Of a DNA stretch of 64,000 nt, positions 1 through 64,000 are shown one piece after another (within the stretch, counting starts at the first letter, position 1; the number at the start of each line of letters is the position of its first letter). Below the pieces are notes generated by a model. The model was not told the origin of the DNA. It saw nothing but the letters and a program-made list of their open reading frames with translations, and made no database searches. The DNA lies in NCBI GenBank assembly GCA_023129115.1, contig JAGMCR010000002.1, forward strand, positions 78,753 to 142,752, read 5' to 3'. Made by a program: the position numbers and the translations under genes. This stretch comes from Candidatus Iainarchaeum sp. Lineage in GTDB: Archaea; B1Sed10-29; WALL01.

Positions 1-777
1 CCCGAGGAATTGCTGACCGAGGAAGACGTGCGTGCTTTAGTTGAAGCGTGTACGAACCCGCGCGACAAAGCTTTTGTCCTCACGTTGTACGAGAGTGGCT
101 GCCGAATAAGCGAGCTGCTGACGTTGCAGGTAAAGAGCGTGAGGTTTGACGAGCACGGCTCAATCTTGCGAGTGACTGGGAAGACCGGTGACAGGCGCGT
201 GAGGGTGATTTCCGCGGCTCCGGCAATCGCGTTGTGGCTCGACAACCACCCCACAAGGAAAGGGCACTTGTTTTGCTCCTTGGATGGGACGGGCATCAAC
301 TACTCGACCGCTAACGTGCTGTTAAGGAGGCTTGCTAAGAAGGCAGGCATTACGAAGCGTGTTAATCCGCACGGTTTCCGCCACGCCCGGGCCACGTCGC
401 TCGCGAACAAGCTCACAGAAGCCCAAATGAAGGAGTTCTTTGGTTGGGCTCAAAGTAGCGAGATGGCGGCTGTGTACGTCCACTTGTTGGGGCGGGACGT
501 GGACGATGCCCTGCTAAGCATTTACGGCGTGAAGCCACCCGAGGACGCTCGCAAGGAGCGTTTCGTGCCTAGGGCTTGTCCCAGGTGCAAGGAGACTAAT
601 TCTCCTGCTAGTAAATACTGTTGCAGGTGTGGCAGTGCGCTCGACCTCGCAACAGCGCTAGAGGCTGATGACAAGCACAAGGAAGCCGATGCATTGATGA
701 ACGAGCTCATCAAAGACGACAGGATAAAAGCGCTTCTATTGGAGCGGTTGGTTGCCATCCAAGCAGAGAATCATTAA
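1..777 (+). CDS. Tyrosine recombinase/integrase with C-terminal zinc ribbon (5'-truncated by window edge)
   Basis: Catalytic motifs SGCRISEL (R), GKTG (K), HGFRH (HxxR), FGW, VYVH (Y); C-terminal CPRC..CCRCG ribbon; frame open from base 1. Confidence 0.93.
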   Translation, partial: PEELLTEEDVRALVEACTNPRDKAFVLTLYESGCRISELLTLQVKSVRFDEHGSILRVTGKTGDRRVRVISAAPAIALWLDNHPTRKGHLFCSLDGTGINYSTANVLLRRLAKKAGITKRVNPHGFRHARATSLANKLTEAQMKEFFGWAQSSEMAAVYVHLLGRDVDDALLSIYGVKPPEDARKERFVPRACPRCKETNSPASKYCCRCGSALDLATALEADDKHKEADALMNELIKDDRIKALLLERLVAIQAENH

Positions 778-934
778 CCTTTTCGTTTGAGGTTGTTGTA
801 TATATTGAGTGGTTCAGCGCTCAAATTCTCGCGTTCCTGGCCTTGGTTCAACTGATTTTTTAGGAATTCAATAGCTGCCAAGTAGCTCATCGGGAGCGCA
901 TCAGAAGTGTTTTCTCCCCCTGTTCAGGAATCCA

Positions 935-1136
935 CATTACGAAAAAATTCGGATTTGAGAATGTTGTATTCTCTCTTGTATTAATGGGGCAGTTTTCGGT
1001 GCGGATTCTAAGGCGTTGCTAGTGATTGACCATTGTGTAATTAGGATTCTAATTATTCAGAAAGTAGGGGTTGTGTGAAGCTCGGGGGTGAATACTGACC
1101 CTGATGAGGGTTCTGCATTACGAAAAAATTGGGATT
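935..1136 (+). repeat. 21-bp direct repeat pair CATTACGAAAAAATT(C/G)GGATT
   Basis: Copies at 935-955 and 1116-1136, one mismatch, in the non-coding gap after the integrase. Confidence 0.75.
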
Positions 1137-1238
1137 CGGAAGTTGGCCTCCTTTTAGTGATAGAAAATGGATTTGGCCTTAGTTCACGTTTAAACATAGG
1201 TTTTTATTTGAGGACTGCTTTTTTGGCTAAGGAGCGGA

Positions 1239-1913
1239 TTGCTGATGACTGATACTTTAGTTGATGTTTTGCTGATGCCGAACATTATGGCACTATGGGT
1301 TCCAATAATCATAGCGGCCGCCTTAGTAATCCTAATGGGATTGGTTGTCCGCCACAAAAAAGTTTCTATATCTAAGTCTAAAAAATCGCCAGATAACAAA
1401 AAAGTTGCTTTCAGATCACTTGTGATTGTTGCAGTACTATCGTTGGTATTTTTCTTTGTTGAACCCCAGATAATAAAAGGTCTCTCCACACCACTTTTAA
1501 CAATCCCATTTAGTGTTGTCCCCGCTCTTCTACTCGGATTATTTTACACTGGACTTCAATACACTCCCATAGAAATCAAATCAGACAAGAAGAAAGCGAC
1601 GCTAACAGTTGATTTTATTACTATTAATCTATGCGCACTCTTCGCATTCTTGACATTGTTTAACTTCTCTCCTTATTTCCCCGGCGCGTTCACTAGCACG
1701 AGCAACATAGCAATCATTTTCATAATTGCGTTGGTACAGACTTTTTTGTTCTCGCTGATTGTGTTCGCTTCGGAAAAAGTAAAATTCATCAGACTAAAAA
1801 ATTTCCTTGGGATTCCAAATTGGCTGATATGTGTTATACTCTTTATCCTGCCTTGGTTGTTTTTGATGTATGAAAAAGCTATCCCAGTGGTGGGTGGCCT
1901 CAGGACCCTATAA
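1239..1913 (+). CDS. Hypothetical multi-pass membrane protein
   Basis: 224-aa ORF with about 6 hydrophobic segments; AT-rich; no recognised motif. Confidence 0.7.
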   Translation: MLMTDTLVDVLLMPNIMALWVPIIIAAALVILMGLVVRHKKVSISKSKKSPDNKKVAFRSLVIVAVLSLVFFFVEPQIIKGLSTPLLTIPFSVVPALLLGLFYTGLQYTPIEIKSDKKKATLTVDFITINLCALFAFLTLFNFSPYFPGAFTSTSNIAIIFIIALVQTFLFSLIVFASEKVKFIRLKNFLGIPNWLICVILFILPWLFLMYEKAIPVVGGLRTL

Positions 1914-2004
1914 TCAAAAATGCCTAAATCGGCATTTGTTTAAACGTTTGGACGATATGTATTTATTCTGCAAGCGCTTTTTGTTTGAGTCGGGGTGTTC
2001 TTCA

Positions 2005-4818
2005 ATGAAGCGAATGTTAGATGCATCTAAGGGCTCAGTTATAGTGGTGGTTTTTATCCTACTCTTAATTGTTGGGGTTTATGCGTTTGCTCCGTGTCCT
2101 GTTTCTCCACCAGTAAACGAAGGTGACCCACTGCCAATACCTTGCTTTGAAGAAGGTATGTGCATGGGTGGTTGTTGCTGCTATGATGGTTATCTTCTTC
2201 TCGAAAGGAATACTACTGAAGAACAGCCCAGCGCGATTACAGGTATGATGGTAGCAACCGCACCTTTAGAAGGCAATGCAATTGAGCCCCACAAAGTGGT
2301 TAGTTTGGTTGGTTTTGAAGGCTATGACAAGAATAGGGACAAGGTTGCGGATTCCATGCAGAACGGTGTTTACTTAGAGGGCGCTACAAAAGAACTATTC
2401 ACTGTTGCTTTTGACCACAAACCAACAGAAGAAGACAAAAAACTGGTTAGAGATATGGGTGGGGAGGTTGTTTACGATTTCTCATTGATTTACGCTTTAA
2501 CAGTTAGGATACAACCAACCAAAATAACTGAGTATGCAGCAGCCAATCCACATGTAGTTATCGTGAGTGACCCCCGTGTAACTAGATCACTGAAGATATA
2601 CCGCACAGCAAAAGTAGTTCGTGTTCGACCTCTAGTTTGGGAAACCTATGGCTACAATGGTAGCGGGGAAGTAGTCACAGTAATGGATAGTGGCGTAGAT
2701 GACTCCCACGCAGATTTACAAGGCAAAATAAAAAACTGGATGGACTGCAATCCTGCAGGATGCACTACTATTGGTCAGACACTGCATGACAACGTGGGCC
2801 ATGGAACGAGTATTGCGGGGATTATTGTGGGGTCTGGGACGCAGGTGGGTGGTTCTAGTGGAGTAGCCACAGTGAACATTATGATTCATAGCCGGTTTAC
2901 GGGCGAAGGCGGAGAAGTATGGGGTGGCTATTTTTCAGTGGATACTGATGATAACACCCATTCCATTGACGGAACCCTTAATTGGGAGGCGGCTGACGGG
3001 CAGGACAATTACACAATAAAAGTAACCAACTCTACAGGGCTACCAAACGGTGTTATTGGGGACGAAACTTCCGATTCAGACCCCTTAACCTTAACCACCA
3101 ACTCATTCACAGAAACCAGTGAAATCCAGTACAAGTTTTACGTTAGCGCAGAGAGTGGCAATGCACATAACAGCACTGATGAAGCCTATTTCGCGCAAAT
3201 GAGTACACCTATTGAATCGGTGGGGGATAGTTATAACCTCATGAGGGGACTGGCACCAGGTAGCGAGCTTGTTTCCGTGAAAGTTGTGCCAGATGATAAT
3301 GACATAGCTCATTTATGGACTATGAATAATGCCTATGATTGGATTGGGTCTAATTCTGAATCAGATGGCGTTAAAGTGGTTTCCATTAGTTTGGGTGGGA
3401 CAACCGCTGACCCTATTGAATCAAAAGTCATTAGTAACACGATAGACAAAGGGGTTCTGCCCGTTGCAGCAACAGGTAATGATAACGGTGTTATCGACTA
3501 CCCTGCTAGGTATCCTGAAGTGCTTGCTGTGGGGGCGATTGACAGCGATGGAGACGTGGCGGATTACAGTAATTACGGGAACTCAAGTGAAGGCTCTGAA
3601 AAATGGCCCGATGTTGTTGCTCCCGGTGGGTCAAGCTGGTTCACTTATGAAAAATACCCTGTTTTAACACTCGACACAAACGACGCTGAGTGTGTGACGA
3701 ACACAGGCCTAACTACATGCGAAAGTTTCTCTGAAGAATACACTAATGACTCCATCTATGCGTACGGTACTTCCATGGCTGTCCCCCACGTATCCGCGAT
3801 AGCTGCCTTGATTGCTGAGGCGAAGGGGAGTTGGACTTACAACTCTTCTACTGACCCGTTGTGGGTAAAAATGGTTATTTCGATGACGGCTTGGGAGACC
3901 AACGAAACCAACCGTGGTTCTAAAGACATCTATGAAGGCTATGGAGTAGTCGCTGCCGACGCGGCAATCGAAGCGGTTATCTTCAACCACACGCTTGGGG
4001 ACATTGAGTCAGATACTTTTGGCTCGGGATTGACTGACAAGAAGGTGTGGGCCCGCGAAGTTTCGCCGGGAGACAAGGAAATTGATTTCACGCTGGTGGT
4101 GCCAAGCGGCGCGGACTACGACCTCTACCTTTACAACAATACTCCTGACCAGTACGGCCAGCCACAGATACTGGACAATTCGACAACTGCTGCGACCGGC
4201 GGCACAGAAAGCATTACCTACAACTTTTCGGCGAGTCAGGAAGCGTATTTGGTGGTGAAGTGGGTCAGCGGTAACGGAGCATTTACTTTGTCTAGTGTGG
4301 AAGACAAGGACAAAATGAGTTTGATTCAGGGTTGGAACCAGTTTTCGTTCCCGAAGCTTCCGGCGAACAAGACTGTGGCCAACGTGTTCTCTTCAATTAG
4401 TGGTAGTTATGACCGGATAGATGATTACATCGCTAACAACAAGTCGTGGCGGATTTACGACGTAGCTGCAATTGGCTATTCCATGACGTTAAGCAACATT
4501 GAGGGGGGCAGGTCTTATCGCATTCATATGAACCAGGCCGACACAATTGAGTTCAGCGGCACGGACGTGGCGCCAATCAATATCTCGCTTTATGAGGGCT
4601 GGAATTGGCTCGCTTGGCCAGGCGAGACGGAGGCAATCGCCAGTGCGTTGAGCTCAATCGACGGGAGCTACAACAGAATAGATGAACTCTACGCTGGGGA
4701 GTGGGAAATTTATGATAGCTCCATCCCCGATGAGTACGACCAATCCCTGGACTACATGAAAAGAGGCAGAGGGTACGTAATTCTCATGAACTCTAACGAC
4801 ACACTCGAGGTGAATTAG
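2005..4818 (+). CDS. Secreted S8 subtilisin-like serine protease with propeptide, insert domain and C-terminal PPC-like/repeat domains
   Basis: Triad motifs VMDSG, GHGT, GTSMAVPHV; oxyanion AATGN; N-terminal hydrophobic signal; ATG 2005 chosen because the longer ORF overlaps the upstream gene. Confidence 0.92.
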   Translation: MKRMLDASKGSVIVVVFILLLIVGVYAFAPCPVSPPVNEGDPLPIPCFEEGMCMGGCCCYDGYLLLERNTTEEQPSAITGMMVATAPLEGNAIEPHKVVSLVGFEGYDKNRDKVADSMQNGVYLEGATKELFTVAFDHKPTEEDKKLVRDMGGEVVYDFSLIYALTVRIQPTKITEYAAANPHVVIVSDPRVTRSLKIYRTAKVVRVRPLVWETYGYNGSGEVVTVMDSGVDDSHADLQGKIKNWMDCNPAGCTTIGQTLHDNVGHGTSIAGIIVGSGTQVGGSSGVATVNIMIHSRFTGEGGEVWGGYFSVDTDDNTHSIDGTLNWEAADGQDNYTIKVTNSTGLPNGVIGDETSDSDPLTLTTNSFTETSEIQYKFYVSAESGNAHNSTDEAYFAQMSTPIESVGDSYNLMRGLAPGSELVSVKVVPDDNDIAHLWTMNNAYDWIGSNSESDGVKVVSISLGGTTADPIESKVISNTIDKGVLPVAATGNDNGVIDYPARYPEVLAVGAIDSDGDVADYSNYGNSSEGSEKWPDVVAPGGSSWFTYEKYPVLTLDTNDAECVTNTGLTTCESFSEEYTNDSIYAYGTSMAVPHVSAIAALIAEAKGSWTYNSSTDPLWVKMVISMTAWETNETNRGSKDIYEGYGVVAADAAIEAVIFNHTLGDIESDTFGSGLTDKKVWAREVSPGDKEIDFTLVVPSGADYDLYLYNNTPDQYGQPQILDNSTTAATGGTESITYNFSASQEAYLVVKWVSGNGAFTLSSVEDKDKMSLIQGWNQFSFPKLPANKTVANVFSSISGSYDRIDDYIANNKSWRIYDVAAIGYSMTLSNIEGGRSYRIHMNQADTIEFSGTDVAPINISLYEGWNWLAWPGETEAIASALSSIDGSYNRIDELYAGEWEIYDSSIPDEYDQSLDYMKRGRGYVILMNSNDTLEVN

Positions 4819-4938
4819 AGGGGGATACTTGACCTGGTCAAGCTGTCCTCCCGGGGCTCTGACCCTACGGTAGTAGAGCCTGCACCAAACTATTTATAGA
4901 ACTTTGAGCAGAAGCCCTTGCGATGGGCAGGATAAACC

Positions 4939-5508
4939 TCATTCAAAATGGTGTTTATGCTTTTCGAGTTTTTTCATGCGTTTCTTGTTTAGGTGAATTG
5001 TTTCTTTGGTTGCGCGGCTTTGGCGCTCGACTTCGAACGCGGTTATTCCAAGGTCGTGGGCCTCACACGCTGTTTTGATTGCACTGGCTGCTTGGACTAT
5101 GTCTTCTCTTCGTGTTGACGGGTTTTGTTTTTTGTCTTCATTAAGTATATCAATTGCGAGGTCAATTGTTTTGTTTGGCAGCCCTAACCTCTTGCCTTGT
5201 TTTTGGATGATTTCTTGGGGAGTTGGAGTAGCTATGCCCGTAGCCTTGCGGAAGTCCTCGATGTCTTCTAGGCTTAGATTAATGGAGTTATCGGCGGCTC
5301 TGAAGTTGTACCTGCCAATTTCCATCCCCTGGTTTTGGCCCGCAACCCAACTTATTAAGCTCGCTTTTTTCACTGGCTCCGCATTGTACGCAATAACCTC
5401 TTTTTTCTTCCTGAGCCTCTCGACTTCTTTTACGAGTGCATCTTCTGCCTCGCCGGGAAAAACACGCAGCCGCCTTACTTTTTCCAAGATTTGGTCCATT
5501 TTAGACAT
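4939..5508 (-). CDS. Protein with a single divergent TFIIB/TFB-type cyclin-fold repeat
   Basis: C-terminal half PQEIIQKQGKRLGLPNKTIDLAIDIL...AASAIKTACEAHDLGITAFEVERQSRATKETI follows the TFB second-repeat pattern; no zinc ribbon. Confidence 0.6.
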   Translation of the reverse strand: MSKMDQILEKVRRLRVFPGEAEDALVKEVERLRKKKEVIAYNAEPVKKASLISWVAGQNQGMEIGRYNFRAADNSINLSLEDIEDFRKATGIATPTPQEIIQKQGKRLGLPNKTIDLAIDILNEDKKQNPSTRREDIVQAASAIKTACEAHDLGITAFEVERQSRATKETIHLNKKRMKKLEKHKHHFE

Positions 5509-5742
5509 AACAACAAATGACTCAGTTCTAAAATAAAAACCTTTTTATCCCTCTTAGAGTTATGTGCAAAGCCGTGGGCTAACCTTAAAAATGGTTGATG
5601 AGTGTAGTTACGCAGTATACACCGCGGGATGGTATCCATGATAGACAGGTCATTTCCTAGGAAGTTCCGCGGAAATGAGGTGTGTGAGGGGCAAAAAGCG
5701 GTGCAGGCTCTATAGCCGTACGAGCTGTTCCCTCCCGAGGCT

Positions 5743-6079
5743 CAGCGTCCTGGGGGGCGCAGCCCCCCACGAAGCCCATGACGTTGACACAAGTCAACGT
5801 CCAGTCCACGGGAAGAGTCCCCTCAGTAATACTGTACTAGCTGCTGCCGGGCGGCCTTGCGCCGCCCTCGTCTAACGTGCCGCCTGAGTTTCAGGCGCTC
5901 CCGAGGCTCAGCGTCCTGGGGGGCGCAGCCCCCCACTACCCCGGGAAGCGCCCCCCCAGGTGAGTGGGTAAGAGCTCGCTTCCGCTCGCGGTTTTTGTCT
6001 CTGGGAATCGCAGATTCCCAAGCCTAACGTGCTGTACCGTGAATCCCAACGGATTTGCGGTTGTCCTGAGTTTCAGGCG
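5743..6079 (+). repeat. Two tandem non-coding mini-elements (about 155 and 170 bp) between core copies
   Basis: Each begins CAGCGTCCTGGGGGGCGCAGCCCCCCAC and ends ...CCTGAGTTTCAGGCG, followed by CTCCCGAGGCT. Confidence 0.85.
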
Positions 6080-6295
6080 CTCCCGAGGCTCTGACCCTAC
6101 GGTAGCAGAGCCCGCTTCACCCCAAGCATGAGGCCGGACTTGCGCATAAGCTTCCTAGGGGTTTGTGGGGTTTGGGCCAATAAATTTATCAGGTTGTGGC
6201 ATTCCTCGCTGAAGTATTGTCCCGCTGTCACTAAAAAACCCGTCCATTCCCTACAATAACGCTTAAAATATTGCCGTGGGGCGCATTCAGTCACG

Positions 6296-6335
6296 TTTAT
6301 AAACTATAACATGTTAGATATATCGGTACCGATAT
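6296..6335 (+). promoter_or_regulatory. TATA box plus perfect 16-bp palindrome (candidate PadR operator)
   Basis: TTTATAAA at 6296-6303; ATATCGGTACCGATAT at 6320-6335, just upstream of the ATG at 6350. Confidence 0.65.
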
Positions 6336-6349
6336 TAAAAGGTTTTGTT

Positions 6350-6847
6350 ATGAACTTGTTTGCTAGGGGCTTGCTGAAAATTTATGTCTTGTACATGGCC
6401 AAACAGGGTTCCATTTCAGGCAGTGATGTTGCCAAGAGCATAAGCGCTGCCACAGACGGGCGGTGGAAGCCGAGCTTTGGCTCGATTTACCCGCTGCTGG
6501 GGAGGTTTGAGGAAGATGGCCTGCTGTGCCAGGAGGCTAGGAAGGGAAAGCAGGTCTTTTACTCACTCACCAAGAAGGGTGTGAAAGAGTTCGAGAGGCA
6601 GAGGGAAAAATACATTGCCGAGTACGAGGACAACCTCGGGACGCTGTTCCCCCTGGTCTTCCAGCTGGCGCAGTTCGAGGCCGACAAAGAGCTGCAAGAC
6701 GCCGTCACGAACCTGAACCAAGTGTTCGCGAAATACAAGAAATACTTGTTCAACCTGGAGCTAAACGAAAAAGTGGAGAAAAGAAAGCGCATAATCAAGG
6801 ACTTGTCCGCCACCCTTTCGGACCACATGAGCAAGCTGGAGAAGTGA
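6350..6847 (+). CDS. PadR-family transcriptional regulator
   Basis: WKPSFGSIYPLLGRFEEDGLL...YSLTKKG winged-helix signature. Confidence 0.9.
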   Translation: MNLFARGLLKIYVLYMAKQGSISGSDVAKSISAATDGRWKPSFGSIYPLLGRFEEDGLLCQEARKGKQVFYSLTKKGVKEFERQREKYIAEYEDNLGTLFPLVFQLAQFEADKELQDAVTNLNQVFAKYKKYLFNLELNEKVEKRKRIIKDLSATLSDHMSKLEK

Positions 6848-6851
6848 TGTT

Positions 6852-8174
6852 ATGGAAAAATACGACGCAATTGTTGTGGGGTGTGGCATAAGCGGGCTGC
6901 TCGCGGGCCTTGCGCTTGCCAAGGAAGGAAAGAGTGTGCTAATGCTCGAGAAGGAAGACAAAGTTGGTGGCGCGTGCAGGTCTTACGACGTTGACGGCTT
7001 CGTGGTCGACACCGGGCCGCATGTGATTACTGGGCGGGGGAATGGGCCAACCCAATTGCTGATAGACAAGTATTTTGACGTGGTGCCGAAGTTCATTGAG
7101 AGCAGAAAATATTTCCTGCGGTTTGACGGCAAGTTATACGCTTTCCCTTGGACGATTCCGGCTTGGCTATCGTTCCCACCGTTCTCAGTCGAAGACAGGC
7201 TCATCATTGTCCAGGTGATGTTCAAGTTGTTGGCAGACTATGCCTCTGGCAAAGGCTTGGGGGATAAAGTGGTGTCTGATTACACGGCGGGCCATGAGCT
7301 CTCGGGAAGGGCGCTGCAGTTCATTGATTGCATGTGCCTGTTTTTGACGGGCGTTTGCATGGAGGAAACGCCCGTGAGCCGAATCCTTTCCGGGGGAAGG
7401 AGCAAAAACAAGACAAAAGCGGAAAAAATAAAAGAGATTTTGGTTGAAAACGGGAAGACCCATTACTATCCGCGTGGGGGGATCCAAACTATTGTTAACT
7501 CTGTATTGCAGTCCCTCCCGAAGAACGCCGGGATTCACAAGAGCGAAGAAGCAACCAAAATCGTGGTCAGTGGCGGGCGTGTTTCTGGTGTCGCCACGGA
7601 CAAAGGCGAGTACGCCACGAAGGTAGTGGTTTACGCTGGACCGAACAAGCTCCTTCCCGGCTTGGTGGAACTGCCCCAAGAGTACATCCAAAAATTCAGG
7701 GGCTTGAAGCAAGCGAGGACGCTGACGCTGTGGCTCGGGCTAAATAAAAAATACTTCGCAGAAGTTGGGACAGAGCTTTGGACCGAAACAAAAAAGCCTT
7801 GCTGGGCCGTCCCAACATCCAATTTTGATTCTGCACTCGCCCCGACGGGGAAGCACTTGGTGGGCTTCGGCTTCGTGCTCGCGGAAGATGAGCAGGTGAC
7901 CGACGACAACATTGACGACTATGTCAAAGTAGTCGAGGAAGTGTTCCCGGGCATAAGGGAACACATCGAGATGACCCATTACCAAGTGCTGGTTGCCGAG
8001 CAGGCAGCCAACGCAAAAGACAATTTCTTCAGCGGGGTCAAGCTGCCGGTCGATGGGCTGTACGCGGTCGGCACTGACGTCGACAGGCGGAGCATGGGCG
8101 TGACGAGGGCCGCGTACTCCGTAGTCTCGTTGATTGAAGCCCTAAAACAAGGCGGTTTTGTTACGAAGGTGTGA
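6852..8174 (+). CDS. FAD-dependent oxidoreductase, phytoene desaturase-like (COG1233)
   Basis: GCGISGL dinucleotide motif, EK..VGG.CRS, DTGPH, YPRGG, GLYAVG. Confidence 0.85.
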   Translation: MEKYDAIVVGCGISGLLAGLALAKEGKSVLMLEKEDKVGGACRSYDVDGFVVDTGPHVITGRGNGPTQLLIDKYFDVVPKFIESRKYFLRFDGKLYAFPWTIPAWLSFPPFSVEDRLIIVQVMFKLLADYASGKGLGDKVVSDYTAGHELSGRALQFIDCMCLFLTGVCMEETPVSRILSGGRSKNKTKAEKIKEILVENGKTHYYPRGGIQTIVNSVLQSLPKNAGIHKSEEATKIVVSGGRVSGVATDKGEYATKVVVYAGPNKLLPGLVELPQEYIQKFRGLKQARTLTLWLGLNKKYFAEVGTELWTETKKPCWAVPTSNFDSALAPTGKHLVGFGFVLAEDEQVTDDNIDDYVKVVEEVFPGIREHIEMTHYQVLVAEQAANAKDNFFSGVKLPVDGLYAVGTDVDRRSMGVTRAAYSVVSLIEALKQGGFVTKV

Positions 8175-8178
8175 AAAA

Positions 8179-9276
8179 ATGAAGTACAAAAAAATAGTTT
8201 TCCCGCGGGACGGTGCCGCCCATGACAACGTTATTGAGTGGTGGTACTTTAACGGGCACCTGAAGGACGGGAATGGCAATGGGTATGCCTTCATGGACTG
8301 CCTGTTCAAGGCAAAGCCCAAAGAAGTGAAACTTCCTTTTTTGAAAAAGATTCCACTCAAAAACGCTTATTTCGCCCACTCCCTTTTGTCTGACATCAAG
8401 GACAACGTGTTTTATTCAAGCGTGCAGCCCCTGAGCATACTCTCGAGGGACAGCTTTTCAAAGCCCTTGTTTTTCGTGAATTACTCCCACCCCTCTTTGG
8501 GCGGCTACCTGAATTACGAAATCGAGGAGATTGACGGGTTCAAGTATAGAATCAAGTCCGAGTTCTTTGACTTGACCTTGAGCTCGACCAAGAAGCCGCT
8601 GCTTGAGGGCGGGCGCGGGTTCATTGACTTGAATTCAAAGCAAACGTTTTACTACTCGCTGACAAACCTCGAGACAGAGGGATACGTCACTGTCAACGGC
8701 AAGCGAATCAAGGTAAAAGGCAAGTCCTGGATGGACCACCAGTGGGCCGACGTCCCGTACTCGAAGGACAAGTGGAGCTGGTTTTCAATCCAATTGGACA
8801 ACAACACGGAAATGGTTTGCTTTGAGTATGGCGACAAGAAAAAGAAGACTTATCTCGCGAGCATTTCGTACGCGAACGGAAGGGTCGCCCACGCCAGTGA
8901 CTTATCACTAACCCCATTAGGCCAGGTATGGGAGAGCAAGAGAACTGGCGCCAAGTATCCCCTTTCATGGAGGATTCAAGTCCCGTCAAAAAGAATTGAC
9001 CTCGTGGTGAGCCCCTTAATGAAAGAACAGGAAATAATTTTTGGGCCAATCAACTACTGGGAGGGGCCGTTAAAAGTAACGGGAAAAGTGAACAACAAAA
9101 AAGTGGCTGGAAAAGGATTTTCAGAGCTTGTCGGCTACCCGACAACAAAGTCTTTTGTTGAGTTTTATGAGCCAGAACTAAGGAAAATCGAGAAAATAGT
9201 TAAAAGAGACTTAAGCGAATGGGTGGGTCATACGATTAGTGGAAAGCCGGGGTTTGCCGCGGATCGCAGGAAGTGA
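8179..9276 (+). CDS. CrtC/AttH-like carotenoid 1,2-hydratase family (lipocalin-like) protein
   Basis: H...EWWYFNG, YYSLT, WMDHQW, W.WFSIQL, YP.SW and YWEG motifs. Confidence 0.85.
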   Translation: MKYKKIVFPRDGAAHDNVIEWWYFNGHLKDGNGNGYAFMDCLFKAKPKEVKLPFLKKIPLKNAYFAHSLLSDIKDNVFYSSVQPLSILSRDSFSKPLFFVNYSHPSLGGYLNYEIEEIDGFKYRIKSEFFDLTLSSTKKPLLEGGRGFIDLNSKQTFYYSLTNLETEGYVTVNGKRIKVKGKSWMDHQWADVPYSKDKWSWFSIQLDNNTEMVCFEYGDKKKKTYLASISYANGRVAHASDLSLTPLGQVWESKRTGAKYPLSWRIQVPSKRIDLVVSPLMKEQEIIFGPINYWEGPLKVTGKVNNKKVAGKGFSELVGYPTTKSFVEFYEPELRKIEKIVKRDLSEWVGHTISGKPGFAADRRK

Positions 9277-9282
9277 GGTTGT

Positions 9283-10116
9283 TTGGGCTTTGGTGGTTTC
9301 TTGCTTCACTTGCGGCCGCTGTCGTGGCCACTTGTCGCACTGCAAGTCTTGACGGGGTTCGTGCTCGCCGGCGGCAACACTGTCTCTCTTGAGGTCTTGT
9401 TAGGTTTCTTTGTCATCGTTGTCTGTATGAACGGGGGAACACTGGCGTTCAACTCTTACTTCGACAGGGACGGTGGAAATGTGGGGTGGCTGGACAACCC
9501 ACCCAAAACAACTAAGCAAACATATTACTTGTCGCTCGCGCTGATGGTATTTGGTGTGCTCGCCGCCTTGCTGGTGTCCCATGAATTTTTCTATTTGGCT
9601 TCCGCATCTTTCGTTGTTAGCGTTGCTTATTCACATCCTTGGTTCAGGCTCAAGTCGGTGCCACTGGCAGACGCCATTTGTAGTGGCGTGGGTTACGGGG
9701 TGCTCATGTTTCTTGGGGGTTGGGTACTCGCGTCACCAGTCTTGACTGCCAAGGCCGGGGTCGTGTGCGTGGGAATGTTCCTGGCGTTCATGGCTGGGGT
9801 TCCATTGACCCAAATATATCAAATGCGTGAAGACAAAAAGAGGGGTGATAGGACCACTGCATTGGCCTTGGGACCGGACAAATCAAAGTGGATGTTTTAC
9901 TTCTTTGGCACGCTTTCTGTAGCCGTGTTGTTGTTTGCTGTTATGGAGGGGTTCTTGGGGAAACTTGCGCTACTGGCGGGCGTGCCTTTATTCTGGCTGG
10001 CGTTACAAGTACGGAACATCAAATCATTCAAGCACAAGCAAAAAGTTTATGAGGCATACGTCGTGGTTGTTGTTGTGGATGTGGTTATCATTCTTTCAGA
10101 ACTCGTTCCAGTGTAA
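9283..10116 (+). CDS. UbiA-family prenyltransferase
   Basis: RPLSW N-terminus, NSYFDRD, AYSHPWFRLK, QMREDKKRGDRT; multi-TM. Confidence 0.85.
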   Translation: MGFGGFLLHLRPLSWPLVALQVLTGFVLAGGNTVSLEVLLGFFVIVVCMNGGTLAFNSYFDRDGGNVGWLDNPPKTTKQTYYLSLALMVFGVLAALLVSHEFFYLASASFVVSVAYSHPWFRLKSVPLADAICSGVGYGVLMFLGGWVLASPVLTAKAGVVCVGMFLAFMAGVPLTQIYQMREDKKRGDRTTALALGPDKSKWMFYFFGTLSVAVLLFAVMEGFLGKLALLAGVPLFWLALQVRNIKSFKHKQKVYEAYVVVVVVDVVIILSELVPV

Positions 10117-10250
10117 CACACCCCCTTTCCGCGGAAGCTTCCCCGGAAATGACTTGGGTGTGGCTGATTTTGGGCGCAGGCTCTAGAGCCATACGAGCTG
10201 TTCTCCCCCGAGCTCTTTTATACTTCTTTTGACTAAAATTGTTTACTCTT

Positions 10251-11306
10251 ATGCATACACAAGAGCTTGTCACACGGCTTGAGGATGCGGAGAAAGCCGT
10301 TTCTGGGTACGGGGGGCAAAGGCTGTTGCTAATCAGCCAGTACTACGGCGCCCAAATGGATTTCGTCGATAGGATAGAGGCGGGCGTTGAGAGGGGCAAG
10401 AGGCTGATGAGTGCGGACATTGTTGTCAGAAGAAAGCATGCCATGAGCCAGCAGAAGATTTTCAAGAGGATGGCGCAGTTTTTCAAGCAAGTCGATGGCT
10501 CATACAAAAAAGGGGACATCAAGGACAAGGAGGGCCGTGTGTTCGCCCGCGCCTATGACAAGGCGGTCCACGGCCATTTTGCCAAGGTACGGGAGATTCT
10601 TTCAGAGGTAGAGGGCATGGCCGTGGTATACACGGAATTTGTTGGGCTTGAGGAAGAAGCAAAAAGGCAAAAGAAAAAGTTGGGGAAAAGGAAGGCGTCC
10701 ATCCATGCATTGCTCGAGGAAGCGGGCTCGGTAAAGCCGCTTGATGGCGATTACGTGAAAAAGCATGGGGAAGTGCTTCGGAGCCTGGAGAAAGCCAAGG
10801 GGCTTAGGGCGGAGTACATACAAAAAATTCGTGGCAAGAGTGTTATGGAGTACGTGGCAATGCTGAAAAACAAGGATTTGGTCAAGGTGGGCTTTCCAGG
10901 CGCGGACCCTGCTGACATCACCAAATTCTTGAATGCTTATCCAGAGCTCTCAAAGGCAACGCCGGAGAAACTGCTTGAATATCGTTCCTGGACAGACGGG
11001 AAGCTAAAGCACACAATCCCGGAGACCAAGAGGTTCAGGAGCATGATGCAGGAGTATGGCTCTTGGCTGGAACGCCTTGAGCACCTTGAGTCATTGGGGT
11101 TCATGGTTGTTAGGAACGTGGAGGACGCGAAGAGGCTCGCGCCATTATTCAGGGGGACCGAGGCCGGTGGCGTGCTGTCAAGCCTTAGCGGGCTTGGGGA
11201 TTACTGGATGGCGCCCCCCAAAGGCGCACCAGTCAGGGACACACCAAAGCTAAAAAAAGAGCTTTCCGAGATAGGCAGGGAACTGGCGCTTCTGGAAGGC
11301 GTTTAG
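10251..11306 (+). CDS. Hypothetical helical/coiled-coil protein
   Basis: About 350-aa charged ORF with upstream TTTTATA; no motif recognised. Confidence 0.7.
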   Translation: MHTQELVTRLEDAEKAVSGYGGQRLLLISQYYGAQMDFVDRIEAGVERGKRLMSADIVVRRKHAMSQQKIFKRMAQFFKQVDGSYKKGDIKDKEGRVFARAYDKAVHGHFAKVREILSEVEGMAVVYTEFVGLEEEAKRQKKKLGKRKASIHALLEEAGSVKPLDGDYVKKHGEVLRSLEKAKGLRAEYIQKIRGKSVMEYVAMLKNKDLVKVGFPGADPADITKFLNAYPELSKATPEKLLEYRSWTDGKLKHTIPETKRFRSMMQEYGSWLERLEHLESLGFMVVRNVEDAKRLAPLFRGTEAGGVLSSLSGLGDYWMAPPKGAPVRDTPKLKKELSEIGRELALLEGV

Positions 11307-11378
11307 GCCCAATCCCTCCCGGGGCTTTCCGGGGGAGGTGGGCAACGCAAAGCTTAAATATTAGAAATGCGTACTATA

Positions 11379-11486
11379 GGGCGCTGTAGGTTTGAGAGGT
11401 TGTGAACCGCAAGGCTTGCAACGAATTATGTCCCGAAAGTGGCATAAGGGCCGTGTAGAAAATAGCTCTTAAACCTGTAGCACTTC
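11379..11486 (+). ncRNA. Candidate structured non-coding RNA (closing helix plus two GNRA hairpins)
   Basis: 11383-11398 pairs with 11466-11481 (16 bp including G-U); hairpins 11399-11422 (GCAA loop) and 11426-11447 (GAAA loop); TATA-like CTTAAATA at 11353. Confidence 0.5.
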
Positions 11487-11652
11487 AGCGCTTTCTGTTG
11501 TTTCAACTGTGTATGGACCTTAGTTCTCACGCTTCATTTCCGCGGAACTTCCTAGCCGCAGGATTTATAGCCGTACGAGCTGTTCCCTCCCGAGGCTCTC
11601 AGACCACGTCAAGGAGCCCCCGCTCAATTCCGCACCGGTTTACATGCCTGTT

Positions 11653-11686
11653 TATAAAGGTTTACGATATATCGTACACCTTTATA
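11653..11686. promoter_or_regulatory. 34-bp near-perfect palindrome with TATA-like arms upstream of ATPase gene
   Basis: TATAAAGGT-T-TACGATATATCGTA-C-ACCTTTATA. Confidence 0.65.
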
Positions 11687-11710
11687 TAATAGTTCAAACA
11701 CCGATTAAGC

Positions 11711-12901
11711 ATGGAGCTAGGACTCTGGAAGGTTGTGGAGCAATGGAATTACTGGAAGGAAAAGCCAGAAACCGGTATTCCCAGGGACGTGACCGCAGAG
11801 GCAATGGAGTTCTTTAAAGGCAGCGAAGCGCTTTATTTTTTTGGCCCGCGGCGAGCCGGGAAAACATTTGTTTGCATGCAGCTGCTGTCAAAGCTGTCAA
11901 AGAAGCACGGGAAGAAATCTTGCTTGTACGTGAACTTTGAGGAGCCTGCTCTTGCCGGGAACCTGCGCACGGAATTCATAGAAGAAATCGTTGTAGAATT
12001 CAAAAAAGTGCATGGGAAGTGGCCTCGCTTCGTTTTCCTTGACGAAGTCCAGAACGTTAAAGGCTGGGAGCGCTGGGTCCGCGGAGCAGTGGACAGGAAA
12101 CGGTTCAAGGTTTTTGTCACTGGATCTTCTGCGAAACTCTTGAGTTCAGAGTTCTCCACTTCTCTTGGGGGGAGGGGGATAGGCTTTCTGGTATTGCCGT
12201 TTTCCTTTAGCGAGTTTAGGCGTGCAAAACCAAAAGCGGGGCTCAAGGAGTACCTTGAGATTGGGGGCTATCCAGCGGTTGTACTGGAAAAAAACGAGCG
12301 CAAGCGCAGGAGGATGCTGGAAGAGTATTTTGACACTGCCATCATGAGGGATATAGTGGCTAGGCACGACGTGAGAGACGTGCCAACATTAAGAACGCTT
12401 GCCGTTTACTTACTGACAAATTCTGGAAAGCGCTTCAGCTACAATAAGCTTCGGGCAATGACACATCTCTCTTTTGACGCGCTTAGGCAGTACCTGTCAT
12501 ATCTTGAGGACGCATTAGTGGTTTTCCAAGTACCGTATTTTTCGTACTCCATGAAAAAAGCGCTTGAAAAGCCCCGCAAGTACTATGCTTATGACCTTGG
12601 GCTGCAGGGAGCTGTATCAAAGTCGTTTAGTCCGGACTGGGGAAGAAAAGCCGAGAACGCGGTTGCAATAGAGCTGGTTCGGCGAAGAAAAGAAATTCAA
12701 TACTACTCAAACAAGTTTGAAGTCGATTTCATAATAAAAGAAGGAACAAAGATAAAGCCGGTAAATGTCTGCTACTCAGAGAAACCACCGCAAAGGGAAA
12801 CAAAAAGCCTTGAAGAGTTTTCCAAAAAACACAAGTCAGAACCCCCTCTGTTGCTTTGCGGGAAGGATAACATCTTGAAGTGGCTGAAAACAAACCAATG
12901 A
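11711..12901 (+). CDS. AAA_14/DUF4143 ATPase
   Basis: GPRRAGKT Walker A, FLDEVQ Walker B, TGSS, GGYP, KYYAYDLG, EVDFI. Confidence 0.92.
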   Translation: MELGLWKVVEQWNYWKEKPETGIPRDVTAEAMEFFKGSEALYFFGPRRAGKTFVCMQLLSKLSKKHGKKSCLYVNFEEPALAGNLRTEFIEEIVVEFKKVHGKWPRFVFLDEVQNVKGWERWVRGAVDRKRFKVFVTGSSAKLLSSEFSTSLGGRGIGFLVLPFSFSEFRRAKPKAGLKEYLEIGGYPAVVLEKNERKRRRMLEEYFDTAIMRDIVARHDVRDVPTLRTLAVYLLTNSGKRFSYNKLRAMTHLSFDALRQYLSYLEDALVVFQVPYFSYSMKKALEKPRKYYAYDLGLQGAVSKSFSPDWGRKAENAVAIELVRRRKEIQYYSNKFEVDFIIKEGTKIKPVNVCYSEKPPQRETKSLEEFSKKHKSEPPLLLCGKDNILKWLKTNQ

Positions 12902-12911
12902 AAAAATGCTC

Positions 12912-12971
12912 CTTGACGTGGCCAAGCCGCCCTCCCGGGGCTCAGCGTCCTGGGGGGCGCAGCCCCCCCAC
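12912..12971 (+). repeat. End module B + core + GGGGGGCGCAGCCCCCC hairpin
   Basis: CTTGACGTGGCCAAGCCG-CCCTCCCGGGGCT-CAGCGTCCTGGGGGGCGCAGCCCCCC; related module B at 4828, 16189, 24286. Confidence 0.85.
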
Positions 12972-13024
12972 TGGGCGGTTCGGCACGCGCGGGGTTTATT
13001 AACCTTCTTTTCGTTGGCTGTGCA

Positions 13025-13855
13025 ATGAAGCGCGTTGCCCTGCCCATACTGCTGCTCTTGCTTGTTGGCTGCATTGGCACGCCTTCTCCACCAGCCGGCC
13101 AGTGCTCTGGCCCCACTGTCTCAATCGCGACGTTCAACATACAAGTCTTCGGGCAAGCAAAAATGGGCGACCCGGAAGCCGTGGACTCGCTCGTGGGCAT
13201 AGCCACACGGTTTGACATCGTCGCCATCCAAGAGGTCCGCGACGCAAGCGAGACCACTGTCCCGCGCTTCGTCAGCGAAATCAACTCACGCAACCACTCC
13301 TACGCGTACGTAATAAGCGAGCGGCTCGGCTCCACGTCGTCAAAAGAGCAGTACGCCTTTGTCTACAACACAGAAACAATCTCGTTCGAAAACTTTTCGT
13401 ACCTCGTCAACGACACCGTGTTCGAGCGCCCGCCGTTCGTCGCAAAGTTCAGGGCAGGAGAGTTTGATTTTTTCCTCGTGAACACGCACGTGAAGCCGGA
13501 GAAGGGGCGCACCGCCAGCGAGATAAAAGCGCTTGCCGGCGCGGTCACTGAAGACGAGGACTACATAATCCTGGGCGACTTCAATGCCGACTGCTCTTAC
13601 CTCGACGAAAAAACGCTTTCCTCCCTCTTGCCCGGGCTGGACATAATCGTTTCCAACGAAGACGATACCACAGTGGGCGCGTCCGACTGCACGTACGACA
13701 GGATAGCCATCACGCCACGAACGCGTGAGGACTACTCAAGCTACGGAGTGTACTTGTTCGACAAAGAGCTTGGGCTGGACAGCACGCAAGCAAAAAGCGT
13801 GTCAGACCATTACCCCGTGTACGCAGAGTTTTACATTTCGTGCGACACCGATTGA
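13025..13855 (+). CDS. DNase I-like (EEP superfamily) nuclease, lipoprotein
   Basis: ATFNIQVFG, IQEVRD, KEQYAF, ILGDFNADC, YDRI, SDHYPV; lipobox LVGC. Confidence 0.93.
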   Translation: MKRVALPILLLLLVGCIGTPSPPAGQCSGPTVSIATFNIQVFGQAKMGDPEAVDSLVGIATRFDIVAIQEVRDASETTVPRFVSEINSRNHSYAYVISERLGSTSSKEQYAFVYNTETISFENFSYLVNDTVFERPPFVAKFRAGEFDFFLVNTHVKPEKGRTASEIKALAGAVTEDEDYIILGDFNADCSYLDEKTLSSLLPGLDIIVSNEDDTTVGASDCTYDRIAITPRTREDYSSYGVYLFDKELGLDSTQAKSVSDHYPVYAEFYISCDTD

Positions 13856-13870
13856 TGGGCTCCAAGAAGT

Positions 13871-14130
13871 GAATCCCTCCCAAGGCTCCATCTCAGCGTC
13901 CTTAGGGGGAGCGCAGCTCCCCCTGGCCCAGACGAACAACAACCGAACATCCTGTGGGGGATGTCCGGTATCCTGCGGGATGTACGTCATACCCTGGGAA
14001 GCCTCACCCCCTCAGTAATCCTGTACTAATCTGTCTCTTGGGGCCTTGTGCCCCAAAGCCTAACGTGCCAGCTGAGTTTCAGCTGAATCCCTCCCGAGGC
14101 TCTCATTCTATGGTAGTAGAGCCTGCGCCA
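13871..14130 (+). repeat. Non-coding mini-element between two long tRNA-end-like cores
   Basis: GAATCCCTCCCAAGGCTCCA (13871-13890) and GAATCCCTCCCGAGGCT (14085-14101); interior shares CAGCGTCC..GGGGGAGCGCAGCTCCCCC, CCCCTCAGTAAT and CTAACGTGCC with 5743-5897. Confidence 0.85.
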
Positions 14131-14192
14131 AAGTGTCTTGCAAGTTGATTAGCAGCAAAAGCCTGACACAATTTTCCGAGCTTGGAACACTT

Positions 14193-16112
14193 CTATTTGG
14201 AGTCTCCTAGCACTTGGTGGTAAAAGTTGGACTCCCGGGCCAGTGCATCCACTTCGTTTTTCTTGACCCTAAAGCCGTGTGTTTCGCCTTCGTATTCCAC
14301 GTATTCGTGCCTCACTCCTTTTTCTTCCAGTGCCCGAACCACTTCCCTGGAGCACTCGGGGGTGACAACCTTGTCATCACTACCCTGGAAAAGAATCATG
14401 GGGTTTTTCAACGCTTCCAAGTGATAAATGGGAGAACGGTCTTTGAACACCTCTCTTCCCTTGGAAAGTGTTGTTCCCACCAGGTTTTCAATGTACCGTG
14501 ACTCGAATTTGTGAATTTGTTCTTCTAAAGTGATTAGGTTGCCGATGCCGTAGTAACTAGCTCCCACTGCAAACAAGTCAGGATACTGGGTCATCATCCT
14601 TTGCACTAGGTACCCTCCTGCACTCCCTCCCCTGATGGCAACCCTGGACCCATCTACTTGTCCCTTTTTTATCAAGTGCTTCACGGCGTTGGCCACGTCC
14701 TCGGCGTCAACCACGCCCCAGGAGGATGGGAGCTTGTCCCTGTACTTCCTGCCGTAGCCCGTGCTTCCCCGGTAGTCCACGTCCACCACGGCAAAGCCGG
14801 ACGAAGTCCAGAATTGCGTGACAAAGGAAAACGAGGCGTGGGTATTGCTCGTGGGGCCTCCATGCGCCACTACCAACAACGGCGGTTTTTCTCCCTCCAT
14901 GGGCAGGTATCCGCTGTTTTTAGGGGGGTAAAAAAAGGCGTGTGCCTGTTCTCCGCCTCCAGTGGAGTAAGTTATGAACTGGGGGAGGGAAACGTCTTCC
15001 GGCTTCATTTCCAGCGAAGAACCCTCCCTTAACACATCCAGCTTCTTGGACTCCATGCCAAAGGCGTACACGCTGGCAACGCTGGTACTGCTGGCCCCAA
15101 CGAAAAATATGCTGCCTTCCTTGTCTGTTTTCAGGTGGTGGTACGTGTTCAGACCTGTTTCCACGCGTGACACAGATTTGTCTTCAGGGTCAACAAATAC
15201 CAAGTGCTCTGTTCCTTCTTTGGTCATCACGGCTACTATCCTGCCGTCGGGAAGGAAGTCGTAAGTGCTCTGCCCGAAGGCCCACAACGGCCTGCCGAAC
15301 TCGGCTTGTTCACAGGTAATCCTATTCACTTCGCCGTCCCAAGCGTACAGGTTCCACCAATTCTCAGGCGAAAAAGGGTCTTCCGCCACCCTGTCCTTGG
15401 CATAATACAGCTTGTCCTCTTGGTTGAAGCGGGGCAGGCAAATAGCGCAGTCTTTCCCCCCCTCCACTTTTTTTACGTCACGGACGCTGTCCTTCCTCCA
15501 CTTGCCCATCATTAACTCCGTGCCATCCCACGGCATGTTGGGATGGTTCCACTGGAGCCACGCCACGTATTTTCCCGAAGGCGAAAAGACAGGACTAGCA
15601 TAGAAATCGCTGCCCCGGGCAACGATGCGGGGCTCCACCGCTTTTTCAGAACGCGCGTCCAGCACGGCTAGAAGATTCTCGTTTTCCTTGTCTCCGCACT
15701 CTTTTTCGTAGACAAACAAAAGGCTTTTTCCGTCAGGGCTTACTGTGAGCGAGGCATACTTACCCAAGGACCCGTCTTTGTTTGTTGGGGGGGTGAGGGG
15801 CCTGGCTGCAGAAGAGCTTGGGGGTTGATGGTAAATGCGTTGGTCCTGGAAGTTGGAGAAGTAAACATTCCCCCCAAAAACCGCGTACGCTCCTCCACCG
15901 TACTCGTGAACCCTGTTCCTGGCGCTGAAACCAGGGGGGGTGACGTCCCCCCTGTTTTTGGAGACTACTACGCAACGCCCGCCTTCGGCCGGCCGCATTT
16001 CCAGCCAGTAGGCGTCACTGCCGTCGGTTTGAATCTCGCTCAGTCTGACCACGTCAGAAAATACTTGCTGGGGGGAAATGGCGGACTGCCATTGAAGAAA
16101 CGGTTTTTGCAT
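14193..16112 (-). CDS. S9 (prolyl oligopeptidase family) peptidase
   Basis: HGGP, DYRGSTGYG, GGSAGG nucleophile, QGSDDKVV, ETHGF; beta-propeller N-terminus. Confidence 0.93.
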   Translation of the reverse strand: MQKPFLQWQSAISPQQVFSDVVRLSEIQTDGSDAYWLEMRPAEGGRCVVVSKNRGDVTPPGFSARNRVHEYGGGAYAVFGGNVYFSNFQDQRIYHQPPSSSAARPLTPPTNKDGSLGKYASLTVSPDGKSLLFVYEKECGDKENENLLAVLDARSEKAVEPRIVARGSDFYASPVFSPSGKYVAWLQWNHPNMPWDGTELMMGKWRKDSVRDVKKVEGGKDCAICLPRFNQEDKLYYAKDRVAEDPFSPENWWNLYAWDGEVNRITCEQAEFGRPLWAFGQSTYDFLPDGRIVAVMTKEGTEHLVFVDPEDKSVSRVETGLNTYHHLKTDKEGSIFFVGASSTSVASVYAFGMESKKLDVLREGSSLEMKPEDVSLPQFITYSTGGGEQAHAFFYPPKNSGYLPMEGEKPPLLVVAHGGPTSNTHASFSFVTQFWTSSGFAVVDVDYRGSTGYGRKYRDKLPSSWGVVDAEDVANAVKHLIKKGQVDGSRVAIRGGSAGGYLVQRMMTQYPDLFAVGASYYGIGNLITLEEQIHKFESRYIENLVGTTLSKGREVFKDRSPIYHLEALKNPMILFQGSDDKVVTPECSREVVRALEEKGVRHEYVEYEGETHGFRVKKNEVDALARESNFYHQVLGDSK

Positions 16113-16308
16113 TTTTCTCACCGGTATACTACATCCCTCGAAAACACATTTATAATTTAGTCTTCCGGAATATAATGGTGGGGTACTCCTTAGCCTAGCC
16201 AAGCAGCCCTCCCGAGGCTTCTATCTATTAACGCCTCAAAAAAGCCATAAATCCTAACCGCACGCCACTGTTCTTATCATCTTTGTGCCCTCGTGCTAGA
16301 CATTACCC

Positions 16309-17193
16309 CTATCCACACTGTACCTTCCGCTCGTCGTATCCCATAGCGACCCCATCAACAAAGATGCTGGCGTCTACGTGCATTGTTTTGAAAGCTGAAG
16401 TAATGATGTACATGACCGGAGTTGTGTGGGTCCAAGAAGTGGTTTCTGCATCGCCTTTGTTGCGGATGCAGCGTTCCACGCCATACTCGCTTGTGACTGT
16501 CCATGCGCCACAGTCCACAGCATCCTCGGGCCACACATATGGGGGCGTAAGGCTGCTGCCAACCGGCCCGGTCGCAGTCCCTGCAGAAGTTATCTGTATG
16601 TCGGCCCAGCCATATTTATCCTCGTTGGTAAAGGTGCACGTCAGGGAGGTGACCTTTACGTCGGCTGTTACATCCAGGATTGCTGTTGGAGTAGGGGTTG
16701 GTGTTGGAGTGGAAGTTGGCGTTGCTGTTGGAGTGGGAGTCGGTTCTTTTTCAGGCTTCACTATTACAGTAGTGCTCTGGCATTTTTCTGTTGTGCCGTC
16801 ATTGGCGCATACTCCGAACGTGTAGGTTCCCTCAGTTATCGGCGTGCCCCTCAAGAGCCCGTTGAGCTCCAGCGCCATCCCAGTCGGCACGAAACCTGCG
16901 CCGAATTCAACAGTGAAGAAATACGGCGGATTGCCTCCAATGGGGTTTGTCGTCTCTCCTGCAAGCCCCCCGCATGTCGCGCCGGACCTTGCAGAGTCTG
17001 GCTCACAGAAAGGGTGTGGGGGATAAGGAACGCCGGCTCTGGCATCAGGAAGCTTGGGAAGCACGGTGAACGTGAGCTCTTCCTCCGGAATCTCCTCGCC
17101 GGATTGGGTGCAGCCGCTGGTAAGGACTAACCCGAACACAAGTAGTGCCCCAAAAAGCACGAACAGCGCTGGATTCTTGCCCATAGCCCCCAT
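16309..17193 (-). CDS. Lipoprotein with putative Ig-like domain and Pro/Thr linker
   Basis: Lipobox TSGC; GG.PPY.F...G.VPTGM.L...GLLRGTP...GTYTF motif; PTPTPTATPT. Confidence 0.75.
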   Translation of the reverse strand: MGAMGKNPALFVLFGALLVFGLVLTSGCTQSGEEIPEEELTFTVLPKLPDARAGVPYPPHPFCEPDSARSGATCGGLAGETTNPIGGNPPYFFTVEFGAGFVPTGMALELNGLLRGTPITEGTYTFGVCANDGTTEKCQSTTVIVKPEKEPTPTPTATPTSTPTPTPTPTAILDVTADVKVTSLTCTFTNEDKYGWADIQITSAGTATGPVGSSLTPPYVWPEDAVDCGAWTVTSEYGVERCIRNKGDAETTSWTHTTPVMYIITSAFKTMHVDASIFVDGVAMGYDERKVQCG

Positions 17194-17470
17194 TAATGCA
17201 CTGCCGCATTATAAACCTTCCCCAAGCTTTTCAACCGAACAAACCGCATTAAAACACTGGTGAGAACAGAGCCAAAAACTGTGTTTTTTGGATTTCAGGG
17301 CTTGATTGGCCTGGTTTAGACACCCCCTTTCCGCGGAAGCTTCTTGAAGAACCCTCCCAGGCGAATCCAAAATCGCATGGGGGACTTGAAGTTTATTAAA
17401 GAGGATATGGGTAAGGGTTATTATCTGGTTAGGAAAACATTTAACTTGGAGAAAAAAGAGGTGGTATGGA

Positions 17471-18115
17471 TTGAGGGAAGAAGGCTTGTTAAGAGACTTG
17501 GCCGAGAAAAAGAAGGCCGGAAAAATAACCTCAGAGGAAGCGGTACGAGAACTTCATAAGCGCGGCCTTCAGCATGGCAAGTATTCAAACCCTTGGATAA
17601 CGATTATTCCCATGATAGGCGGGGGCATGCTCTGCTTTATTAGTGGACTAGCAAAGGCAACAGGCATGCCAATGCTGGAACCACTTACGAAGCTGCCAGC
17701 GTTTGTCTTTCCCCCAGTACTAATTGGTTTAGCAGTTATTTTTGGTATTCTGGCTATGGGGTTGATATTATACAGCGCTTGCTCAAGGGTGATGAATGGG
17801 GGGACAACACCACGATATGCATCTGAGACTACCGTGCTCACGAGAAATGGGCTTTATGGAGTTATGCGGCACCCTGAAAATATTGGTTTTTTCATGTTTT
17901 TTGTTTCCCTCACAGTGTTCTCAAGCAACCACGTTCCTTTCAATGTTTTGTCAGTGATCGGCACCATTTTACTTACTATAGGCTGCTATTTTGCTTGCGT
18001 GGAAGGCGAAAAACTTAACGTGTTGAAGTGGGGCGATGAGTACAAGCAGTACATGGAAGAAGTCCCAAGGTTCAACTTCGTGCTTGGCATTTGGAGGCGG
18101 CTCAAGAAAAAGTGA
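17471..18115 (+). CDS. ICMT/PEMT-family membrane methyltransferase
   Basis: GLYGVMRHP and WGDEYKQYMEEVPRF motifs. Confidence 0.85.
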   Translation: MREEGLLRDLAEKKKAGKITSEEAVRELHKRGLQHGKYSNPWITIIPMIGGGMLCFISGLAKATGMPMLEPLTKLPAFVFPPVLIGLAVIFGILAMGLILYSACSRVMNGGTTPRYASETTVLTRNGLYGVMRHPENIGFFMFFVSLTVFSSNHVPFNVLSVIGTILLTIGCYFACVEGEKLNVLKWGDEYKQYMEEVPRFNFVLGIWRRLKKK

Positions 18116-18233
18116 CGCACATCATTTCCGCGGGAGCTTCTTGGGAAATGGCCTGTGTGCCCCGTTCTGGGGGCGCAGGCTCTGTACCTCTGCGGCTAGG
18201 ACCAAAACCCTTAAATAGTATTGTTACTGTAAT

Positions 18234-18250
18234 ATTAACATATTGTTAAT
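18234..18250. promoter_or_regulatory. Inverted repeat upstream of AbiE pair (candidate autoregulatory operator)
   Basis: ATTAACA-TAT-TGTTAAT, downstream of CTTAAATA. Confidence 0.5.
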
Positions 18251-18263
18251 TTGGGTGTAATCA

Positions 18264-18761
18264 ATGAAGGGTCTTTCGGGTAAGGAGTTGGAGATGGTCT
18301 CGTTTCTCGAGCTGAAGGAAAAGTATTTTTTCACGAGGAGCGACGTGAGGCGATTTTTCAAGAGCGAGAACGAGATGAACGTCTACCTGCACAGGCTTAA
18401 GAAAAAAGAAAGAATCGTGAAGCTGAACAGAAGCAAGTATTTCCTTGTCCCAGTGAAAGCGTTCGGGGGCTTCTGGGCAGAGCACCCCCTCGTGATTATT
18501 GATGAAATCTTTAACGGGGAGAACTACTTCATTAGGGGGATGGCTGCAGCACATTACTGGGGGTTGATAGACCAGATTCCCACGCAGGTAGAAGTGGCTT
18601 GCACGAACAAGCAAGGAAAGAAAAAGATTTTTGGGTTCATTATCCTGTTCAAGAGGGTGAGGCCAGCAAGCATGAAGGGCTTCGTGAAGAGGAAAATCGG
18701 GAAGCATCCTTTCCGGATAATGCCAAAGAAGGGGGTTGAGGAATGGCTGAAATCTCGTTGA
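18264..18761 (+). CDS. AbiEi-like type IV TA antitoxin/regulator
   Basis: wHTH N-terminus (LHRLKKKERIVKLNRSKY), AAAHYWGLIDQIP; overlaps the toxin gene. Confidence 0.85.
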   Translation: MKGLSGKELEMVSFLELKEKYFFTRSDVRRFFKSENEMNVYLHRLKKKERIVKLNRSKYFLVPVKAFGGFWAEHPLVIIDEIFNGENYFIRGMAAAHYWGLIDQIPTQVEVACTNKQGKKKIFGFIILFKRVRPASMKGFVKRKIGKHPFRIMPKKGVEEWLKSR

Positions 18762-19504
18762 TGAACACGGCAGAACTAAAGCACGTTGCCGGAAAAATGG
18801 GGTTCAACTTAATCTACCTGGAAAAGGATTATTTCCTGACGCTGCTGCTGTATTTGCTCAGGGACATTAGTGGCATTTGCTTCAAAGGCGGCACTGCATT
18901 GAACAAGATATTCCTCAATCACACGCGCCTCAGTGAGGACCTGGACTTCACGTGCACTGGCGACTTAAAAAAAGTAAAAAAGGAAGTGCTGGAAGTACTG
19001 GGAGAAAACAAAAGCATTTTCACTCGTCACGAGTTTGATAACCAGACACAAAACTTCTTCCGCCTAAAAGTATTCTACAAAAGCGATTTCTCCAAGAACA
19101 GCTACGTGGTTCTTGACGTGAACAGCAAAGCATCGGTTCACAAGAAACCAAAAGCAGAAGTAGTGCCGCACTTCTATGAATCTATTCCACAATTCAAGGT
19201 TAAGACACTGGCACCTGAAGAACTTGTAGCTGAAAAAGTGAGGGCACTGATAACCCGGAACCAGCCCCGGGATTATTATGATGTCTACACTCTCCTGCAA
19301 AATGGTTACAAGGTGAACAAAGCCCTGCTAAGAAAAAAGTTGGCCGAAGCAAATGAATGCTTTGATATTGACAGGATATTCGTAAACGCCAAGAAGATTT
19401 ATTCAAAGTGGGATGAGGATGTTGCCCATTTAACAAACAAACCAGTAACGTACACCGCTGCCATCAAGGCTCTCCAGAAAGAGTTCGGGTACAAGAGCAA
19501 ATAA
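18743..19504 (+). CDS. AbiEii-like nucleotidyltransferase toxin
   Basis: EKDY, FKGGTAL, RLSEDLDF, AEKVRAL, PRDYYD. Confidence 0.92.
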   Translation: MAEISLMNTAELKHVAGKMGFNLIYLEKDYFLTLLLYLLRDISGICFKGGTALNKIFLNHTRLSEDLDFTCTGDLKKVKKEVLEVLGENKSIFTRHEFDNQTQNFFRLKVFYKSDFSKNSYVVLDVNSKASVHKKPKAEVVPHFYESIPQFKVKTLAPEELVAEKVRALITRNQPRDYYDVYTLLQNGYKVNKALLRKKLAEANECFDIDRIFVNAKKIYSKWDEDVAHLTNKPVTYTAAIKALQKEFGYKSK

Positions 19505-19695
19505 CAGGCACCTCGTTTCCGCGGAGCTTTCTGGAAAGCAAGGGGGGCACCCCCGCGCGTCCCCCGACGTTGGCCTTAAGCCAACGTCCAGCTGCAACGC
19601 CCTCCCCGCTTGGCGCCTTCGGCGCAGAATCTAGAGCCACACGACTTGGCCCCCCTTAGGCTCTAATCTCGCTGTGTTTCCGGGGCTCTTGCTTT

Positions 19696-20364
19696 TCAGC
19701 GCCAGCTTATCTCGCCTGTTTTTAGGACAGAGCCGTCGTTCATGTCTATGTACGCCACCAGTCCTTTCCCCCCTTCGCCGCTGACAGGGCCCAGCCTTAT
19801 GTCATAAACCGGATAATCAGCGACCAGGTAATTGTAATCTGCCGTGACCGACATTGCCCCCAGGCCTTCCAAACCAGTTTGTTGCTTTGCTATTTCAACG
19901 GCTTCCGGGCTATCAATGTTCCACTTGGACGTATCCGCCAGTCTTTTCCCGGCGTGTTCTTCCCAGCTGCCCTCGCTTATCTCCATCGCGTCTTTGCCCT
20001 CGTAGCACCCGAACCCACCTGAGAGCAGCTCGCCTTTGTTTATGACCGCGAAGACGAGCGTGAACGTGTTGTCAGACTGCTTTTTCTCGAATGTCACTAT
20101 CCACGTATCGCTCCTGCCGTCCTCAACCGCCGCGTGGCCTTTCTTGTGCCCGACAACGGTTCCTCCAGCCCCTATATCGCGGAGGTGCACGTCACCGAAC
20201 TCGGCTGACGCGCGCTCGTAAGCCATGTCAAATGCTTCCCTGGCCGTTACTTCATTCACCGGAGCCGCGGGTGCCTTTGCCCCCTCTGCCCCCTCGCCTG
20301 CTCCCTGGACGCAGCCCATCGTAACTGCAAGCACTAACAGCAAAACCAATAATGATTTCCTCAT
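19696..20364 (-). CDS. Hypothetical lipoprotein (PepSY-like)
   Basis: Lipobox TMGC; IDSPEAVEIAK...YIDMNDGSVL. Confidence 0.7.
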   Translation of the reverse strand: MRKSLLVLLLVLAVTMGCVQGAGEGAEGAKAPAAPVNEVTAREAFDMAYERASAEFGDVHLRDIGAGGTVVGHKKGHAAVEDGRSDTWIVTFEKKQSDNTFTLVFAVINKGELLSGGFGCYEGKDAMEISEGSWEEHAGKRLADTSKWNIDSPEAVEIAKQQTGLEGLGAMSVTADYNYLVADYPVYDIRLGPVSGEGGKGLVAYIDMNDGSVLKTGEISWR

Positions 20365-20557
20365 CAAAAGACCTCCAGCAGGAGGATACGCCGAACGCCT
20401 ATAAAAAGGCACTCTTTGGGCCCAGGCTCTAGACCCGTGCGATTTATTCCCTCCCGAGGCTCCATTACCACGTCAAGGAGCCTCTGCCTTTTTTGCATGA
20501 GGGAAGTTTATATATGCTCACTGTGGCAAGAAGATACATAATAGAGGAGGATTTAGT

Positions 20558-21172
20558 TTGTTTGATTTGATCGATTTTTTAGAGGAACACTGGAGAGCGG
20601 TTGGCATTGCTTTAATAATCTTCCTTATATCCTGTATCTTCACGCTTGCCTCAATCTTAATTGGACAGATGGAACCGGTAGTGGATATTCTAATAACAAA
20701 TGGTTCTCCACATTTCATTAGTTTTGTTACTTTTTCATCGTCAATGACCAACATCTTAACTACTATGGGCTGGCTAATTGCTTTTTGTTGGATGGCCGCT
20801 GTTTACTTGAATGAATTGGCGATATGGAACTATGGAAAAGCAAACGAAGAAAAGTTTTATTTGGGTCCGGGAGATGATAACGAACATTTTGACAAGCATG
20901 GAGAGAAGTATCACCCGAAGAAAGAAAAGAATCAGGAAATGACAATAATGGCTGATGGATTACTCGAATTCAAAAGAATCCTGCTCGCTGTAGTTTATGT
21001 GGGCATAATCCTATTTGCGATAGGAACAATTTTTAGTTTGGATAGTTTAACAATGTTCTATTTGGGGCATATCAGCTTTTCGTTTGTTAGTTTATTTGTT
21101 ATGATGGCGTTCAGCATTTTTAAATTATACCCTAAGATTGCACCATCCCACAGAACCGATGGAGAGGGTTAA
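20558..21172 (+). CDS. Hypothetical membrane protein (low GC)
   Basis: About 4 TM segments; upstream GGAGG. Confidence 0.65.
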   Translation: MFDLIDFLEEHWRAVGIALIIFLISCIFTLASILIGQMEPVVDILITNGSPHFISFVTFSSSMTNILTTMGWLIAFCWMAAVYLNELAIWNYGKANEEKFYLGPGDDNEHFDKHGEKYHPKKEKNQEMTIMADGLLEFKRILLAVVYVGIILFAIGTIFSLDSLTMFYLGHISFSFVSLFVMMAFSIFKLYPKIAPSHRTDGEG

Positions 21173-21189
21173 GTCGCAGTTGGGATAAT

Positions 21190-22620
21190 ATGAAAAACAC
21201 AAAGAAAGCATCAAAAACAGCGCATAAGAATCAACGCGATTCATTTGTTAGATCCCAAAATGAACATTGCTTTCTGAAAGATAAACAAAAAATAAAGTAT
21301 CATTCCTTTATTCTTCTGGAGATAGTTCCTCTGGAAAGAATCCAAAAACTTATCCATGGGCTTGACAAGCTGTATGCTAAAGCTTCAGTGGCATCTGAAT
21401 CTCAATTGAGATATAAGGACATTCTTTCAACCAGTCATCTAAAACTCTTCGAGAGAAATACAATAAATTTACCGTATGTAGTTACAAAAAAACTCAAAGG
21501 CAAAATTTTGTCTAATTGTGTATTTCACGATCTCGGAGATCATATTCGGCACATCCATATCTCAATTTACAAAGTTTTGCCATCTACCGTGATTCTTCAG
21601 ATTCAAGTACATCTAAATGATAAACTAAGCAAAAAGATAAACGATGTTATTTATAGCTACCACAAAGAGATTAGGAAACCAGTTGAGACACCTAGGGGCA
21701 AATACACCCAGATATATGGCCCCCCTCATCAGAAAGAGAATCAAATTTATCAAGTTAGAAAAGACTTGCACAAGGAAGCTATTGATTTCTTAAAAAAGTA
21801 TTTCACAGGATATTTTTTTGAATTGTCTGATGAGAGCATCTCGGTAGTACCCTCAATCGATTTGTTTTCTTTGGATTATCCTAACGAAGATGGCCAAATT
21901 TTGGATTGGGGCGATAAAAACCATGGATTCTTTCAGTGTTTCAGCACATATATCGGGCCGTGGGATTCTTTTAAGTACAAAAACTACCTGTTTTGTCTTG
22001 AATCCAAAAGAAACGCCAAGTTTGAGAATTATCTGATATTTGCCAACAGAAAGACCACATCGAATAATATGTATCCCGATATTGATGCTTCCATTGAAGA
22101 AACCCTTAATTTCTGTTCCTTTGATTTAGTGGCCATTAACAGGTGGATTAAAGTTCAAGAAGAGATGGTAGGAACGCTTAATTCAACCGTGTCGAGGGAA
22201 ATATCTCAGATACAACAAAATAGATTTAGTAAAGCTATAGAAACCAGAAAATCTGTTCTTAAGAGTATTTTTCCCTTTGAACGCTTTGCAACAGAGTATG
22301 TAAGATACAAAATGATTCCTGATAAATTTGAATTTAAAAGCCTTAAAGATGAGAGAGCCCCCGACAAACAAATTGACTTGTTCAATGGATTGAAAGAAGG
22401 AATCACTGCGAAAATTACGGAACTACATGAATTGATTAATGGATTTACAAGACAGCATGAAAGTATTATGGCCTTAAAAAATCTGGAATTCAGTAAGAAT
22501 ATGCAAAACCTTATTATCATATTGACAATAGCTCTTATAGTGTTAACGATAATCCAAATAGGCATAGGGGCATATGGATTAAAAACACCTGGTTTAATAG
22601 TGAGATTTCTCTTCGGATGA
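21190..22620 (+). CDS. Hypothetical protein with C-terminal coiled coil and TM anchor (low GC)
   Basis: 476-aa ORF ending in hydrophobic LIIILTIALIVLTIIQIGIG. Confidence 0.75.
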   Translation: MKNTKKASKTAHKNQRDSFVRSQNEHCFLKDKQKIKYHSFILLEIVPLERIQKLIHGLDKLYAKASVASESQLRYKDILSTSHLKLFERNTINLPYVVTKKLKGKILSNCVFHDLGDHIRHIHISIYKVLPSTVILQIQVHLNDKLSKKINDVIYSYHKEIRKPVETPRGKYTQIYGPPHQKENQIYQVRKDLHKEAIDFLKKYFTGYFFELSDESISVVPSIDLFSLDYPNEDGQILDWGDKNHGFFQCFSTYIGPWDSFKYKNYLFCLESKRNAKFENYLIFANRKTTSNNMYPDIDASIEETLNFCSFDLVAINRWIKVQEEMVGTLNSTVSREISQIQQNRFSKAIETRKSVLKSIFPFERFATEYVRYKMIPDKFEFKSLKDERAPDKQIDLFNGLKEGITAKITELHELINGFTRQHESIMALKNLEFSKNMQNLIIILTIALIVLTIIQIGIGAYGLKTPGLIVRFLFG

Positions 22621-22863
22621 TAACTCGGGGGTTATCCTCTAATCCACCTACCCGTCTGAGCTTTATTCCGCACCAGTCTATAAATAGTCCTTTGAGCAGA
22701 GCCTCGGGGGCATGAGGACCGACCCTTACAATACCGGTACGAAGCTAGTGAATTGCCTTGAGCGGGTTAGGGGGTGTAGAGCCAACTTTATTAATAGAGG
22801 CGTGCATAAAGCCAGTAGAGGGCAATTTATTTATATAGCCGGTTCATTTGTATGGCTTAGAGG

Positions 22864-23598
22864 GTGAACAGAGAGATGGTTGGCGCAGTTATGGATTCGC
22901 AGTACGTACTGAACACTTACTCACCAGAATTAAGTCGTGCTATCTTCTCAATCCAAAGCCCCTTAACACAGGGCTACACCTACTTGCGGAGGAACCGCAA
23001 GGCCAAGACCGTCGAAAAGCTCTTTGAAGAGCTTGACATGCTCACACACGCAGAGAAAGAAGAATTGATAACCGAGTTAATTGCGTACCTCCCCAAAGAC
23101 TCCAGCATGTCCGAGTTCGAGAGAGCCAAAAAAGAGCTCGCGAACCTTGACAAAAACGCCAAGATAAACAACTTGCTGAAAGACCTAAAGGTTAAGTACG
23201 AACGGCTAAGCCAAAAAGACAAACTAGAAATATTTAAGCTATCAATATCAAAAACAACGCCCACCCTAGTCGCGCTCAGGGACTTCATATCCGAGAACAT
23301 GCTTGAAGCAAAAGACATCGAAGCACTCATGGTCATAGACCAAGCGGTTTACGTCGCTGGAACGCTATGCGACGAGATACTGAAAGCAATTGAAAAGAAC
23401 CAAGACGAAAGAGTGGAACTACTTCACGCTTTCTTGTTTTTCCTTCTCCTGGAGCTAGAAGCGATTCGCCGCGGCACAGTCGAGCCCGAAACGCTTTACG
23501 ACAATATCGCGTTCATCACGAGCTTCACAGACAAGACCCGTGAAGAGCGAAGCATTGAAATCAAGCAAAGCGTGTTCGGGGTAGCGGGAGTAGCTTAA
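22864..23598 (+). CDS. Hypothetical helical protein coupled to PIN gene
   Basis: 244 aa; TAATG stop/start overlap with the next gene. Confidence 0.7.
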   Translation: MNREMVGAVMDSQYVLNTYSPELSRAIFSIQSPLTQGYTYLRRNRKAKTVEKLFEELDMLTHAEKEELITELIAYLPKDSSMSEFERAKKELANLDKNAKINNLLKDLKVKYERLSQKDKLEIFKLSISKTTPTLVALRDFISENMLEAKDIEALMVIDQAVYVAGTLCDEILKAIEKNQDERVELLHAFLFFLLLELEAIRRGTVEPETLYDNIAFITSFTDKTREERSIEIKQSVFGVAGVA

Positions 23599-24275
23599 TG
23601 AACTCCATAGACTCGAACGTGGTCATTGCAGTAGCGAACCCGTTTGACTACTCCCACAAGACATCAGTCAAAACAGTCAAGAACCTAGACGAGCTGCTCG
23701 TCCTCCTTAACGTGTTCACGGAAAGCAAGGCAACCATACAACGGAAGTACAACAAGTCGCTCGCGAAGTCGGTAACGGAAATAAGAAAAATCACGGCCGA
23801 GAGGAACTCCCTGCTCTTCGGCAAGCTCGTTGTCCAAGCCCTCGAAAAACTCAAGAAAAACAACCCAAATCTAGAAGGCTTCATAGACCTCGTCTACTCT
23901 GAATTCCGGACCTGCGAAAACCAAAAGGACATCAGCGCAGCCATGAGCCGACTAAACGTATTTGGAGTAGCCTTAATCAAGTCACTGGAGGATGTCCTGA
24001 GGAAAGAGCGCCCAGACATTGAGTTTTATGAGCCAACCGAAGAGTTCAACAAAATGCACCTAAAAGTCTATGACCTGATTGCCGGGTCATATTTCCAGGA
24101 CCGAAACGACAAGCTCATCTACACCGACTGCGTGGCCCTCGCGCAGATTGAAAACGACAAGCTCACGTTCCACACGTTTGACGAGGAGTTCCACAAGACC
24201 GCGAAAAGCACTAATGCTTCACTACCCCAGAAATACTCCAAATTAGTGGATTTCAACAAGCTAAAACCAAATTAA
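23598..24275 (+). CDS. PIN-domain protein
   Basis: IDSNVVIA, ES, NDKLIY and HTFD acidic motifs with a large helical insert. Confidence 0.7.
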   Translation: MNSIDSNVVIAVANPFDYSHKTSVKTVKNLDELLVLLNVFTESKATIQRKYNKSLAKSVTEIRKITAERNSLLFGKLVVQALEKLKKNNPNLEGFIDLVYSEFRTCENQKDISAAMSRLNVFGVALIKSLEDVLRKERPDIEFYEPTEEFNKMHLKVYDLIAGSYFQDRNDKLIYTDCVALAQIENDKLTFHTFDEEFHKTAKSTNASLPQKYSKLVDFNKLKPN

Positions 24276-24357
24276 ACGGGGACACTTGACCTAGTCGAGC
24301 CGCCCTCCCGAGGCTTTTTATATTTTAACCGCGTAACTGCTTGAGCGGGGTGCGTTT

Positions 24358-25293
24358 ATGGACTATCAAAGATTCATAACAGAAAAAACAAAAATGATTT
24401 CTGATGCCGTTGGGGGCGGCGTTGCAATCAATGCCCTGTCCGGGGGAGTGGACAGTTCAGTTGTTACAGTGCTTGGCCACAAGGCAATCGGCGACAGGCT
24501 GAAGACTTATTTTGTCAACAGTGGGCTGATGAGGGAGGGCGAGGCCAAGCAAGTCGTGGACTGCTTTGCAGGGCTCGGGATAGAAGTCAATGTGCTCGAG
24601 GCGCAGGAAGAGTTCTTCAGTGCCCTGAAGGGGCTGGAAGACCCCGAGGAAAAAAGGAATGCAATCACCAACAGTTTTTATGCAAACGTTTTCAGCAGGC
24701 TTGTCAGGGAAAGCGGGGCAAAGACCCTTCTGCAGGGCACCATACTCACTGACGTTGACGAGACAGTGGCGGGAATAAAGAGGCAGCACAACGTCCTGGA
24801 GCAGCTTGGGATTGACACCGAGAAGGAATATGGCTACAAGGTCCTTGAGCCACTCATTGAGCTGAGGAAGGACGGCGTGAGGGAGCTTGGGAAAGCGCTT
24901 GGAATGCCAGAAGACGTCTTCACGAGGATTCCCTTCCCCGGCCCTGCACTGGCCGCCAGGGTGATTGGGGAGGTAACGCCCGAAAGAGTGGGGCTGGCCA
25001 GGAAGGCGACAAAAATAGTTGAGGAAGAGCTCAAGGACTCAAACGCATTCCAGTATTTCGCGGTGCTCATGAGCGACAGGGCCACGGGAATGAGGGAAGG
25101 GAAGAGGGCGTTTGGCGAAATAATCGTGGTAAGGTGCGTGGAAAGCATTGACGCGCGAACCGCAACCCCAACGCAGCTGCCCTGGGAAAAGCTAAAGGCA
25201 ATAGAGCAAAAGATTACGTCTGAGCTGCCGGAAGTCGTCAGGGTCCTGTACGACCTAACCCCAAAGCCGCCCTCGACAATAGAATTCGTATAG
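24358..25293 (+). CDS. guaAB: GMP synthase subunit B (ATP pyrophosphatase)
   Basis: ALSGGVDS, DPEEKR, QGTI..D, IKRQHNV, PFPGPALAAR, YDLTPKPPSTIE. Confidence 0.93.
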   Translation: MDYQRFITEKTKMISDAVGGGVAINALSGGVDSSVVTVLGHKAIGDRLKTYFVNSGLMREGEAKQVVDCFAGLGIEVNVLEAQEEFFSALKGLEDPEEKRNAITNSFYANVFSRLVRESGAKTLLQGTILTDVDETVAGIKRQHNVLEQLGIDTEKEYGYKVLEPLIELRKDGVRELGKALGMPEDVFTRIPFPGPALAARVIGEVTPERVGLARKATKIVEEELKDSNAFQYFAVLMSDRATGMREGKRAFGEIIVVRCVESIDARTATPTQLPWEKLKAIEQKITSELPEVVRVLYDLTPKPPSTIEFV

Positions 25294-25421
25294 CGCATAA
25301 GCTTCTATGGTGTCTCCTGAAACAATTGGATGGGAATGCAAGGCCCCCCCCGAGGCCCTTATCATCCAGTGCTGGATTCCGCACCAAACTATTTATAGAA
25401 CTTCGAGTCATCATTTATGGA

Positions 25422-26165
25422 ATGCCCGAGATTACATTGTTGTTGGTTTTACTCGCCGGAGTGGCCGCGGGCTTTTTTGATTCAGCACTTGGGGCTGGCG
25501 GCTTAATCTCAGTCCCGTCCCTCATCTTTCTCGGCCTTCCCCCCCAAGTCGCAATAGCAACTGACAGGTTCGGCACCCTCGGCCAAATGACCACTGCCTT
25601 CTTCAAGTTCTGGAAAGCCAAAAAAATACTCTGGAAATACGTCCCTATCCTCGCAGCCATTAGTTTGGTGGGTTCCTTAATTGGCGCAAACATCTTGTTG
25701 GCTGTTGACCCGAATATCCTCCAGCAAATTGTTGGCGTCTTCCTGCTTGTCCTCCTGCCGTTCATATTCTTGAAACAAAACATTGGCGTCAAGCGAAGCA
25801 AAGTGCCCAAGTCCAAGGCCGCGCTGGGTTTACTGATTTATTTCCTCATCATGATTTTTGGAGGATTTTTTGGCCAGGGAACAGGGCCCATGATATTCTA
25901 TGCCCTCACGTACTTCCTCGGGTTTACAATGATTGAGGTGCTTGCCACCGGCATCATCCCCTGGTTTGTCCTCTCCATATCCTCATTGGTGATATTCGCG
26001 CTCTATGGAATCATCGACTATGAAGTCGGGATTGTCTTGCTCATAGGCATGGCGGTTGGTGGCTACATCGGCGCCCACGTCGTGTTAAAAAAAGGCGACT
26101 TGTGGGTAAAACGCCTGTTTATTCTGTTCGTAATCATTTCAGGCCTAAAATTATTGTTCTTTTAG
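25422..26165 (+). CDS. TauE/SafE (TSUP) family transporter
   Basis: GAGGLISVP, AIAT, GGFFGQGTG, GGYIGA. Confidence 0.9.
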   Translation: MPEITLLLVLLAGVAAGFFDSALGAGGLISVPSLIFLGLPPQVAIATDRFGTLGQMTTAFFKFWKAKKILWKYVPILAAISLVGSLIGANILLAVDPNILQQIVGVFLLVLLPFIFLKQNIGVKRSKVPKSKAALGLLIYFLIMIFGGFFGQGTGPMIFYALTYFLGFTMIEVLATGIIPWFVLSISSLVIFALYGIIDYEVGIVLLIGMAVGGYIGAHVVLKKGDLWVKRLFILFVIISGLKLLFF

Positions 26166-26199
26166 AAACGTTTTTATTCTGCGCCGCTGTTTTTATTTC

Positions 26200-26688
26200 A
26201 TGGCAGCCGCCACCCCTCCCGCAAAGACAAAAATAATTGACGTCACTCCACACGACCCGACCGCAAAGACAAAGATTGAGGTCGACGCCATGCACAAAAC
26301 AGTGTACGTGACCGAGTACCACCCGTTCCACAAGCGCACGCGCGGAGAAAAAATCGCAGACCTCGTCGCAGAAGTCGGCGGCAGCTGGTCCTTCATACTA
26401 CTTTTTTTCTTCTACCTATCGGTGTGGGTTGGCCTGAACCTCTGGCTCGTCGGCACCGCCGGCGCGTTCGACCCGTACCCCTTCATACTCCTCAACCTAA
26501 CCCTCTCCTGCCTCGCCGCGATACAGGCCCCGGTAATCCTCATGAGCCAGAACCGGTCTGCGAAGAGGGACAGGAAAAAAGAAGAGCACGACCACTTAAT
26601 CAACAAGAAGGCAGAGCACGAAATCGCGGACATGCAGAAAGACCTCGAGGAAATCAAGGGCATGATACGGAAGCTCTCCAAGAAGTAG
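26200..26688 (+). CDS. DUF1003 membrane protein
   Basis: GGSWSF, FDPYPFILLNL, QAPVILMSQNR. Confidence 0.92.
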   Translation: MAAATPPAKTKIIDVTPHDPTAKTKIEVDAMHKTVYVTEYHPFHKRTRGEKIADLVAEVGGSWSFILLFFFYLSVWVGLNLWLVGTAGAFDPYPFILLNLTLSCLAAIQAPVILMSQNRSAKRDRKKEEHDHLINKKAEHEIADMQKDLEEIKGMIRKLSKK

Positions 26689-26696
26689 GCGTTCGC

Positions 26697-27374
26697 ATGC
26701 CCACTGCCGCACAACTCCTCAAGCAGCTAAAGCCCCTAGGCACCAAAAAGAACCGCGAGGGAATGGCGCGGTTCGGCATCAACACCACTGACGCGTTTGG
26801 CGTGCCAGTCCCAAAAATCCGTGCACTCGCCAAACAAATCGGGCCAGACCACAGGCTCGCCCAGGAACTGTGGAAGACCGGGAACCACGAGGCGCGCCTG
26901 CTCGCTTGCTTCATTGATGACCCCGCCAAAGTCACGGAGGCCCAGATGGGGCGCTGGGCAAAATGCTTTGACTCGTGGGACGTTTGCGACCAGTGCTGCG
27001 GCTGCTTGTTCGGCAAGGCCCCGTTCGCGTACAAAAAAGTGCGGGAGTGGGCGAGGCGCGACGAAGAGTTCGTGCGCCGCGCCGCGTTCGCGCTCCTCGC
27101 GTCCCTCGCCGTGCACGACAAGAAAGCGGGCGACAAAAAGTTCGAGCAGTTCTTTCCGCTCATCAAGAAGTACTCCACAGACGAAAGGAACTACGTCAAA
27201 AAAGCGGTGAACTGGGCGCTCCGCCAAATCGGCAAAAGAAACAAAGCGCTGAACAAAAAAGCCGTTGCCGCAGCGAAAGAAATAAAGAAAATCGACTCGC
27301 GTTCCGCGCGGTGGATTGCCGCGGACGCGATTCGCGAGCTAACAAGCGAGAAAGTCCGGCGGCGGCTTAACTGA
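26697..27374 (+). CDS. AlkD-like DNA alkylation repair protein
   Basis: GVPVPKIR, DSWDVCD, EFVRRA, DERNYVKKAVNWALRQIGK. Confidence 0.92.
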   Translation: MPTAAQLLKQLKPLGTKKNREGMARFGINTTDAFGVPVPKIRALAKQIGPDHRLAQELWKTGNHEARLLACFIDDPAKVTEAQMGRWAKCFDSWDVCDQCCGCLFGKAPFAYKKVREWARRDEEFVRRAAFALLASLAVHDKKAGDKKFEQFFPLIKKYSTDERNYVKKAVNWALRQIGKRNKALNKKAVAAAKEIKKIDSRSARWIAADAIRELTSEKVRRRLN

Positions 27375-28347
27375 GAGCTGCCTCTCCGCCTTCCTTGCGG
27401 AGCTTGATGATTGCTTTTGTTTGGTCTTTGATGTAGCTCTTCAATTCTTTTGTGAAATGCTCGCGCCCCTTGGTGAATGCCTTAAATTCCTCGATGCCGG
27501 CGCCGCCCATCAAATTCTTACCGTAGCTGAGCCTATCGTGGAGCTCGTCCATGGCGGCCTTCACTGACGTCGCTACTTCCACGCCGCCGTCCCTCTTTGT
27601 TATTCTCTTAATTTCCAGGTTGTCTTCTGTGGGCCAAAGCATCCTGTCCATCAACTCCTGAATGTTAAGCTGGACGCCAATTATTTCCCCCCCATAGTCG
27701 CTTTTTTGCGTCATCGTTCTCTCCCATTTTTCCCTTTTTGTTGGCAGCCGTATACCTCCGCGCCTACCTGCCCTCAGCACTGGATTATAATTGTCAGCCT
27801 CCGCCTTACGCATTATAACCCGCTGCTCCTCCGCCTTTTCTTCCAGCCGGGCTTTCGTTTTGTGCATGTCCTCAAGAACGTCAAGCTGTTCGATTATGTG
27901 GTTAATGTTCCAGAGGTATCCCGCGGGGTCTTCGTGGACAGTGGTCCGTATCTTGCGCTCTTCAATGTTCCTGATGTCCTGCGGCTTGGCCATTTTGTAC
28001 GCAGCCTGTTGCTCCGACCAGGTCTTCAGTGCTATATCACTTTTTGCGTGGAGTTCCTTCATTTTTGCTTCAGTTAGCTTGTTTTTTTCTACTAACTCGT
28101 CGACCTCTTTATGCAGTTCCTCTAGAATAGTTTTTTTGAATTGCTTTATGGTGGTTTGCTTGATGGCTCCCGCCTCTTTTTCGGTAGCCCGCTCTGCCCC
28201 CCATTTTTCAAGGTCTTTTCCCTTGTAGGGCACAATATAGTCCTTATTCTCCCCTACTTGGATTCTCCTCCCCAAGTTGCTCCCAACGACTTTTGTGCCA
28301 CGCTTCTTGGAGCTTTTTTTCTTCCCGGAACCGCCTTTCTTGGCCAT
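27367..28347 (-). CDS. Hypothetical basic coiled-coil protein
   Basis: Lys-rich N-terminus, helical; GGTGG upstream of the ATG. Confidence 0.7.
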   Translation of the reverse strand: MAKKGGSGKKKSSKKRGTKVVGSNLGRRIQVGENKDYIVPYKGKDLEKWGAERATEKEAGAIKQTTIKQFKKTILEELHKEVDELVEKNKLTEAKMKELHAKSDIALKTWSEQQAAYKMAKPQDIRNIEERKIRTTVHEDPAGYLWNINHIIEQLDVLEDMHKTKARLEEKAEEQRVIMRKAEADNYNPVLRAGRRGGIRLPTKREKWERTMTQKSDYGGEIIGVQLNIQELMDRMLWPTEDNLEIKRITKRDGGVEVATSVKAAMDELHDRLSYGKNLMGGAGIEEFKAFTKGREHFTKELKSYIKDQTKAIIKLRKEGGEAALS

Positions 28348-28412
28348 CAAACCACCTGAATACTTTATCACACCCAGCACTTAAATAGGTTATTGCAAAA
28401 AGCGAGCCCCTG

Positions 28413-28973
28413 TCAGCGCGGCTGCAGCTTTTCCACAATCAATAGCGGCCACAGCACATTCGTCGCCATCACTGTTATCTTCTGCACGAACGGCCCGTAT
28501 GCACTCCCCGTGGAGGCAAGCGTCGCGATTGCCAGCAAGGCGGCCACGAGCCCGAACGCCCTGTACACTGCCGGCAGCTTTTTTGCTTTTATCGAGAAAA
28601 GCGTCACGGCAACAGGCATGCACACGAACCACAGGAGCGTTGCCGGGACATGCAGCCAGTGGTCCATGGGAAAGACGCCAAGGAGCGCCAGGGACAACCC
28701 CGCCCCCACGCCCGCCAGTTTCGCCGCCTTCCCCGGCGCCACGGAATAAAACCACGCCGCGAACACCACGCCCCCAACCACGACCACCGTGTTGAACACG
28801 AGCGCCGAGTAAAACGAGACGCCCCACACCCCCAGCGCGCTAAGCATCTGCCCAAAAAAGTCGTATCCCGGGTAAAGCTCAATCGCCACCAGCACGCCAG
28901 CGAGCTGGATGAATATCGCGGCAATCATCGCGTTGCCCAGATGCCTTAACCACGCTTTCCGCATGCCATTCAC
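28413..28973 (-). CDS. DUF998-like membrane protein
   Basis: YPGYDFFGQMLSALG, LGVFP, H motif, QK in the last helix. Confidence 0.75.
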   Translation of the reverse strand: MNGMRKAWLRHLGNAMIAAIFIQLAGVLVAIELYPGYDFFGQMLSALGVWGVSFYSALVFNTVVVVGGVVFAAWFYSVAPGKAAKLAGVGAGLSLALLGVFPMDHWLHVPATLLWFVCMPVAVTLFSIKAKKLPAVYRAFGLVAALLAIATLASTGSAYGPFVQKITVMATNVLWPLLIVEKLQPR

Positions 28974-29022
28974 TAGGCAAGCGATTGGTTATAAAAATAT
29001 CGGTGGATTAACGGCATTTGCA

Positions 29023-29751
29023 ATGCTAGAGATAATCACACTCGCAACCCTGTCCGGCCTGACCACGTTCATAGGCGTTTGGCTAGCAACCGTCATCAAG
29101 AAAAACAAGACGCTGATTTCCATCGGCATCGGCTTCTCGAGCGGCGTCATGATTGCAATCAGCTTCCTCGAGCTCATGCCAATGGCCATGGCCCTCGCGC
29201 CCGGCATGCTCGTCCTCGCCGCGTTCTCCGCCGGCTTCGGAATCGTCTGGCTCTTCGACTACTTCCTCCCCCACATGCACTTCATCAAGGAAGCAGGCAA
29301 AATGGGCGCCGCCATGAAGACCGGCTACCTCGTCACGTTCGGCATAATCATACACGACTTTCCCGAGGGATTCGCCATGGCCACAGCGTTCGTCGTCAAC
29401 CCACTCGCCGGCATACTCGTCGCCATCGCAATCGCCATCCACAACATTCCCGAAGAGTTCGCGCTCGGCGTCCCGCTCGTCCTCATGGGCAAAAAGAAGC
29501 TGCTCTACAAGCTCGCCCTCGTCTCGGCGCTCGCCGAGCCGGCCGGCGCCGCCATCGGCCTCTTCCTGTTCAGCGCGTGGCCCGCGCTCAACCCATTGAT
29601 GCTCGCGTTCGCCGCGGGCGCGATGGTGTTCGTCTCGATAGACGAGCTCCTCCCCCTCGCCCAGAAGTACGGCGGCTTCAGCCACGCGTCGCTGGGGCTA
29701 TTGTTCGGAATAGTCACTTACGCCGTGCTTGCCCTCGCCCTCGGCGTCTAG
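29023..29751 (+). CDS. ZIP family metal transporter (ZupT/GufA-like)
   Basis: HDFPEG, HNIPEE, AEPAGA, DELLP. Confidence 0.92.
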   Translation: MLEIITLATLSGLTTFIGVWLATVIKKNKTLISIGIGFSSGVMIAISFLELMPMAMALAPGMLVLAAFSAGFGIVWLFDYFLPHMHFIKEAGKMGAAMKTGYLVTFGIIIHDFPEGFAMATAFVVNPLAGILVAIAIAIHNIPEEFALGVPLVLMGKKKLLYKLALVSALAEPAGAAIGLFLFSAWPALNPLMLAFAAGAMVFVSIDELLPLAQKYGGFSHASLGLLFGIVTYAVLALALGV

Positions 29752-29770
29752 TTGCCCCGCGCCACCCAAA

Positions 29771-30649
29771 TCATGGCTTTGGCCCGTCTTCCAGCGATGG
29801 CTTTGGCTCGTATTTCAAGGGTATCCTGATGTGAAAAATGGTTCCAGGGAACTCTGCACCCGGGTTCGCGGGCTCGAACCACAAGTGCCCTTCTCTCAGC
29901 ACATTATCTGCATTGGGGTGGTGCAGTTCAACCGCCTGCTTAACGAGGTGTGTGCCGACGCCCGTGCCCTTTTCCCTGCCGGTGACATACTTATTGAACA
30001 GCGTGTCCTTCATGAATTTTGGGACTCCGGTCCCATTGTCCCGGATGTGCAGCACGAAGTACCCATTGTCTTTTTCGCCAGAAATATGGACGAACGGGTC
30101 CTCTATTTTATTGTCTTTGAAGTTGTCGGCGGCGTTATCGATAATGTTCTTCACGAGGGACTCAATTTTGTGGGAGGCCACCTCGGCGGTTTGGGGCAAT
30201 GCGCCAATATCCAAGTCTATTCTCATCCTTTTTTCGTTTCTCACGATTTTGTTCAAGAGGCCATGCAGGTTTGTCTCTACTGGATTAAATGGCTTTTTGT
30301 AGTTGGCAAGGACATTGTCTATGTCGTCAAAGCCACCTTCTACCCCGTCTTCCCAACCTTCAATAGCGATATTATCCCTTGCCAGTCCCGCTAACCCCTT
30401 TATCTTGTTCAGTGGCGCCCTCAAGTCATGAATCCCTGCCCCCAAATCGAATTCGCTTCCCGTTCCCCTATGCCTTATTGGCGTGTATTTTTCCCTGTTC
30501 TTGAGGTAATTGCCAATCCGGTCAGCAGTTTCACCGCACAGCCTGGCCAGCTTGCCAGCGGAAGGCCGCCTTCTGTTGCTCTTGTAGGACTTCCACTGCG
30601 TTTTTATCCGGCTTATCCTAGACTTTATCTCCCCCAATCCTTTTGCCAT
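29771..30649 (-). CDS. Soluble histidine kinase-like protein (HisKA + HATPase_c)
   Basis: H-box HDLRAPL, N-box NIIDNA, DNGTG, F-box, GTGVG. Confidence 0.82.
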   Translation of the reverse strand: MAKGLGEIKSRISRIKTQWKSYKSNRRRPSAGKLARLCGETADRIGNYLKNREKYTPIRHRGTGSEFDLGAGIHDLRAPLNKIKGLAGLARDNIAIEGWEDGVEGGFDDIDNVLANYKKPFNPVETNLHGLLNKIVRNEKRMRIDLDIGALPQTAEVASHKIESLVKNIIDNAADNFKDNKIEDPFVHISGEKDNGYFVLHIRDNGTGVPKFMKDTLFNKYVTGREKGTGVGTHLVKQAVELHHPNADNVLREGHLWFEPANPGAEFPGTIFHIRIPLKYEPKPSLEDGPKP

Positions 30650-30689
30650 TAATAGATGGTTATGAGGCGCAGCCTTTAAAAAAACAGCG

Positions 30690-32231
30690 TTATTTCCTCT
30701 TCGGCACCAGCCCTTCAGGCGCTGCCGGCGGCTTAATCTTCACGTTCGCCCAGTTCAGGATGTCCCTGACTATGCCGTTCGCGAGCTTAACCGCGACCCG
30801 GTACCGCGGGTCCCTCATGCCCTCAACCCCCAGCTCGTCCTTCGCGAACTCATGCGCCTCCATGAGCTCGTGCATGTACTGCGGCAGTGCAGTGACGTCA
30901 ATATTTTCCCTCGCCCTGTTCAGGACCTTGGGGTAAGCCTCCGCCATCCGGATGAACTGGTGTAATTCAAACGACTCGTCCGCCACCAGCGGCTGCTTCT
31001 CCACCACCCTCTCCGCAGCCTTTGCCTCCTTCTCAAGGCGCTTCACGTCCCCCAGGCCCCTCTTGCCCTGCGCGAGAATCTGTATCTGCGCGTCCGCCAC
31101 TTCGTCCGGGGAATGGTCCTTGGGGCTAAGCATCACCTCGAAGTGCCTCGAGTGAACGCCCATGTAGTCCGGCAAATCGTAAAGATGAAGCGAAATATTG
31201 TCCGCCAAGTGGCCCATGCCGTACTCCTCGAGCTTGTCCCGCGTCTCGCTCTGCTGGCTCTTGGCGTCGATTATTTTGCCGCCAAGCCTCTCCTTCTCCG
31301 GCAGCGACACAAACGCGTGCGTGGCCCCAAAGTCCGGCAGCCCCGCAAGCACCTTCAAGACCTTTTCTTTTTCGACGCCGTGCTTTCCCGCAAACTTTCC
31401 CGCGAACTCTTCCTTTCCCCCAAGCTTCGCGATGTAAAGCAATGCGTCGAAGTCCGCGCACTTTCCCTTGCGCTTCTTCTTCGCCAATTTCATCAAACTG
31501 TCGAACACTTGCTGGAGCCGGTCCTCAGAAACAATCTTGTAGCTCCCCTCCTCAACGTGGCCGTTCACAAACTCCCTCAGCATTTCGTTCTCGGCCAAAA
31601 CGTCCTCCGGCGTAATCAATCCACCGCCGGGCGCGTTAATGTTGTCGAACAGGATTGTCTGCTGCCCCGCCTCGATGCCCTTGTTGTAGTTGAGCCCCCC
31701 AGCGTGCAGCGCGTGCACGAAGCCAATGATGTTCGACTCGCTCAAGTCCATGCGAATGTAGTGGTCGGTCCACTCGCCGTTCAGTACGTCCTCGCTGCGG
31801 CTTGCTTCCTTGTGCTGCCGCATAATCGCGGCGTCCACCTTGTGCCTTATGTCATCCACCTCTTCCGGGTAAAGCCTCTGCGCCGCATAAATCCGCTTCC
31901 TCAAGGTCGGCGACGCAGTCAACAGGCCATCGGCCTCAACGCTCTGCGTCAGGACGTCCTTCCCGCCCTTCTGCGTCAAAATGTTCTTCGACACTTTGGG
32001 CACATCGACGTAGCCAATCCCCGTCAGCTCGACGCCGCCCGCTGTCCTGGGGTTCTTTACGTTAAGCAAGGCCTTCCGGTGCACTGCCTTTATTCCCAAG
32101 TCCAGCCGCGCGTTTGCTTCCATGAACGCGTTCGCCAGCACATGGTCCACGGGCGCCTTTCCCTTGCGGGGGCCTTCCGGCACCTCGTACTTCTTGGGCT
32201 CTGCAGCCGCTTTGGGCTTCTCCACAGCCAT
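30690..32231 (-). CDS. Hypothetical protein
   Basis: 513-aa ORF with host-like codon use; no family recognised. Confidence 0.75.
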   Translation of the reverse strand: MAVEKPKAAAEPKKYEVPEGPRKGKAPVDHVLANAFMEANARLDLGIKAVHRKALLNVKNPRTAGGVELTGIGYVDVPKVSKNILTQKGGKDVLTQSVEADGLLTASPTLRKRIYAAQRLYPEEVDDIRHKVDAAIMRQHKEASRSEDVLNGEWTDHYIRMDLSESNIIGFVHALHAGGLNYNKGIEAGQQTILFDNINAPGGGLITPEDVLAENEMLREFVNGHVEEGSYKIVSEDRLQQVFDSLMKLAKKKRKGKCADFDALLYIAKLGGKEEFAGKFAGKHGVEKEKVLKVLAGLPDFGATHAFVSLPEKERLGGKIIDAKSQQSETRDKLEEYGMGHLADNISLHLYDLPDYMGVHSRHFEVMLSPKDHSPDEVADAQIQILAQGKRGLGDVKRLEKEAKAAERVVEKQPLVADESFELHQFIRMAEAYPKVLNRARENIDVTALPQYMHELMEAHEFAKDELGVEGMRDPRYRVAVKLANGIVRDILNWANVKIKPPAAPEGLVPKRK

Positions 32232-32285
32232 ACCAATAATTACTGCACAGCCATATTTATAAGCACCGCCGCCGAATTAATCCCC

Positions 32286-33023
32286 ATGGAAGTAATTTAC
32301 TGGGTATTGCTCGCCACTCTCTTGGACGGCCTCGTCGCGTTCGCCGGCGCGTTTGGGCTCGCGCTGAAGCCAAAGACACTCAAGAAACTCCTCATGTTCC
32401 TCGTCGCGTTCTCGGCCGGCGCGCTCATCGGCGGAGCGTTCTTCCACTTAATCGCCGAGTCGCTCGAAGGGCTGCCAGTGGACTTCGCTTTCCTCCTCGT
32501 CATCGCCGGGTTCTGCCTCTTTTTCATAATGGAGCGCTTTCTATACTGGCACCACTGCCACGAGGGCAAGTGCAAGGTCCACCCGTTCACTTATCTTATC
32601 CTCGTCGGCGATGGAGTCCACAACTTCATTGACGGCCTCGTCATCGCCGCGTCCTTCCTTGTGTCAATCCCGTTCGGCATTGTCACCACATTCTTGATAA
32701 TCGCGCACGAAATCCCCCAGGAACTGGGCGACTTCGGCATCCTCGTCTATGGGGGAATGGAAAAGAAAAAAGCTTTGCTGTACAACTTTGTGTCCCAGCT
32801 CACGTGCGTCGTCGGCGGGCTCGCCGGCGTTTTCCTCGCCATGTCTTTTGACCCCATGCCCCTCCTCCCATTCGCGGCGGGGGGCTTCATCTACATTGCG
32901 ATGTCTGACTTGGTCCCGGAGCTGCACAAGGAAAAAGACAACCAGAAGGCTGTGAAGCACTTCGCCTTGTTCCTCGTCGGCCTCGCGTTCATGCTCGCGA
33001 TAAAATGGGTGGCCGGCGCGTGA
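32286..33023 (+). CDS. ZIP family metal transporter
   Basis: HNFIDG, HEIPQELGDFG, WHHCH. Confidence 0.92.
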   Translation: MEVIYWVLLATLLDGLVAFAGAFGLALKPKTLKKLLMFLVAFSAGALIGGAFFHLIAESLEGLPVDFAFLLVIAGFCLFFIMERFLYWHHCHEGKCKVHPFTYLILVGDGVHNFIDGLVIAASFLVSIPFGIVTTFLIIAHEIPQELGDFGILVYGGMEKKKALLYNFVSQLTCVVGGLAGVFLAMSFDPMPLLPFAAGGFIYIAMSDLVPELHKEKDNQKAVKHFALFLVGLAFMLAIKWVAGA

Positions 33024-33910
33024 ACCTAAACATTGCTTTCTACGGCCAGTGGGTCCCACTCGGGAAAAAGTCTTCCGAGACAGACGTATTGCTCGCGAGC
33101 CACTCCAGCAGCGAAGGAGTTTTTTCCTACGCCGCCCCCGCGATGTACCCCGAAAAAATCCATTCACTAATAATGCCTGCAATGATGTCCAGCGCCGCAG
33201 TCGTGCACTACACCCCCGCGCTGGCCGGCGCCGCGCTCGGCGAGACAATCGTGCTCCTCGGCCTGCTGCAGAAGCCCGGCTTCTTCGCGGTTTCCGATGA
33301 CGCGGACCTCGGCACGCTCGACGCAATCACAAAAAGCACTTCCCTGTCGTCCTGGGCCAGGGTGCCCGACGACGAAACAGCAATCCGCGAGGAAATCAAA
33401 AACTTTTCCATTCCTCCGGTTGACGGCCCGACTAAAGTCCTGGTCGACGCTTCGTTCGACGTGAAAAGCGTTGGCACCGTCGTGCTTGGCCTAGTCCAAA
33501 GGGGCTCGCTCGCGGTATACGACAAGCTGACTGCCTACCCGTCCGGCAAGGAAGCCACCGTGAAATCCATACAAAAACAAGACAAGAACTTCAAGGCCGC
33601 GGAGCCAAACGACCGCGTTGGCCTCTCGCTGAAAGGCGTGTCCGTGGAAGACGTGCCGCGCGGCACCTTGCTTTCCGCCGAGCCCATTCCAACGGCAAAA
33701 GAATTCGAGGTGCGCCCGACTATTTCGCCGCTGGCGAAGGAACTGCCGCACGACCTGCACTTGTGCCTGGGCTTGCAGTGGGGCGGAGTGCACCTTGACG
33801 GAAACAAGATTTCTTCGGAAAAGGAGTGGGCGCTTGACGGAACAGGCATTATCGCGCACAACGCGAAGCCGGGCCCACTCCGGGTGCTCGGCAGGGTAGA
33901 CTTTTTATAG
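33020..33910 (+). CDS. SelB/EF-Tu-like protein with degenerate G domain
   Basis: Domain II motifs VDASFDVKSVGTVVLG, VKSIQ, DRVGLSLKG, PRG; no P-loop; start uncertain. Confidence 0.75.
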   Translation: MNLNIAFYGQWVPLGKKSSETDVLLASHSSSEGVFSYAAPAMYPEKIHSLIMPAMMSSAAVVHYTPALAGAALGETIVLLGLLQKPGFFAVSDDADLGTLDAITKSTSLSSWARVPDDETAIREEIKNFSIPPVDGPTKVLVDASFDVKSVGTVVLGLVQRGSLAVYDKLTAYPSGKEATVKSIQKQDKNFKAAEPNDRVGLSLKGVSVEDVPRGTLLSAEPIPTAKEFEVRPTISPLAKELPHDLHLCLGLQWGGVHLDGNKISSEKEWALDGTGIIAHNAKPGPLRVLGRVDFL

Positions 33911-33932
33911 CTGGTTTTCTTTTTTTCCTCCA

Positions 33933-34523
33933 ATGCCCGTGCGCGTGACGTACATCCTAAAGGAGTCCCTGAACTGGAACATCGTGCTGTTCCCAGGCGT
34001 CGTGTTCCACGAGCTGAGCCACTTCGTCATGAGCATTTTCATGGGCTCGCGCGTGACCGGCGGGCGCTTCTGGGGGGAGAAAGAAGCAGCCATCACGCAC
34101 GAGGAAGTCCCGGGCATCCGGGGGTACTTGATTTCGTCGGCGCCGTTCCTGTTCGGCACGCTCGCGGTAATCCTTTTCCTTTACCTCGCGAAGACTGGGA
34201 CAGTCGGGCTTTCGTACCGCTCGCCGTGGCAGTCGTGGTTCCAGGTCCTCGTCCTGTACTATCTGGCCCTGTCGATTGCTGCCCATTGCTTCCCCTCGTC
34301 CCGCGACGCGTCGAACGCGATGCACAACCTGTCGTCGTTTTATTCCCGGAAGGCCTCGATGCAGGACGGCGTTGTGCAGGGAGTATTCTGGCTCCTGACA
34401 GTCCCCTTCATCTTCTTCCCGCTGTACCTGGGCGCAATGATAATGGGCGTTTTTTCGACTGTGCGGAATTTGGGGTTTTTGTGGTTCGTGCTCTTGTTTT
34501 GGCTGGTTGCCGCCTACCTATGA
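33933..34523 (+). CDS. Membrane zinc metalloprotease-like protein (HEXXH)
   Basis: PGVVFHELSH, SAP, FPSSRD; several TM helices. Confidence 0.75.
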   Translation: MPVRVTYILKESLNWNIVLFPGVVFHELSHFVMSIFMGSRVTGGRFWGEKEAAITHEEVPGIRGYLISSAPFLFGTLAVILFLYLAKTGTVGLSYRSPWQSWFQVLVLYYLALSIAAHCFPSSRDASNAMHNLSSFYSRKASMQDGVVQGVFWLLTVPFIFFPLYLGAMIMGVFSTVRNLGFLWFVLLFWLVAAYL

Positions 34524-34643
34524 CAACCCTTTTCCTGCTACAGGGGCTTCGCTTGCCTGCTCAACCCCTGAACAGTGGAAAAGCGTTGACGGAAAAGGTT
34601 CTTTTATATACTGCTTATAGAATAATACTGCGAGGGATTTGCT

Positions 34644-34940
34644 ATGACAGTCAAGATTTACAAGGTGGATTCGGTGAAGGTCACGGTCATTCGCCAGGCG
34701 GTCGCGGCCGACCACTGGGCGAGGAATGGCTATACCTTGCGGGCTGGCCGTGGGCTCGGGTTCGACATCGACCAGTACTTTTTGTACGTGGACGCGCCTG
34801 ACGAGTTCTTTGAGGCGCACGAGGCCGAGGTCTTGGTTGATGGAGTGTCCCGCGTGGAAGGCAACGAGTTCGACAACGTCTCGAAGGCAATCAAGAGCGA
34901 GGAAGACAGTGTCGCGAGCGGCATCGCGTTGTTCGGGTGA
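34644..34940 (+). CDS. Small hypothetical protein
   Basis: 98-aa ORF with TTTTATATA upstream; ends ASGIALFG. Confidence 0.7.
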   Translation: MTVKIYKVDSVKVTVIRQAVAADHWARNGYTLRAGRGLGFDIDQYFLYVDAPDEFFEAHEAEVLVDGVSRVEGNEFDNVSKAIKSEEDSVASGIALFG

Positions 34941-35070
34941 CTGCTGGCCCTTTTTATATGGCTGTAGCAACCTTTAATAATGAGTTTTGTGCCTAATGGT
35001 ATTGGTATATCCGCTGTCGTTGGTTCACCCATTGGGTGAACCGATGATGGTACCTGGGGGGAGAGGATAA

Positions 35071-35736
35071 TTGGCAGATAAAGCAGCAGTATTCATAGAT
35101 TAAGGCTACTTAACGAGGGTGCTTGGCCACTTTGGGTTACAATCTTTTGCTAGGGAGCCCAAAACCAATCGCTTTGTTTTCGAGAATAAAGTTGATTACG
35201 CGAAACTGTGTGACAAAATGTGCGGCTTGGAAGGGGCTAAGCGTTTTAGGACTTACGTTTACGATGCTGACCCTTACCAGAACAATCCCCCGACGCAGGA
35301 TGACCGGGATCAATTGAGCGAGAAGCAAAGGTTTTTCAATTGGCTGGAGGGCTTGCCGAGTTTTACTGTGCGCAAGGGCAAGTGCTTGAAGCGAGAGTTC
35401 AAGCAATGCCATGGTTATAAGGTCGGGCATTTTTTGACTCCTTGCTGGCACATAACACAGAAGGGCGTGGACGTGAAGTTCTCGGTTGACCTGGTTTCTT
35501 TGGCTTGGGACAAGAGGATAGACAAGGCCATTTTGGTTACGGGGGACAGTGACTTTATTCCGGCAATTGAGAACGCAAAGGACGCCAACATGAAGGCAAT
35601 CATTTACTTTTTGCGGCGTGGCTCCACAGGCATAAACCAAGGCCTGTACTACTTGGTTGATGAGCGGCATGAATTTACCCGTGATTTCTTCAGCGATTGC
35701 TTAATTGGCCAAAGCACTTGGAAAAAGAATAAATAG
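35071..35736 (+). pseudogene. NYN-domain protein with in-frame TAA at codon 11
   Basis: TTG 35071 gives MADKAAVFID*GYL; downstream YVYD, QKGVDV, LVTGDSDFIP motifs are intact. Confidence 0.7.
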
Positions 35737-35764
35737 TAAAGAATACAAACTCTTTCTCCACAGT

Positions 35765-35882
35765 GCAGGGGTACCAAAGCGGCCAAATGGGATGGACTCA
35801 AGCGGTAGATGGAAAATCCGCCCGTCTCTCGGAGATATCCATTGGCTTAGTGCCTTCGAGAGTTCGAATCTCTCCCCCTGCA
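35765..35882 (+). tRNA. tRNA-Leu(CAA) with 34-nt intron at 37/38 (35803-35836)
   Basis: Acceptor GCAGGGG/CCCCTGC-A; anticodon stem ATGGA/TCCAT, loop CT-CAA-G|A; long variable arm; T arm GAGAG-TTCGAAT-CTCTC. Confidence 0.93.
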
Positions 35883-35884
35883 CT

Positions 35885-36049
35885 CAGCCCCTTGGGGGGC
35901 GCAGCCCCCCACTGAGCTGGCGTGCATCCCCCCAGGTGAGTGGGTAAGGGCTCGCTTGCGCTCGCGGTTTTTGTCTCTGGGAATCGCTAGATTCCCAAGC
36001 CTAACGTGCCGCCTTAGTTTAAGGCGTTATAATCCCTTCCCCTGCACTC
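35885..36049 (+). repeat. Mini-element followed by a duplicate tRNA-Leu 3' end
   Basis: Nearly identical in part to 5918-6032; 36031-36049 matches tRNA end 35867-35885 at 17/19. Confidence 0.85.
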
Positions 36050-36120
36050 TACTCTTGAGGGTGAAATCCCACGGCTTTAACCGAAAGTATTATATATCAT
36101 ATGATTATATGATATACCAT

Positions 36121-36666
36121 ATGTTGAAGCAGTGGGAAAAGTTCAGGGGATGGAAAATCCTGGAATACTTTTTGGAGAGCCCGACATCGCAGATATACAT
36201 AAACAAGTTGTCCCGACAGCTTGGGGTAAGCCCCCAAACAGCAAACACCTACCTCGAGATGTACGCAAATGATGGAATACTAAAGAAGAAAAAGGCCGCA
36301 AATGCCTCGTTCTATTCGCTAGATAATTCCCTACCCCGTGTCAAGAAGCTGAAACAATTTTACTCCCTTGCCCTACTAAACGAAGTCAAGTTCGTTGAGA
36401 AAACATTGAAAGAAAACCCTGAAACAAAGTCAATAATTCTTTACGGCAGCCACGTTACTGGGGAATACGATGAAAAAAGCGATTTGGATATTCTTATTAT
36501 TTCTCCCAACAAGAAGAAGCCGATGAAGGCAATCAGGTCGCTGAAAAAGGATGTGACACTAGGCGTTTATTCACTTGCCGAATGGCGAAAGGCCAGCAAG
36601 GAATTCAAGGAATCGGTCGCGAAAAATCATGTTGTGCTTTACGGCACGGGACTAGTGATGAAATGA
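36121..36666 (+). CDS. wHTH + minimal nucleotidyltransferase (MNT) antitoxin
   Basis: ILYGSHVTGEYDEKSDLDILII; N-terminal HTH. Confidence 0.9.
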   Translation: MLKQWEKFRGWKILEYFLESPTSQIYINKLSRQLGVSPQTANTYLEMYANDGILKKKKAANASFYSLDNSLPRVKKLKQFYSLALLNEVKFVEKTLKENPETKSIILYGSHVTGEYDEKSDLDILIISPNKKKPMKAIRSLKKDVTLGVYSLAEWRKASKEFKESVAKNHVVLYGTGLVMK

Positions 36667-37085
36667 AAACAGCGGCAGAATGCTTTGAAGAAGGAAAGCT
36701 AAAGAAAACCAAGAAAGAAGCAGAACAAGTAGAAAATTCAGTAGGGCAAGCAGAGCACTACCTCGGTCGCGCTGTAGGGGTCCTCAAATCAGAATTCCCC
36801 GACGTATCTTTCTTAATGTCGTACAACGCCATGTTCCACGCCGCAAGAGCGTTGCTTTTCAGGGACGGGGTAAAAGAAAGAAGCCACTACTGCATGGTAC
36901 AGTACCTTCGCGAAAAGTACCCTGGACAAGAAATCAGCCAATCCATCGAAATACTTGACAATTACCGTCTTGACCGCCACAAAGTCCAGTACAGCGGAGG
37001 CAATTGCACTCACGAAGAAGCAGAGCAAGCAATAAAAGACGCTAAAGAATTTATCACACTCGTCAAAAAAGCAGTCCAAAAATAG
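36663..37085 (+). CDS. HEPN-domain protein
   Basis: YNAMFHAARALL, ERSH, RHKVQY; ATGA overlap with MNT. Confidence 0.9.
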   Translation: MKTAAECFEEGKLKKTKKEAEQVENSVGQAEHYLGRAVGVLKSEFPDVSFLMSYNAMFHAARALLFRDGVKERSHYCMVQYLREKYPGQEISQSIEILDNYRLDRHKVQYSGGNCTHEEAEQAIKDAKEFITLVKKAVQK

Positions 37086-37112
37086 CGCTATCCCCACCAG
37101 TTTTAGATAACG

Positions 37113-37213
37113 CTTCCCCCGCACCACAGCCCCTTGGGGGGCACAGCCCCCCACTGAGCTGGCGTGCATCCCCCAGGTGAGTGGGTAAGGGCTCGCTTGC
37201 GCTCGCGGTTTTG
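37113..37213 (+). repeat. Degenerate tRNA-Leu 3' end (+CCA) and truncated mini-element
   Basis: CTTCCCCCGCACCA then about 87 bp nearly identical to 35885-35973. Confidence 0.85.
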
Positions 37214-37231
37214 TTTTAGTCCGCCTGCCCC

Positions 37232-39757
37232 CTACTTTTTCCTGGTCCAGTAAAACAGCGCCGCCGCGCCAATGACGACTACCACTCCCAGCAGCCACAG
37301 CGGCAGCCCCGCCCCCTCTGCCGGTGGCACGATTGCCGCTGCCTCGGGCTTCAGTGTCGGTTCCGGAGTCGGCTCCACCGTTGGCTCTGGCGTTGAAACC
37401 GGCGCCGGCGGCGTTGCCAGAGGCACTTCCGCGTAGCCTTGTGTGAACAAGACCGGCGCGGTCACTTCACTCCTGACATTGTTCCGGTTCACGTAACTCT
37501 CCGTCGTGAAGCGAACAACTTTCTCCGTGCCCGCAGCGAACTCGCCAAACACAATTGTGAACACGGGGTCCGAGTTTGTGACTACAACCGTGGCCCCGCC
37601 CGCGTCAACCGAAATGCTCGAAGCGCTCGAGGCGAACGACTTGGGTATGTCGATTACAACAATCTCGCCCTCCAGGCCCTCCTCGCCGGTGTAATCAATC
37701 ACCAGGGTGAGCTCGGACTCACTCCCACTCACGTGGTCAACCTCTATCGTGGCAGTAAAGTGCTGTGACACTTGCCCAGACAACGCTGCAATCCCCTCGA
37801 AATCCTCCCTACTCACGCCCGCGTCCTCCAGAGCGCTCTGGACATTTTCATCGGTCTGCATCAATTCAAGCAACTCTTCCGCCGTCGCGTCAAACGAGAA
37901 CTCGGTCTCGTAGCCGTACGACGGTGCAGGCCCTGCCGATGGGGTGTCAGAAGACCCGCGTGTGGGAGTGCTCTTCGAGGGCGCCGGGGCAGGCGCCGCC
38001 GGTGGGGGAGACCCAAACACGCCGTAGCCAGAGAAGTGCGTCGAGTTCGCCCACACGTAGTTCGCAGTGGTGTTCACCCCGCCGTTCGGTGGGTCGAACG
38101 TCTCCCACGTGTCCGAAGTCGCGTTGTAGTACTCAATCGCCAGCGAGCTCTCCTGCAGGCCGGCGGCAGTGACTTCCGCGTCCGTGTAGTAAATCTTGAT
38201 TATCACCCAAGACATGTTCCCGGCCTCGCCAGTCGTGTTGAACTCAACCCATGTCCCCAGCTTCGTCAGTGAATACCCCGAGACACCGCTCGGCACGTCG
38301 TCGTACGTCTTGATGGTCAAGGTCGCGTTATAGCCATTGGTGGAATGCACTTCCGTCGAGAAGCTCGTGGTGTTCACTGTCTGGTTGCCGCCAGCCGGGA
38401 TGCCCAGGGTATCCTGCAGGTAGCCCGTCTCGTCGCCCGTAAAGTTGACTTCTTCCCCACCAATCGTCACGGTGCAGCTCGTCGCAGTCATGCTCCCGCC
38501 GAGCGTCGATACCCAGCCGTCCCCAATCGCAATGTTGTTGTTCCTGCAGACAATGTCGTCGGTTATCCTCCAGTACACGCTCTTTTCCATGCCGCCCTCG
38601 TACAAGCCGTACTTCCCGTTGTTCTCGAAGTTGCCGTTGTACATGTCAACAGTGCTGGAAATCAGGTAAAGGCCAGTTACCGCCCTCCCCTGGTTGTCCG
38701 TGAAGTCACTGTCCCGCAGGATGAGGCTCGTGCTCACGATGCGCATTCCCTCCCCGTTGCCGTAGAACCCGCTGTCCTTCACCTCGGCCTCTCCCGAGTT
38801 GCCGACAGTGTCCATGTACACGCCGTAAATGGTGTTGTTCCTGAAGTCGTTGTTGTTTATCAGCAAGTCATCCGTGTCAACCAGGTAGAGCCCAATCTCG
38901 TTCCAGTTGACGTCGTTCCCCCTGAAGACGGCATCTTCAATGTCATTTCCGTACACGCCATAATCTGTGTTGCCGCTGATGTTGTTGTTCCTTATCGTGG
39001 CGTTGTAGCACCCCCTCCTGCTTGTAGTCATGTATATGCCATAGCCCGAGCCGTCAGTGATGTTGTTGTTTTTTATTGTCACGTGGTCAGACTCAATCAT
39101 GTAAACCAGGTATTGGCTGCCGCCGTTGTTGTCAATGTGGTTCCCGTCCAGCAGGGTGCTGTCGCTGCCGTCCTGCATATTGACGGCGCAGCGTGTGTTG
39201 TCGTGGAGGTACACCCCGGTTATGGTGTTGCCCGTGGAGTTGCCCTCCAGCAAAACGCCTGCATGGCCCAAACCATTAATCCGGTTGTTGTACATGATTT
39301 TCCCGCCGCCCACTGTGTTGCCACTAGAGTTTGTCATCCTAATGCCTGATTGAGTGTTGTTCGTGATGTTGTTGTCTTCCATAGTGTTGTCGTCCACATT
39401 GGACAACTGGATACCGGTCGCATATTCTGATATACAGCAATTCTTTACTGTGACGTTGTCCGCCATCACCGTGATGCCGGTGTTCGCGTCTCCGCCCACG
39501 ATTCCATAGCCGTCACAGTCAAGCACGACGTTCGCTGCGGAAACAATGAGCCCGTTGTCGCAGTTGGTCAGGTTGTCAGACGCGTTGAAGACCCTGCTTT
39601 CATTAAGGTCGATGGCCCCTGCCCCGCAGTCGCAGGGAATGTCCCCGCCGCAGTTCGTGGGGACCCACGCGCTCGCGCTGGCCACAAGCAACAGCAAAAA
39701 AACCACGGCCCCCCCAATTGTATTGCAATAACCATTATACTTCATAGTGTTCACCAA
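37232..39757 (-). CDS. Cell-surface glycoprotein with parallel beta-helix (NosD/CASH-like) repeats and C-terminal TM anchor
   Basis: Signal peptide; repeated N.I..N...GI; HFSGYGV motif; PTPEPT linker; TM followed by RKK. Confidence 0.85.
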   Translation of the reverse strand: MVNTMKYNGYCNTIGGAVVFLLLLVASASAWVPTNCGGDIPCDCGAGAIDLNESRVFNASDNLTNCDNGLIVSAANVVLDCDGYGIVGGDANTGITVMADNVTVKNCCISEYATGIQLSNVDDNTMEDNNITNNTQSGIRMTNSSGNTVGGGKIMYNNRINGLGHAGVLLEGNSTGNTITGVYLHDNTRCAVNMQDGSDSTLLDGNHIDNNGGSQYLVYMIESDHVTIKNNNITDGSGYGIYMTTSRRGCYNATIRNNNISGNTDYGVYGNDIEDAVFRGNDVNWNEIGLYLVDTDDLLINNNDFRNNTIYGVYMDTVGNSGEAEVKDSGFYGNGEGMRIVSTSLILRDSDFTDNQGRAVTGLYLISSTVDMYNGNFENNGKYGLYEGGMEKSVYWRITDDIVCRNNNIAIGDGWVSTLGGSMTATSCTVTIGGEEVNFTGDETGYLQDTLGIPAGGNQTVNTTSFSTEVHSTNGYNATLTIKTYDDVPSGVSGYSLTKLGTWVEFNTTGEAGNMSWVIIKIYYTDAEVTAAGLQESSLAIEYYNATSDTWETFDPPNGGVNTTANYVWANSTHFSGYGVFGSPPPAAPAPAPSKSTPTRGSSDTPSAGPAPSYGYETEFSFDATAEELLELMQTDENVQSALEDAGVSREDFEGIAALSGQVSQHFTATIEVDHVSGSESELTLVIDYTGEEGLEGEIVVIDIPKSFASSASSISVDAGGATVVVTNSDPVFTIVFGEFAAGTEKVVRFTTESYVNRNNVRSEVTAPVLFTQGYAEVPLATPPAPVSTPEPTVEPTPEPTLKPEAAAIVPPAEGAGLPLWLLGVVVVIGAAALFYWTRKK

Positions 39758-39834
39758 CTAGCCCTACCTCGAAGGCAGGATATTTAAGCATTCCTCCGGC
39801 GAGGCCTAAATGCTTTATGGATTTTTAGGGGCCC

Positions 39835-41238
39835 CTAAACAAAGCCCGCGACCATTGCCACGCCGAGGAGCAGGATTATTGCCCCGGCCACTAGGTGGAG
39901 GTACTTGATGTTCTTGTCCTTCCACTCCGACACGTTCTCCACAGAAGCCATGCCCTGGTAAACGACGCCGGTTATCACAAGCATCGGGAGCACGAAAATC
40001 GCGTTGTAGAGCATGAGCCAGGGAATTGTCTTCAGGAGTTCCATGGCGGACAGGATGCCGCCCGCAATCACGTACGGCCCAATCGTGCACGGCAGCAGGA
40101 AAACAGTCACGAACGCGCCCACAACGAACGCGCCCCTCGGAGAAGTCACGCCCGAAATGATTTTCTTCACGATAGGCCTCAGCGACATCGGCATCTCCGT
40201 CCCCAAGCCACCCGGCGTGTACCAGAAGAAGTCCTTGAGGTTAAGGATGCCGAGTATTATTGCGGCGAGGCCAAGGACTTTGTACAGGATAAGCCTTATC
40301 GAGGTCAGCGCCTGGATAAGCTGGAAGAACCGGATTATTATCAGGCCATAAATAAGGTACATGACAAAGACAGACACCGTGAACGCCACGCCCGCCAGCA
40401 GGACGTTGCGCTTGTTTTTCGGGTTGTAGGTGATGATTGCAATCAGCATAAGGCTGAGCACCGCAAGCGCGCAGGGATTGACAGCGTCCACGGCAGCGAG
40501 CCCCAGTATCTTCGCAATCGTGAGGTCGGCCGCCGGCCCCTCGCCATCTTCACCGCCGATAATTGTTGCGTTGGCTTCACCGCCGATGCCCGGGCCGTTC
40601 CACTGCAGGTAAGAGCCGTTGATGGCGACGGCGTTGCCAAACTCGACACTCTTCCCCGAAAGTGGAATGGGGACCGGCTCCGCAACCGCGTAGTCAACTC
40701 CTTCCAGCGCAGCCACTAAGTCTTCCTCGAAAAGCAGGCCCTTCAATAACTCGCTCGTGGCAGAGCCATTGAACCTGCCGAAGGCCACGCGGCCGTTAGC
40801 CCAGATAGTTGGGTGGCCATCGATTGTGGAGAGATTAAGCTCCTCGAAGCTGACGGTGCCGGAAAGGAGGGGGCACAGGTTCCCGGCGTGGCCCTCAATC
40901 GCGCCGGGGGCGTCCCTGATGAGGGGCGTGTCCCCAATAATGACGTCGCCTGCCCCAAAGACAAGGGTTGGGATGCCATAGCCGGAGCCGTAAACAGAGC
41001 TGTACCCGTAGAATATGATGGCGTTGGACTGCTTTCGGTATATCTCGTACTCAATAACCACCAGGTCGGGATAGTCCCCCACGAACTCCTCGAGGACAAC
41101 CGGGTCTGCCCTGGAGCAGTGCGGGCAGCCCACGCCCGTGAAGTACACAACACACGTCTTTTCAGCAGCCACTGCAGGAACAAAGAACAGTGAAAAAAGC
41201 AGCAGTGCGAAAAAAAGCTTTTTCATGGCCATACCCAC
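39835..41238 (-). CDS. Thioredoxin-like CxxC domain fused to CcdA/DsbD-like membrane domain
   Basis: GCPHC; DAVNPCA and LPCTIGPY. Confidence 0.85.
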   Translation of the reverse strand: MGMAMKKLFFALLLFSLFFVPAVAAEKTCVVYFTGVGCPHCSRADPVVLEEFVGDYPDLVVIEYEIYRKQSNAIIFYGYSSVYGSGYGIPTLVFGAGDVIIGDTPLIRDAPGAIEGHAGNLCPLLSGTVSFEELNLSTIDGHPTIWANGRVAFGRFNGSATSELLKGLLFEEDLVAALEGVDYAVAEPVPIPLSGKSVEFGNAVAINGSYLQWNGPGIGGEANATIIGGEDGEGPAADLTIAKILGLAAVDAVNPCALAVLSLMLIAIITYNPKNKRNVLLAGVAFTVSVFVMYLIYGLIIIRFFQLIQALTSIRLILYKVLGLAAIILGILNLKDFFWYTPGGLGTEMPMSLRPIVKKIISGVTSPRGAFVVGAFVTVFLLPCTIGPYVIAGGILSAMELLKTIPWLMLYNAIFVLPMLVITGVVYQGMASVENVSEWKDKNIKYLHLVAGAIILLLGVAMVAGFV

Positions 41239-41257
41239 TAGTTTTCTTAGTGATTAT

Positions 41258-41830
41258 TTAAACTGTTTTCGGTTTTGTTCTGGAAAGCACTTCGCAGTCA
41301 CCGACCAAAACGCTTTCCATTCCGGGGTTGTAGGTCACGGTGGCGGGGTGGTACATCGGAACTATTGTAAAATGGTGCTCCAGCGTGTCCACGCGGAAGG
41401 CCTGGCCGTGGACCAGCCCAATCCTCTGCGGCCTCATGCCAAACTTTTCCATGGCGTATGCCGTCGCGAAGTTCCCGAGCGTGCAAACCACTTCCGGCTT
41501 GATTGCCTTGATTTGCCTGTCCAGGTAAGGGGTGCATGCCTTGATTTCTTCTGGGAGTGGGTCCCTGTTGCCCGGCGGCCTGCACTTCAATATGTTCGTG
41601 ACGAAGACCTCGCTCCTCTCCAGGCCCGCGGCCGCAAGCATCCTGTCAAAGACTTTGCCCGCGGCGCCAATGAATGGCTTTCCCCTCAAGTCCTCGTTCC
41701 GGCCCGGCGCCTCGCCGACGAACATGATTCTAGCATTGGGGTTTCCCTCGCCGGGGACCGCGTTGGTCCTTGTCTCCCAAAGGCCACACTTTTTGCAGCC
41801 ACGTACTTCTTCAGCAATTTTTTCAGTCAC
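41258..41830 (-). CDS. udg: Uracil-DNA glycosylase family 4
   Basis: CKKC, GEAPG, PFIG, KCRPPGNRDP, YHPA. Confidence 0.95.
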   Translation of the reverse strand: MTEKIAEEVRGCKKCGLWETRTNAVPGEGNPNARIMFVGEAPGRNEDLRGKPFIGAAGKVFDRMLAAAGLERSEVFVTNILKCRPPGNRDPLPEEIKACTPYLDRQIKAIKPEVVCTLGNFATAYAMEKFGMRPQRIGLVHGQAFRVDTLEHHFTIVPMYHPATVTYNPGMESVLVGDCEVLSRTKPKTV

Positions 41831-41985
41831 TCAAACACCTGGGGGGGCAGATTTATGCCAGCCGCGGGGGCAAACAAGCCCCAACAGCCTTAGGACGCGA
41901 GAGATATAAATATTCTCCCAGAAAACAGCGGTCCAGCGCCACAAAATGACAAGCTTTTTATGGATGGGGCACAAAAACAATCCAG

Positions 41986-42390
41986 GTGCATCCTATGAAA
42001 GAGTTTGTTGTTTCTGTCACTGACAGAATAGGCGCAATGCGCGACGTCTTTAGGGCAATTGCAGGCGCAGACATAAACATTAAGGCTGTTTCAACTGAAG
42101 TGTGCGGCAAGGAGGGGCAAATCAGGATTATTACTGATGACCCTGACAAGACAGTTGAAGTCCTTGAAAAAGAAGGCTTCAAGTTTGCAGAGAACGAAGT
42201 AATAACAGCGTCACTGGAAGACAAGCCCGGCCAGCTCTTGGAGTGCACTGAAAAGCTCGCAAATAAAAACGTGAACATCAGGGCGGCTTATACAATTGGC
42301 AGAGAGGGCGACAAAATAGTAGTTGGTTTTGTAGTCGACAATGTGGCAGAGGCAAAGAAAATATGCTACCCCGGCCTCACGCACCCTTAG
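41986..42390 (+). CDS. Tandem ACT-domain protein
   Basis: DRIGAM..INIKA and EDKPGQL..VNIRAAY repeats. Confidence 0.85.
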   Translation: MHPMKEFVVSVTDRIGAMRDVFRAIAGADINIKAVSTEVCGKEGQIRIITDDPDKTVEVLEKEGFKFAENEVITASLEDKPGQLLECTEKLANKNVNIRAAYTIGREGDKIVVGFVVDNVAEAKKICYPGLTHP

Positions 42391-42408
42391 AATGTTCTGC
42401 CCTGAATG

Positions 42409-43275
42409 CTATGAATGCCCCAAGTCTTCAAAAACCAGTGCCAGCAAATCCTGGAACAATGGCTCAAGCCCCGGCTTATAGACAACCGGGGGGGTGAGCT
42501 GGACAATGGCCTCGACAAAAGCCCTGTCGTAAGGTATTTCTGCGAGGACTCTTAAGCTGTTTTTGCTCGACCACTTTTTGATTTTTTCTGTGAACCCGGG
42601 GTTCAGGTCGGCGCGGTTAATCACCAGGCCGCACGGAATCCCGAAGTGGCGCACCACCTGCAGCGCGCGCTTCAGGTCCGACAGCGCGGAAGGCGTCGGC
42701 TCCGTCACCGCAATTACGTAGTCGCTCCCGACCACGGACGCAATCACCGGGCAGCCAATCCCCGCCGCGGAGTCAATCACCATGACGTCGTGCGGGACTT
42801 TCTCAGCGCGTTCCTTGACAAGAGCAACAATGTCCCCCGAGCCGGACTGGCCCATCTTGAGCCACCCACCCACCACTGGAAAATCCTTTTCCGCGGTGCC
42901 GACCCAGCCGTTCTCCACGGGCTCCAGCTCGATGGCGTCCACTGGGCACACCAATTGGCACGCGCCGCACCCCTCGCACAGCAAATCGTTGAACACCGGG
43001 CCGTCGTCCCACGAAATCGCGGAAAAAACGCACGTGTCCACGCACTTGTGGCACTTGATGCACTTGTCGGGCAATAATCTTGCTTTCTCGCCCGTGCTCA
43101 CGGGCTTGCCATCGAAGTCCTCCCTGTGCAGGCCAAGGCACAGCCCCAGGTTCGGCGCGTCCACGTCGCAGTCCACGGCCACGACTTTCCTCTCGCGGGC
43201 CAAAAGCACGGCGAGCGACGCCGCGATGCTGCTCTTGCCCACGCCCCCCTTGCCGGACAAGACGTTGAGCTTCAT
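42409..43275 (-). CDS. MinD-superfamily P-loop ATPase with ferredoxin insert (COG1149)
   Basis: GKGGVGKS, DCDVDAPN, two CxxCxxCxxxC motifs, VTEPTP. Confidence 0.92.
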   Translation of the reverse strand: MKLNVLSGKGGVGKSSIAASLAVLLARERKVVAVDCDVDAPNLGLCLGLHREDFDGKPVSTGEKARLLPDKCIKCHKCVDTCVFSAISWDDGPVFNDLLCEGCGACQLVCPVDAIELEPVENGWVGTAEKDFPVVGGWLKMGQSGSGDIVALVKERAEKVPHDVMVIDSAAGIGCPVIASVVGSDYVIAVTEPTPSALSDLKRALQVVRHFGIPCGLVINRADLNPGFTEKIKKWSSKNSLRVLAEIPYDRAFVEAIVQLTPPVVYKPGLEPLFQDLLALVFEDLGHS

Positions 43276-44030
43276 TGGACAGGCCTCCTCGCCCGCGTCT
43301 CGTGCAGGTCAAGCGGGGTGGCCCGGGGCTTTTCCGCGTCATAGACCATGGAAACTTTCAACCCCGCGAACTCTTTCTTTATCTTTTCCATCTCTTCCCC
43401 CGGCAGGGGCGGGCATGCGCACGGCCGGAGCGGCGTGTCGACGAATACTTCATCGGGCTCCAGTTCCCTGGCGAGCGAAGCCAGTTCACCAGCACAGTGC
43501 TTGTTCTGCTCGATGAACATTATCTGGAGCGCGAGCCTCCCGCTGAACTCCCGGCGCAGCGCCTTGATTCCGCCAAGGACTTTTTCGAAAGTAATCCCGG
43601 GCACGGGCCGGTTGATTTTTTCGAACAGTCCCTGGCCCGGCGCGTCAAGCTTTGCCATGACAATGTCAAATTCCTTCAGGCCCCCGCGCACTTCGGCAAG
43701 GTGGAGGAGCGACGAGTTCGTTAGTATCGCCATTCGGATGTTAGTTATTTTTTTCACGGCCCCGGCAATTTCCCCCAGGTTCAAAGCGAGCGTCGGCTCG
43801 CCCATGCCCGAGAAAGTGACTGTGTCCGGCGTTGTTTTGCCAAGCGCTTCCCTTAGCTGTGCCTCGACATCGGCCGCCTCCACAAACTTTTTCCTTTCCA
43901 TAGTCTTCACGGCAGTGGGGCCGAGCTGGCAGTACACGCAGTCAAAAGTGCACGCGTTCATGCACACGGGGTCGATGCCGAGCGAAGCGCCGAGCCGCCA
44001 CGACGGGACAGGCCCGTACACAGTGTTCAC
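43272..44030 (-). CDS. Radical SAM protein (COG0731-like)
   Basis: YGPVPSWRLGASLGID, CTFDCVYC, GEPTL; GTG start at 44030. Confidence 0.9.
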   Translation of the reverse strand: MNTVYGPVPSWRLGASLGIDPVCMNACTFDCVYCQLGPTAVKTMERKKFVEAADVEAQLREALGKTTPDTVTFSGMGEPTLALNLGEIAGAVKKITNIRMAILTNSSLLHLAEVRGGLKEFDIVMAKLDAPGQGLFEKINRPVPGITFEKVLGGIKALRREFSGRLALQIMFIEQNKHCAGELASLARELEPDEVFVDTPLRPCACPPLPGEEMEKIKKEFAGLKVSMVYDAEKPRATPLDLHETRARRPVQ

Positions 44031-44854
44031 TCCATCGCCTCCAGCTTTTCCGCCATTTTCTTGATTGCCTCGTGCGTGACGGGCTCGCCGCGGGTGTACT
44101 GCTTCATTATTTCTTTTGAGTACGGGACCTCGGCAAAGACATCGAAGCCCTTTTCTTTCGCTGTCGCGTCCACTGTCGAGCGGTCCCCTATCCCCGCGCG
44201 GTTCAGCACGATTTTGCCGGGGACCTTGAGCACGTTCAGCAGGTCCAGGATGAGCCCGAGGTCGCACGCGCCCAGCGGCGTGGGCTCTGTCACCGCGAGC
44301 GCGACGTCGCACCCGAGCAAAGCAGCTATTACAGTGCAATGCGTGCCCGCGGCGGTGTCGACAACCACAAAGTCGTAGCCCTCGCCACTCTCGAACTCCT
44401 TCACCGCGTTGACGACGGGCGAGCCCTCCTTCTGGGTTGGGACTATCTCGCCCGACACGAGGCCATTGCCCGTGTAAACGTGGCCGCTCACGCGCTCGCC
44501 CGCGGAAATCGCGCCCACGGGGCACGCAATCATGCACGCCTTGCACCCGATGCACTGGTCCAGCACAAAAATCGGGTGCTGGCCCTTGACGTGGGCGACC
44601 GCGTTCTCGCGGCACACTTCCGCGCACCTCCCGCACTTTATGCACTTTTTCTTGTCGAGCACTGGAATCATTTGCCTGACGTCAAGAGCCTTCTTCCTCT
44701 TGATGTTGAGTATCAAATGGTCGTTCGGGCAGTCCACGTCCATGTCCATCAGCAATACCTTGTGCCGCTTGCCGAGCTCGTGGGCGAGCGCAGTTGCTAC
44801 CATGGACTTGCCCGTGCCGCCCTTGCCGCCGGTGACTGCTATCCGCATTTTCAC
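44027..44854 (-). CDS. MinD-superfamily P-loop ATPase with ferredoxin insert (COG1149)
   Basis: GKGGTGKS, DMDVDCPN, two 4Fe-4S motifs, VTEPTP. Confidence 0.92.
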   Translation of the reverse strand: MKMRIAVTGGKGGTGKSMVATALAHELGKRHKVLLMDMDVDCPNDHLILNIKRKKALDVRQMIPVLDKKKCIKCGRCAEVCRENAVAHVKGQHPIFVLDQCIGCKACMIACPVGAISAGERVSGHVYTGNGLVSGEIVPTQKEGSPVVNAVKEFESGEGYDFVVVDTAAGTHCTVIAALLGCDVALAVTEPTPLGACDLGLILDLLNVLKVPGKIVLNRAGIGDRSTVDATAKEKGFDVFAEVPYSKEIMKQYTRGEPVTHEAIKKMAEKLEAME

Positions 44855-45639
44855 GCCTCGATTATTTTTCCGGTGCCGCTTTTTATGAAGTCCTTGCCGT
44901 ACTCCTGCCCGAAGAGATAGATTGCCCGGTCGCCTGTGCAGTGGCAGGGCGCAACCCTCTTGACGCCGAGCCCCCTGAAGCCCGAGAGAATAGAGCCAAT
45001 CTCTTCATCACTTTCCCCGCCAAGGTGGAACCCGCCCATAACAAGGTAGATGTCTTTGCCGCTCGATTCTTTTGCTTTTTCCACTATGTGGGCTATGCCG
45101 GGGTGTGCGCATCCAGTTATGACCGTTATTCCCTTGTCAGTCTCGACAAGCAGGGACTGCTCTTTTATCGACGTGCCTAGCTCGCCCGTCGTGTAAACCC
45201 CGCCACTTATTTTTGTGTAGCCGGTTACTCCAACAACTTCAGCGCCCCTGGCCCTCACGCTTTCCTTGAAAGATTCTGGAAAAGAAGCGGGGACGTAAAC
45301 TTTCACGTTGCTGTTTTCGCCAAGGAAGCCGTCCAGGCCCCCCGTGTGGTCGCCGTGTATATGGGAAAGGACGACTATCTCGATTTCCTCCGGGCTTATG
45401 CCCATTGCCTCCATGTTCGCCAGGAGCGTGGGGCCGTCCCCGCCCGTGTCGAACAGGATTGTTTCATTGGCCTGGACGACGCAGCCGAACCCCCAGCCGG
45501 TTTTTGTGTCCGGGCCGTACTGGTAGTTGTCGTACACGACGTTTATGAGTGTCACATTACTCGCCGGCATCTTTTCCACTTCCGTTTTTTCCGCACACCC
45601 GCACAACAGCAGTGCAAGCAGTACAACCAAAAGCTTCAC
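44851..45639 (-). CDS. MBL-fold metallo-hydrolase (COG1237)
   Basis: LFDTG, SHIHGDHTGG, GCAHPG, GGFH, PCHCTG; lipobox-like N-terminus. Confidence 0.9.
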   Translation of the reverse strand: MKLLVVLLALLLCGCAEKTEVEKMPASNVTLINVVYDNYQYGPDTKTGWGFGCVVQANETILFDTGGDGPTLLANMEAMGISPEEIEIVVLSHIHGDHTGGLDGFLGENSNVKVYVPASFPESFKESVRARGAEVVGVTGYTKISGGVYTTGELGTSIKEQSLLVETDKGITVITGCAHPGIAHIVEKAKESSGKDIYLVMGGFHLGGESDEEIGSILSGFRGLGVKRVAPCHCTGDRAIYLFGQEYGKDFIKSGTGKIIEA

Positions 45640-46913
45640 TTCCTTGCCCTTCCCGCCTTCTTTGTCGGCTCGGTGAGCAACTCAAGCTTTCCTTCTGTAA
45701 ACAGCTTTACAACTTCTTCTGCAGTATTCCCCCTGGTCCGGTAGATTTCGACAAACTTGTCGCGGAGGGTGTGGAAAGCTATTTCGCCAATGTTCTTGAC
45801 AACGACAGCGTCCGCCCCCCTGTCCGCAATCAGGTTGGCGGCCCGCAGGCCGGTCATTGACTTTTCATCCCAGTACGGGTTTTCCACAATAATCGGGCTA
45901 AGGGCCTTGCCTTTAGAAATCTTGACGAGGGCAAAGTGCTTTGCCCTGCCCACGTGGCCAAGGACTCTGGACTTCACCCCCTTTTTCTCTGCCAGGGGGA
46001 TTGCAAGCACAAGAGTGTCTTTTTTGTGGGGCTCGACGTGAATTATGAACGACTCCAGTGAAGGGACTTGCGCCGCCGCCTTTTTCTGGATTTTTTCCGT
46101 GACAGCATGCGCCCTCTTCACGTCAATGGAGCCGGCCACCTCGACCTCTACCTCACCGAGTACAAACGGCCCGGCCTTCCTTAGCTTGAGGTGCTTAAGG
46201 TGCTTGACTTCCTTGAACGACGAAATCACTCCCCTTATTCTTCTCTCAACCCGCTTGTCCGGGCTGACGTCCATCAAAGCGAAGAGGCTGTCCCGCGCGT
46301 TTTCGAGGCCGGTCCTCAGGACAAGCAATGCCACGAGGAGCGTCACTGCCCCCTCAAGCCATGGCAAGCCTACGGCTCCCGAAAAAACCGCGACCAGCAC
46401 GAGAGAAGAAGAAAACACGTCGTTCAGCTTGTCGTCCGCGTTTGCCTTCACTGCCAGGGAATTTGTTTCTCCCGCAATTTTTTTGAGGTAGTTGTGCAGT
46501 GCAAACGAGACAACAATGGAGACAAGCGCCGCCGCCGCACCAATCCCAACACTTGTTATCTCCATGGGACTGAAAAGCCGTTCGTACCCCTCGAAAAAGA
46601 AGTGAAAAGCCGCATAGAGAATAAATAGTGAGATTACCAAGGAGGTCAGCGACTCCGCCTTGTAGTAGCCGTAAGGAAACTTTTCGTCTGGCTTGCGCTG
46701 TGCAATCTTGAGCCCAAACCACGAAGAAGCAGACGTGAACACGTCCGAAAGTGACTCCACGGCCAGCGTAAGCAAAGCGGTGCTGCCGGTCAAGAAGCCA
46801 GCCGCCCCCTGCAGCGCCGCGCGCAGCAGGGTGATGCCGGCTGTTACAGCGGAAGCATTCTGGCCTTTTTCCAGCCTGTTCACAACACTCCCCCTCGCTT
46901 TAGAATCACCCAC
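45636..46913 (-). CDS. Cation diffusion facilitator fused to NifB/NifX domain
   Basis: PDEKFPYGYYKAE, IHVEP, then HVGRAKHF...ENP...IGE; start uncertain. Confidence 0.88.
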   Translation of the reverse strand: MGDSKARGSVVNRLEKGQNASAVTAGITLLRAALQGAAGFLTGSTALLTLAVESLSDVFTSASSWFGLKIAQRKPDEKFPYGYYKAESLTSLVISLFILYAAFHFFFEGYERLFSPMEITSVGIGAAAALVSIVVSFALHNYLKKIAGETNSLAVKANADDKLNDVFSSSLVLVAVFSGAVGLPWLEGAVTLLVALLVLRTGLENARDSLFALMDVSPDKRVERRIRGVISSFKEVKHLKHLKLRKAGPFVLGEVEVEVAGSIDVKRAHAVTEKIQKKAAAQVPSLESFIIHVEPHKKDTLVLAIPLAEKKGVKSRVLGHVGRAKHFALVKISKGKALSPIIVENPYWDEKSMTGLRAANLIADRGADAVVVKNIGEIAFHTLRDKFVEIYRTRGNTAEEVVKLFTEGKLELLTEPTKKAGRARK

Positions 46914-47098
46914 AGAAAATAAAAAATGGCTATGACCAGCACGGCCTTAACCCAAACCACCCACGTTTCCTTTCTGGCAGCGGTAGCGCCCTCGCCAGTG
47001 GGGCTCTTCCCGCGCTCCTCCGGGATGTCCTCGTCCCCGTAAACCTCTCTATGCCTCTGTTCTCTTTCCTCGTCGGTGCGTGGCGTGCCTTCTGGCAT
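46880..47098 (-). CDS. Small membrane protein
   Basis: 72 aa, charged N-terminus, one TM; packed within the operon. Confidence 0.65.
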   Translation of the reverse strand: MPEGTPRTDEEREQRHREVYGDEDIPEERGKSPTGEGATAARKETWVVWVKAVLVIAIFYFLWVILKRGGVL

Positions 47099-47099
47099 T

Positions 47100-47501
47100 T
47101 TACCTTCCTCTCCCGCCGAACCCCCCCCCAGTGCCAGGGCTCATTCCCATGGGGCCAGGGGAAGCCACTTCCTTGAGCTCGCCAGCGGCAAGCTTTTTCG
47201 CGTTCTCCTCGACAGTGCCTTCCACGCCAATGAACATCTTCACGCCAAGCTCGCTGAGGACACCAAAAGCCCTCGGGCCAAACGCGCCCGCCACGACTGC
47301 GTCGACTTTCTCGTCGCCGATTAGCTGGGACGCCATGATTCCTGCGCCGCCGCGCTGTGCCTGGGCAGTGTTCTCGATTGCCTTCACCAGCTTTACTTCA
47401 CCGCCCTCCACCTCGGCGACGACGAAGAACTGGCACCTCCCGAACGGGAAGCTCATTTCCGAAGACAATTCTTTTCCTGTTGAAGCTATCGCTATTTTCA
47501 T
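47100..47501 (-). CDS. NifB/NifX family protein
   Basis: MKIAIAS, FGRCQFF, GGAGI, FGPRA; Gly-rich tail. Confidence 0.9.
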   Translation of the reverse strand: MKIAIASTGKELSSEMSFPFGRCQFFVVAEVEGGEVKLVKAIENTAQAQRGGAGIMASQLIGDEKVDAVVAGAFGPRAFGVLSELGVKMFIGVEGTVEENAKKLAAGELKEVASPGPMGMSPGTGGGFGGRGR

Positions 47502-47505
47502 TTTT

Positions 47506-47946
47506 TCACCTAGTCATTCTCGTGCCGCATTTGGGGCACTTTATTTCGTAGCACGGCACGCCGAGCTGGTGCGGGGCTTTGGCGCCGCACTTGGGGCACA
47601 CGCACTCGCCGCCAGGGCCTAGCGCGCGGCCGCCCATCCTGCCTCTTCCTTGGATCATGTAATTCCCTCCTTCGATTCGAATTGCTTTTCCCCCAATAAT
47701 CGCTTTGCTAATCTTGTGCCTCGCCGAGGAGAGGAGGCGGTTGAACGTGGGCTGCGAGACGCCCATTTTTTTCGCCGCCTTTTCCTGGGAGAGCCCCTCC
47801 AGGTCCGCGAGGCGCAGTGCCTCGTATTCCTCAACAGTAAGTACCAGCTCCTCCAGTTCCATTGCCGGCACGCCCCGCGGCTTGAAGTAGTTCACTCCCG
47901 GGACGCCACCGACAATCCTCCTCTTCCTCGGCCTTGGCATTTTCAC
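47506..47946 (-). CDS. DUF134 HTH protein with C-terminal Cys-rich ribbon
   Basis: [35 protein letters not shown]. Confidence 0.9.
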
Positions 47947-48236
47947 TTCAGCTCCTTAACCAGCTTTTTTATCGCGTCGAGCTCCTGCTCGAGCGCCGTC
48001 TTTTCCTGTTCAAGTATGCCCAGTTGCTGCTCTTTCGAGAGCTCGACCGGCTGCGGCGCTGGGCCCCAAAAGCGCATTCCACGGCCAAAGCCCCTTCCTC
48101 TGCCCCAGCCCATTCCCAAGCCCATTCCCGGGCTGGGGTTGGCGAAGCCGGGCGCGTTGAATCCCGCGCAGTACCCGAGGCTTCTTCCTGTCCTGGGCCC
48201 CCTTCCAGCGGGGCCTGTTCCGTCTCCTCTTGGCAT
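47943..48236 (-). CDS. DUF5320-like protein
   Basis: [19 protein letters not shown]; GGAGGTGA SD. Confidence 0.85.
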
Positions 48237-48256
48237 GAATACATCACCTCCTTTTA

Positions 48257-48324
48257 AATTATTATCCATAAAGGATATGGATTATTATTCATTAACTAGT
48301 ATTTAATAGTTACGGATAATAATT
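48257..48324. promoter_or_regulatory. AT-rich inverted repeats upstream of the Fe-S/NifB-X operon
   Basis: AATTATTATCCATAA (48257-48271) vs TTACGGATAATAATT (48310-48324), 14/15; inner ATCCATA-N5-TATGGAT. Confidence 0.55.
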
Positions 48325-48439
48325 CATATCTTTGAGGGGGCTTGGCGGGCGCTCCCCCAGCACCCTTTTATACCCCCTCTGCTGCAATAAGGCTTTGTCC
48401 GGCTGGCGGTATGCCTGCCCGGTTTAAGAGGCGAAATAG

Positions 48440-48688
48440 ATGTATAACGACAGAGGTGGCGGTCACGGCGGCCACAGAGGCGGAGGCGGCCACAAGAGTG
48501 GCGGCGGCTCCAGAGGCGGAGGCGGCGGTTACGGCGGGGGAGGCGGCTACGGCGGCTCCCGACAGACGTACAAGGCGGTTTGCGCCGACTGCGGACAAGA
48601 ATGCGACTTGCCCTTCAAGCCAACTGAGGGCAGGCCGGTCTACTGCAGGGAGTGCTACGCCAAGCACAAGCCAAAGCGTGACGACTAA
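48440..48688 (+). CDS. CxxC-x17-CxxC domain protein
   Basis: Gly-rich N-terminus; CADCGQECDLPFKPTEGRPVYCRECY. Confidence 0.9.
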   Translation: MYNDRGGGHGGHRGGGGHKSGGGSRGGGGGYGGGGGYGGSRQTYKAVCADCGQECDLPFKPTEGRPVYCRECYAKHKPKRDD

Positions 48689-48836
48689 AAGGCTTAAACC
48701 CCGGGGGCCAACCCCCCCGCATCCACTTTTTCTTGGGGAATTGGCATAAAAGCCTTCCTAAGCAGCCCTTCTATGTTATGCCTTTATATACCCTACTGGT
48801 TCTCTAATAGCCCAATACTTTATTAGAGGAATTTAA

Positions 48837-49028
48837 ATGAACGGTACAGTAAAATGGTTTAACACGACCAAAGGATTCGGCTTCATTGAAAAGGAAGACG
48901 GAAAAGACATCTTCGTTCACACAAACGACATCGAAGAAGGCACCAACTTGAACGAGGGCGACAAAGTCGAGTTCGACACCGAGGACAGCCCGAAAGGGCC
49001 CAGGGCAGTTAAGGTAAAGAAAGTTTAA
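48837..49028 (+). CDS. csp: Cold-shock protein
   Basis: GTVKWFN, KGFGFI, DIFVH. Confidence 0.95.
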
Positions 49029-49115
49029 ACTCTTTCTTAGGCTAGTTTCCCAGGATGCCATAGCGGCAGCGCTCCCCCCCAAATCCTTTTATTCCCCCGG
49101 CACGTTTAGGGGGGC

Positions 49116-49235
49116 ATGGGGGCCGAAATACCTGAAGGCGCCGCAATCATCATGTGGATAGTGGTCGCGCTGGCCATACTCGGGCTGCTCTTGCTGCTCA
49201 ACGACCAGGGGTCAATCCCCTGCATCCTGTGCTAG
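49116..49235 (+). CDS. Small single-TM protein (39 aa)
   Basis: MGAEIPEGAAIIMWIVVALAILGLLLLLNDQGSIPCILC; below the ORF-track cutoff. Confidence 0.5.
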   Translation: MGAEIPEGAAIIMWIVVALAILGLLLLLNDQGSIPCILC

Positions 49236-49283
49236 GGGTGGGGACCAATGCAGATATAAACTCCTTCCCCATAACAGGCTTTG

Positions 49284-49451
49284 ATGCCGGAAAAGGAAGA
49301 CTACGTGGCCCCGCCGCCAAGCCTCAAGCAAGACCTTAGCCACGTGGGCGGCTCGCTCCTGCTGCACGACCTCAAGAAATGGGCCAGTAGCTACTGGTGG
49401 GTCATAGCCCTAGTCCTCGTCGTGTTCGTCATCATGAGGATGACGAACTGA
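49284..49451 (+). CDS. Small single-TM protein (55 aa)
   Basis: MPEKEDYVAPPP...YWWVIALVLVVFVIMRMTN; GATATAAA upstream. Confidence 0.55.
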   Translation: MPEKEDYVAPPPSLKQDLSHVGGSLLLHDLKKWASSYWWVIALVLVVFVIMRMTN

Positions 49452-49500
49452 AAAAAACCTGCCACCCCTTTTTTATACCCCTGGCGAGTTGAAGCTAGCG

Positions 49501-50016
49501 ATGGACGTGAATCACCTTGCCGTGCTTTCAGTTGTAGTCCTTGCGCTGCTGGCCGGGTGCGCCGAGCTCGGGATCGAGCCCCCCGAGCAGTCAACCCCAA
49601 CCCCTGCCCCCACCCCTGTACGGGCCCCAAAGGCCGTCACGCCCACGCCCACCCCCCTGCCGCACAAAATCGGCTGCGTAATCGACAACCTGGACCAATT
49701 CAAGTGGACAGCCACAGAAGGCGTGCTCAAGATGCCCGCGACAATTAGGGTAGGCCCGTACAACTTCACGTACGACGGCAAAACCACCCGCGAAATGAAT
49801 TGCTACATGGGCAAAAAGCTGAAAGAAGACATTGACAACCACTACTGCTCCCAGCTGACGGAAGACAAGTACAAGCTGGTGACGCCGCTTGAGACAGACG
49901 AGCAAGGCATTATCACCAGCCTCGCCCACACCTACCGCCTCAGCAACCTAAAAATCGAGGCCGACAAAACCGGCCACATCCTAAGCCACTCCTGCACAAT
50001 CCGCAGGATCAACTGA
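49501..50016 (+). CDS. Hypothetical lipoprotein with Pro/Thr linker
   Basis: Lipobox LAGC; PTPAPTP. Confidence 0.75.
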   Translation: MDVNHLAVLSVVVLALLAGCAELGIEPPEQSTPTPAPTPVRAPKAVTPTPTPLPHKIGCVIDNLDQFKWTATEGVLKMPATIRVGPYNFTYDGKTTREMNCYMGKKLKEDIDNHYCSQLTEDKYKLVTPLETDEQGIITSLAHTYRLSNLKIEADKTGHILSHSCTIRRIN

Positions 50017-50058
50017 CCCCCCCACTGTTTTTATACATGAACCGCGTTTCTTGGAGCC

Positions 50059-50445
50059 ATGTGCTTCAAGAACAAGTACGCCAACATAGTCTTGTACGGG
50101 CTCGTGCTCTGGCTCGTCCCGTTCCTCGTGGGGTTCCTCTTCGTCGACGCGAGCGGCAACTTCCTGATTCCCCAGACCTTCTTCAAGACCATTATGGTAG
50201 TGGCCGGCTTGCTCGTCGGCGTAATCCTCGCGGTGAAGTACTTCAGGACAGTCAAGAAAAACTTTGTGAACGAAGGCCTCCTGCTCGGCGCCACGTGGCT
50301 TGTGATAAGCCTCGCCATTGACCTGGTGCTGGTCTACGCGGGCTTTTTCCCGATGACAGTCGCCCAGTACTTCACCGACATTGGGCTCCGCTACCTCGCA
50401 ATGCCAATCTACACGATTGGCATGGGCTACGCCTTGAAGAAATAG
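50059..50445 (+). CDS. Hypothetical 4-TM membrane protein
   Basis: WLVPF, FFKTIM, YFTDIGLRYL; hydrophobic. Confidence 0.75.
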   Translation: MCFKNKYANIVLYGLVLWLVPFLVGFLFVDASGNFLIPQTFFKTIMVVAGLLVGVILAVKYFRTVKKNFVNEGLLLGATWLVISLAIDLVLVYAGFFPMTVAQYFTDIGLRYLAMPIYTIGMGYALKK

Positions 50446-50452
50446 GTGCCGC

Positions 50453-50839
50453 ATGGAATTCAAAAAACTGATGAAGGAAAAAATAGCCAGGGCAAAAGAG
50501 TCCCGCATCGCCAAGTTCATCATTTCGGCCACCCCCAAGAAAAACGGTGTGTACATACTCGCGCTAGTCAACGTCGTGTGTACCACCCTCCTCGGCGCCG
50601 TTATTACTTACCCACTATACAAACTGCTTGGCATCCGTGGAGCGCTGCCCACCACCCTGCTCACAGCCGCGGTCGTCGTGGTAATCCTTGCCTCCCTAGT
50701 CAACCGATGGCTGGACACCGGCTTCGGCAGAAAAGCCCTCAAGGGCCTGCTCCCACTCGCAATCTTTTTTTCGCTGCCCTTCGGCGTGCTCAGCCTGCCC
50801 CTGCTGCGGAGAATCGTGGTGGACAAGCCCAAGCGATAG
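50453..50839 (+). CDS. Hypothetical membrane protein
   Basis: 3 TM segments; directly follows the previous gene. Confidence 0.65.
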   Translation: MEFKKLMKEKIARAKESRIAKFIISATPKKNGVYILALVNVVCTTLLGAVITYPLYKLLGIRGALPTTLLTAAVVVVILASLVNRWLDTGFGRKALKGLLPLAIFFSLPFGVLSLPLLRRIVVDKPKR

Positions 50840-50891
50840 CACGTTCTTTTATATCCCCACGGCATTAGGCTTAGGCATACGGAGATATAAA

Positions 50892-51470
50892 ATGAAGCTC
50901 GCCCTGCTGTTCGCACTGCTCCTCCTCGCGGGATGCGTCGAAGTCTCGGAAGGGCTCCCGCTCGATTTGATTGGGGTCAAGCCGACGCCCGCACCAACAA
51001 TTGACGTGCCAATCCCAACTCCATTCTCAACACCAACGCCCACGGCAATCCCGACTCCCGCCCCAACCCCAACCCCCTTCACCTATTCCTGCGAAAAAGA
51101 GTACGACCCGCTTACTGCCGCGGAAATATACTTGATGACCGACTGCTTCAGGCGCAACGGGCAGTACCACGCGTGCATCAAGTGGGGCATCGAGCGGGCG
51201 CTCGAGAACCAGGCGGACAACTTCCCGCTGACAAAAGCGTATTACGGCTCGGCCCAGCGGTGCGCCATTGACCTGGGCTACACCGACGTATCCATCAAAA
51301 TCGGGAAGTGGCTCGCCGCGTACGACTCGTGCTGGCTCCCCAACCTCCAGCCATACGACGCCTGCCTCGGCACGTACAAAACCGCGAACCGCGAGAACTG
51401 GGTCGGCCCCGAAGAGCTCGGGGACATAGCCCAAGGCTACGCCGCCGAGGCAGCAAAAGAATTGTCCTAG
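50892..51470 (+). CDS. Hypothetical lipoprotein with Pro/Thr linker and Cys-containing domain
   Basis: Lipobox LAGC; PTPT repeats. Confidence 0.78.
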
Positions 51471-54400
51471 AGGTACTCGCCCCAGTGCTTTATCTCGAGT
51501 TCCGAGCTGCTCTCCATTGCCTTCACAAAGAGCTTCGCAATCTGGAGGTTAGTGAACAGCGGCACAGAAAAGTCCGCCGCAGTCCTCCGCAGCAGATAAG
51601 CGCTGTCAAAGCTGTTCTTTTTCAGGGGATTTGGAATCGACATCACAAGCTCGATTTTGCCTTCCTTGATGTAGTCCATTGTGTTCGGCTTCTTGTGCTC
51701 GTGCGCCTTGTAAATCAATGTGTTCTCCACTCCGTGCCCCGTCAAAAACTCGCTCGTGTGCTCAGTCGCGAAAATGTTGAAGCCCATTGCCTTAAGCCTC
51801 GCCGCGTACTTGAGGAACCGGTGCTTGTTCTCGTCCCCGCCGATGCTCACCAAAATGTTTTCCTTTGGCAGCGAATACCCCGTCGACAGCAACGACTTCA
51901 AAAACGCCTCGCACACGTCCTCGCCAAGGCACCCGACCTCTCCAGTCGAGGCCATCTCCACGCCCGACACGGGGTCCGCGCCCTTCAGCCTCGAGAACGA
52001 GAACTGCGGCGCCTTCACGCCGACGTAATCCAAGTCAAGCGTTGACTTGCAGTTCTTCACTTCCTCGCCCAGCATCGCCCTCGTCGCCAGCTCCACGAAG
52101 TTCACGCCCGTCACCTTGGACACGAACGGGAAGCTCCGCGACGCCCGCAGGTTGCACTCAATCACCTTGATGTCGTTGTCCTTCGCGATGAACTGGATGT
52201 TGAACGGGCCCGTGATGTTCAGCGCCGAAGCGATTTTTTCTCCCGTCCTCCGTATCCTCCTCACGGTCTCGATGTAAGTCTTCTGCGGCGGGAGCACCAT
52301 TGTCGCGTCGCCCGAATGCACGCCCGCGTTCTCGATGTGCTCCGTGATTGCAGACGTCACAATTTTGCCGTCCTTGGCAACAGCGTCCATCTCAATTTCC
52401 TTCGCGTTCATGATGAACTTGCTTATCACGACTGGGTGCTCCCGCGACACCATGGACGCCCTCGCCAAATACTTGTCGAGGTCCCCCTCGTCGAACACCA
52501 CGGTCATCGCCGCGCCGCTAAGCACGTAGGAGGGCCGCACCAGCACGGGATACCCGACACTGTCCGCGAAGCCCTTCGCCTCGCCGACGCTCTTCAATTC
52601 CTTCCACTGCGGCTGGTCCACGCCAAGCCCGTCCAACAGCCGCGAGAACTTGTACCTGTCCTCGGCGCGGTCAATGTCCTCGGGCGAAGTCCCGAGAATC
52701 TTCATCCCCGCCTCGTGGCACTTCAGCGCAATGTTGTTCGGTATCTGGCCGCCCATCGACAAGAGCACGCCGCGCGGCCTTTCCTTTTCGTAAATGTCCA
52801 TCACGCGCTCGAAGCTCAGCTCGTCAAAATACAGCTTGTCGCACGTGTCATAGTCAGTCGAAACCGTCTCGGGGTTGTAGTTCACCATCAGCGTCGTGTG
52901 CCCCATCTTCTTCAGCGCCTGCACCGCGCTCACACAGCACCAGTCGAACTCCACGGACGACCCGATGCTGTACGGCCCCGAGCCAAGCACCATGACCTTG
53001 CCCTCGCCGCCGAACTCGACGTCGTCCTCTGTCCCGCTGTACGTCAGGTAAAGATAATTGGTCTTCGCCGGGTACTCGGCCGCAAGCGTGTCAATCTGCT
53101 TCACCACGGGCCGCACGCCCAGGAAGAGCCTCCTCTCCCTCACCGCAGCCTCGCTCTCTCCCGTGATAATCGCGATTTGCTTGTCGGAAAAGCCCTTCTG
53201 CTTCGCCTCGATGAACAATTCCCTCGTGATTTCGCCGAGCTTGTACCGGGCCAGGCTCGCCTCAAGGCCAACCAGGTTCTTTATCTTGTAAAGGAACCAC
53301 TTGTCAATCTTCGACAGCCCGTGGATCTCATCAATAGACCTGCCCTTGCGGAGTGCCTCTGCCACGCCGAACAAGCGCTCGTCAGACGGGTGCTCCAGCT
53401 CCTTCTCCACGCTCGTGAACGAATAGTTCTCGTTGCACACCACGCCGTACATCCCAACCTGCAGAATCCTCGCCGCCTTCTGCAGCGCCTCCTCGAAAGT
53501 CCGGCCAATCGCCATCACTTCCCCAACGGACTTCATCTCGGTGCCAATCCGCGTCGACACGCGCCGGAACTTCTTCAGGTCCCACCGCGGAATCTTGACC
53601 ACAACGTAGTCCAGCGCCGGCTCGAAGCACGCCGTCGTGCTCTGCGTCACCGAGTTCTTCAGCTCCGGCAGGGAATACCCCAGCCCCAGCTTCGCCGCGA
53701 CAAACGCGAGCGGGTAGCCAGTCGCCTTGCTCGCGAGCGCCGAGCTCCTCGACAAGCGCGCGTTCACCTCGATAATCCTGTAGTCCCCGTTCTCGGGGTT
53801 GAGCGCGAACTGGATGTTGCCCTCCCCCACAATCCCGATGTGCCGAATCGCGCGAATCGAAATTTCCCTTAGCATGTGGTACTCGCCGTTCGTCAAGGTC
53901 TGCGACGGCGCGACCACGATGCTCTCCCCTGTATGAATCCCCATGGGGTCGAAGTTCTCCATGTTGCACACAGTGATGCAATTGTCTTCCGCGTCGCGCA
54001 CCACTTCATACTCAATCTCTTTCCAGCCCCCGAGGTATTCCTCAATCAATACCTGGGGCGCGCACGTGAACGCTTCCCCGAGCTTCTCCCGCAGCTCTTT
54101 TTCGTCCCGCACCATTCCGCTTCCCCTGCCCCCGAGCGCGTACGCAACTCTTGCCATGACTGGGTAGCCAATCTCTTTTGCCGCCGCGACGCCGCCCTCG
54201 ACACCCTCCACGGCAATCCCGCGCGCGGCCTTCAGCCCGACCTCGGCGAGCCGCTGGTTGAACAATTCCCGGTCCTCGGTGTTAATAATTGTCTCCACCG
54301 GCGTCCCGAGCACTTTCACGCCGTGCTTCTCCAGCACGCCTTTTTTCCACAGCTCGACCCCACAGTTCAGCGCGGTCTGCCCGCCGAACGACAGCAGCAC

Positions 54401-54637
54401 GCCCCCCGGCTTTTCCTTTTCAATCACTTTCTCGACGAACTCCGGCGTCACCGGAAGGAAGTAAACCCTGTCCGCCAGCCCCCTCGACGTCTGGACCGTC
54501 GCGATGTTGGGGTTCACGAGCACGACCTCGATGCCCTCTTCCTTCAATGCCTTGATGGCCTGGCTGCCCGAGTAGTCGAACTCGCCGGCCTCCCCAATCT
54601 TCAGCGCGCCGCTCCCGAGGAGCAAAACTTTCTTCAT
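51467..54637 (-). CDS. carB: Carbamoyl-phosphate synthase large subunit
   Basis: [17 protein letters not shown], two ATP-grasp halves (HTGES, HSGDA), MGS domain; ATG at 54637. Confidence 0.97.
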
Positions 54638-55707
54638 TCCACTCCCTCCAGGAACCTGTCGAACAAGAACTCGGTGTCCACTGGCCCGGGCCTTGCCTCG
54701 GGGTGGAACTGCACGCTCATCCAGGGCTTGCTCCTGTGGGTTATTCCCTCGTTCGTCCCGTCGTTCGCGTTCGTGAACCACACGCGCCACTCGCTCGGCA
54801 GCGAGTCGGCGTCCACGGCAAAGCCGTGGTTCTGCGTCGTGATGTAGGCGCGCTTCGTCCCCTCCTCGAGGCAGGGCTGGTTCTGGCTCCGGTGGCCAAA
54901 CTTGAGCTTGTAAGTGTCCGCCCCCGACGCGAGCGCGAGCATCTGGCTCCCGAGGCAGATGCCGAACAGCGGAATTTCCTCGCCCATGAGCCCCTGCACT
55001 GCCTTGATGGTGTCCCTGCACTGCTTGGGGTCGCCGGGGCCGTTCGATACCACTACCCCGCCGGGGTCGTGCTTCATTATTTCCCGGTGGCCCGTGCCCG
55101 CGGGCACGCGCACCACTCTCGCGCCGCGCTTCACGAGCGAGCGCACGATGTTTTCCTTGGCGCCGCAGTCAATGAGCACCACGGTCTTGTCCCCGTCGCC
55201 GTATCCTTTAGGTTCCGCCACAGTTACCTCGGAGACGAGGTCCCTTGTGTTTGGGTCGGGGATGTACTTGGCCTCTTCGCGGAGTGCCTTGATGTCCGCC
55301 CGCCCATCGTACGTCTGGAGAATGCCGAGCATTACGCCGTGGACCCGCAGCCGCTTCGTGAGCGCGCGCGTGTCGATGCCGCTGATTCCGGGGACCCCGC
55401 TATCCTTGAGCCACGCGTCCAGTGTTTTTTCTGACGTGGCGTGGGACGGCTCTGTGCAGAGCTCGCTTATGGCGTGGCCCTGGATGCGCGGCCTGGCGGA
55501 CTCGAAGTCCTTGCTGGCCACGCCGTAGTTGCCTATCAATGGATAGGTCTGGCACAGGATTTGCCCGTGGTAGGACGGGTCTGTAATTGATTCTGTATAC
55601 CCCACCATGCCGGTGTTGAACACTACTTCTCCAGAAACAGTGGCGAGGGCGCCAAAGCCCTTGCCTTCCCAGACACTTCCGTCCTCCAGCACTAGTACTG
55701 CCCTAAT
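54634..55707 (-). CDS. carA: Carbamoyl-phosphate synthase small subunit
   Basis: [35 protein letters not shown]; apparent start codon is ATT. Confidence 0.95.
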
Positions 55708-55798
55708 GGTAAAAACCCTTGCTATAATTAGCGCTAAGCCCTTAAAATAGTTGTGGTGATGCGAAAAAGTAATAAACTCTTGTGGAGTAGTCCAACGC

Positions 55799-56098
55799 AT
55801 GAAGCGCTTCGCACTCTTTTTGGTTGTTGCCATGCTCGCGCTTGTCGGATGCGTCGAAGTGGGCGCTGGCCCTGAAGTGGCCGGGGCAGCCCCAACCATC
55901 ACCCCATCCAACGACACGACACAGCAATTCCCCCCGGTCTGGGAATGCAGGGAACTGGCCTGGATGGACAACACTACCAATGAATGCGTCGTCAAGGAGT
56001 TCTGCGAAGAGTTCACGGATGGGGGGCTTTATACGTTTGAGGACTCACTCCGGGACTGTGAGGACGGCTTGTTCGAGGAAAGCCAGGAGATGAGCTAA
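55799..56098 (+). CDS. Small lipoprotein
   Basis: Lipobox LVGC; four further Cys. Confidence 0.7.
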   Translation: MKRFALFLVVAMLALVGCVEVGAGPEVAGAAPTITPSNDTTQQFPPVWECRELAWMDNTTNECVVKEFCEEFTDGGLYTFEDSLRDCEDGLFEESQEMS

Positions 56099-56208
56099 TG
56101 GCAAATATTGAAGAAATAGCAAAGAAACTGGAAGAGCTCGAGAAGCGCGTCGAAACGCTCGAGCAAAGGACCCACCCGAAGCCGCCACAGCCAAGAGAGC
56201 GCTTTTAG
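56098..56208 (+). CDS. Small coiled-coil protein (36 aa)
   Basis: MANIEEIAKKLEELEKRVETLEQRTHPKPPQPRERF; TAATG coupling to the upstream gene. Confidence 0.55.
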   Translation: MANIEEIAKKLEELEKRVETLEQRTHPKPPQPRERF

Positions 56209-58139
56209 ATCCCGGGCGGGCCGTAGTTCTCCGCGGGCTTCTCTTCTTCGGTGGGCTCTGAATAGGTTTCGTCGTAGTCAGAGACTTTTCTCACGCGCTC
56301 CGTGGTTACAGTGCGGACCGGCACGGGCTTCGCGTGCTCGTACCCCTTGACGCCTGCCTCGCCCGCACACTCCTCGTACTTCCTGTCGTAGCACTCGTCA
56401 ATCTTGGGCTGGCACTCTTGCATTGCCTCTTCGTAGCACCGGTTGACCTCGTCCCAGCAGCTCTTGTCAATGTTCCGCTCGCACTCCCGCTGCTTGTGCT
56501 CTAAGTCGTCCTGGATTTCGCGCTCGCACTCGCGGCGCTTTTGGGTCCACTCGTCCTCGATTTTTTCCTGGCAGTCCCTGCCCGACGACTCAATTTCCTC
56601 GTTTATCTTGCGCTCGCACTCCCTCCACTTGTCCTGTGCCTCTTCGTCCCACCGCTTCGAGCACGCCCGCGCGTCGTCGTTGCAGTCCTCGACCTTGCGG
56701 TCAAAGCCCTTGTTCAGCTCGTCGCACTCCGAGTTCCCCTTTGCATTGTAGTCGTCCCACACCTCATTGCAGTCCGAATTGGCTTGCGAGTCATACTCGT
56801 TCCAGATGTCAGAGCAGTCATAGTCCGTGTAGTAAGTCTCGTTCGTTGTCTCGTTCACGTGCACTGACTTCTCCGCGAGCTCGTCGCACTCGGCTTCGGC
56901 TTTGGCGTTGTACTCTTCCCGGATGTCGTTGCACTCCGCTTCAGCCTTTGAGTTGTACTCCTCCCAGATGTCCGAGCAGTCCACGTCGTACTTGATGTCC
57001 TCGCACTCTTCCCAGCACCCGCGCTGCTTGGCGTCGTAGTACTCATTGTCGTAGCAGTCGTCCATGCGGTCTTCCCAGTCCTCTGGCCAGCAGTCGCGCA
57101 TCAAGTCCTCGTAGTAATAGTCGTCGACGCACTCCCTCATGCGGTCGTCCCACTCGTACGGGTCGTAGCACTCATGCATCTGGTCCTCGCACTCCCAGCT
57201 GAGCTCTTTGCACTTGTCGTCGACGAGGTCCTGGCACTCCCAGTTCATTTCCTCGCACTCCCAGTGCGCGCTGTCCATGCACTCCCGGATCTCCATGCCC
57301 TCGTGCTCCGGGTTGGGCGGGGCGCCCATCTCGCCGAACGGGCCCGCACTCTTCGTTAGGTCCATGTCCGCGACAACGATGACGTACGCGCCATCGACCG
57401 TGACGGACTTTATTTCGACGCCTTCCCCGCCGAGCTCTTCCTTGGCCTTTCCCTTCATCGCCTGCGCGGCCGCGGCGTCCGCGAACTTGCCGATGAACGT
57501 GGTGTGCGCGATGTTGCCCTCGACTGTGGCAGAGATGCCCATTTTTTCCGGGCTGTCCTCCCCCTCATCCATCTTCTGGCTCGCCATCAGGAAGTCGCCG
57601 TCCGGCAGCCTCGACAAAATGCCTTCGAAGTCATTCACCGCATTGGCCCCGCCGTTCTTAACGTCAATTATTTTCTTCAGGTTGCTTGGCTCGGCGAGGT
57701 ATACTCTGTTGTCCTTCGTGAAGTATGACGGCCCGCCCGTGGACTTGATTACGTACCCGCCGTACGTCTCTTCCACAGACTTTTCTCCGCCCGCCTGCGA
57801 AATCCTTTGCGTAACAATCGGGATTATGCCGCTCAAGTCAAAAGCGCCCTCGACAATCATTGTCTCCGGCCCGTCCCTCATGTCACTGATGGCAATGGCC
57901 CGCAGCGACTTGACCGCCAGGCCGAACGCCGCCATCTCGGCCGGGACGCCCATCTTGTCAATCACGACGGGGTTGGCACTCAATTTGTTGACGTCGGCAA
58001 ACATTATGAACGCCGACCCGCTCGGCGCCTCGTTCGCGACCCAGTAAAGCCTGTTCTGGTAACTCCCCTCGCTGGACGTGAACGGCGTCACGCACCCGGC
58101 GAGCAGCACTGCAATAATTAGAATGGCAAGCCTCTTCAT
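56205..58139 (-). CDS. Lipoprotein with long acidic Cys-periodic C-terminal region
   Basis: Lipobox LAGC after ATG 58139; globular N-terminal half; 28 regularly spaced Cys. Confidence 0.85.
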   Translation of the reverse strand: MKRLAILIIAVLLAGCVTPFTSSEGSYQNRLYWVANEAPSGSAFIMFADVNKLSANPVVIDKMGVPAEMAAFGLAVKSLRAIAISDMRDGPETMIVEGAFDLSGIIPIVTQRISQAGGEKSVEETYGGYVIKSTGGPSYFTKDNRVYLAEPSNLKKIIDVKNGGANAVNDFEGILSRLPDGDFLMASQKMDEGEDSPEKMGISATVEGNIAHTTFIGKFADAAAAQAMKGKAKEELGGEGVEIKSVTVDGAYVIVVADMDLTKSAGPFGEMGAPPNPEHEGMEIRECMDSAHWECEEMNWECQDLVDDKCKELSWECEDQMHECYDPYEWDDRMRECVDDYYYEDLMRDCWPEDWEDRMDDCYDNEYYDAKQRGCWEECEDIKYDVDCSDIWEEYNSKAEAECNDIREEYNAKAEAECDELAEKSVHVNETTNETYYTDYDCSDIWNEYDSQANSDCNEVWDDYNAKGNSECDELNKGFDRKVEDCNDDARACSKRWDEEAQDKWRECERKINEEIESSGRDCQEKIEDEWTQKRRECEREIQDDLEHKQRECERNIDKSCWDEVNRCYEEAMQECQPKIDECYDRKYEECAGEAGVKGYEHAKPVPVRTVTTERVRKVSDYDETYSEPTEEEKPAENYGPPGI

Positions 58140-58194
58140 GAAAGAACACCTACCCCCAACTAGGGATAAGGGAGTATAATAAAGTGCCGCCCCC

Positions 58195-58344
58195 CTACGC
58201 CCCGCCTTTTTGCTTGCACTCGTCAGAGCAGAACCGCCCGGCGTCCATCGAGCAGTAGAGGCAGCCAAATGCCTTTCCGCACCACATGCAGCGCTTGATG
58301 CCCGCGTCCTCGACTTTTTTCCCGCATTTTGGGCAAGTTTGCAT
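58195..58344 (-). CDS. Small double zinc-ribbon protein
   Basis: CPKC..CMWC..CLYC..CSDEC in 49 aa. Confidence 0.7.
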   Translation of the reverse strand: MQTCPKCGKKVEDAGIKRCMWCGKAFGCLYCSMDAGRFCSDECKQKGGA

Positions 58345-58348
58345 TGGG

Positions 58349-58591
58349 TCACTTCCGCTTGTACAGGTAGAACCCGCCCACCACGACCAGGGCAACTCCC
58401 CACAGGACTATCACTGTTGCGAACACCCGGTCGAGCAGGAGTGCGGGGTTCAGCAGCAGGTTCACGCCGAACCACGCGTACGTCGCCGCAGCGACTAACA
58501 AAAGCAGCGTCTGCAGCGCCGTGGGCACAGCACCTGGCTTCCCGTAGCTCTGCCTCGGCTTTGCCTTTTTTCTGGGCTTTTTCTTTGCCAT
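58349..58591 (-). CDS. Small 2-TM membrane protein
   Basis: Lys-rich N-terminus, two hydrophobic helices. Confidence 0.65.
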   Translation of the reverse strand: MAKKKPRKKAKPRQSYGKPGAVPTALQTLLLLVAAATYAWFGVNLLLNPALLLDRVFATVIVLWGVALVVVGGFYLYKRK

Positions 58592-58796
58592 ACCAACACC
58601 TTATTCACTTCATATAAAAAAGCTTTACGCTTCCCCAGTGGACTTGGGGGCACAATAAAGCCAACTGGCAAGGACTTGGGGGGCGCCAATCGGCGCCCCC
58701 CCAGAGGCCGGTGCTACTGCCCCCCCAGAGGCCGATTAGCGATTTGCTTCCAAAAAGCCTTATGCTTTTAAACCACTTCTTCCTATTAACGCGTTC

Positions 58797-59624
58797 ATGA
58801 GGCTGGTCCTGCTTTCAATCCTGCTGCTCGCCCTCTTGGCGGGCTGCGTCGAAGAAACAGAGCTGGTGCACTACGCGTGCGCCGCGGGGGCCACGTGCAG
58901 GCAGAACTCAACCCACGTCGCGGACTGCCCGCCCGGCACCACCAAGCTTGCCGTGACCAGCCGCACGATACGCTGTGCCGAAGCAACACCGGGAGCAAAC
59001 GGAGGTGCAGAATCGGGGGGTATCGCCGATTCTGGCGATACCCCCCCAGGGGAGTCAGCCGCGGATACTGGCGATACCCCCCAAGGGGAGGCCACGGCAA
59101 CCCCCACAGCAGATGACGAGCTAGGCGTAAGCGAATGGATTCCAGAAGGTGATGAAATGAACCGATTTGCCATAATTGAGACGAGCATGGGCACGATGAA
59201 GCTCGAGCTCTACGAGCAGCGCGCCCCGAAGACGACGAAGAACTTTATCGACCTCGCCCAAAAAGGCTTTTACGACGGGCTCGTGTTCCACCGCGTCATC
59301 AAAGACTTTATGGTCCAAACTGGCGACCCCAATGGCGACGGCACCGGCGGCCCGGGCTACAAGATTGACGACGAGTTCCACGCCGAGCTAAAGCACGACG
59401 CCAAAGGCGTGCTCTCAATGGCGAACGCCGGCCCCAACACAGGTGGCTCACAGTTCTTCATCACCCTCGCCCCCACGCCGTGGCTCGACAACCACCACGC
59501 AGTCTTCGGCGCGGTCGTCGAGGGAATGGACGTGCTCGACGCGATTGGCGCGGTCGAGACAGGCGCGAACGACACGCCTGTCGAGCCGGTGACAATGACA
59601 ACGGTCACGATTGCCGAGGCCTAG
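58797..59624 (+). CDS. Cyclophilin-type peptidyl-prolyl isomerase, lipoprotein-anchored
   Basis: [32 protein letters not shown]; lipobox LAGC. Confidence 0.93.
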
Positions 59625-59665
59625 GAGCCGAAACCCTTTTTTACTACCACGCAGTAGCGCTAGTC

Positions 59666-60478
59666 ATGCGAAAAGTCCTCATCGTAAAAGCGTCGGGAGA
59701 AGTCGAGGCATTCGACCCGTCAAAAGTGCATCACGCGCTCATGCGTGCGGGCGCAGGCGAAGACATCGCAGACAAAATCGTGAAAAACATTGCTTCCCGC
59801 GTCAGGCCAGGCATGACCACCAAAAAAATCTTTGCCATGACGTTCAAGCTCCTGAACAAGGAGCGGCCAGCCCTCGCGAGCAGGTTCGACCTCAAGCAGG
59901 CAATGTTCCGCCTCGGCCCCGCGGGGTACGCGTTTGAGCAATACACTTCCGCACTCTTTACTATAATGGGCTATGAGTGCCAGACCGGCCAAATCCTCCA
60001 CGGCCGTTGCGTCAAGCACGAGGTCGACGTCGTCGCGATGAAGCCGGGCGAGCGCGCGATGGTGGAGTGCAAGTTCCACAACCGCCCCGGCGTGCGGTGC
60101 CACGTGCAGACCGGGCTCTACACTTTTGCGCGGTTCCTGGACCTCACAGAGGGAAAGGAAAAGTTTACCGAGCCGTGGCTCGTCACCAACACGAAATTCA
60201 CCGGCGACTTGATTGACTACTCACAGTGCCGCGGGCTGAAGCTCTTGGGCTGGAACTATCCAGTGAAGGGCAGCCTCGAGGAACTAATCGACAGGCAAAA
60301 GCTTTACCCGGTGACCATCCTCCAGTCACTCGACAGCCTTAGCCGCGAGCGGTTGCTGAAGGCAAACATTGTTACAATCAAGCAATTGCGTGGGCTCAGT
60401 GAAGCCAAGCTGAAGTCATGCGCCAAGATGTCCGCAAGAAAAGCAAAAGAGCTGAAGCAAGAGGCCTCCCGGCTATAG
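59666..60478 (+). CDS. ATP-cone + Mrr-like PD-(D/E)xK nuclease-fold protein
   Basis: IVKASGEVEAFDPSK cone; FEQY, HEVDVVA, VECKFH, VTNTKFT. Confidence 0.85.
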   Translation: MRKVLIVKASGEVEAFDPSKVHHALMRAGAGEDIADKIVKNIASRVRPGMTTKKIFAMTFKLLNKERPALASRFDLKQAMFRLGPAGYAFEQYTSALFTIMGYECQTGQILHGRCVKHEVDVVAMKPGERAMVECKFHNRPGVRCHVQTGLYTFARFLDLTEGKEKFTEPWLVTNTKFTGDLIDYSQCRGLKLLGWNYPVKGSLEELIDRQKLYPVTILQSLDSLSRERLLKANIVTIKQLRGLSEAKLKSCAKMSARKAKELKQEASRL

Positions 60479-60550
60479 TTATTAATCGCTATTGAGCAAG
60501 TATAAGTGAGCCATGTGTCTGACGGATTATCCCCAAAGGGCAAGCGGGTT

Positions 60551-62485
60551 ATGCCCCCGAAGGGCAAGAGGGCGAGCGCGCATAGTGTCTACGAGTACGT
60601 CCTGGCCAACGCAAAGATTGTTGAGATGCCTGTCCCGGAGCTGCAAAAGCTTGCGAGGAAGCAGTCGCATCGCCCGCTGTCGGTCGCCGAGATAAAAAAG
60701 ATGGCGTCCAAGAGCGAGCGGTACAAGTGGGCGCGCCACCCCGAGACGAGCCCGGACGGCGACGGGCGCGGGAACTACTACTATTACGCGCAGCCCCCGG
60801 CGCGCTCGAGGGGGCAGGTCATGCACGAGGGATTCCCAACGCTTGACTCCGACCCCAACGTCCAGAGGCAGGTGGCGAACACGCTGAAGATTGCGTGGGA
60901 CCCGACCGAGCACCGCTTCGGCCCGCGCGAGCTCAGGGACAGGGCGGAGCACGAGCTGGACTACCTGCTGAGGGAATTCGCCGAAGTCGCCCGGAAGCAG
61001 GTGTGGATTCGCGTCAGTGCAAGGTACGGGGACCACCCCAGCAATTACTACATAGCCGAAGTCCTCGTGCCGAAGCAGTACGCGTACATCGCGTTCAACT
61101 CGAGCAGGATTCACTTCGACCTCACCAAAGAAGAAAAGAAGCGCCCTGCACAGCAGCGTGTCCTCCTTATGCCGGAGTTCAAGACGCGGTTCGTGCTGCA
61201 CGGCAGCAATGTCGAGAAGGGCCTGCCGACGACGAGCATTGCCTCGGACGTGATTTACTTCGGCGAAAAGAAGAAGGCGGACAAGACGCAGCTCGGGGAG
61301 AGGTTCACCCAGGAGACGGGCTACCCATCAATGCACGTCGGCACGAGACTGACTTACCTGAAGGAGGGGGGGAAGTTCAGGAAAAGCCTGGACATTTTCA
61401 ATGCGGTCAGCCTCGGCGGCAAGACCGCGCACTCGACGGACGACCTGGACGACCTGCTTGTGGAAGGCGAGTGGGCCGGCCTCTTCGGGGACGACATCCT
61501 CCTGGCGCACGCCAAATACTTCATCCAGCCCGAGCGCGGCATGTACTACTCGCTAATAGGGCTGACGTCCAAAGAAGACGCGGAATTGTTCGATGGCAGG
61601 GGAAGGTTTTTCGAAAACGTCCCCACCAGGCGCGGCAGGCCGACGCGGGCCGCGGAGGACGCGGTGTGGCACAAGAACATGCGCTGCCTCGTGGACAGGG
61701 TGGACATTCCCGGGACGGTCGATGAGGCGCACATAAAGGCCGAGGGCCTTGACGAGGCCAACTTCTTTGTGATGACGAGGAACAGCCACCTGCCGCCGCT
61801 GATGCGCACGGGCGACGTGGACCAGTGGCTCACGCACTTTGTGCTGGGCGAGACGAAGACCACTGCCGCCGAAGTCGGCGGCGCGCCCGGCAGGGACACG
61901 AACGAGCCATTGAACGACCCGTTCATCCCCGCCGGCAGAATAGGCGACAGGATTAATGCGACGCGCCGCCTAATCAACGACCTGAAGAAAAAGGGCATCA
62001 AGGTCAACCTGTACGTCACAAACAACTCCAGTGTCTATGGCGAGGACCACGACGTCACGCTTGACATGTCGCGGAAGCTCTTCCTCGAGGCAAAGCGCGG
62101 CGGGGGCGAGTGGAAGCACAACAAGGACTTGCACATGGAGGTCATGGTCGGGTCGGAATATATAAAGGGCCTTTATGACTATATGCCGTGGAAGATTGTC
62201 GGCAAGCAAGAGTTCCAGTCCGATTTGCAGAGCCTTGACCGGCACCGCCTTGGCGTGCTCGCGAGGCTCATGATACGGAATGGGTTCCTCGACAAGAAGC
62301 TGGCGCTTGACGGCAAGACGCCCGTGGCAAAGAATTTCAAGCGCCGCGTGCTCAACGCGGTGAAGAAGAGCACGCACGAGACCAGGGAGCGGCTGCATAG
62401 GCACAAGACGCGCAAGGGCAAGTGGAACGAGTTTTCCGATGCCATGGTCGTTGACGTCGTGGAGACGGGGCCAATGGAAAAGTGA
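60551..62485 (+). CDS. Divergent ATP-dependent PEP carboxykinase-like protein
   Basis: YFGEKKK, SMH, SLGGKT, GDD, ERGMY, ENV, NMR, F..G and PF motifs in PEPCK order; start uncertain. Confidence 0.7.
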   Translation: MPPKGKRASAHSVYEYVLANAKIVEMPVPELQKLARKQSHRPLSVAEIKKMASKSERYKWARHPETSPDGDGRGNYYYYAQPPARSRGQVMHEGFPTLDSDPNVQRQVANTLKIAWDPTEHRFGPRELRDRAEHELDYLLREFAEVARKQVWIRVSARYGDHPSNYYIAEVLVPKQYAYIAFNSSRIHFDLTKEEKKRPAQQRVLLMPEFKTRFVLHGSNVEKGLPTTSIASDVIYFGEKKKADKTQLGERFTQETGYPSMHVGTRLTYLKEGGKFRKSLDIFNAVSLGGKTAHSTDDLDDLLVEGEWAGLFGDDILLAHAKYFIQPERGMYYSLIGLTSKEDAELFDGRGRFFENVPTRRGRPTRAAEDAVWHKNMRCLVDRVDIPGTVDEAHIKAEGLDEANFFVMTRNSHLPPLMRTGDVDQWLTHFVLGETKTTAAEVGGAPGRDTNEPLNDPFIPAGRIGDRINATRRLINDLKKKGIKVNLYVTNNSSVYGEDHDVTLDMSRKLFLEAKRGGGEWKHNKDLHMEVMVGSEYIKGLYDYMPWKIVGKQEFQSDLQSLDRHRLGVLARLMIRNGFLDKKLALDGKTPVAKNFKRRVLNAVKKSTHETRERLHRHKTRKGKWNEFSDAMVVDVVETGPMEK

Positions 62486-63123
62486 TTGCAATGGACAAAA
62501 AAGAATACATAACTCTGGCGCTCGTCGCGGCAATGTTCGTGTCGGCAATTGTTTTACTGCCCGGTATGCCCGACAAAGTCCCCATGCACTGGAACGCCGA
62601 GGGGCAAGTAGACGGATACGGCGACCCGTGGACAGTGTTCATCACCCCCATCGCCGCGCTCTTCGTATATGGCATGTTCTTCGCGATACCGAAAATCGCG
62701 GTCAGGAAAAAGAACGTGCTCGACTTCTACGAAAAGCACGGGTTCGGGTTCCGCTTCGTGTTCATCGCGTTCATGGCGGCCATCCACGCGGTCATCCTCT
62801 TGTCGGCGCTCGGCACCAGGGTCGAGATGAACTTCGTCATGCCCTTCATGCTCGGCGGCCTCTTCATCTACCTCGGCTACATAATGCCGGACGTCAAGCG
62901 CAACTACTTCATCGGCTTCCGCACGCCGTGGGCACTCGCCGACGACAGGGTGTGGAAAAAGACGCACGAGTTCGGCGGCAAGGCCTTCATGATTAGTGGG
63001 GCGGCCTTCCTGCTCTGGGGCCTGGTAGGCGGCTCAATGCTCGCCCCAATGGCCATCCTGCTCTTCCTCGTCCTCGCAGTGGTGGCCTATTCGTACAAGG
63101 AGTACAAAAAAAAGCACAAGTGA
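62482..63123 (+). CDS. SdpI/DUF1648 family membrane protein
   Basis: VPMHWNAEGQVDGYG; NYFIGFRTPWAL..VWKKTH. Confidence 0.9.
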   Translation: MIAMDKKEYITLALVAAMFVSAIVLLPGMPDKVPMHWNAEGQVDGYGDPWTVFITPIAALFVYGMFFAIPKIAVRKKNVLDFYEKHGFGFRFVFIAFMAAIHAVILLSALGTRVEMNFVMPFMLGGLFIYLGYIMPDVKRNYFIGFRTPWALADDRVWKKTHEFGGKAFMISGAAFLLWGLVGGSMLAPMAILLFLVLAVVAYSYKEYKKKHK

Positions 63124-63129
63124 TGCATT

Positions 63130-63828
63130 ATGCCGTGGGAATGGTCTGACAGCGAAAAAGCCCTTTACTTCATGGGCGAAAAGCTCACTCCAGAGATACG
63201 CTCGCTCGAGGACATGCGGCCCGTGCTGCACGACCCCAGCGCCACCGGGCCGGAAGAGGCTTACTACATGTACCGCAGCGTGCACCTCCCCGAGCACACC
63301 GCACTGATGGAGGAGCACAATGTGCGCTACGACATAACAGTCATCCCCCCCGCGGTCTACGGCGTCGAGTTCACCAAGACCAAAGGCCACTTCCATCCGC
63401 TGAAGGGCGAGCACACTTACACAGAAATCTACGAAGTCATCGAGGGCGAGGCACACTATCTTTTTCAGGACCAGGAAAAAGTTTTGGTCTACCGCGCGGA
63501 CAAAGGAGACAAAGTTATTGTCCCCCCCGACTTCGGCCACGTTACAATTAACCCGTCAAACAAAACACTCGTCATGTCAAACTTTGTTTCACCAGAATTT
63601 TCTGCCGACTACGGCCCGTTCGTCGAAAAACAAGGCGCCGCATACTACGAGCTCACCACTGGGTGGGTCGAAAACCCCCACTACACGGGCTTTTCCATGG
63701 CATTTGCAGAGCCGGGAGAGCAAAACTGCCCGTTCTACACGAAACAAAAAACAATGTACGAAATGTTTTGTGAAGAACCAAAACTGTTCTCTTTCTTGAA
63801 TAATCCCGGTTTTTACGCAAAACAATAG
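63130..63828 (+). CDS. Cupin-type glucose-6-phosphate isomerase family protein
   Basis: YYMYR, RYDITVI, KTKGHFH, EIYEV, VPPDFGHVTIN. Confidence 0.88.
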   Translation: MPWEWSDSEKALYFMGEKLTPEIRSLEDMRPVLHDPSATGPEEAYYMYRSVHLPEHTALMEEHNVRYDITVIPPAVYGVEFTKTKGHFHPLKGEHTYTEIYEVIEGEAHYLFQDQEKVLVYRADKGDKVIVPPDFGHVTINPSNKTLVMSNFVSPEFSADYGPFVEKQGAAYYELTTGWVENPHYTGFSMAFAEPGEQNCPFYTKQKTMYEMFCEEPKLFSFLNNPGFYAKQ

Positions 63829-63891
63829 AAACATTTATATACTGACCATCGGATAATTTGGTTTAAGTAATTATTATAGGAGGTATGTGTA

Positions 63892-64000
63892 ATGGCAGCA
63901 AGGAAAACAACTCGGAGGAAAACCGCAACGCGCAAGAAGACAACCAAGCGCAAGACAACCAGGAAGACAACCACGAAGCGCAAGACAACCAAGCGCAAGA
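63892..64000 (+). CDS. Histone H1-like Lys/Arg/Thr-rich protein (3'-truncated)
   Basis: GGAGGT SD; MAARKTTRRKTATRKKTTKRKTTRKTTTKRKTTKRK. Confidence 0.65.
   Translation, partial: MAARKTTRRKTATRKKTTKRKTTRKTTTKRKTTKRK

Follow-up and report, generated by a model that had tools for sequence, protein, structure and literature searches.

The 64,000-nucleotide stretch of DNA analysed here, termed the window, probably comes from an Iainarchaeota (DPANN) archaeon. It carries part of a gene-cassette array, and our analysis confirms that this array is real. It is 28 kb long and consists of some fifteen to twenty units separated by copies of a 13-nt core. It is probably a genomic island reaching from a tRNA-Thr(CGT) gene to at least window position 24315, in which elements that carry an integrase, cassettes that lack one and decayed remnants have accreted in tandem through site-specific recombination at the 3′ end of that gene. 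Of its present units, one encodes an intact integrase, another retains an integrase remnant and about a dozen have no integrase. It illustrates a route by which an archaeon with a small genome collects foreign genes.

The core motif and its parent tRNA gene

A pattern search for CCCTCCCGRGGCT with up to two mismatches returned 15 matches in the window; shuffled windows averaged 4.1 matches and never exceeded 10, so that 0 of 100 reached 15. Thirteen matches lie on the plus strand between 4846 and 25357; seven are exact, five carry one mismatch and the copy at 25345 carries two. The two minus-strand matches, at 50942 and 53661, have two mismatches each and are far from the array. Furthermore, degenerate cores preceded by recognisable left arms are present at 10203 (CTCCCCCGAGCTC) and 19650 (CCCCCCTTAGGCT), and a left arm without a core occupies 18173–18200. 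These counts agree with the original prediction of 12 good and 4 degenerate copies, and the long copies that it quoted at 13871, 14085 and 20449 have the sequences claimed. The copies had been described as all plus-strand and all intergenic. The former holds within 4846–25357, whereas the latter has a sole exception: if the TauE ORF is read at its greatest length, from a TTG at 25326, its initial codons include the core at 25345. All other copies are located between long ORFs.

The core is identical to the last 13 nt of tRNA-Thr(CGT), comprising the 3′ strand of the T-stem, the 3′ strand of the acceptor and U73, as the proposed parse had it. The gene itself lies on the plus strand to the left of the window, as had been anticipated, at a distance of 3.8 kb, and is followed within 28.1 kb by 13 further core copies (up to one mismatch) in the same orientation. 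The array had been taken to start at 4828; its true start is further left, at this tRNA gene, with two copies in between:

C12:74872–74945 (window −3880 to −3807), plus strand: tRNA-Thr(CGT), detected by ARAGORN, ending in the exact core
−1213 and −481, plus strand: core copies between tRNA-Thr(CGT) and the window

Genome-wide, 15 of the 25 core matches with up to one mismatch fall in C12:74932–103055, every one on the plus strand, indicating that the motif is not a dispersed REP; of the remaining ten, three correspond to 3′ ends of the two other tRNA-Thr genes. The array is AT-richer than the genome (GC 0.487 versus 0.560). Read depth in the likely source run is even across the array (18.5–24.3 in 26 of 30 bins), which makes an assembly chimera less likely; higher values occur in only four bins, one with the tRNA (27.4) and three with mini-elements (58.6, 34.6 and 31.9).

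Units, arms and the integrase

The units along the window are as follows:

1–777, plus strand: 3′ part (258 of 390 codons) of a Xer-like tyrosine integrase gene, Pfam PF00589, E 2e-24
1239–1913, plus strand: 224-aa ORF without a known family, carried as cargo by the integrase unit
1870–4818, plus strand: cargo of the integrase unit, a 982-aa subtilase, PF00082, E 5e-44
4821–4858, plus strand: C-type left arm (4821–4845) and core variant TCCTCCCGGGGCT (4846–4858), closing the integrase unit on its right
4859–5742, plus strand: unit with A-type arms; right arm 4859–4886, left arm 5701–5729, core 5730–5742
4939–5508, minus strand: TFIIB-repeat ORF inside the preceding unit
5743–5895 and 5909–6077, plus strand: two hairpin-rich mini-elements, each followed by core CGCTCCCGAGGCT (5896 and 6078)
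6091–10215, plus strand: unit with PadR, FAD amine oxidase-like, CrtC-like hydratase and UbiA prenyltransferase genes; A-type right arm 6091–6115, A-type left arm 10174–10202, decayed core 10203–10215
10216 to core 11314–11326, plus strand: DUF7118 gene unit, whose core is directly followed by its own inverted complement
271 bp ending at 11597, plus strand: unit with A-type left arm 11556–11584 and core 11585–11597
11598–12942, plus strand: AAA_14/DUF4143 ATPase unit with C-type arms; right arm 11598–11623, left arm 12908–12929, core 12930–12942
12943 to core 13875–13887 (then CCA), plus strand: endonuclease/exonuclease/phosphatase-family gene unit
After core 13875–13887, plus strand: 214-bp mini-element, then core 14089–14101
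14102–16219, plus strand: S9 prolyl oligopeptidase unit with its gene on the minus strand; A-type right arm 14102–14129, C-type left arm 16180–16206, core 16207–16219
16220–20461, plus strand: composite stretch with decayed inner junctions (lone left arm 18173–18200; left arm 19622–19649 with decayed core 19650–19662), ending in left arm 20420–20448 and core 20449–20461, then CCA
18264–19504: AbiEi/AbiEii toxin-antitoxin pair within the composite stretch
20462–24315, plus strand: last clear unit, four ORFs of no known family; C-type right arm 20462–20488, C-type left arm 24278–24302, exact core 24303–24315
24358–25293, in the plus-strand stretch 24316–26170: GMP synthase C-terminal-subunit-like gene
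25326–26165, in the same stretch: TauE exporter

The integrase gene starts at C12:78360, 392 nt left of the window and 77 nt past the core copy at −481, in which the tRNA match runs on into the T-loop and T-stem. It belongs to the third unit of the array and is intact, encoding 390 aa (full ORF translated as P0001); it lies outside the coordinates 4828–25407 of the original prediction. The units had been described as small non-autonomous cassettes, which applies to most of them but not to this third unit; the last one retains a remnant of the integrase promoter and first 21 codons at about 22669–22774 (95% identity over residues 1–21). The array integrase is the sole PF00589 match in the 89%-complete genome and scores 131 bits against the NCBIfam archaeal XerA model, whose cut-off is 220. 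Among 39 loci encoding its relatives in other archaea, 17 hold a tRNA gene according to ARAGORN, and in six of these the tRNA is on the same strand and no more than 350 nt upstream (Thr twice, Asp twice, His and Leu). At six relative loci, the last 13 nt of the tRNA are repeated (up to one mismatch) 5–10.5 kb downstream. The identity blocks measure 11–18 nt and cover the same portion of the tRNA as in the array.

The arms flanking the cores form recurrent types. The right and left arms of the same unit reach a complementarity score of at least 24 in four units out of 16, against a shuffle average of 11.4 (s.d. 2.6, maximum 24), with scores of 32 for unit 4859–5742 and 28 for unit 11598–12942; the right arm and leader of the latter are similar to those of the integrase unit. 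A-type or C-type arms recur at nine further junction sides, and the right arm is not recognisable at five junctions. Units also appear to bring their own TATA-like boxes. Beyond the last clear unit, a decayed core (25345–25357) and an A-type leader remnant lie between the GMP synthase-like and TauE genes, which are possibly two old cassettes; a paralog of the former, guaA-like gene with 45% identity is located on contig C13.

Not all cores match the local tRNA. The core at the end of the integrase unit reads TCCTCCCGGGGCT, whereas local tRNA-Thr(CGT) reads CCCTCCCGAGGCT; an 85%-identical integrase element in G005, a genome of a different genus, ends in the same C-type arm, followed by a core altered at the same two bases. 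CCA follows three core copies, although no tRNA-Thr gene of the three encodes it. At 13871 and 14085 the copies start with GAAT, like a tRNA-Thr of G004 (another genus), while the local T-loop ends in AATT. These features indicate that some cores were brought by elements rather than copied from the local tRNA. As originally described, cores tend to decay with distance from the tRNA; this holds, though not without exceptions, in the present array and in G004. Since the farthest core, at 24303, is exact and cores further in are decayed, the array did not grow simply from the tRNA end.

Relatives, mini-elements and alternative explanations

Comparison with related genomes supports the acquisition of the array as foreign DNA at the tRNA. 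The same-genus genome G002 keeps the tRNA and the far flank from 26171 onward, where synteny is picked up again (78–82% identity), but lacks the array; its interval is 5.4 kb of unrelated DNA, in which no core, array unit, GMP synthase-like gene or TauE gene was found. In G004, arrays with distally decaying cores occupy two tRNA-Thr loci. One of these, at tRNA-Thr(TGT), includes an AbiE cassette that shares 78% DNA identity with the present one and stands behind an A-type arm. A-type arms occur in three other genomes of the order. The array-integrase query found no relative in G004, which is 98% complete and has arrays, or in G002, which has many mini-elements. Neither excision, a circle nor a within-population empty site was seen in the contigs of the sequencing runs, which break at the repeats and offer few joints, with short sides.

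Three tiny "cassettes" of the array are mini-elements rich in hairpins and belong to a distinct family that is spread over the genome, whose modules have 22 matches in the source genome and 34 in G002. These elements lie in either orientation relative to the neighbouring gene and are flanked by copies of whichever gene end they adjoin, among them several protein genes and 12 of the 38 tRNA genes, with repeats of 10 to 24 nt. At tRNA-Glu(ttc), the site is filled in the source genome and empty in G002; the repeat there is 19 nt and extends 4 nt beyond the tRNA. Such elements adjoin three of the cores, namely those at 5896 and 6078 and either 13875 or 14089. The claim that each core is the footprint of a cassette insertion does not extend to these three. 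An integrase with a fixed core does not explain mini-element flanks at many gene ends, and the mini-element mechanism could have made more cores than the three allotted to it.

Casposases generate duplications of 14–15 bp, often at tRNA 3′ ends. By analogy, the cores could be target-site duplications left by a casposase-like transposase whose staggered cuts span the final 13 bp or more of the tRNA gene. Elements bounded by terminal repeats would then have entered there in succession, with the integrase as mere cargo. The inverted ends of about 28 bp beside the direct repeat in some units fit this explanation, as do the mini-elements, which occur in both orientations, carry repeats matching the local target whatever it is, and have a filled and an empty tRNA-Glu(ttc) site; tandem casposons at one site have been described (PMC6563490). 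We nevertheless consider it unlikely. Cas1 was found neither in the source genome nor in the 12 further genomes searched from its order, and no reverse transcriptase, Y1 transposase or DDE match above cut-off was found. Cores that deviate from the local gene in ways shared with another genus, or that carry CCA or GAAT where this gene has neither, are not expected of duplicated local targets, the 10- to 24-nt mini-element repeats do not reflect a fixed stagger, and relatives of the integrase adjoin tRNA genes with the same short repeats.

It is similarly doubtful that the array is a capture platform in the integron sense, with a resident integrase, a fixed site, host benefit, cassettes that are either promoterless or self-expressed, and cassette ends folded like attC. 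The abundance of small units that hold one gene or operon and have conserved ends, the short palindromes directly before the core at left ends, the cassettes common to different genera and the adaptive or defensive type of cargo (a carotenoid-modifying operon, peptidases, AbiE and an ATPase) would suit such a platform. However, integron integrase models score the array integrase at only 46.8 (cut-off 265) and 37.4 (cut-off 435). This integrase is a core-flanked, mobile third unit inside the array with no fixed attI beside it, rather than a fixed platform. In addition, four units contain minus-strand genes, the G004 arrays lack a detectable integrase, and no Rfam family matches the region at E up to 1. 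The description "integron-like" is therefore apt as an analogy only. Finally, that the repeats are terminators or processing signals spread by duplication within a gene cluster is very improbable, for although the copies are intergenic and on a single strand, and core 11314 with its inverted complement would fold into a terminator-like hairpin, the motif is identical to a tRNA tail, begins its series at that tRNA and is nearly restricted to this locus, and it separates unrelated low-GC genes missing from the congener in an array that holds an integrase and an integrase remnant.

Accretion at the tRNA tail is the reading that we favour. In this mechanism, the Xer-like tyrosine integrase of the third unit, or relatives that have since come and gone, would act on an incoming circle whose attP carries the tail sequence of the tRNA, T-loop end to discriminator and sometimes CCA as well, between the left and right arms. 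The circle would recombine with the tRNA tail or one of its copies, yielding a unit flanked by the 13-nt core. Integrase-less units may have lost the gene or moved in trans, the inner junctions of composite units would have decayed afterwards, and three junctions would have been added by the mini-element family. We infer the role of the integrase, the position of the crossover and the mobility in trans. This reading is supported by the tRNA with its exact core, the adjoining integrase, the tRNA habit of its relatives, the element-borne cores and the matched arms, as well as by the absence of the array in G002, the AbiE cassette shared with G004, the low GC and the even depth. It is weakened by the clear arm complementarity in only 4 of 16 units, the five junctions with no recognisable right arm, the G004 arrays with no detected integrase relative, the mini-element flanks and the lack of observed excision.

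Comparison with known systems

Tandem accretion at a tRNA 3′ end, with integrase-less, att-flanked remnants (CIMEs) and composite units that can move together, is described for ICEs and IMEs of Firmicutes (PMC5704250). As in the array, integration at the tRNA 3′ end is followed by decay with att retained and by further integration alongside, producing a row of units split by att copies. The array differs in its archaeal host, its Xer-like integrase, its 15–20 units without conjugation genes, and the mostly small size of these units (0.3–5 kb, a single gene or operon, conserved ends). Tycheposons of Prochlorococcus are likewise cargo elements with tyrosine recombinases at tRNA genes, in which a partial tRNA alone separates neighbours; in these islands, newcomers displace older elements inward, and integrase fragments and partial tRNAs are scattered (bioRxiv 10.1101/2020.12.28.424599). 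They are bacterial and average one to two elements per genome, whereas the array is one long run with conserved arm pairs.

In Archaea, tyrosine-integrase elements at tRNA genes form arrays (PMC6563490; PMC8371274). They resemble the present one in an integrase adjoining att, short direct repeats of the tRNA 3′ end and tandem integration (PMC6563490). The tandem cases encountered in that account are pairs, namely a gene with two casposons and a site occupied by two near-identical proviruses, and the literature searches yielded no description of a run of comparable length or of minimal cassettes. Casposons, like the units of the array, insert at tRNA 3′ ends, have terminal inverted repeats beside a direct repeat (roughly 14–15 bp) and occur as tandem copies at one site (PMC6563490); they differ in relying on Cas1, which was not found in this genome or in the others searched from its order, and some cores of the array are element-borne variants. 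Integrons have also been reported in Archaea (PMC9668308; bioRxiv 10.1101/2022.02.06.479319). Like them, the array sets small cassettes with diverse cargo between recombination sites. In contrast to them, its integrase is of a non-integron type and lies inside a cassette, insertion occurs at a tRNA tail, the cassettes apparently have their own promoters, and some genes are on the other strand. The array works like an integron but is not an integron.

Tandem copies of a tRNA-Thr 3′ end and the units between them

A pattern search of the window for the 13-nt sequence CCCTCCCGRGGCT, allowing up to two mismatches, yielded 15 matches, 13 of which lie on the + strand between 4846 and 25357. Shuffled versions of the window contained 4.1 matches on average and never reached 15. 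Across the genome (1.25 Mb in 19 contigs, 88.6% complete), 15 of the 25 matches with at most one mismatch fall within C12:74932–103055, on the contig whose positions 78753–142752 make up the window, and every one of these is on the + strand. The original prediction anticipated a + strand tRNA ending in this motif to the left of the window. ARAGORN called 38 tRNA genes in the whole genome and none in the window itself; to the left of it lies tRNA-Thr(CGT), whose 3′ end is an exact copy of the motif, hereafter the core.

C12:74872–74945, + strand: tRNA-Thr(CGT), called by ARAGORN
Window −1213 and −481 (left of the window start): two more core copies, between the tRNA and the window

Downstream of this gene follow 13 core copies with at most one mismatch, direct repeats of the 3′ part of the tRNA that stand at the borders of successive units. 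The other two tRNA-Thr genes, on contig C4, end in one-base variants of the core and have no array beside them. Reading of the surrounding sequence bore out the long core copies cited earlier, and the observation of a repeated tRNA-tail motif is confirmed. Further decayed cores occur at 10203 and 19650, each behind a good left arm, and a left arm without a core lies at 18173–18200.

From the tRNA to window 24315, the array comprises 16 units of 166 bp to 5.3 kb, decayed junctions included. The flanks of the cores are non-random: many cores are followed by one of a few right arms and preceded by one of a few left arms, and the right and left arms of one kind (A-type or C-type) are inverted repeats of each other. 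Clear complementarity between a unit's own two arms is seen in 4 of the 16 units (scores of 24–36 versus a mean of 11.4 and a maximum of 24 for shuffles), and we therefore rejected the idea that arms pair in general. Additional unit sides bear recognizable A-type or C-type arms, and five junctions have no recognizable right arm. On the inner side of several right arms, putative TATA-like boxes can be read from the sequence. The palindrome TTCCGCGGAA, in this form or with one base changed, occurs at 5665, 10127, 11538, 17329, and 18126, about 18–65 nt (mostly 46–65) upstream of A-type left arms, with one copy lacking an arm; it may serve as a terminator or as a protein-binding site of the cassette end. 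At 11314–11345, directly after the DUF7118 gene, a core copy adjoined by neither arm type forms a strong hairpin with the inverted complement of itself that comes next. This site may be a junction or a terminator resembling the core.

Different units carry unrelated cargo, four units carry − strand genes, and the GC content of the array is 0.487 versus 0.560 for the genome. The recognized cargo is as follows.

Subtilase
TFIIB-repeat protein
Operon of PadR, FAD oxidase, CrtC-like hydratase, and UbiA prenyltransferase
DUF7118 protein
AAA_14/DUF4143 ATPase
Endonuclease/exonuclease/phosphatase-family protein
S9 peptidase
AbiEi/AbiEii
About 10 ORFs without a known family

Three public sequencing runs from one study contain the stretch, and they were compared over C12:74801–94800 as assembled contigs. 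In the likely source run, the array is tiled by contigs ending at repeats, and the depth is even, at 18.5–24.3 in 26 of 30 bins; this argues against a chimeric assembly, though the run is not independent. The two other runs carry the same sequence at low depth in all bins. The joints, such as those from 3619 to 8834 and from 10031 to 18014, fall within repeated arms or mini-elements, with sides only 20–56 letters long, and count neither for nor against excision.

Comparison with a same-genus relative (G002) showed that the left flank and the tRNA match at 78%, and that similarity resumes at 79–82% from window 26171 onward, so that the variable stretch extends to 26170. The 5.4 kb of other DNA that G002 has between the tRNA and the shared flank contains neither a core nor a homolog of an array gene. 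The tRNA-Thr(CGT) site is thus variable between the two genomes but not cleanly empty in G002. At the right end of the variable stretch, a decayed core and a fragment of the A-type leader stand between a guaA-like gene, which has a 45%-identical paralog on contig C13, and a TauE gene; these two genes are possibly old cassettes. In a same-family genome (G004, 98% complete), four cores lie within 3 kb at a contig start, and, at a second locus, an intron-bearing tRNA-Thr(TGT) is followed by a row of four units whose cores are more decayed with distance. The second unit of this row, behind an A-type arm, is an AbiE pair with 78% DNA identity to window 18202–19525. Matches to the A-type arm were found in G004 and in three other genomes compared (G003, G005, and G009). 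A right flank common to our genome and G005 was considered and rejected, since only about 10 nt are alike past the core and the guaA-like protein has no match in the G005 locus. On contig C13 of the genome under study (142768–143620, − strand), one 840-bp unit, whose right arm is A-type and which has a tRNA-Thr core on either side, lies downstream of a SIS-domain gene. No tRNA was called there, and bases resembling a decayed T-loop precede the first core. This unit is a secondary site of the system seen in the array.

The integrase unit and its relatives

At −481, the core's match to the tRNA takes in the T-loop and reaches into the T-stem. Next to this copy come CCA, a C-type right arm, and a TATA-like box, and the 390-aa ORF behind them starts 77 nt past the core and ends at window 777. 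The ORF encodes a tyrosine recombinase (PF00589, E = 2e-24), the sole PF00589 match in the genome. Its best NCBIfam model is archaeal XerA, at 131 bits, below the cut-off of 220. The integrase occupies the third unit of the array, with cores on both sides, and two units separate it from the tRNA.

4821–4858: right end of the integrase unit, a C-type left arm followed by the core variant TCCTCCCGGGGCT
About 22669–22774: integrase remnant inside the last unit, which has C-type arms; a 103-nt copy of the promoter and the first 21 codons

An inverted partial copy of the core (8–12 nt) lies right before the integrase start codon at C12:78341–78359, in the remnant at about 22703–22715, and at the same place in G005, a genome of a different genus. 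All three copies correspond to the 5′ acceptor strand of tRNA-Thr. They may be binding sites through which the integrase controls itself.

Cores made by fresh duplication of the local target would be expected to be identical to the local tRNA; several differ from it in ways tied to the element. The same two-base core variant ends the integrase unit in our genome and in G005, whose integrase is 85% identical. CCA follows three core copies and is encoded by none of the tRNA-Thr genes of the genome under study. Two copies start with GAAT, as in a tRNA-Thr of G004; the local T-loop end is AATT.

A scan for relatives of the integrase, with one genome per species, returned 39 loci. The closest relative, with 84% identity, is on the contig of a Candidatus Iainarchaeum MAG (G005); the others share 25–54% identity (mostly 38–51%) and belong chiefly to Micrarchaeota, Aenigmatarchaeota, and Undinarchaeota, besides several euryarchaeal MAGs. 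Of the 39 loci, 17 contain a tRNA called by ARAGORN; in six of these, it lies on the same strand and no more than 350 nt upstream of the integrase gene (Thr in two, Asp in two, His, and Leu). The last 13 nt of the tRNA are copied 5.4–10.5 kb downstream in six loci, with two copies in one Micrarchaeota locus, and the identity blocks of 11–18 nt correspond to the tRNA portion that is copied in our array. Use of a short site at the T-stem and the acceptor 3′ strand is therefore characteristic of the integrase family, and it is mainly for this reason that we credit the integrase with the array. No relative was found in viral contigs, nor in G004 or G002 with this integrase as the query. Four loci with close relatives (L059, L062, L065, and L073; 42–49% identity) lie on contigs binned as bacterial MAGs of Thermodesulfobacteriota, Zixiibacteriota, WOR-3, and Thermotogaceae; they could be mis-binned archaeal contigs or reflect cross-domain spread.

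Mini-elements beside copied gene ends

The three smallest units are mini-elements, small hairpin-rich elements that share modules with one another.

5743–5895: mini-element
5909–6077: mini-element
13888–14088: mini-element
35758–36030 (C12:114510–114782): intron-bearing tRNA-Leu, uncalled by ARAGORN

Their modules matched 22 places in the genome under study, 34 in G002, and three in another of the genomes compared (G001), with none in 28 other genomes searched. Examples of the two-hairpin module outside the array are C4:6895–7140, C5:68740–69031, C18:14036–14579, and C1:65320–65960. An Rfam scan of the mini-element cluster on C1 gave a chance match only. The conserved pattern at their ends begins with a GC-rich hairpin and a short single-stranded motif; a second hairpin follows, and a few bases further on comes a copy of nearby sequence. 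As judged by reading the sequences, the stem of the second hairpin carries paired changes among copies. Of 102 pattern candidates, 36 modules were judged real, and 21 of these have an exact repeat of 10–24 nt within 500 nt. The copied sequence is the 3′ end of the neighboring tRNA at 12 of the 38 tRNA genes, including tRNA-Thr. The tRNA-Leu in the window is likewise followed by a mini-element and a 13-nt copy of its tail with two mismatches. In protein-gene cases, the copied sequence is the C-terminus of a thermosome gene; on C19, it is the 16-nt overlap of two genes. Another such case is a gene end on C5, whose two copies of 39 nt are set apart by five differences, every one of them synonymous; an imported gene end accounts for this better than a recent duplication would. 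At tRNA-Glu(ttc), a filled site in our genome can be set against an empty site in G002, with a 19-nt repeat reaching 4 nt past the tRNA. The cores at 5896 and 6078 and one of those at 13875 and 14089 probably arose with mini-elements.

One integrase with a fixed core does not explain these repeats. They could instead represent target duplication, a reading favored by repeats that match any target and by the occurrence of both orientations; against it stand the variable repeat length and the differences that are synonymous only. Measured against the criteria for MITEs, the mini-elements have many copies, and no clear terminal inverted repeat was seen. The mini-elements beside copies of gene 3′ ends may point to a new insertion mechanism.

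Alternative mechanisms and relation to known systems

The array is not an integron by integrase or by layout, though it does a similar job. The integron integrase models scored far below their cut-offs (TIGR02249, 46.8 bits versus 265; NF011946, 37.4 versus 435), and in place of an intI gene beside attI receiving cassettes at attI, the integrase is of a mobile type and sits inside the third unit. With regard to attC-type ends, the C-type and mini-element left ends carry short palindromes just before the core, and an Rfam scan of window 1–30000 at E ≤ 1 gave no match. The earlier interpretation holds with regard to the tRNA tail, repeated insertion, and a copy left by each event, and needs correction with regard to the non-autonomy of the cassettes and the integron label.

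A casposon was rejected because Cas1 was not found: PF01867 has no match in the genome under study or in 12 other genomes of the order, and matches 5 of 31 genomes in the class, all from other families and four above the family cut-off. As for casposon-type ends, 4 of the 16 units show clear inverted ends, and the repeats are 13 nt long, some unlike the local target in element-linked ways. An IS200/IS605 element was likewise rejected: four TnpB-like genes are present, yet no Y1 transposase was found in the genome.

C3:10561–10764: TnpB-like gene (Cas12f1-like_TNB)
C3:79611–79808: TnpB-like gene (Cas12f1-like_TNB)
C3:102282–102485: TnpB-like gene (Cas12f1-like_TNB)
C13:134192–134389: TnpB-like gene (Cas12f1-like_TNB)

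The module search of the genome matched no mini-element on C3 or C13, the contigs carrying these genes. The only DDE transposase match in the genome is one sub-threshold fragment, with none over the cut-off. A retro-element, in which the tRNA tail and CCA would be a primer copy, is dismissed, since no RVT_1 match was found and two mini-element repeats continue beyond the tRNA and take in flanking genomic sequence.

The genomes of DPANN archaea are very small, and, to our knowledge, little is known of how they take up genes. The 28.1 kb at tRNA-Thr(CGT), 2.3% of the 1.25-Mb genome, probably serves as a single filing site for foreign genes, with a carotenoid-modifying operon, two large peptidases, a nuclease-family gene, an ATPase, and an AbiE toxin–antitoxin pair among the cargo. 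Cassette-sized, standard-ended units shared between genera offer a concrete and testable route of gene flow, and an integrase with a short 13-nt site is a candidate recombination tool for archaea that can be put to the test. A broader proposal, which we regard as rather unlikely, is that Iainarchaeota and neighboring DPANN possess their own cassette-exchange system. Promoter-bearing, standard-ended cassettes would be filed at tRNA-Thr by a Xer-like integrase, which would not have to be resident, and mini-elements would move with the same or a kindred enzyme, their target being set by the gene 3′-end copy beside the terminal hairpin. If true, this would amount to an integration site programmed by homology and movable between tRNA and protein genes.

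A literature search with partial coverage turned up neither an account of a comparable row in DPANN archaea nor one of the mini-elements. Rows at a single tRNA are described elsewhere. Firmicutes show accretion of elements and of integrase-less, att-flanked remnants at one tRNA (PMC5704250), tycheposons of Prochlorococcus push older ones into islands, leaving partial tRNAs and integrase fragments (10.1101/2020.12.28.424599), and archaeal elements occur in arrays (PMC6563490). The array reported here is of the same kind as the Firmicutes, tycheposon, and archaeal-element rows, and differs from them in its more numerous and smaller units, its standard arm pairs, and its DPANN host.

Follow-up and report, generated by a model that had tools for sequence, protein, structure and literature searches.

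The window, which is the whole 64,000-nt stretch of DNA that was analysed, corresponds to C12:78753-142752 of the genome G000 (1.25 Mb assembled in 19 contigs, 88.6% complete). Within it, between 35765 and 37231, we identified a tRNA-Leu(CAA) gene that is followed on the same strand by hairpin-forming elements, by displaced copies of tRNA-Leu tail sequence and by a putative toxin-antitoxin gene pair. An earlier reading made from the letters alone (here, the sequence-only reading) had placed a tRNA-Leu, a mini-element, a copy of the tRNA tail, an MNT-HEPN pair, a short motif and a truncated mini-element at this locus, and all of these are present in that order, at coordinates that agree to within a few bases. 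The features are:

35765..35882, + strand: tRNA-Leu(CAA) gene with a 34-nt intron (about 35803-35836) 3' of the anticodon (Rfam RF00005; ARAGORN after in-silico removal of 34 nt)
35867..35885, + strand: left copy of the putative duplicated target, from the T-loop to 3 nt beyond the discriminator base (flank scoring, tail search)
35886..36030, + strand: complete mini-element, 145 nt (fold z -5.13; homologous copies in G000 and G002)
35894-35910, + strand: G/C hairpin of the mini-element
35929-35971, + strand: conserved block of the mini-element, 43 nt
35978-35997, + strand: hairpin 1 of the mini-element
35998-36009, + strand: single-stranded core of the mini-element
36010-36026, + strand: hairpin 2 of the mini-element
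36027-36030, + strand: TTAT at the end of the mini-element
36031..36049, + strand: right (displaced) copy of the tRNA-Leu tail (17/19 against the current tRNA; 19/19 against the tRNA-Leu(CAA) tail of G004)
36109..36666, + strand: gene for a protein with a helix-turn-helix (HTH) and a minimal nucleotidyltransferase (MNT, MntA-like putative antitoxin; PF18765, PF01909, PF13412)
36663..37085, + strand: gene for a HEPN-domain protein, a putative toxin (PF05168, 4.6e-18)
37110..37126, + strand: second Leu-type tail copy, ending in CCA (12/14 against 36035-36048, read by eye)
37127..37231, + strand: truncated second mini-element, with G/C hairpin and conserved block at 37127-37212, then a stub at 37213-37231 (sequence comparison)

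The tRNA-Leu(CAA) gene covers the whole RF00005 model in a local Rfam scan (42.4 bits, E 3e-7), and tRNA was the sole family at significance in a scan of 35650-37300. Because of the 34-nt intron, this gene was missed by ARAGORN, both without and with introns, and by the Rfam gathering scan of the whole window. ARAGORN gives tRNA-Leu(CAA) only once the 34 nt are removed in silico. Introns in tRNA genes, together with the names of related genomes, place G000 among the DPANN-type archaea. The tail of the gene (35867-35885) recurs at 36031-36049 with 17 of 19 positions identical, as had been claimed. This is the sole other match in the window at three or fewer mismatches, and none of 100 shuffled sequences gave any match. 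The displaced copy is closer to the tRNA-Leu(CAA) genes of related genomes than the current gene is.

The mini-element between the two tail copies had been described as nearly identical in part to 5918-6032. We found 87% identity over 105 nt to 5907-6011 and 96.3% identity over 82 nt to 5952-6032. Further along, the motif CTTCCCCCGCACCA was located at 37113-37126, which agrees with its reported start at 37113. The second mini-element is indeed truncated: 37127-37212 is 97.7% identical to 35885-35971 over 87 nt, and both terminal hairpins are absent from it. The stub that follows is of another hairpin-1 type and adjoins the stop codon of a convergent gene for an 841-aa beta-helix protein. A retro-copy of a mature tRNA was considered as the origin of the CCA at 37124-37126 and was rejected, as the tRNA-Leu genes of the relatives G002, G003 and G005 encode CCA in their DNA.

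In G001, G002 and G004 the genes that flank this locus differ, and the empty state of the site is not reconstructable from them. Among public reads, the stretch is present in three DNA runs, all of one study, but only in short contigs interrupted at the repeats, with no joints that would show empty or filled variants. The runs that contain the stretch are cold-seep metagenomes only; no RNA run is listed.

The two genes between the Leu-type tails were identified by domain matches, in agreement with their earlier assignment as an MNT-HEPN pair. The first protein matches PF18765 (1.8e-10) and PF01909 (3.8e-10), as well as PF13412, and the stop codon of its gene overlaps the start of the HEPN gene by 4 nt. 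This predicted pair resembles MntA/HepT type VII pairs in having a nucleotidyltransferase followed by a HEPN protein, in the stop/start overlap and in both Pfam domains. It differs from them in the N-terminal winged helix of the MNT protein, which scores 38.1 bits on the NCBIfam MntA model NF047752 (cut-off 60).

Related cassettes occur elsewhere in G000. Behind tRNA-Arg(TCT) on contig C5 we identified, in order, an element, an Arg tail, an element, a Leu-type tail, another HTH-MNT/HEPN pair, a Leu-type tail, a pair that appears HicB/HicA-like when read from its translations, a Leu-type tail with CCA and a G/C hairpin. Between C5 and the tRNA-Leu locus, the MNT proteins are 23% and the HEPN proteins 32% identical, and the cassette borders of 30-40 nt are 84-89% identical. 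A third MNT-HEPN pair (C9:65225-66207) lies between the two copies of a direct repeat of about 75 nt, which has nothing in common with a tRNA. The pair behind tRNA-Leu is bracketed by two Leu-type tails; thus, the gene cassettes share a repeat-flanked architecture. Co-oriented two-hairpin units also separate single-gene cassettes in arrays on contig C7 of G000 and contig C6 of G002.

The element is non-autonomous, hairpin-rich and genus-restricted. Its minimal form, of about 60 nt, consists of hairpin 1, a conserved single-stranded core and hairpin 2, to which the long form (about 145 nt) adds the G/C hairpin and the conserved block. The last 59 nt of the copy behind tRNA-Leu (35972-36030) fold with a z-score of -5.13, and none of 200 shuffles was as stable. 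Hairpin 2 has a perfect stem of at least 5 bp in 38 of 42 copies, with compensatory variants, and hairpin 1 exists in 39 distinct versions among the 42; the hairpins are conserved in structure, not in sequence. The element ends, when read by eye, showed no clear terminal inverted repeats. The bases between hairpin 2 and the right repeat copy (TTAT, TTAG or TTTG) resemble the T-loop sequences TTCGA and TTCAA. These small, non-coding elements are multi-copy (48 in G000, with more in G001 and G002), and those at the tRNA-Gly locus are nested and mosaic. The exact motif of core plus hairpin 2 was found in only two other genome records among 185,579 species, and DNA matches at E <= 1e-5 occur only in G000-G002 among 41 genomes; these distributions are the reason for calling the element genus-restricted. 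A narrow search of the literature on MITEs in DPANN archaea and on casposons and tRNA found no published account of it.

For a genome-wide census we used an HMM of the core and hairpin 2, built from 18 seed copies, which gave 49 matches on G000, 48 of which were kept. Half of these (24/48) start 0-450 nt downstream of the end of a same-strand tRNA, where 0.8% would be expected at random. The proposed check, that modules are enriched behind tRNAs, is therefore borne out. Downstream of tRNAs, 24 elements have the same orientation as the tRNA and one the opposite. The 24 elements occupy 20 of the 44 tRNAs detected in G000 by Rfam, so that the sharing of one module family by different tRNA tails, noted earlier for two tRNAs, extends to nearly half of them.

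The downstream copy usually tracks its neighbour. Among the 24 elements, 20 have hairpin 2 adjacent and could be scored, and in 11 of these the sequence after the element repeats the tail of the adjacent tRNA (score of at least 10). Mismatched pairs of element and tRNA reach this score in 26 of 860 cases, and several of those that we inspected involve tRNAs that share near-identical tails. The earlier claim that the core follows the identity of the adjacent tRNA thus holds for the majority, but the Leu-type tails behind tRNA-Arg(TCT) on C5 depart from it. When displaced copies were compared with the current tails at 14 tRNAs, the two were identical in 6 cases. In most of the others it is the current tail, not the displaced copy, that is nearer the G002 orthologue, as is expected if both copies began identical. 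The displaced Leu and Arg(GCG) copies resemble relatives' tRNAs more than the current tails do.

Flanking repeats were scored by comparing the 32 nt after hairpin 2 with the 300 nt upstream of the element, for 42 of the 49 matches (E <= 0.02) and with shifted flanks as controls. The score exceeds the control 95th percentile (8) in 25 of the 42 and the control maximum (9) in 24; the remaining 17 have no clear flanking repeat. The 25 comprise 12 elements with a left copy that ends -1 to +6 nt from a tRNA end, 3 within tRNA-linked arrays and 10 without a nearby tRNA. Duplications range from 10 to about 75 nt, mostly 12-21 nt. Members of this one family thus adjoin the tails of at least 11 different tRNAs, as well as 10 repeats of non-tRNA sequence.

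At four loci, two at tRNAs and two between protein genes, a related genome has no insert, and the sequence that is repeated around the insert in G000 occurs there only once. At tRNA-Glu (C18:14036), a 21-nt sequence that is present once in G002 occurs twice in G000, around a 120-nt insert. The site at tRNA-Arg(GCG) (C2:5085) is also empty in G002. A stop/start junction at C19:~13,100 carries a 21-nt duplication and is empty in G001 and G002, and at C19:~64,350, where G002 is again empty, about 75 nt of the C-terminal coding region of a gene are duplicated. Conversely, G002 has a long-form element behind tRNA-Arg(TCG) with a perfect 18-nt duplicate, and copies at sites other than tRNA 3' ends with repeats of 13-14 nt. 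Given the non-tRNA duplications and the single-copy empty sites, the duplication copies whatever lies at the target. Insertion keeps the upstream gene intact, and the downstream gene too where genes overlap.

These results bear on the central proposal of the sequence-only reading, in which the tRNA tail was the core of a recombination site and a recombinase recognised the tRNA 3' end or a T-loop motif. The tail does not behave as a recombination core: at ten further places the element lies between duplicates of sequence that is not from a tRNA, four insertions have empty sites with a single-copy repeat in sister genomes, and tests for attC sites and for an integron integrase failed. The other half of the proposal is in better standing, as the elements are oriented and tRNA-enriched and some recognition of tRNA ends is possible. 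The displaced tail is best read as a target duplication, not as an att core, and we conclude, with a probability of about 0.8, that the supposed cores arose as target duplications when inserts entered the same spot, immediately behind tRNA-Leu(CAA), one after another.

The course of such insertions can be outlined as follows. The element lands immediately behind the 3' end of a gene, mostly a tRNA gene, and always faces the same way apart from rare exceptions. The upstream gene is left intact, with a second copy of its last 12-20 nt (sometimes up to about 75) to the right of the insert. As to mechanism, the two strands would be cut at staggered positions on either side of the stretch between the T-loop and the tRNA end, and the element would be joined, followed by fill-in, through the action of a putative trans-acting enzyme. 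Read outwards from tRNA-Leu, the newest insert would be the 145-nt element with its 19-nt duplicate, the next and older one the MNT-HEPN cassette with a duplicate of about 14 nt, and the oldest the element that is now truncated. Staggered breaks made by an enzyme are favoured because of the 24:1 orientation, the conserved element ends and the compensatory changes in the hairpins. We hold this staggered-cut mechanism tentatively, at slightly less than even odds, and rate the target-duplication reading combined with it as a little better than even.

Several findings fit less well. A range of 10 to about 75 nt in duplication length is unusual for a single transposase. The two elements at tRNA-Leu are near-identical (97.7%), yet the tail copies there differ more than the elements do. 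The greater similarity of the displaced Leu copy to relatives' tRNA-Leu(CAA) genes is what integrase-type replacement of a tRNA end would predict. Finally, the Leu-type tails and homologous cassette frame behind tRNA-Arg(TCT) on C5 indicate that some cassettes either carry their own flanks along or moved secondarily, perhaps by recombination between elements.

We searched for enzymes that could be responsible, in genomes that are all incomplete (84-89%). Cas1 (PF01867) was identified in 0 of 13 genomes. A Y1 transposase or RAYT was likewise not found in the 13 (G000-G002 being 84-89% complete), and DDE_Tnp_1 has no match above the cut-off in G000-G002, being only sub-threshold in G000. TnpB, which has four copies in G000, none beside an element, and none above the cut-off in G001 or G002, was judged unrelated. 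No integrase was found between 33.9 and 39.8 kb of the window, around the tRNA-Leu locus. The sole PF00589 protein of G000 (C12:78360-79529) is Xer-like; the final 258 codons of its gene lie at the very start of the window. The family that it matches best is archaeal XerA-like (131 bits, cut-off 220), and it scores 46.8 bits on the integron-integrase model TIGR02249 (cut-off 265). The gene follows tRNA-Thr(CGT), the tail of which recurs at least 13 times in window positions 4848-25347 (the left array). Its distribution is patchy, with matches in 8 of 21 genomes and none in G002 (84% complete), and in another genus it is 85% identical; thus, it is part of a mobile element.

The main rival for the mechanism involves copy choice during replication or repair, with no dedicated enzyme. 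A polymerase would stall at the hairpin of a gene end or T-arm, switch by microhomology to an ectopic element, copy it and re-enter upstream of the point of exit, leaving a duplication of variable length. Variable and sometimes long duplications are what we observe, and the searches for Cas1, Y1 and DDE_Tnp_1 recovered no transposase. The nested and mosaic elements at tRNA-Gly, and the target repeats that also flank unrelated gene cassettes, are consistent with copying of this kind, and the resemblance of TTAT, TTAG and TTTG to the T-loop hints at microhomology at the junction. However, the orientation bias and the tRNA preference are very strong, and conserved element ends with structurally kept hairpins 1 and 2 better fit a substrate that is recognised. 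We consider this route unlikely.

Classical tRNA targeting is a second alternative, and we rank it as somewhat less probable still. Here, a tyrosine integrase would act on an attP that contains the sequence from the T-loop to the 3' end, integration would be serial, and the mini-elements and the toxin-antitoxin cassette would be deletion remnants or trans-mobilised derivatives (CIME-like accretion). The duplicates at tRNAs do start in the T-loop and reach the 3' end, as in att sites of the T-loop type, and direct repeats of the tRNA 3' segment occur at both ends of the inserts. There is also a candidate enzyme in the patchily distributed Xer-like recombinase, which lies on the same contig behind a tRNA with a recurring tail, and this explanation would accommodate both the displaced Leu and Arg(GCG) copies that look more like relatives' tRNAs and the Leu-type tails that accompany a cassette frame to the tRNA-Arg locus. 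A fixed attP cannot, however, explain at least 11 tRNA tails together with 10 non-tRNA duplications, or the spread of duplication lengths. The integrase is missing from the tRNA-Leu locus itself and was not found in G002 (84% complete), despite recent perfect duplications in that genome, and across 14 tRNAs there is no general trend of the displaced copy toward the G002 orthologue. For the mini-elements, exchange by an integrase is the less likely course. It may be at work in the left array, and it would account for the displaced Leu and Arg(GCG) copies that look more ancestral than the current tails.

An integron-like platform, in which the two-hairpin unit would be an attC-like folded site and the tRNA tail an attI-like core that captures cassettes such as MNT-HEPN, is very improbable: single-gene cassette arrays with co-oriented units, conserved frames around divergent genes and an RYYYAAC-like heptamer in the inter-hairpin core of 19 of 42 elements are in keeping with it, but none of these 19 has a GTTRRRY box within 14 nt after hairpin 2 (on which ground the attC reading was rejected), the only tyrosine recombinase falls far below the integron-integrase cut-off, and duplications of arbitrary local sequence are the rule here, whereas integron recombination is not known to make target duplications. 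Toxin-antitoxin cassettes are the commonest cargo reported for archaeal integrons, which as described involve IntI and attC; that account contains no occurrence of the word tRNA (PMC9668308).

If the target-duplication reading is true, nearly half of the tRNA genes in a 1.25-Mb archaeon are landing pads for one hairpin family, and the duplicated tRNA tails are insertion footprints rather than recombination cores. In similar genomes of the DPANN type, there would be a risk of taking tail repeats linked to tRNAs for att sites, and displaced copies would act as dated fossils of tRNA tails. The insertions would illustrate one way in which a genome with overlapping genes gains DNA undamaged, and they would point to an insertion activity with a casposase-like preference for tRNA ends. 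A broader picture can be drawn, of which we are doubtful at present. A DPANN-type genus would possess orientation-specific insertion machinery that reads gene 3' ends, especially the segment from the T-arm to the end of tRNAs, with a casposase-like logic but without Cas1. This machinery would insert hairpin elements and gene cassettes with a protective duplication of variable length, and so build arrays, anchored at tRNAs, of toxin-antitoxin and other accessory cassettes; these would do the work of an integron by other means, in a genome that has almost no DNA to spare.

Among known systems, the REP/BIME palindromes and MITEs of bacteria and archaea are short, multi-copy, hairpin-forming, non-coding and intergenic, and are mosaic or nested, and all of this is true of the element described here. 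It differs from them in its long and variable duplications, in its strong orientation and tRNA-end bias, in that no RAYT/Y1 gene was found in the 13 genomes and in having no terminal inverted repeats evident by eye. The terminal inverted repeats and short, fixed-length duplication of a MITE are not what was found (10 to about 75 nt).

Integrase systems of the T-loop type, such as Ms6 and the ssrA islands, generally have one integrase and one att sequence per element family. In contrast, one element family is associated here with many tails and with non-tRNA repeats, and neither a single att block for the family nor an integrase in or beside the insert was found. The likeness lies in the layout: with the T-loop-type att sites of Ms6 (PMC1762012) and the tandem islands of Dehalococcoides at ssrA (PMC3146451), a tRNA or tmRNA gene is the target, inserts are bounded by direct repeats of its 3' part, and several inserts can stack behind one gene.

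Insertion with long target duplication was described for restriction-modification genes in bacteria (Furuta, Abe & Kobayashi, 2010; PMC2853133), in an account that cites the earlier Nobusato et al. (2000). According to that paper, repeats of >30 bp were required, and no archaeal case passed the authors' screen. The similarities to our case are that local sequence of variable and often considerable length is repeated directly on both sides of the insert and occurs once where a relative has no insert, the frequent overlap of the repeats with the 3' end of a gene, and an insert without a mobility gene. Unlike the insertions in that paper, a hairpin insert of 60-145 nt is commonest here, most repeats measure 12-21 nt, and insertion is oriented and favours tRNA ends.

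A casposon of Aciduliprofundum boonei integrates at the 3' end of tRNA-Pro by means of a Cas1 casposase (Beguin et al., 2016; PMC5137440). In that study, integration is oriented and beside the tRNA 3' end, the T-loop region is within the recognised target, and the target duplication arises by staggered attack and fill-in, all of which we count as likenesses. The duplication there is fixed at 15 bp, of which only 5 bp lie within the tRNA; in our case it is the tail of the tRNA that is duplicated, over a variable length, non-tRNA sites are also used and no Cas1 was found in the 13 genomes. The Cas1 casposase and 14-15-bp duplication of a casposon were thus not identified. The present case is notable mainly for its extreme preference for tRNA ends and for the lack of any candidate among the enzymes searched for. 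Of the phenomena described so far, insertion with long target duplication and the targeting of tRNA ends by casposons come nearest, and the insertions behind tRNA-Leu(CAA) differ from both.

In the tRNA-Leu(CAA) gene, the 43 nt at the 3' end (within 35840-35885) are 100% identical to tRNA-Leu(CAG) of a congener (G002, locus L017, G002:C14:2625-2710). The copy displaced to the right of the insert, at 36031-36049, matches the tRNA-Leu(CAA) tail of a relative from another genus (G004, locus L012, contig C17) at 19/19 positions and is almost the same as the tRNA-Leu(CAA) tail of G002. The gene apparently acquired its present 3' half by replacement or conversion, later than the insertion. A comparable case is tRNA-Arg(GCG) of the source genome, G000 (C2:5085), where the fossil copy resembles the G002 gene.

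The tails that recur in the left array are those of a tRNA gene located ahead of the window:

G000:C12:74872-74944, tRNA-Thr(CGT), 3.8 kb before the window start

This gene is followed by a Xer-like integrase of 389 aa with a zinc ribbon at its C-terminus, part of which lies within window positions 1-777. Between 4848 and 25347, the tRNA-Thr tail is repeated in one orientation at least 13 times, and these copies bound segments of 0.2-4 kb. A 21-aa piece of the integrase N-terminus (95% identical) is found at 22712-22774, adjoining a tail copy in inverted orientation.

Gene cassettes were also identified elsewhere in the source genome. Two hairpin elements are located behind tRNA-Arg(TCT), on the minus strand of C5 (66950-69031), together with an MNT-HEPN pair and a HicB/HicA-like pair; the tRNA tails that separate them are of Leu type rather than Arg tails. 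A third MNT-HEPN pair (C9:65090-66325) lies between direct repeats of ~75 nt that are not tRNA sequence. An array of five single-gene segments on the minus strand of C7 (~67,300-72,100) has as its separator a composite repeat of ~130 nt, made up of a TATA-like box, the two-hairpin unit and, as its right flank, 37 conserved nt.

Some two-hairpin elements carry, between core and hairpin 2, a second small hairpin repeat of ~30 nt (motif CCTGGCGAATCC...GGATTGCCGGGGCA), often several in tandem. Sites are:

G000:C4:25380, ~30-nt hairpin repeat
G000:C2:19728, ~30-nt hairpin repeat
G000:C17:10160, ~30-nt hairpin repeat
G001 (congener), locus L011, 1640-1720, ~30-nt hairpin repeat

Four TnpB-like (PF07282) open frames are present in the source genome; none scored above the cut-off in the two congeners, G001 and G002.

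G000:C13:134192, TnpB-like frame
G000:C3:10561, TnpB-like frame
G000:C3:79611, TnpB-like frame
G000:C3:102282, TnpB-like frame

Other repeats in the window, namely several direct-repeat families of 32-104 nt (56384-57264) and a tandem repeat with a 15-nt period at the window end (63916-64000), probably encode repetitive proteins.

In G004, from another genus of the same family, two short inserts lie behind tRNA-Leu(CAA), along with a small cassette carrying a gene (L012, G004:C17:9106-9500). Both inserts and the cassette are each bounded by the tRNA tail in a perfect copy of 17 nt, with CTTCG ahead of it, but the element sequences are unrelated.
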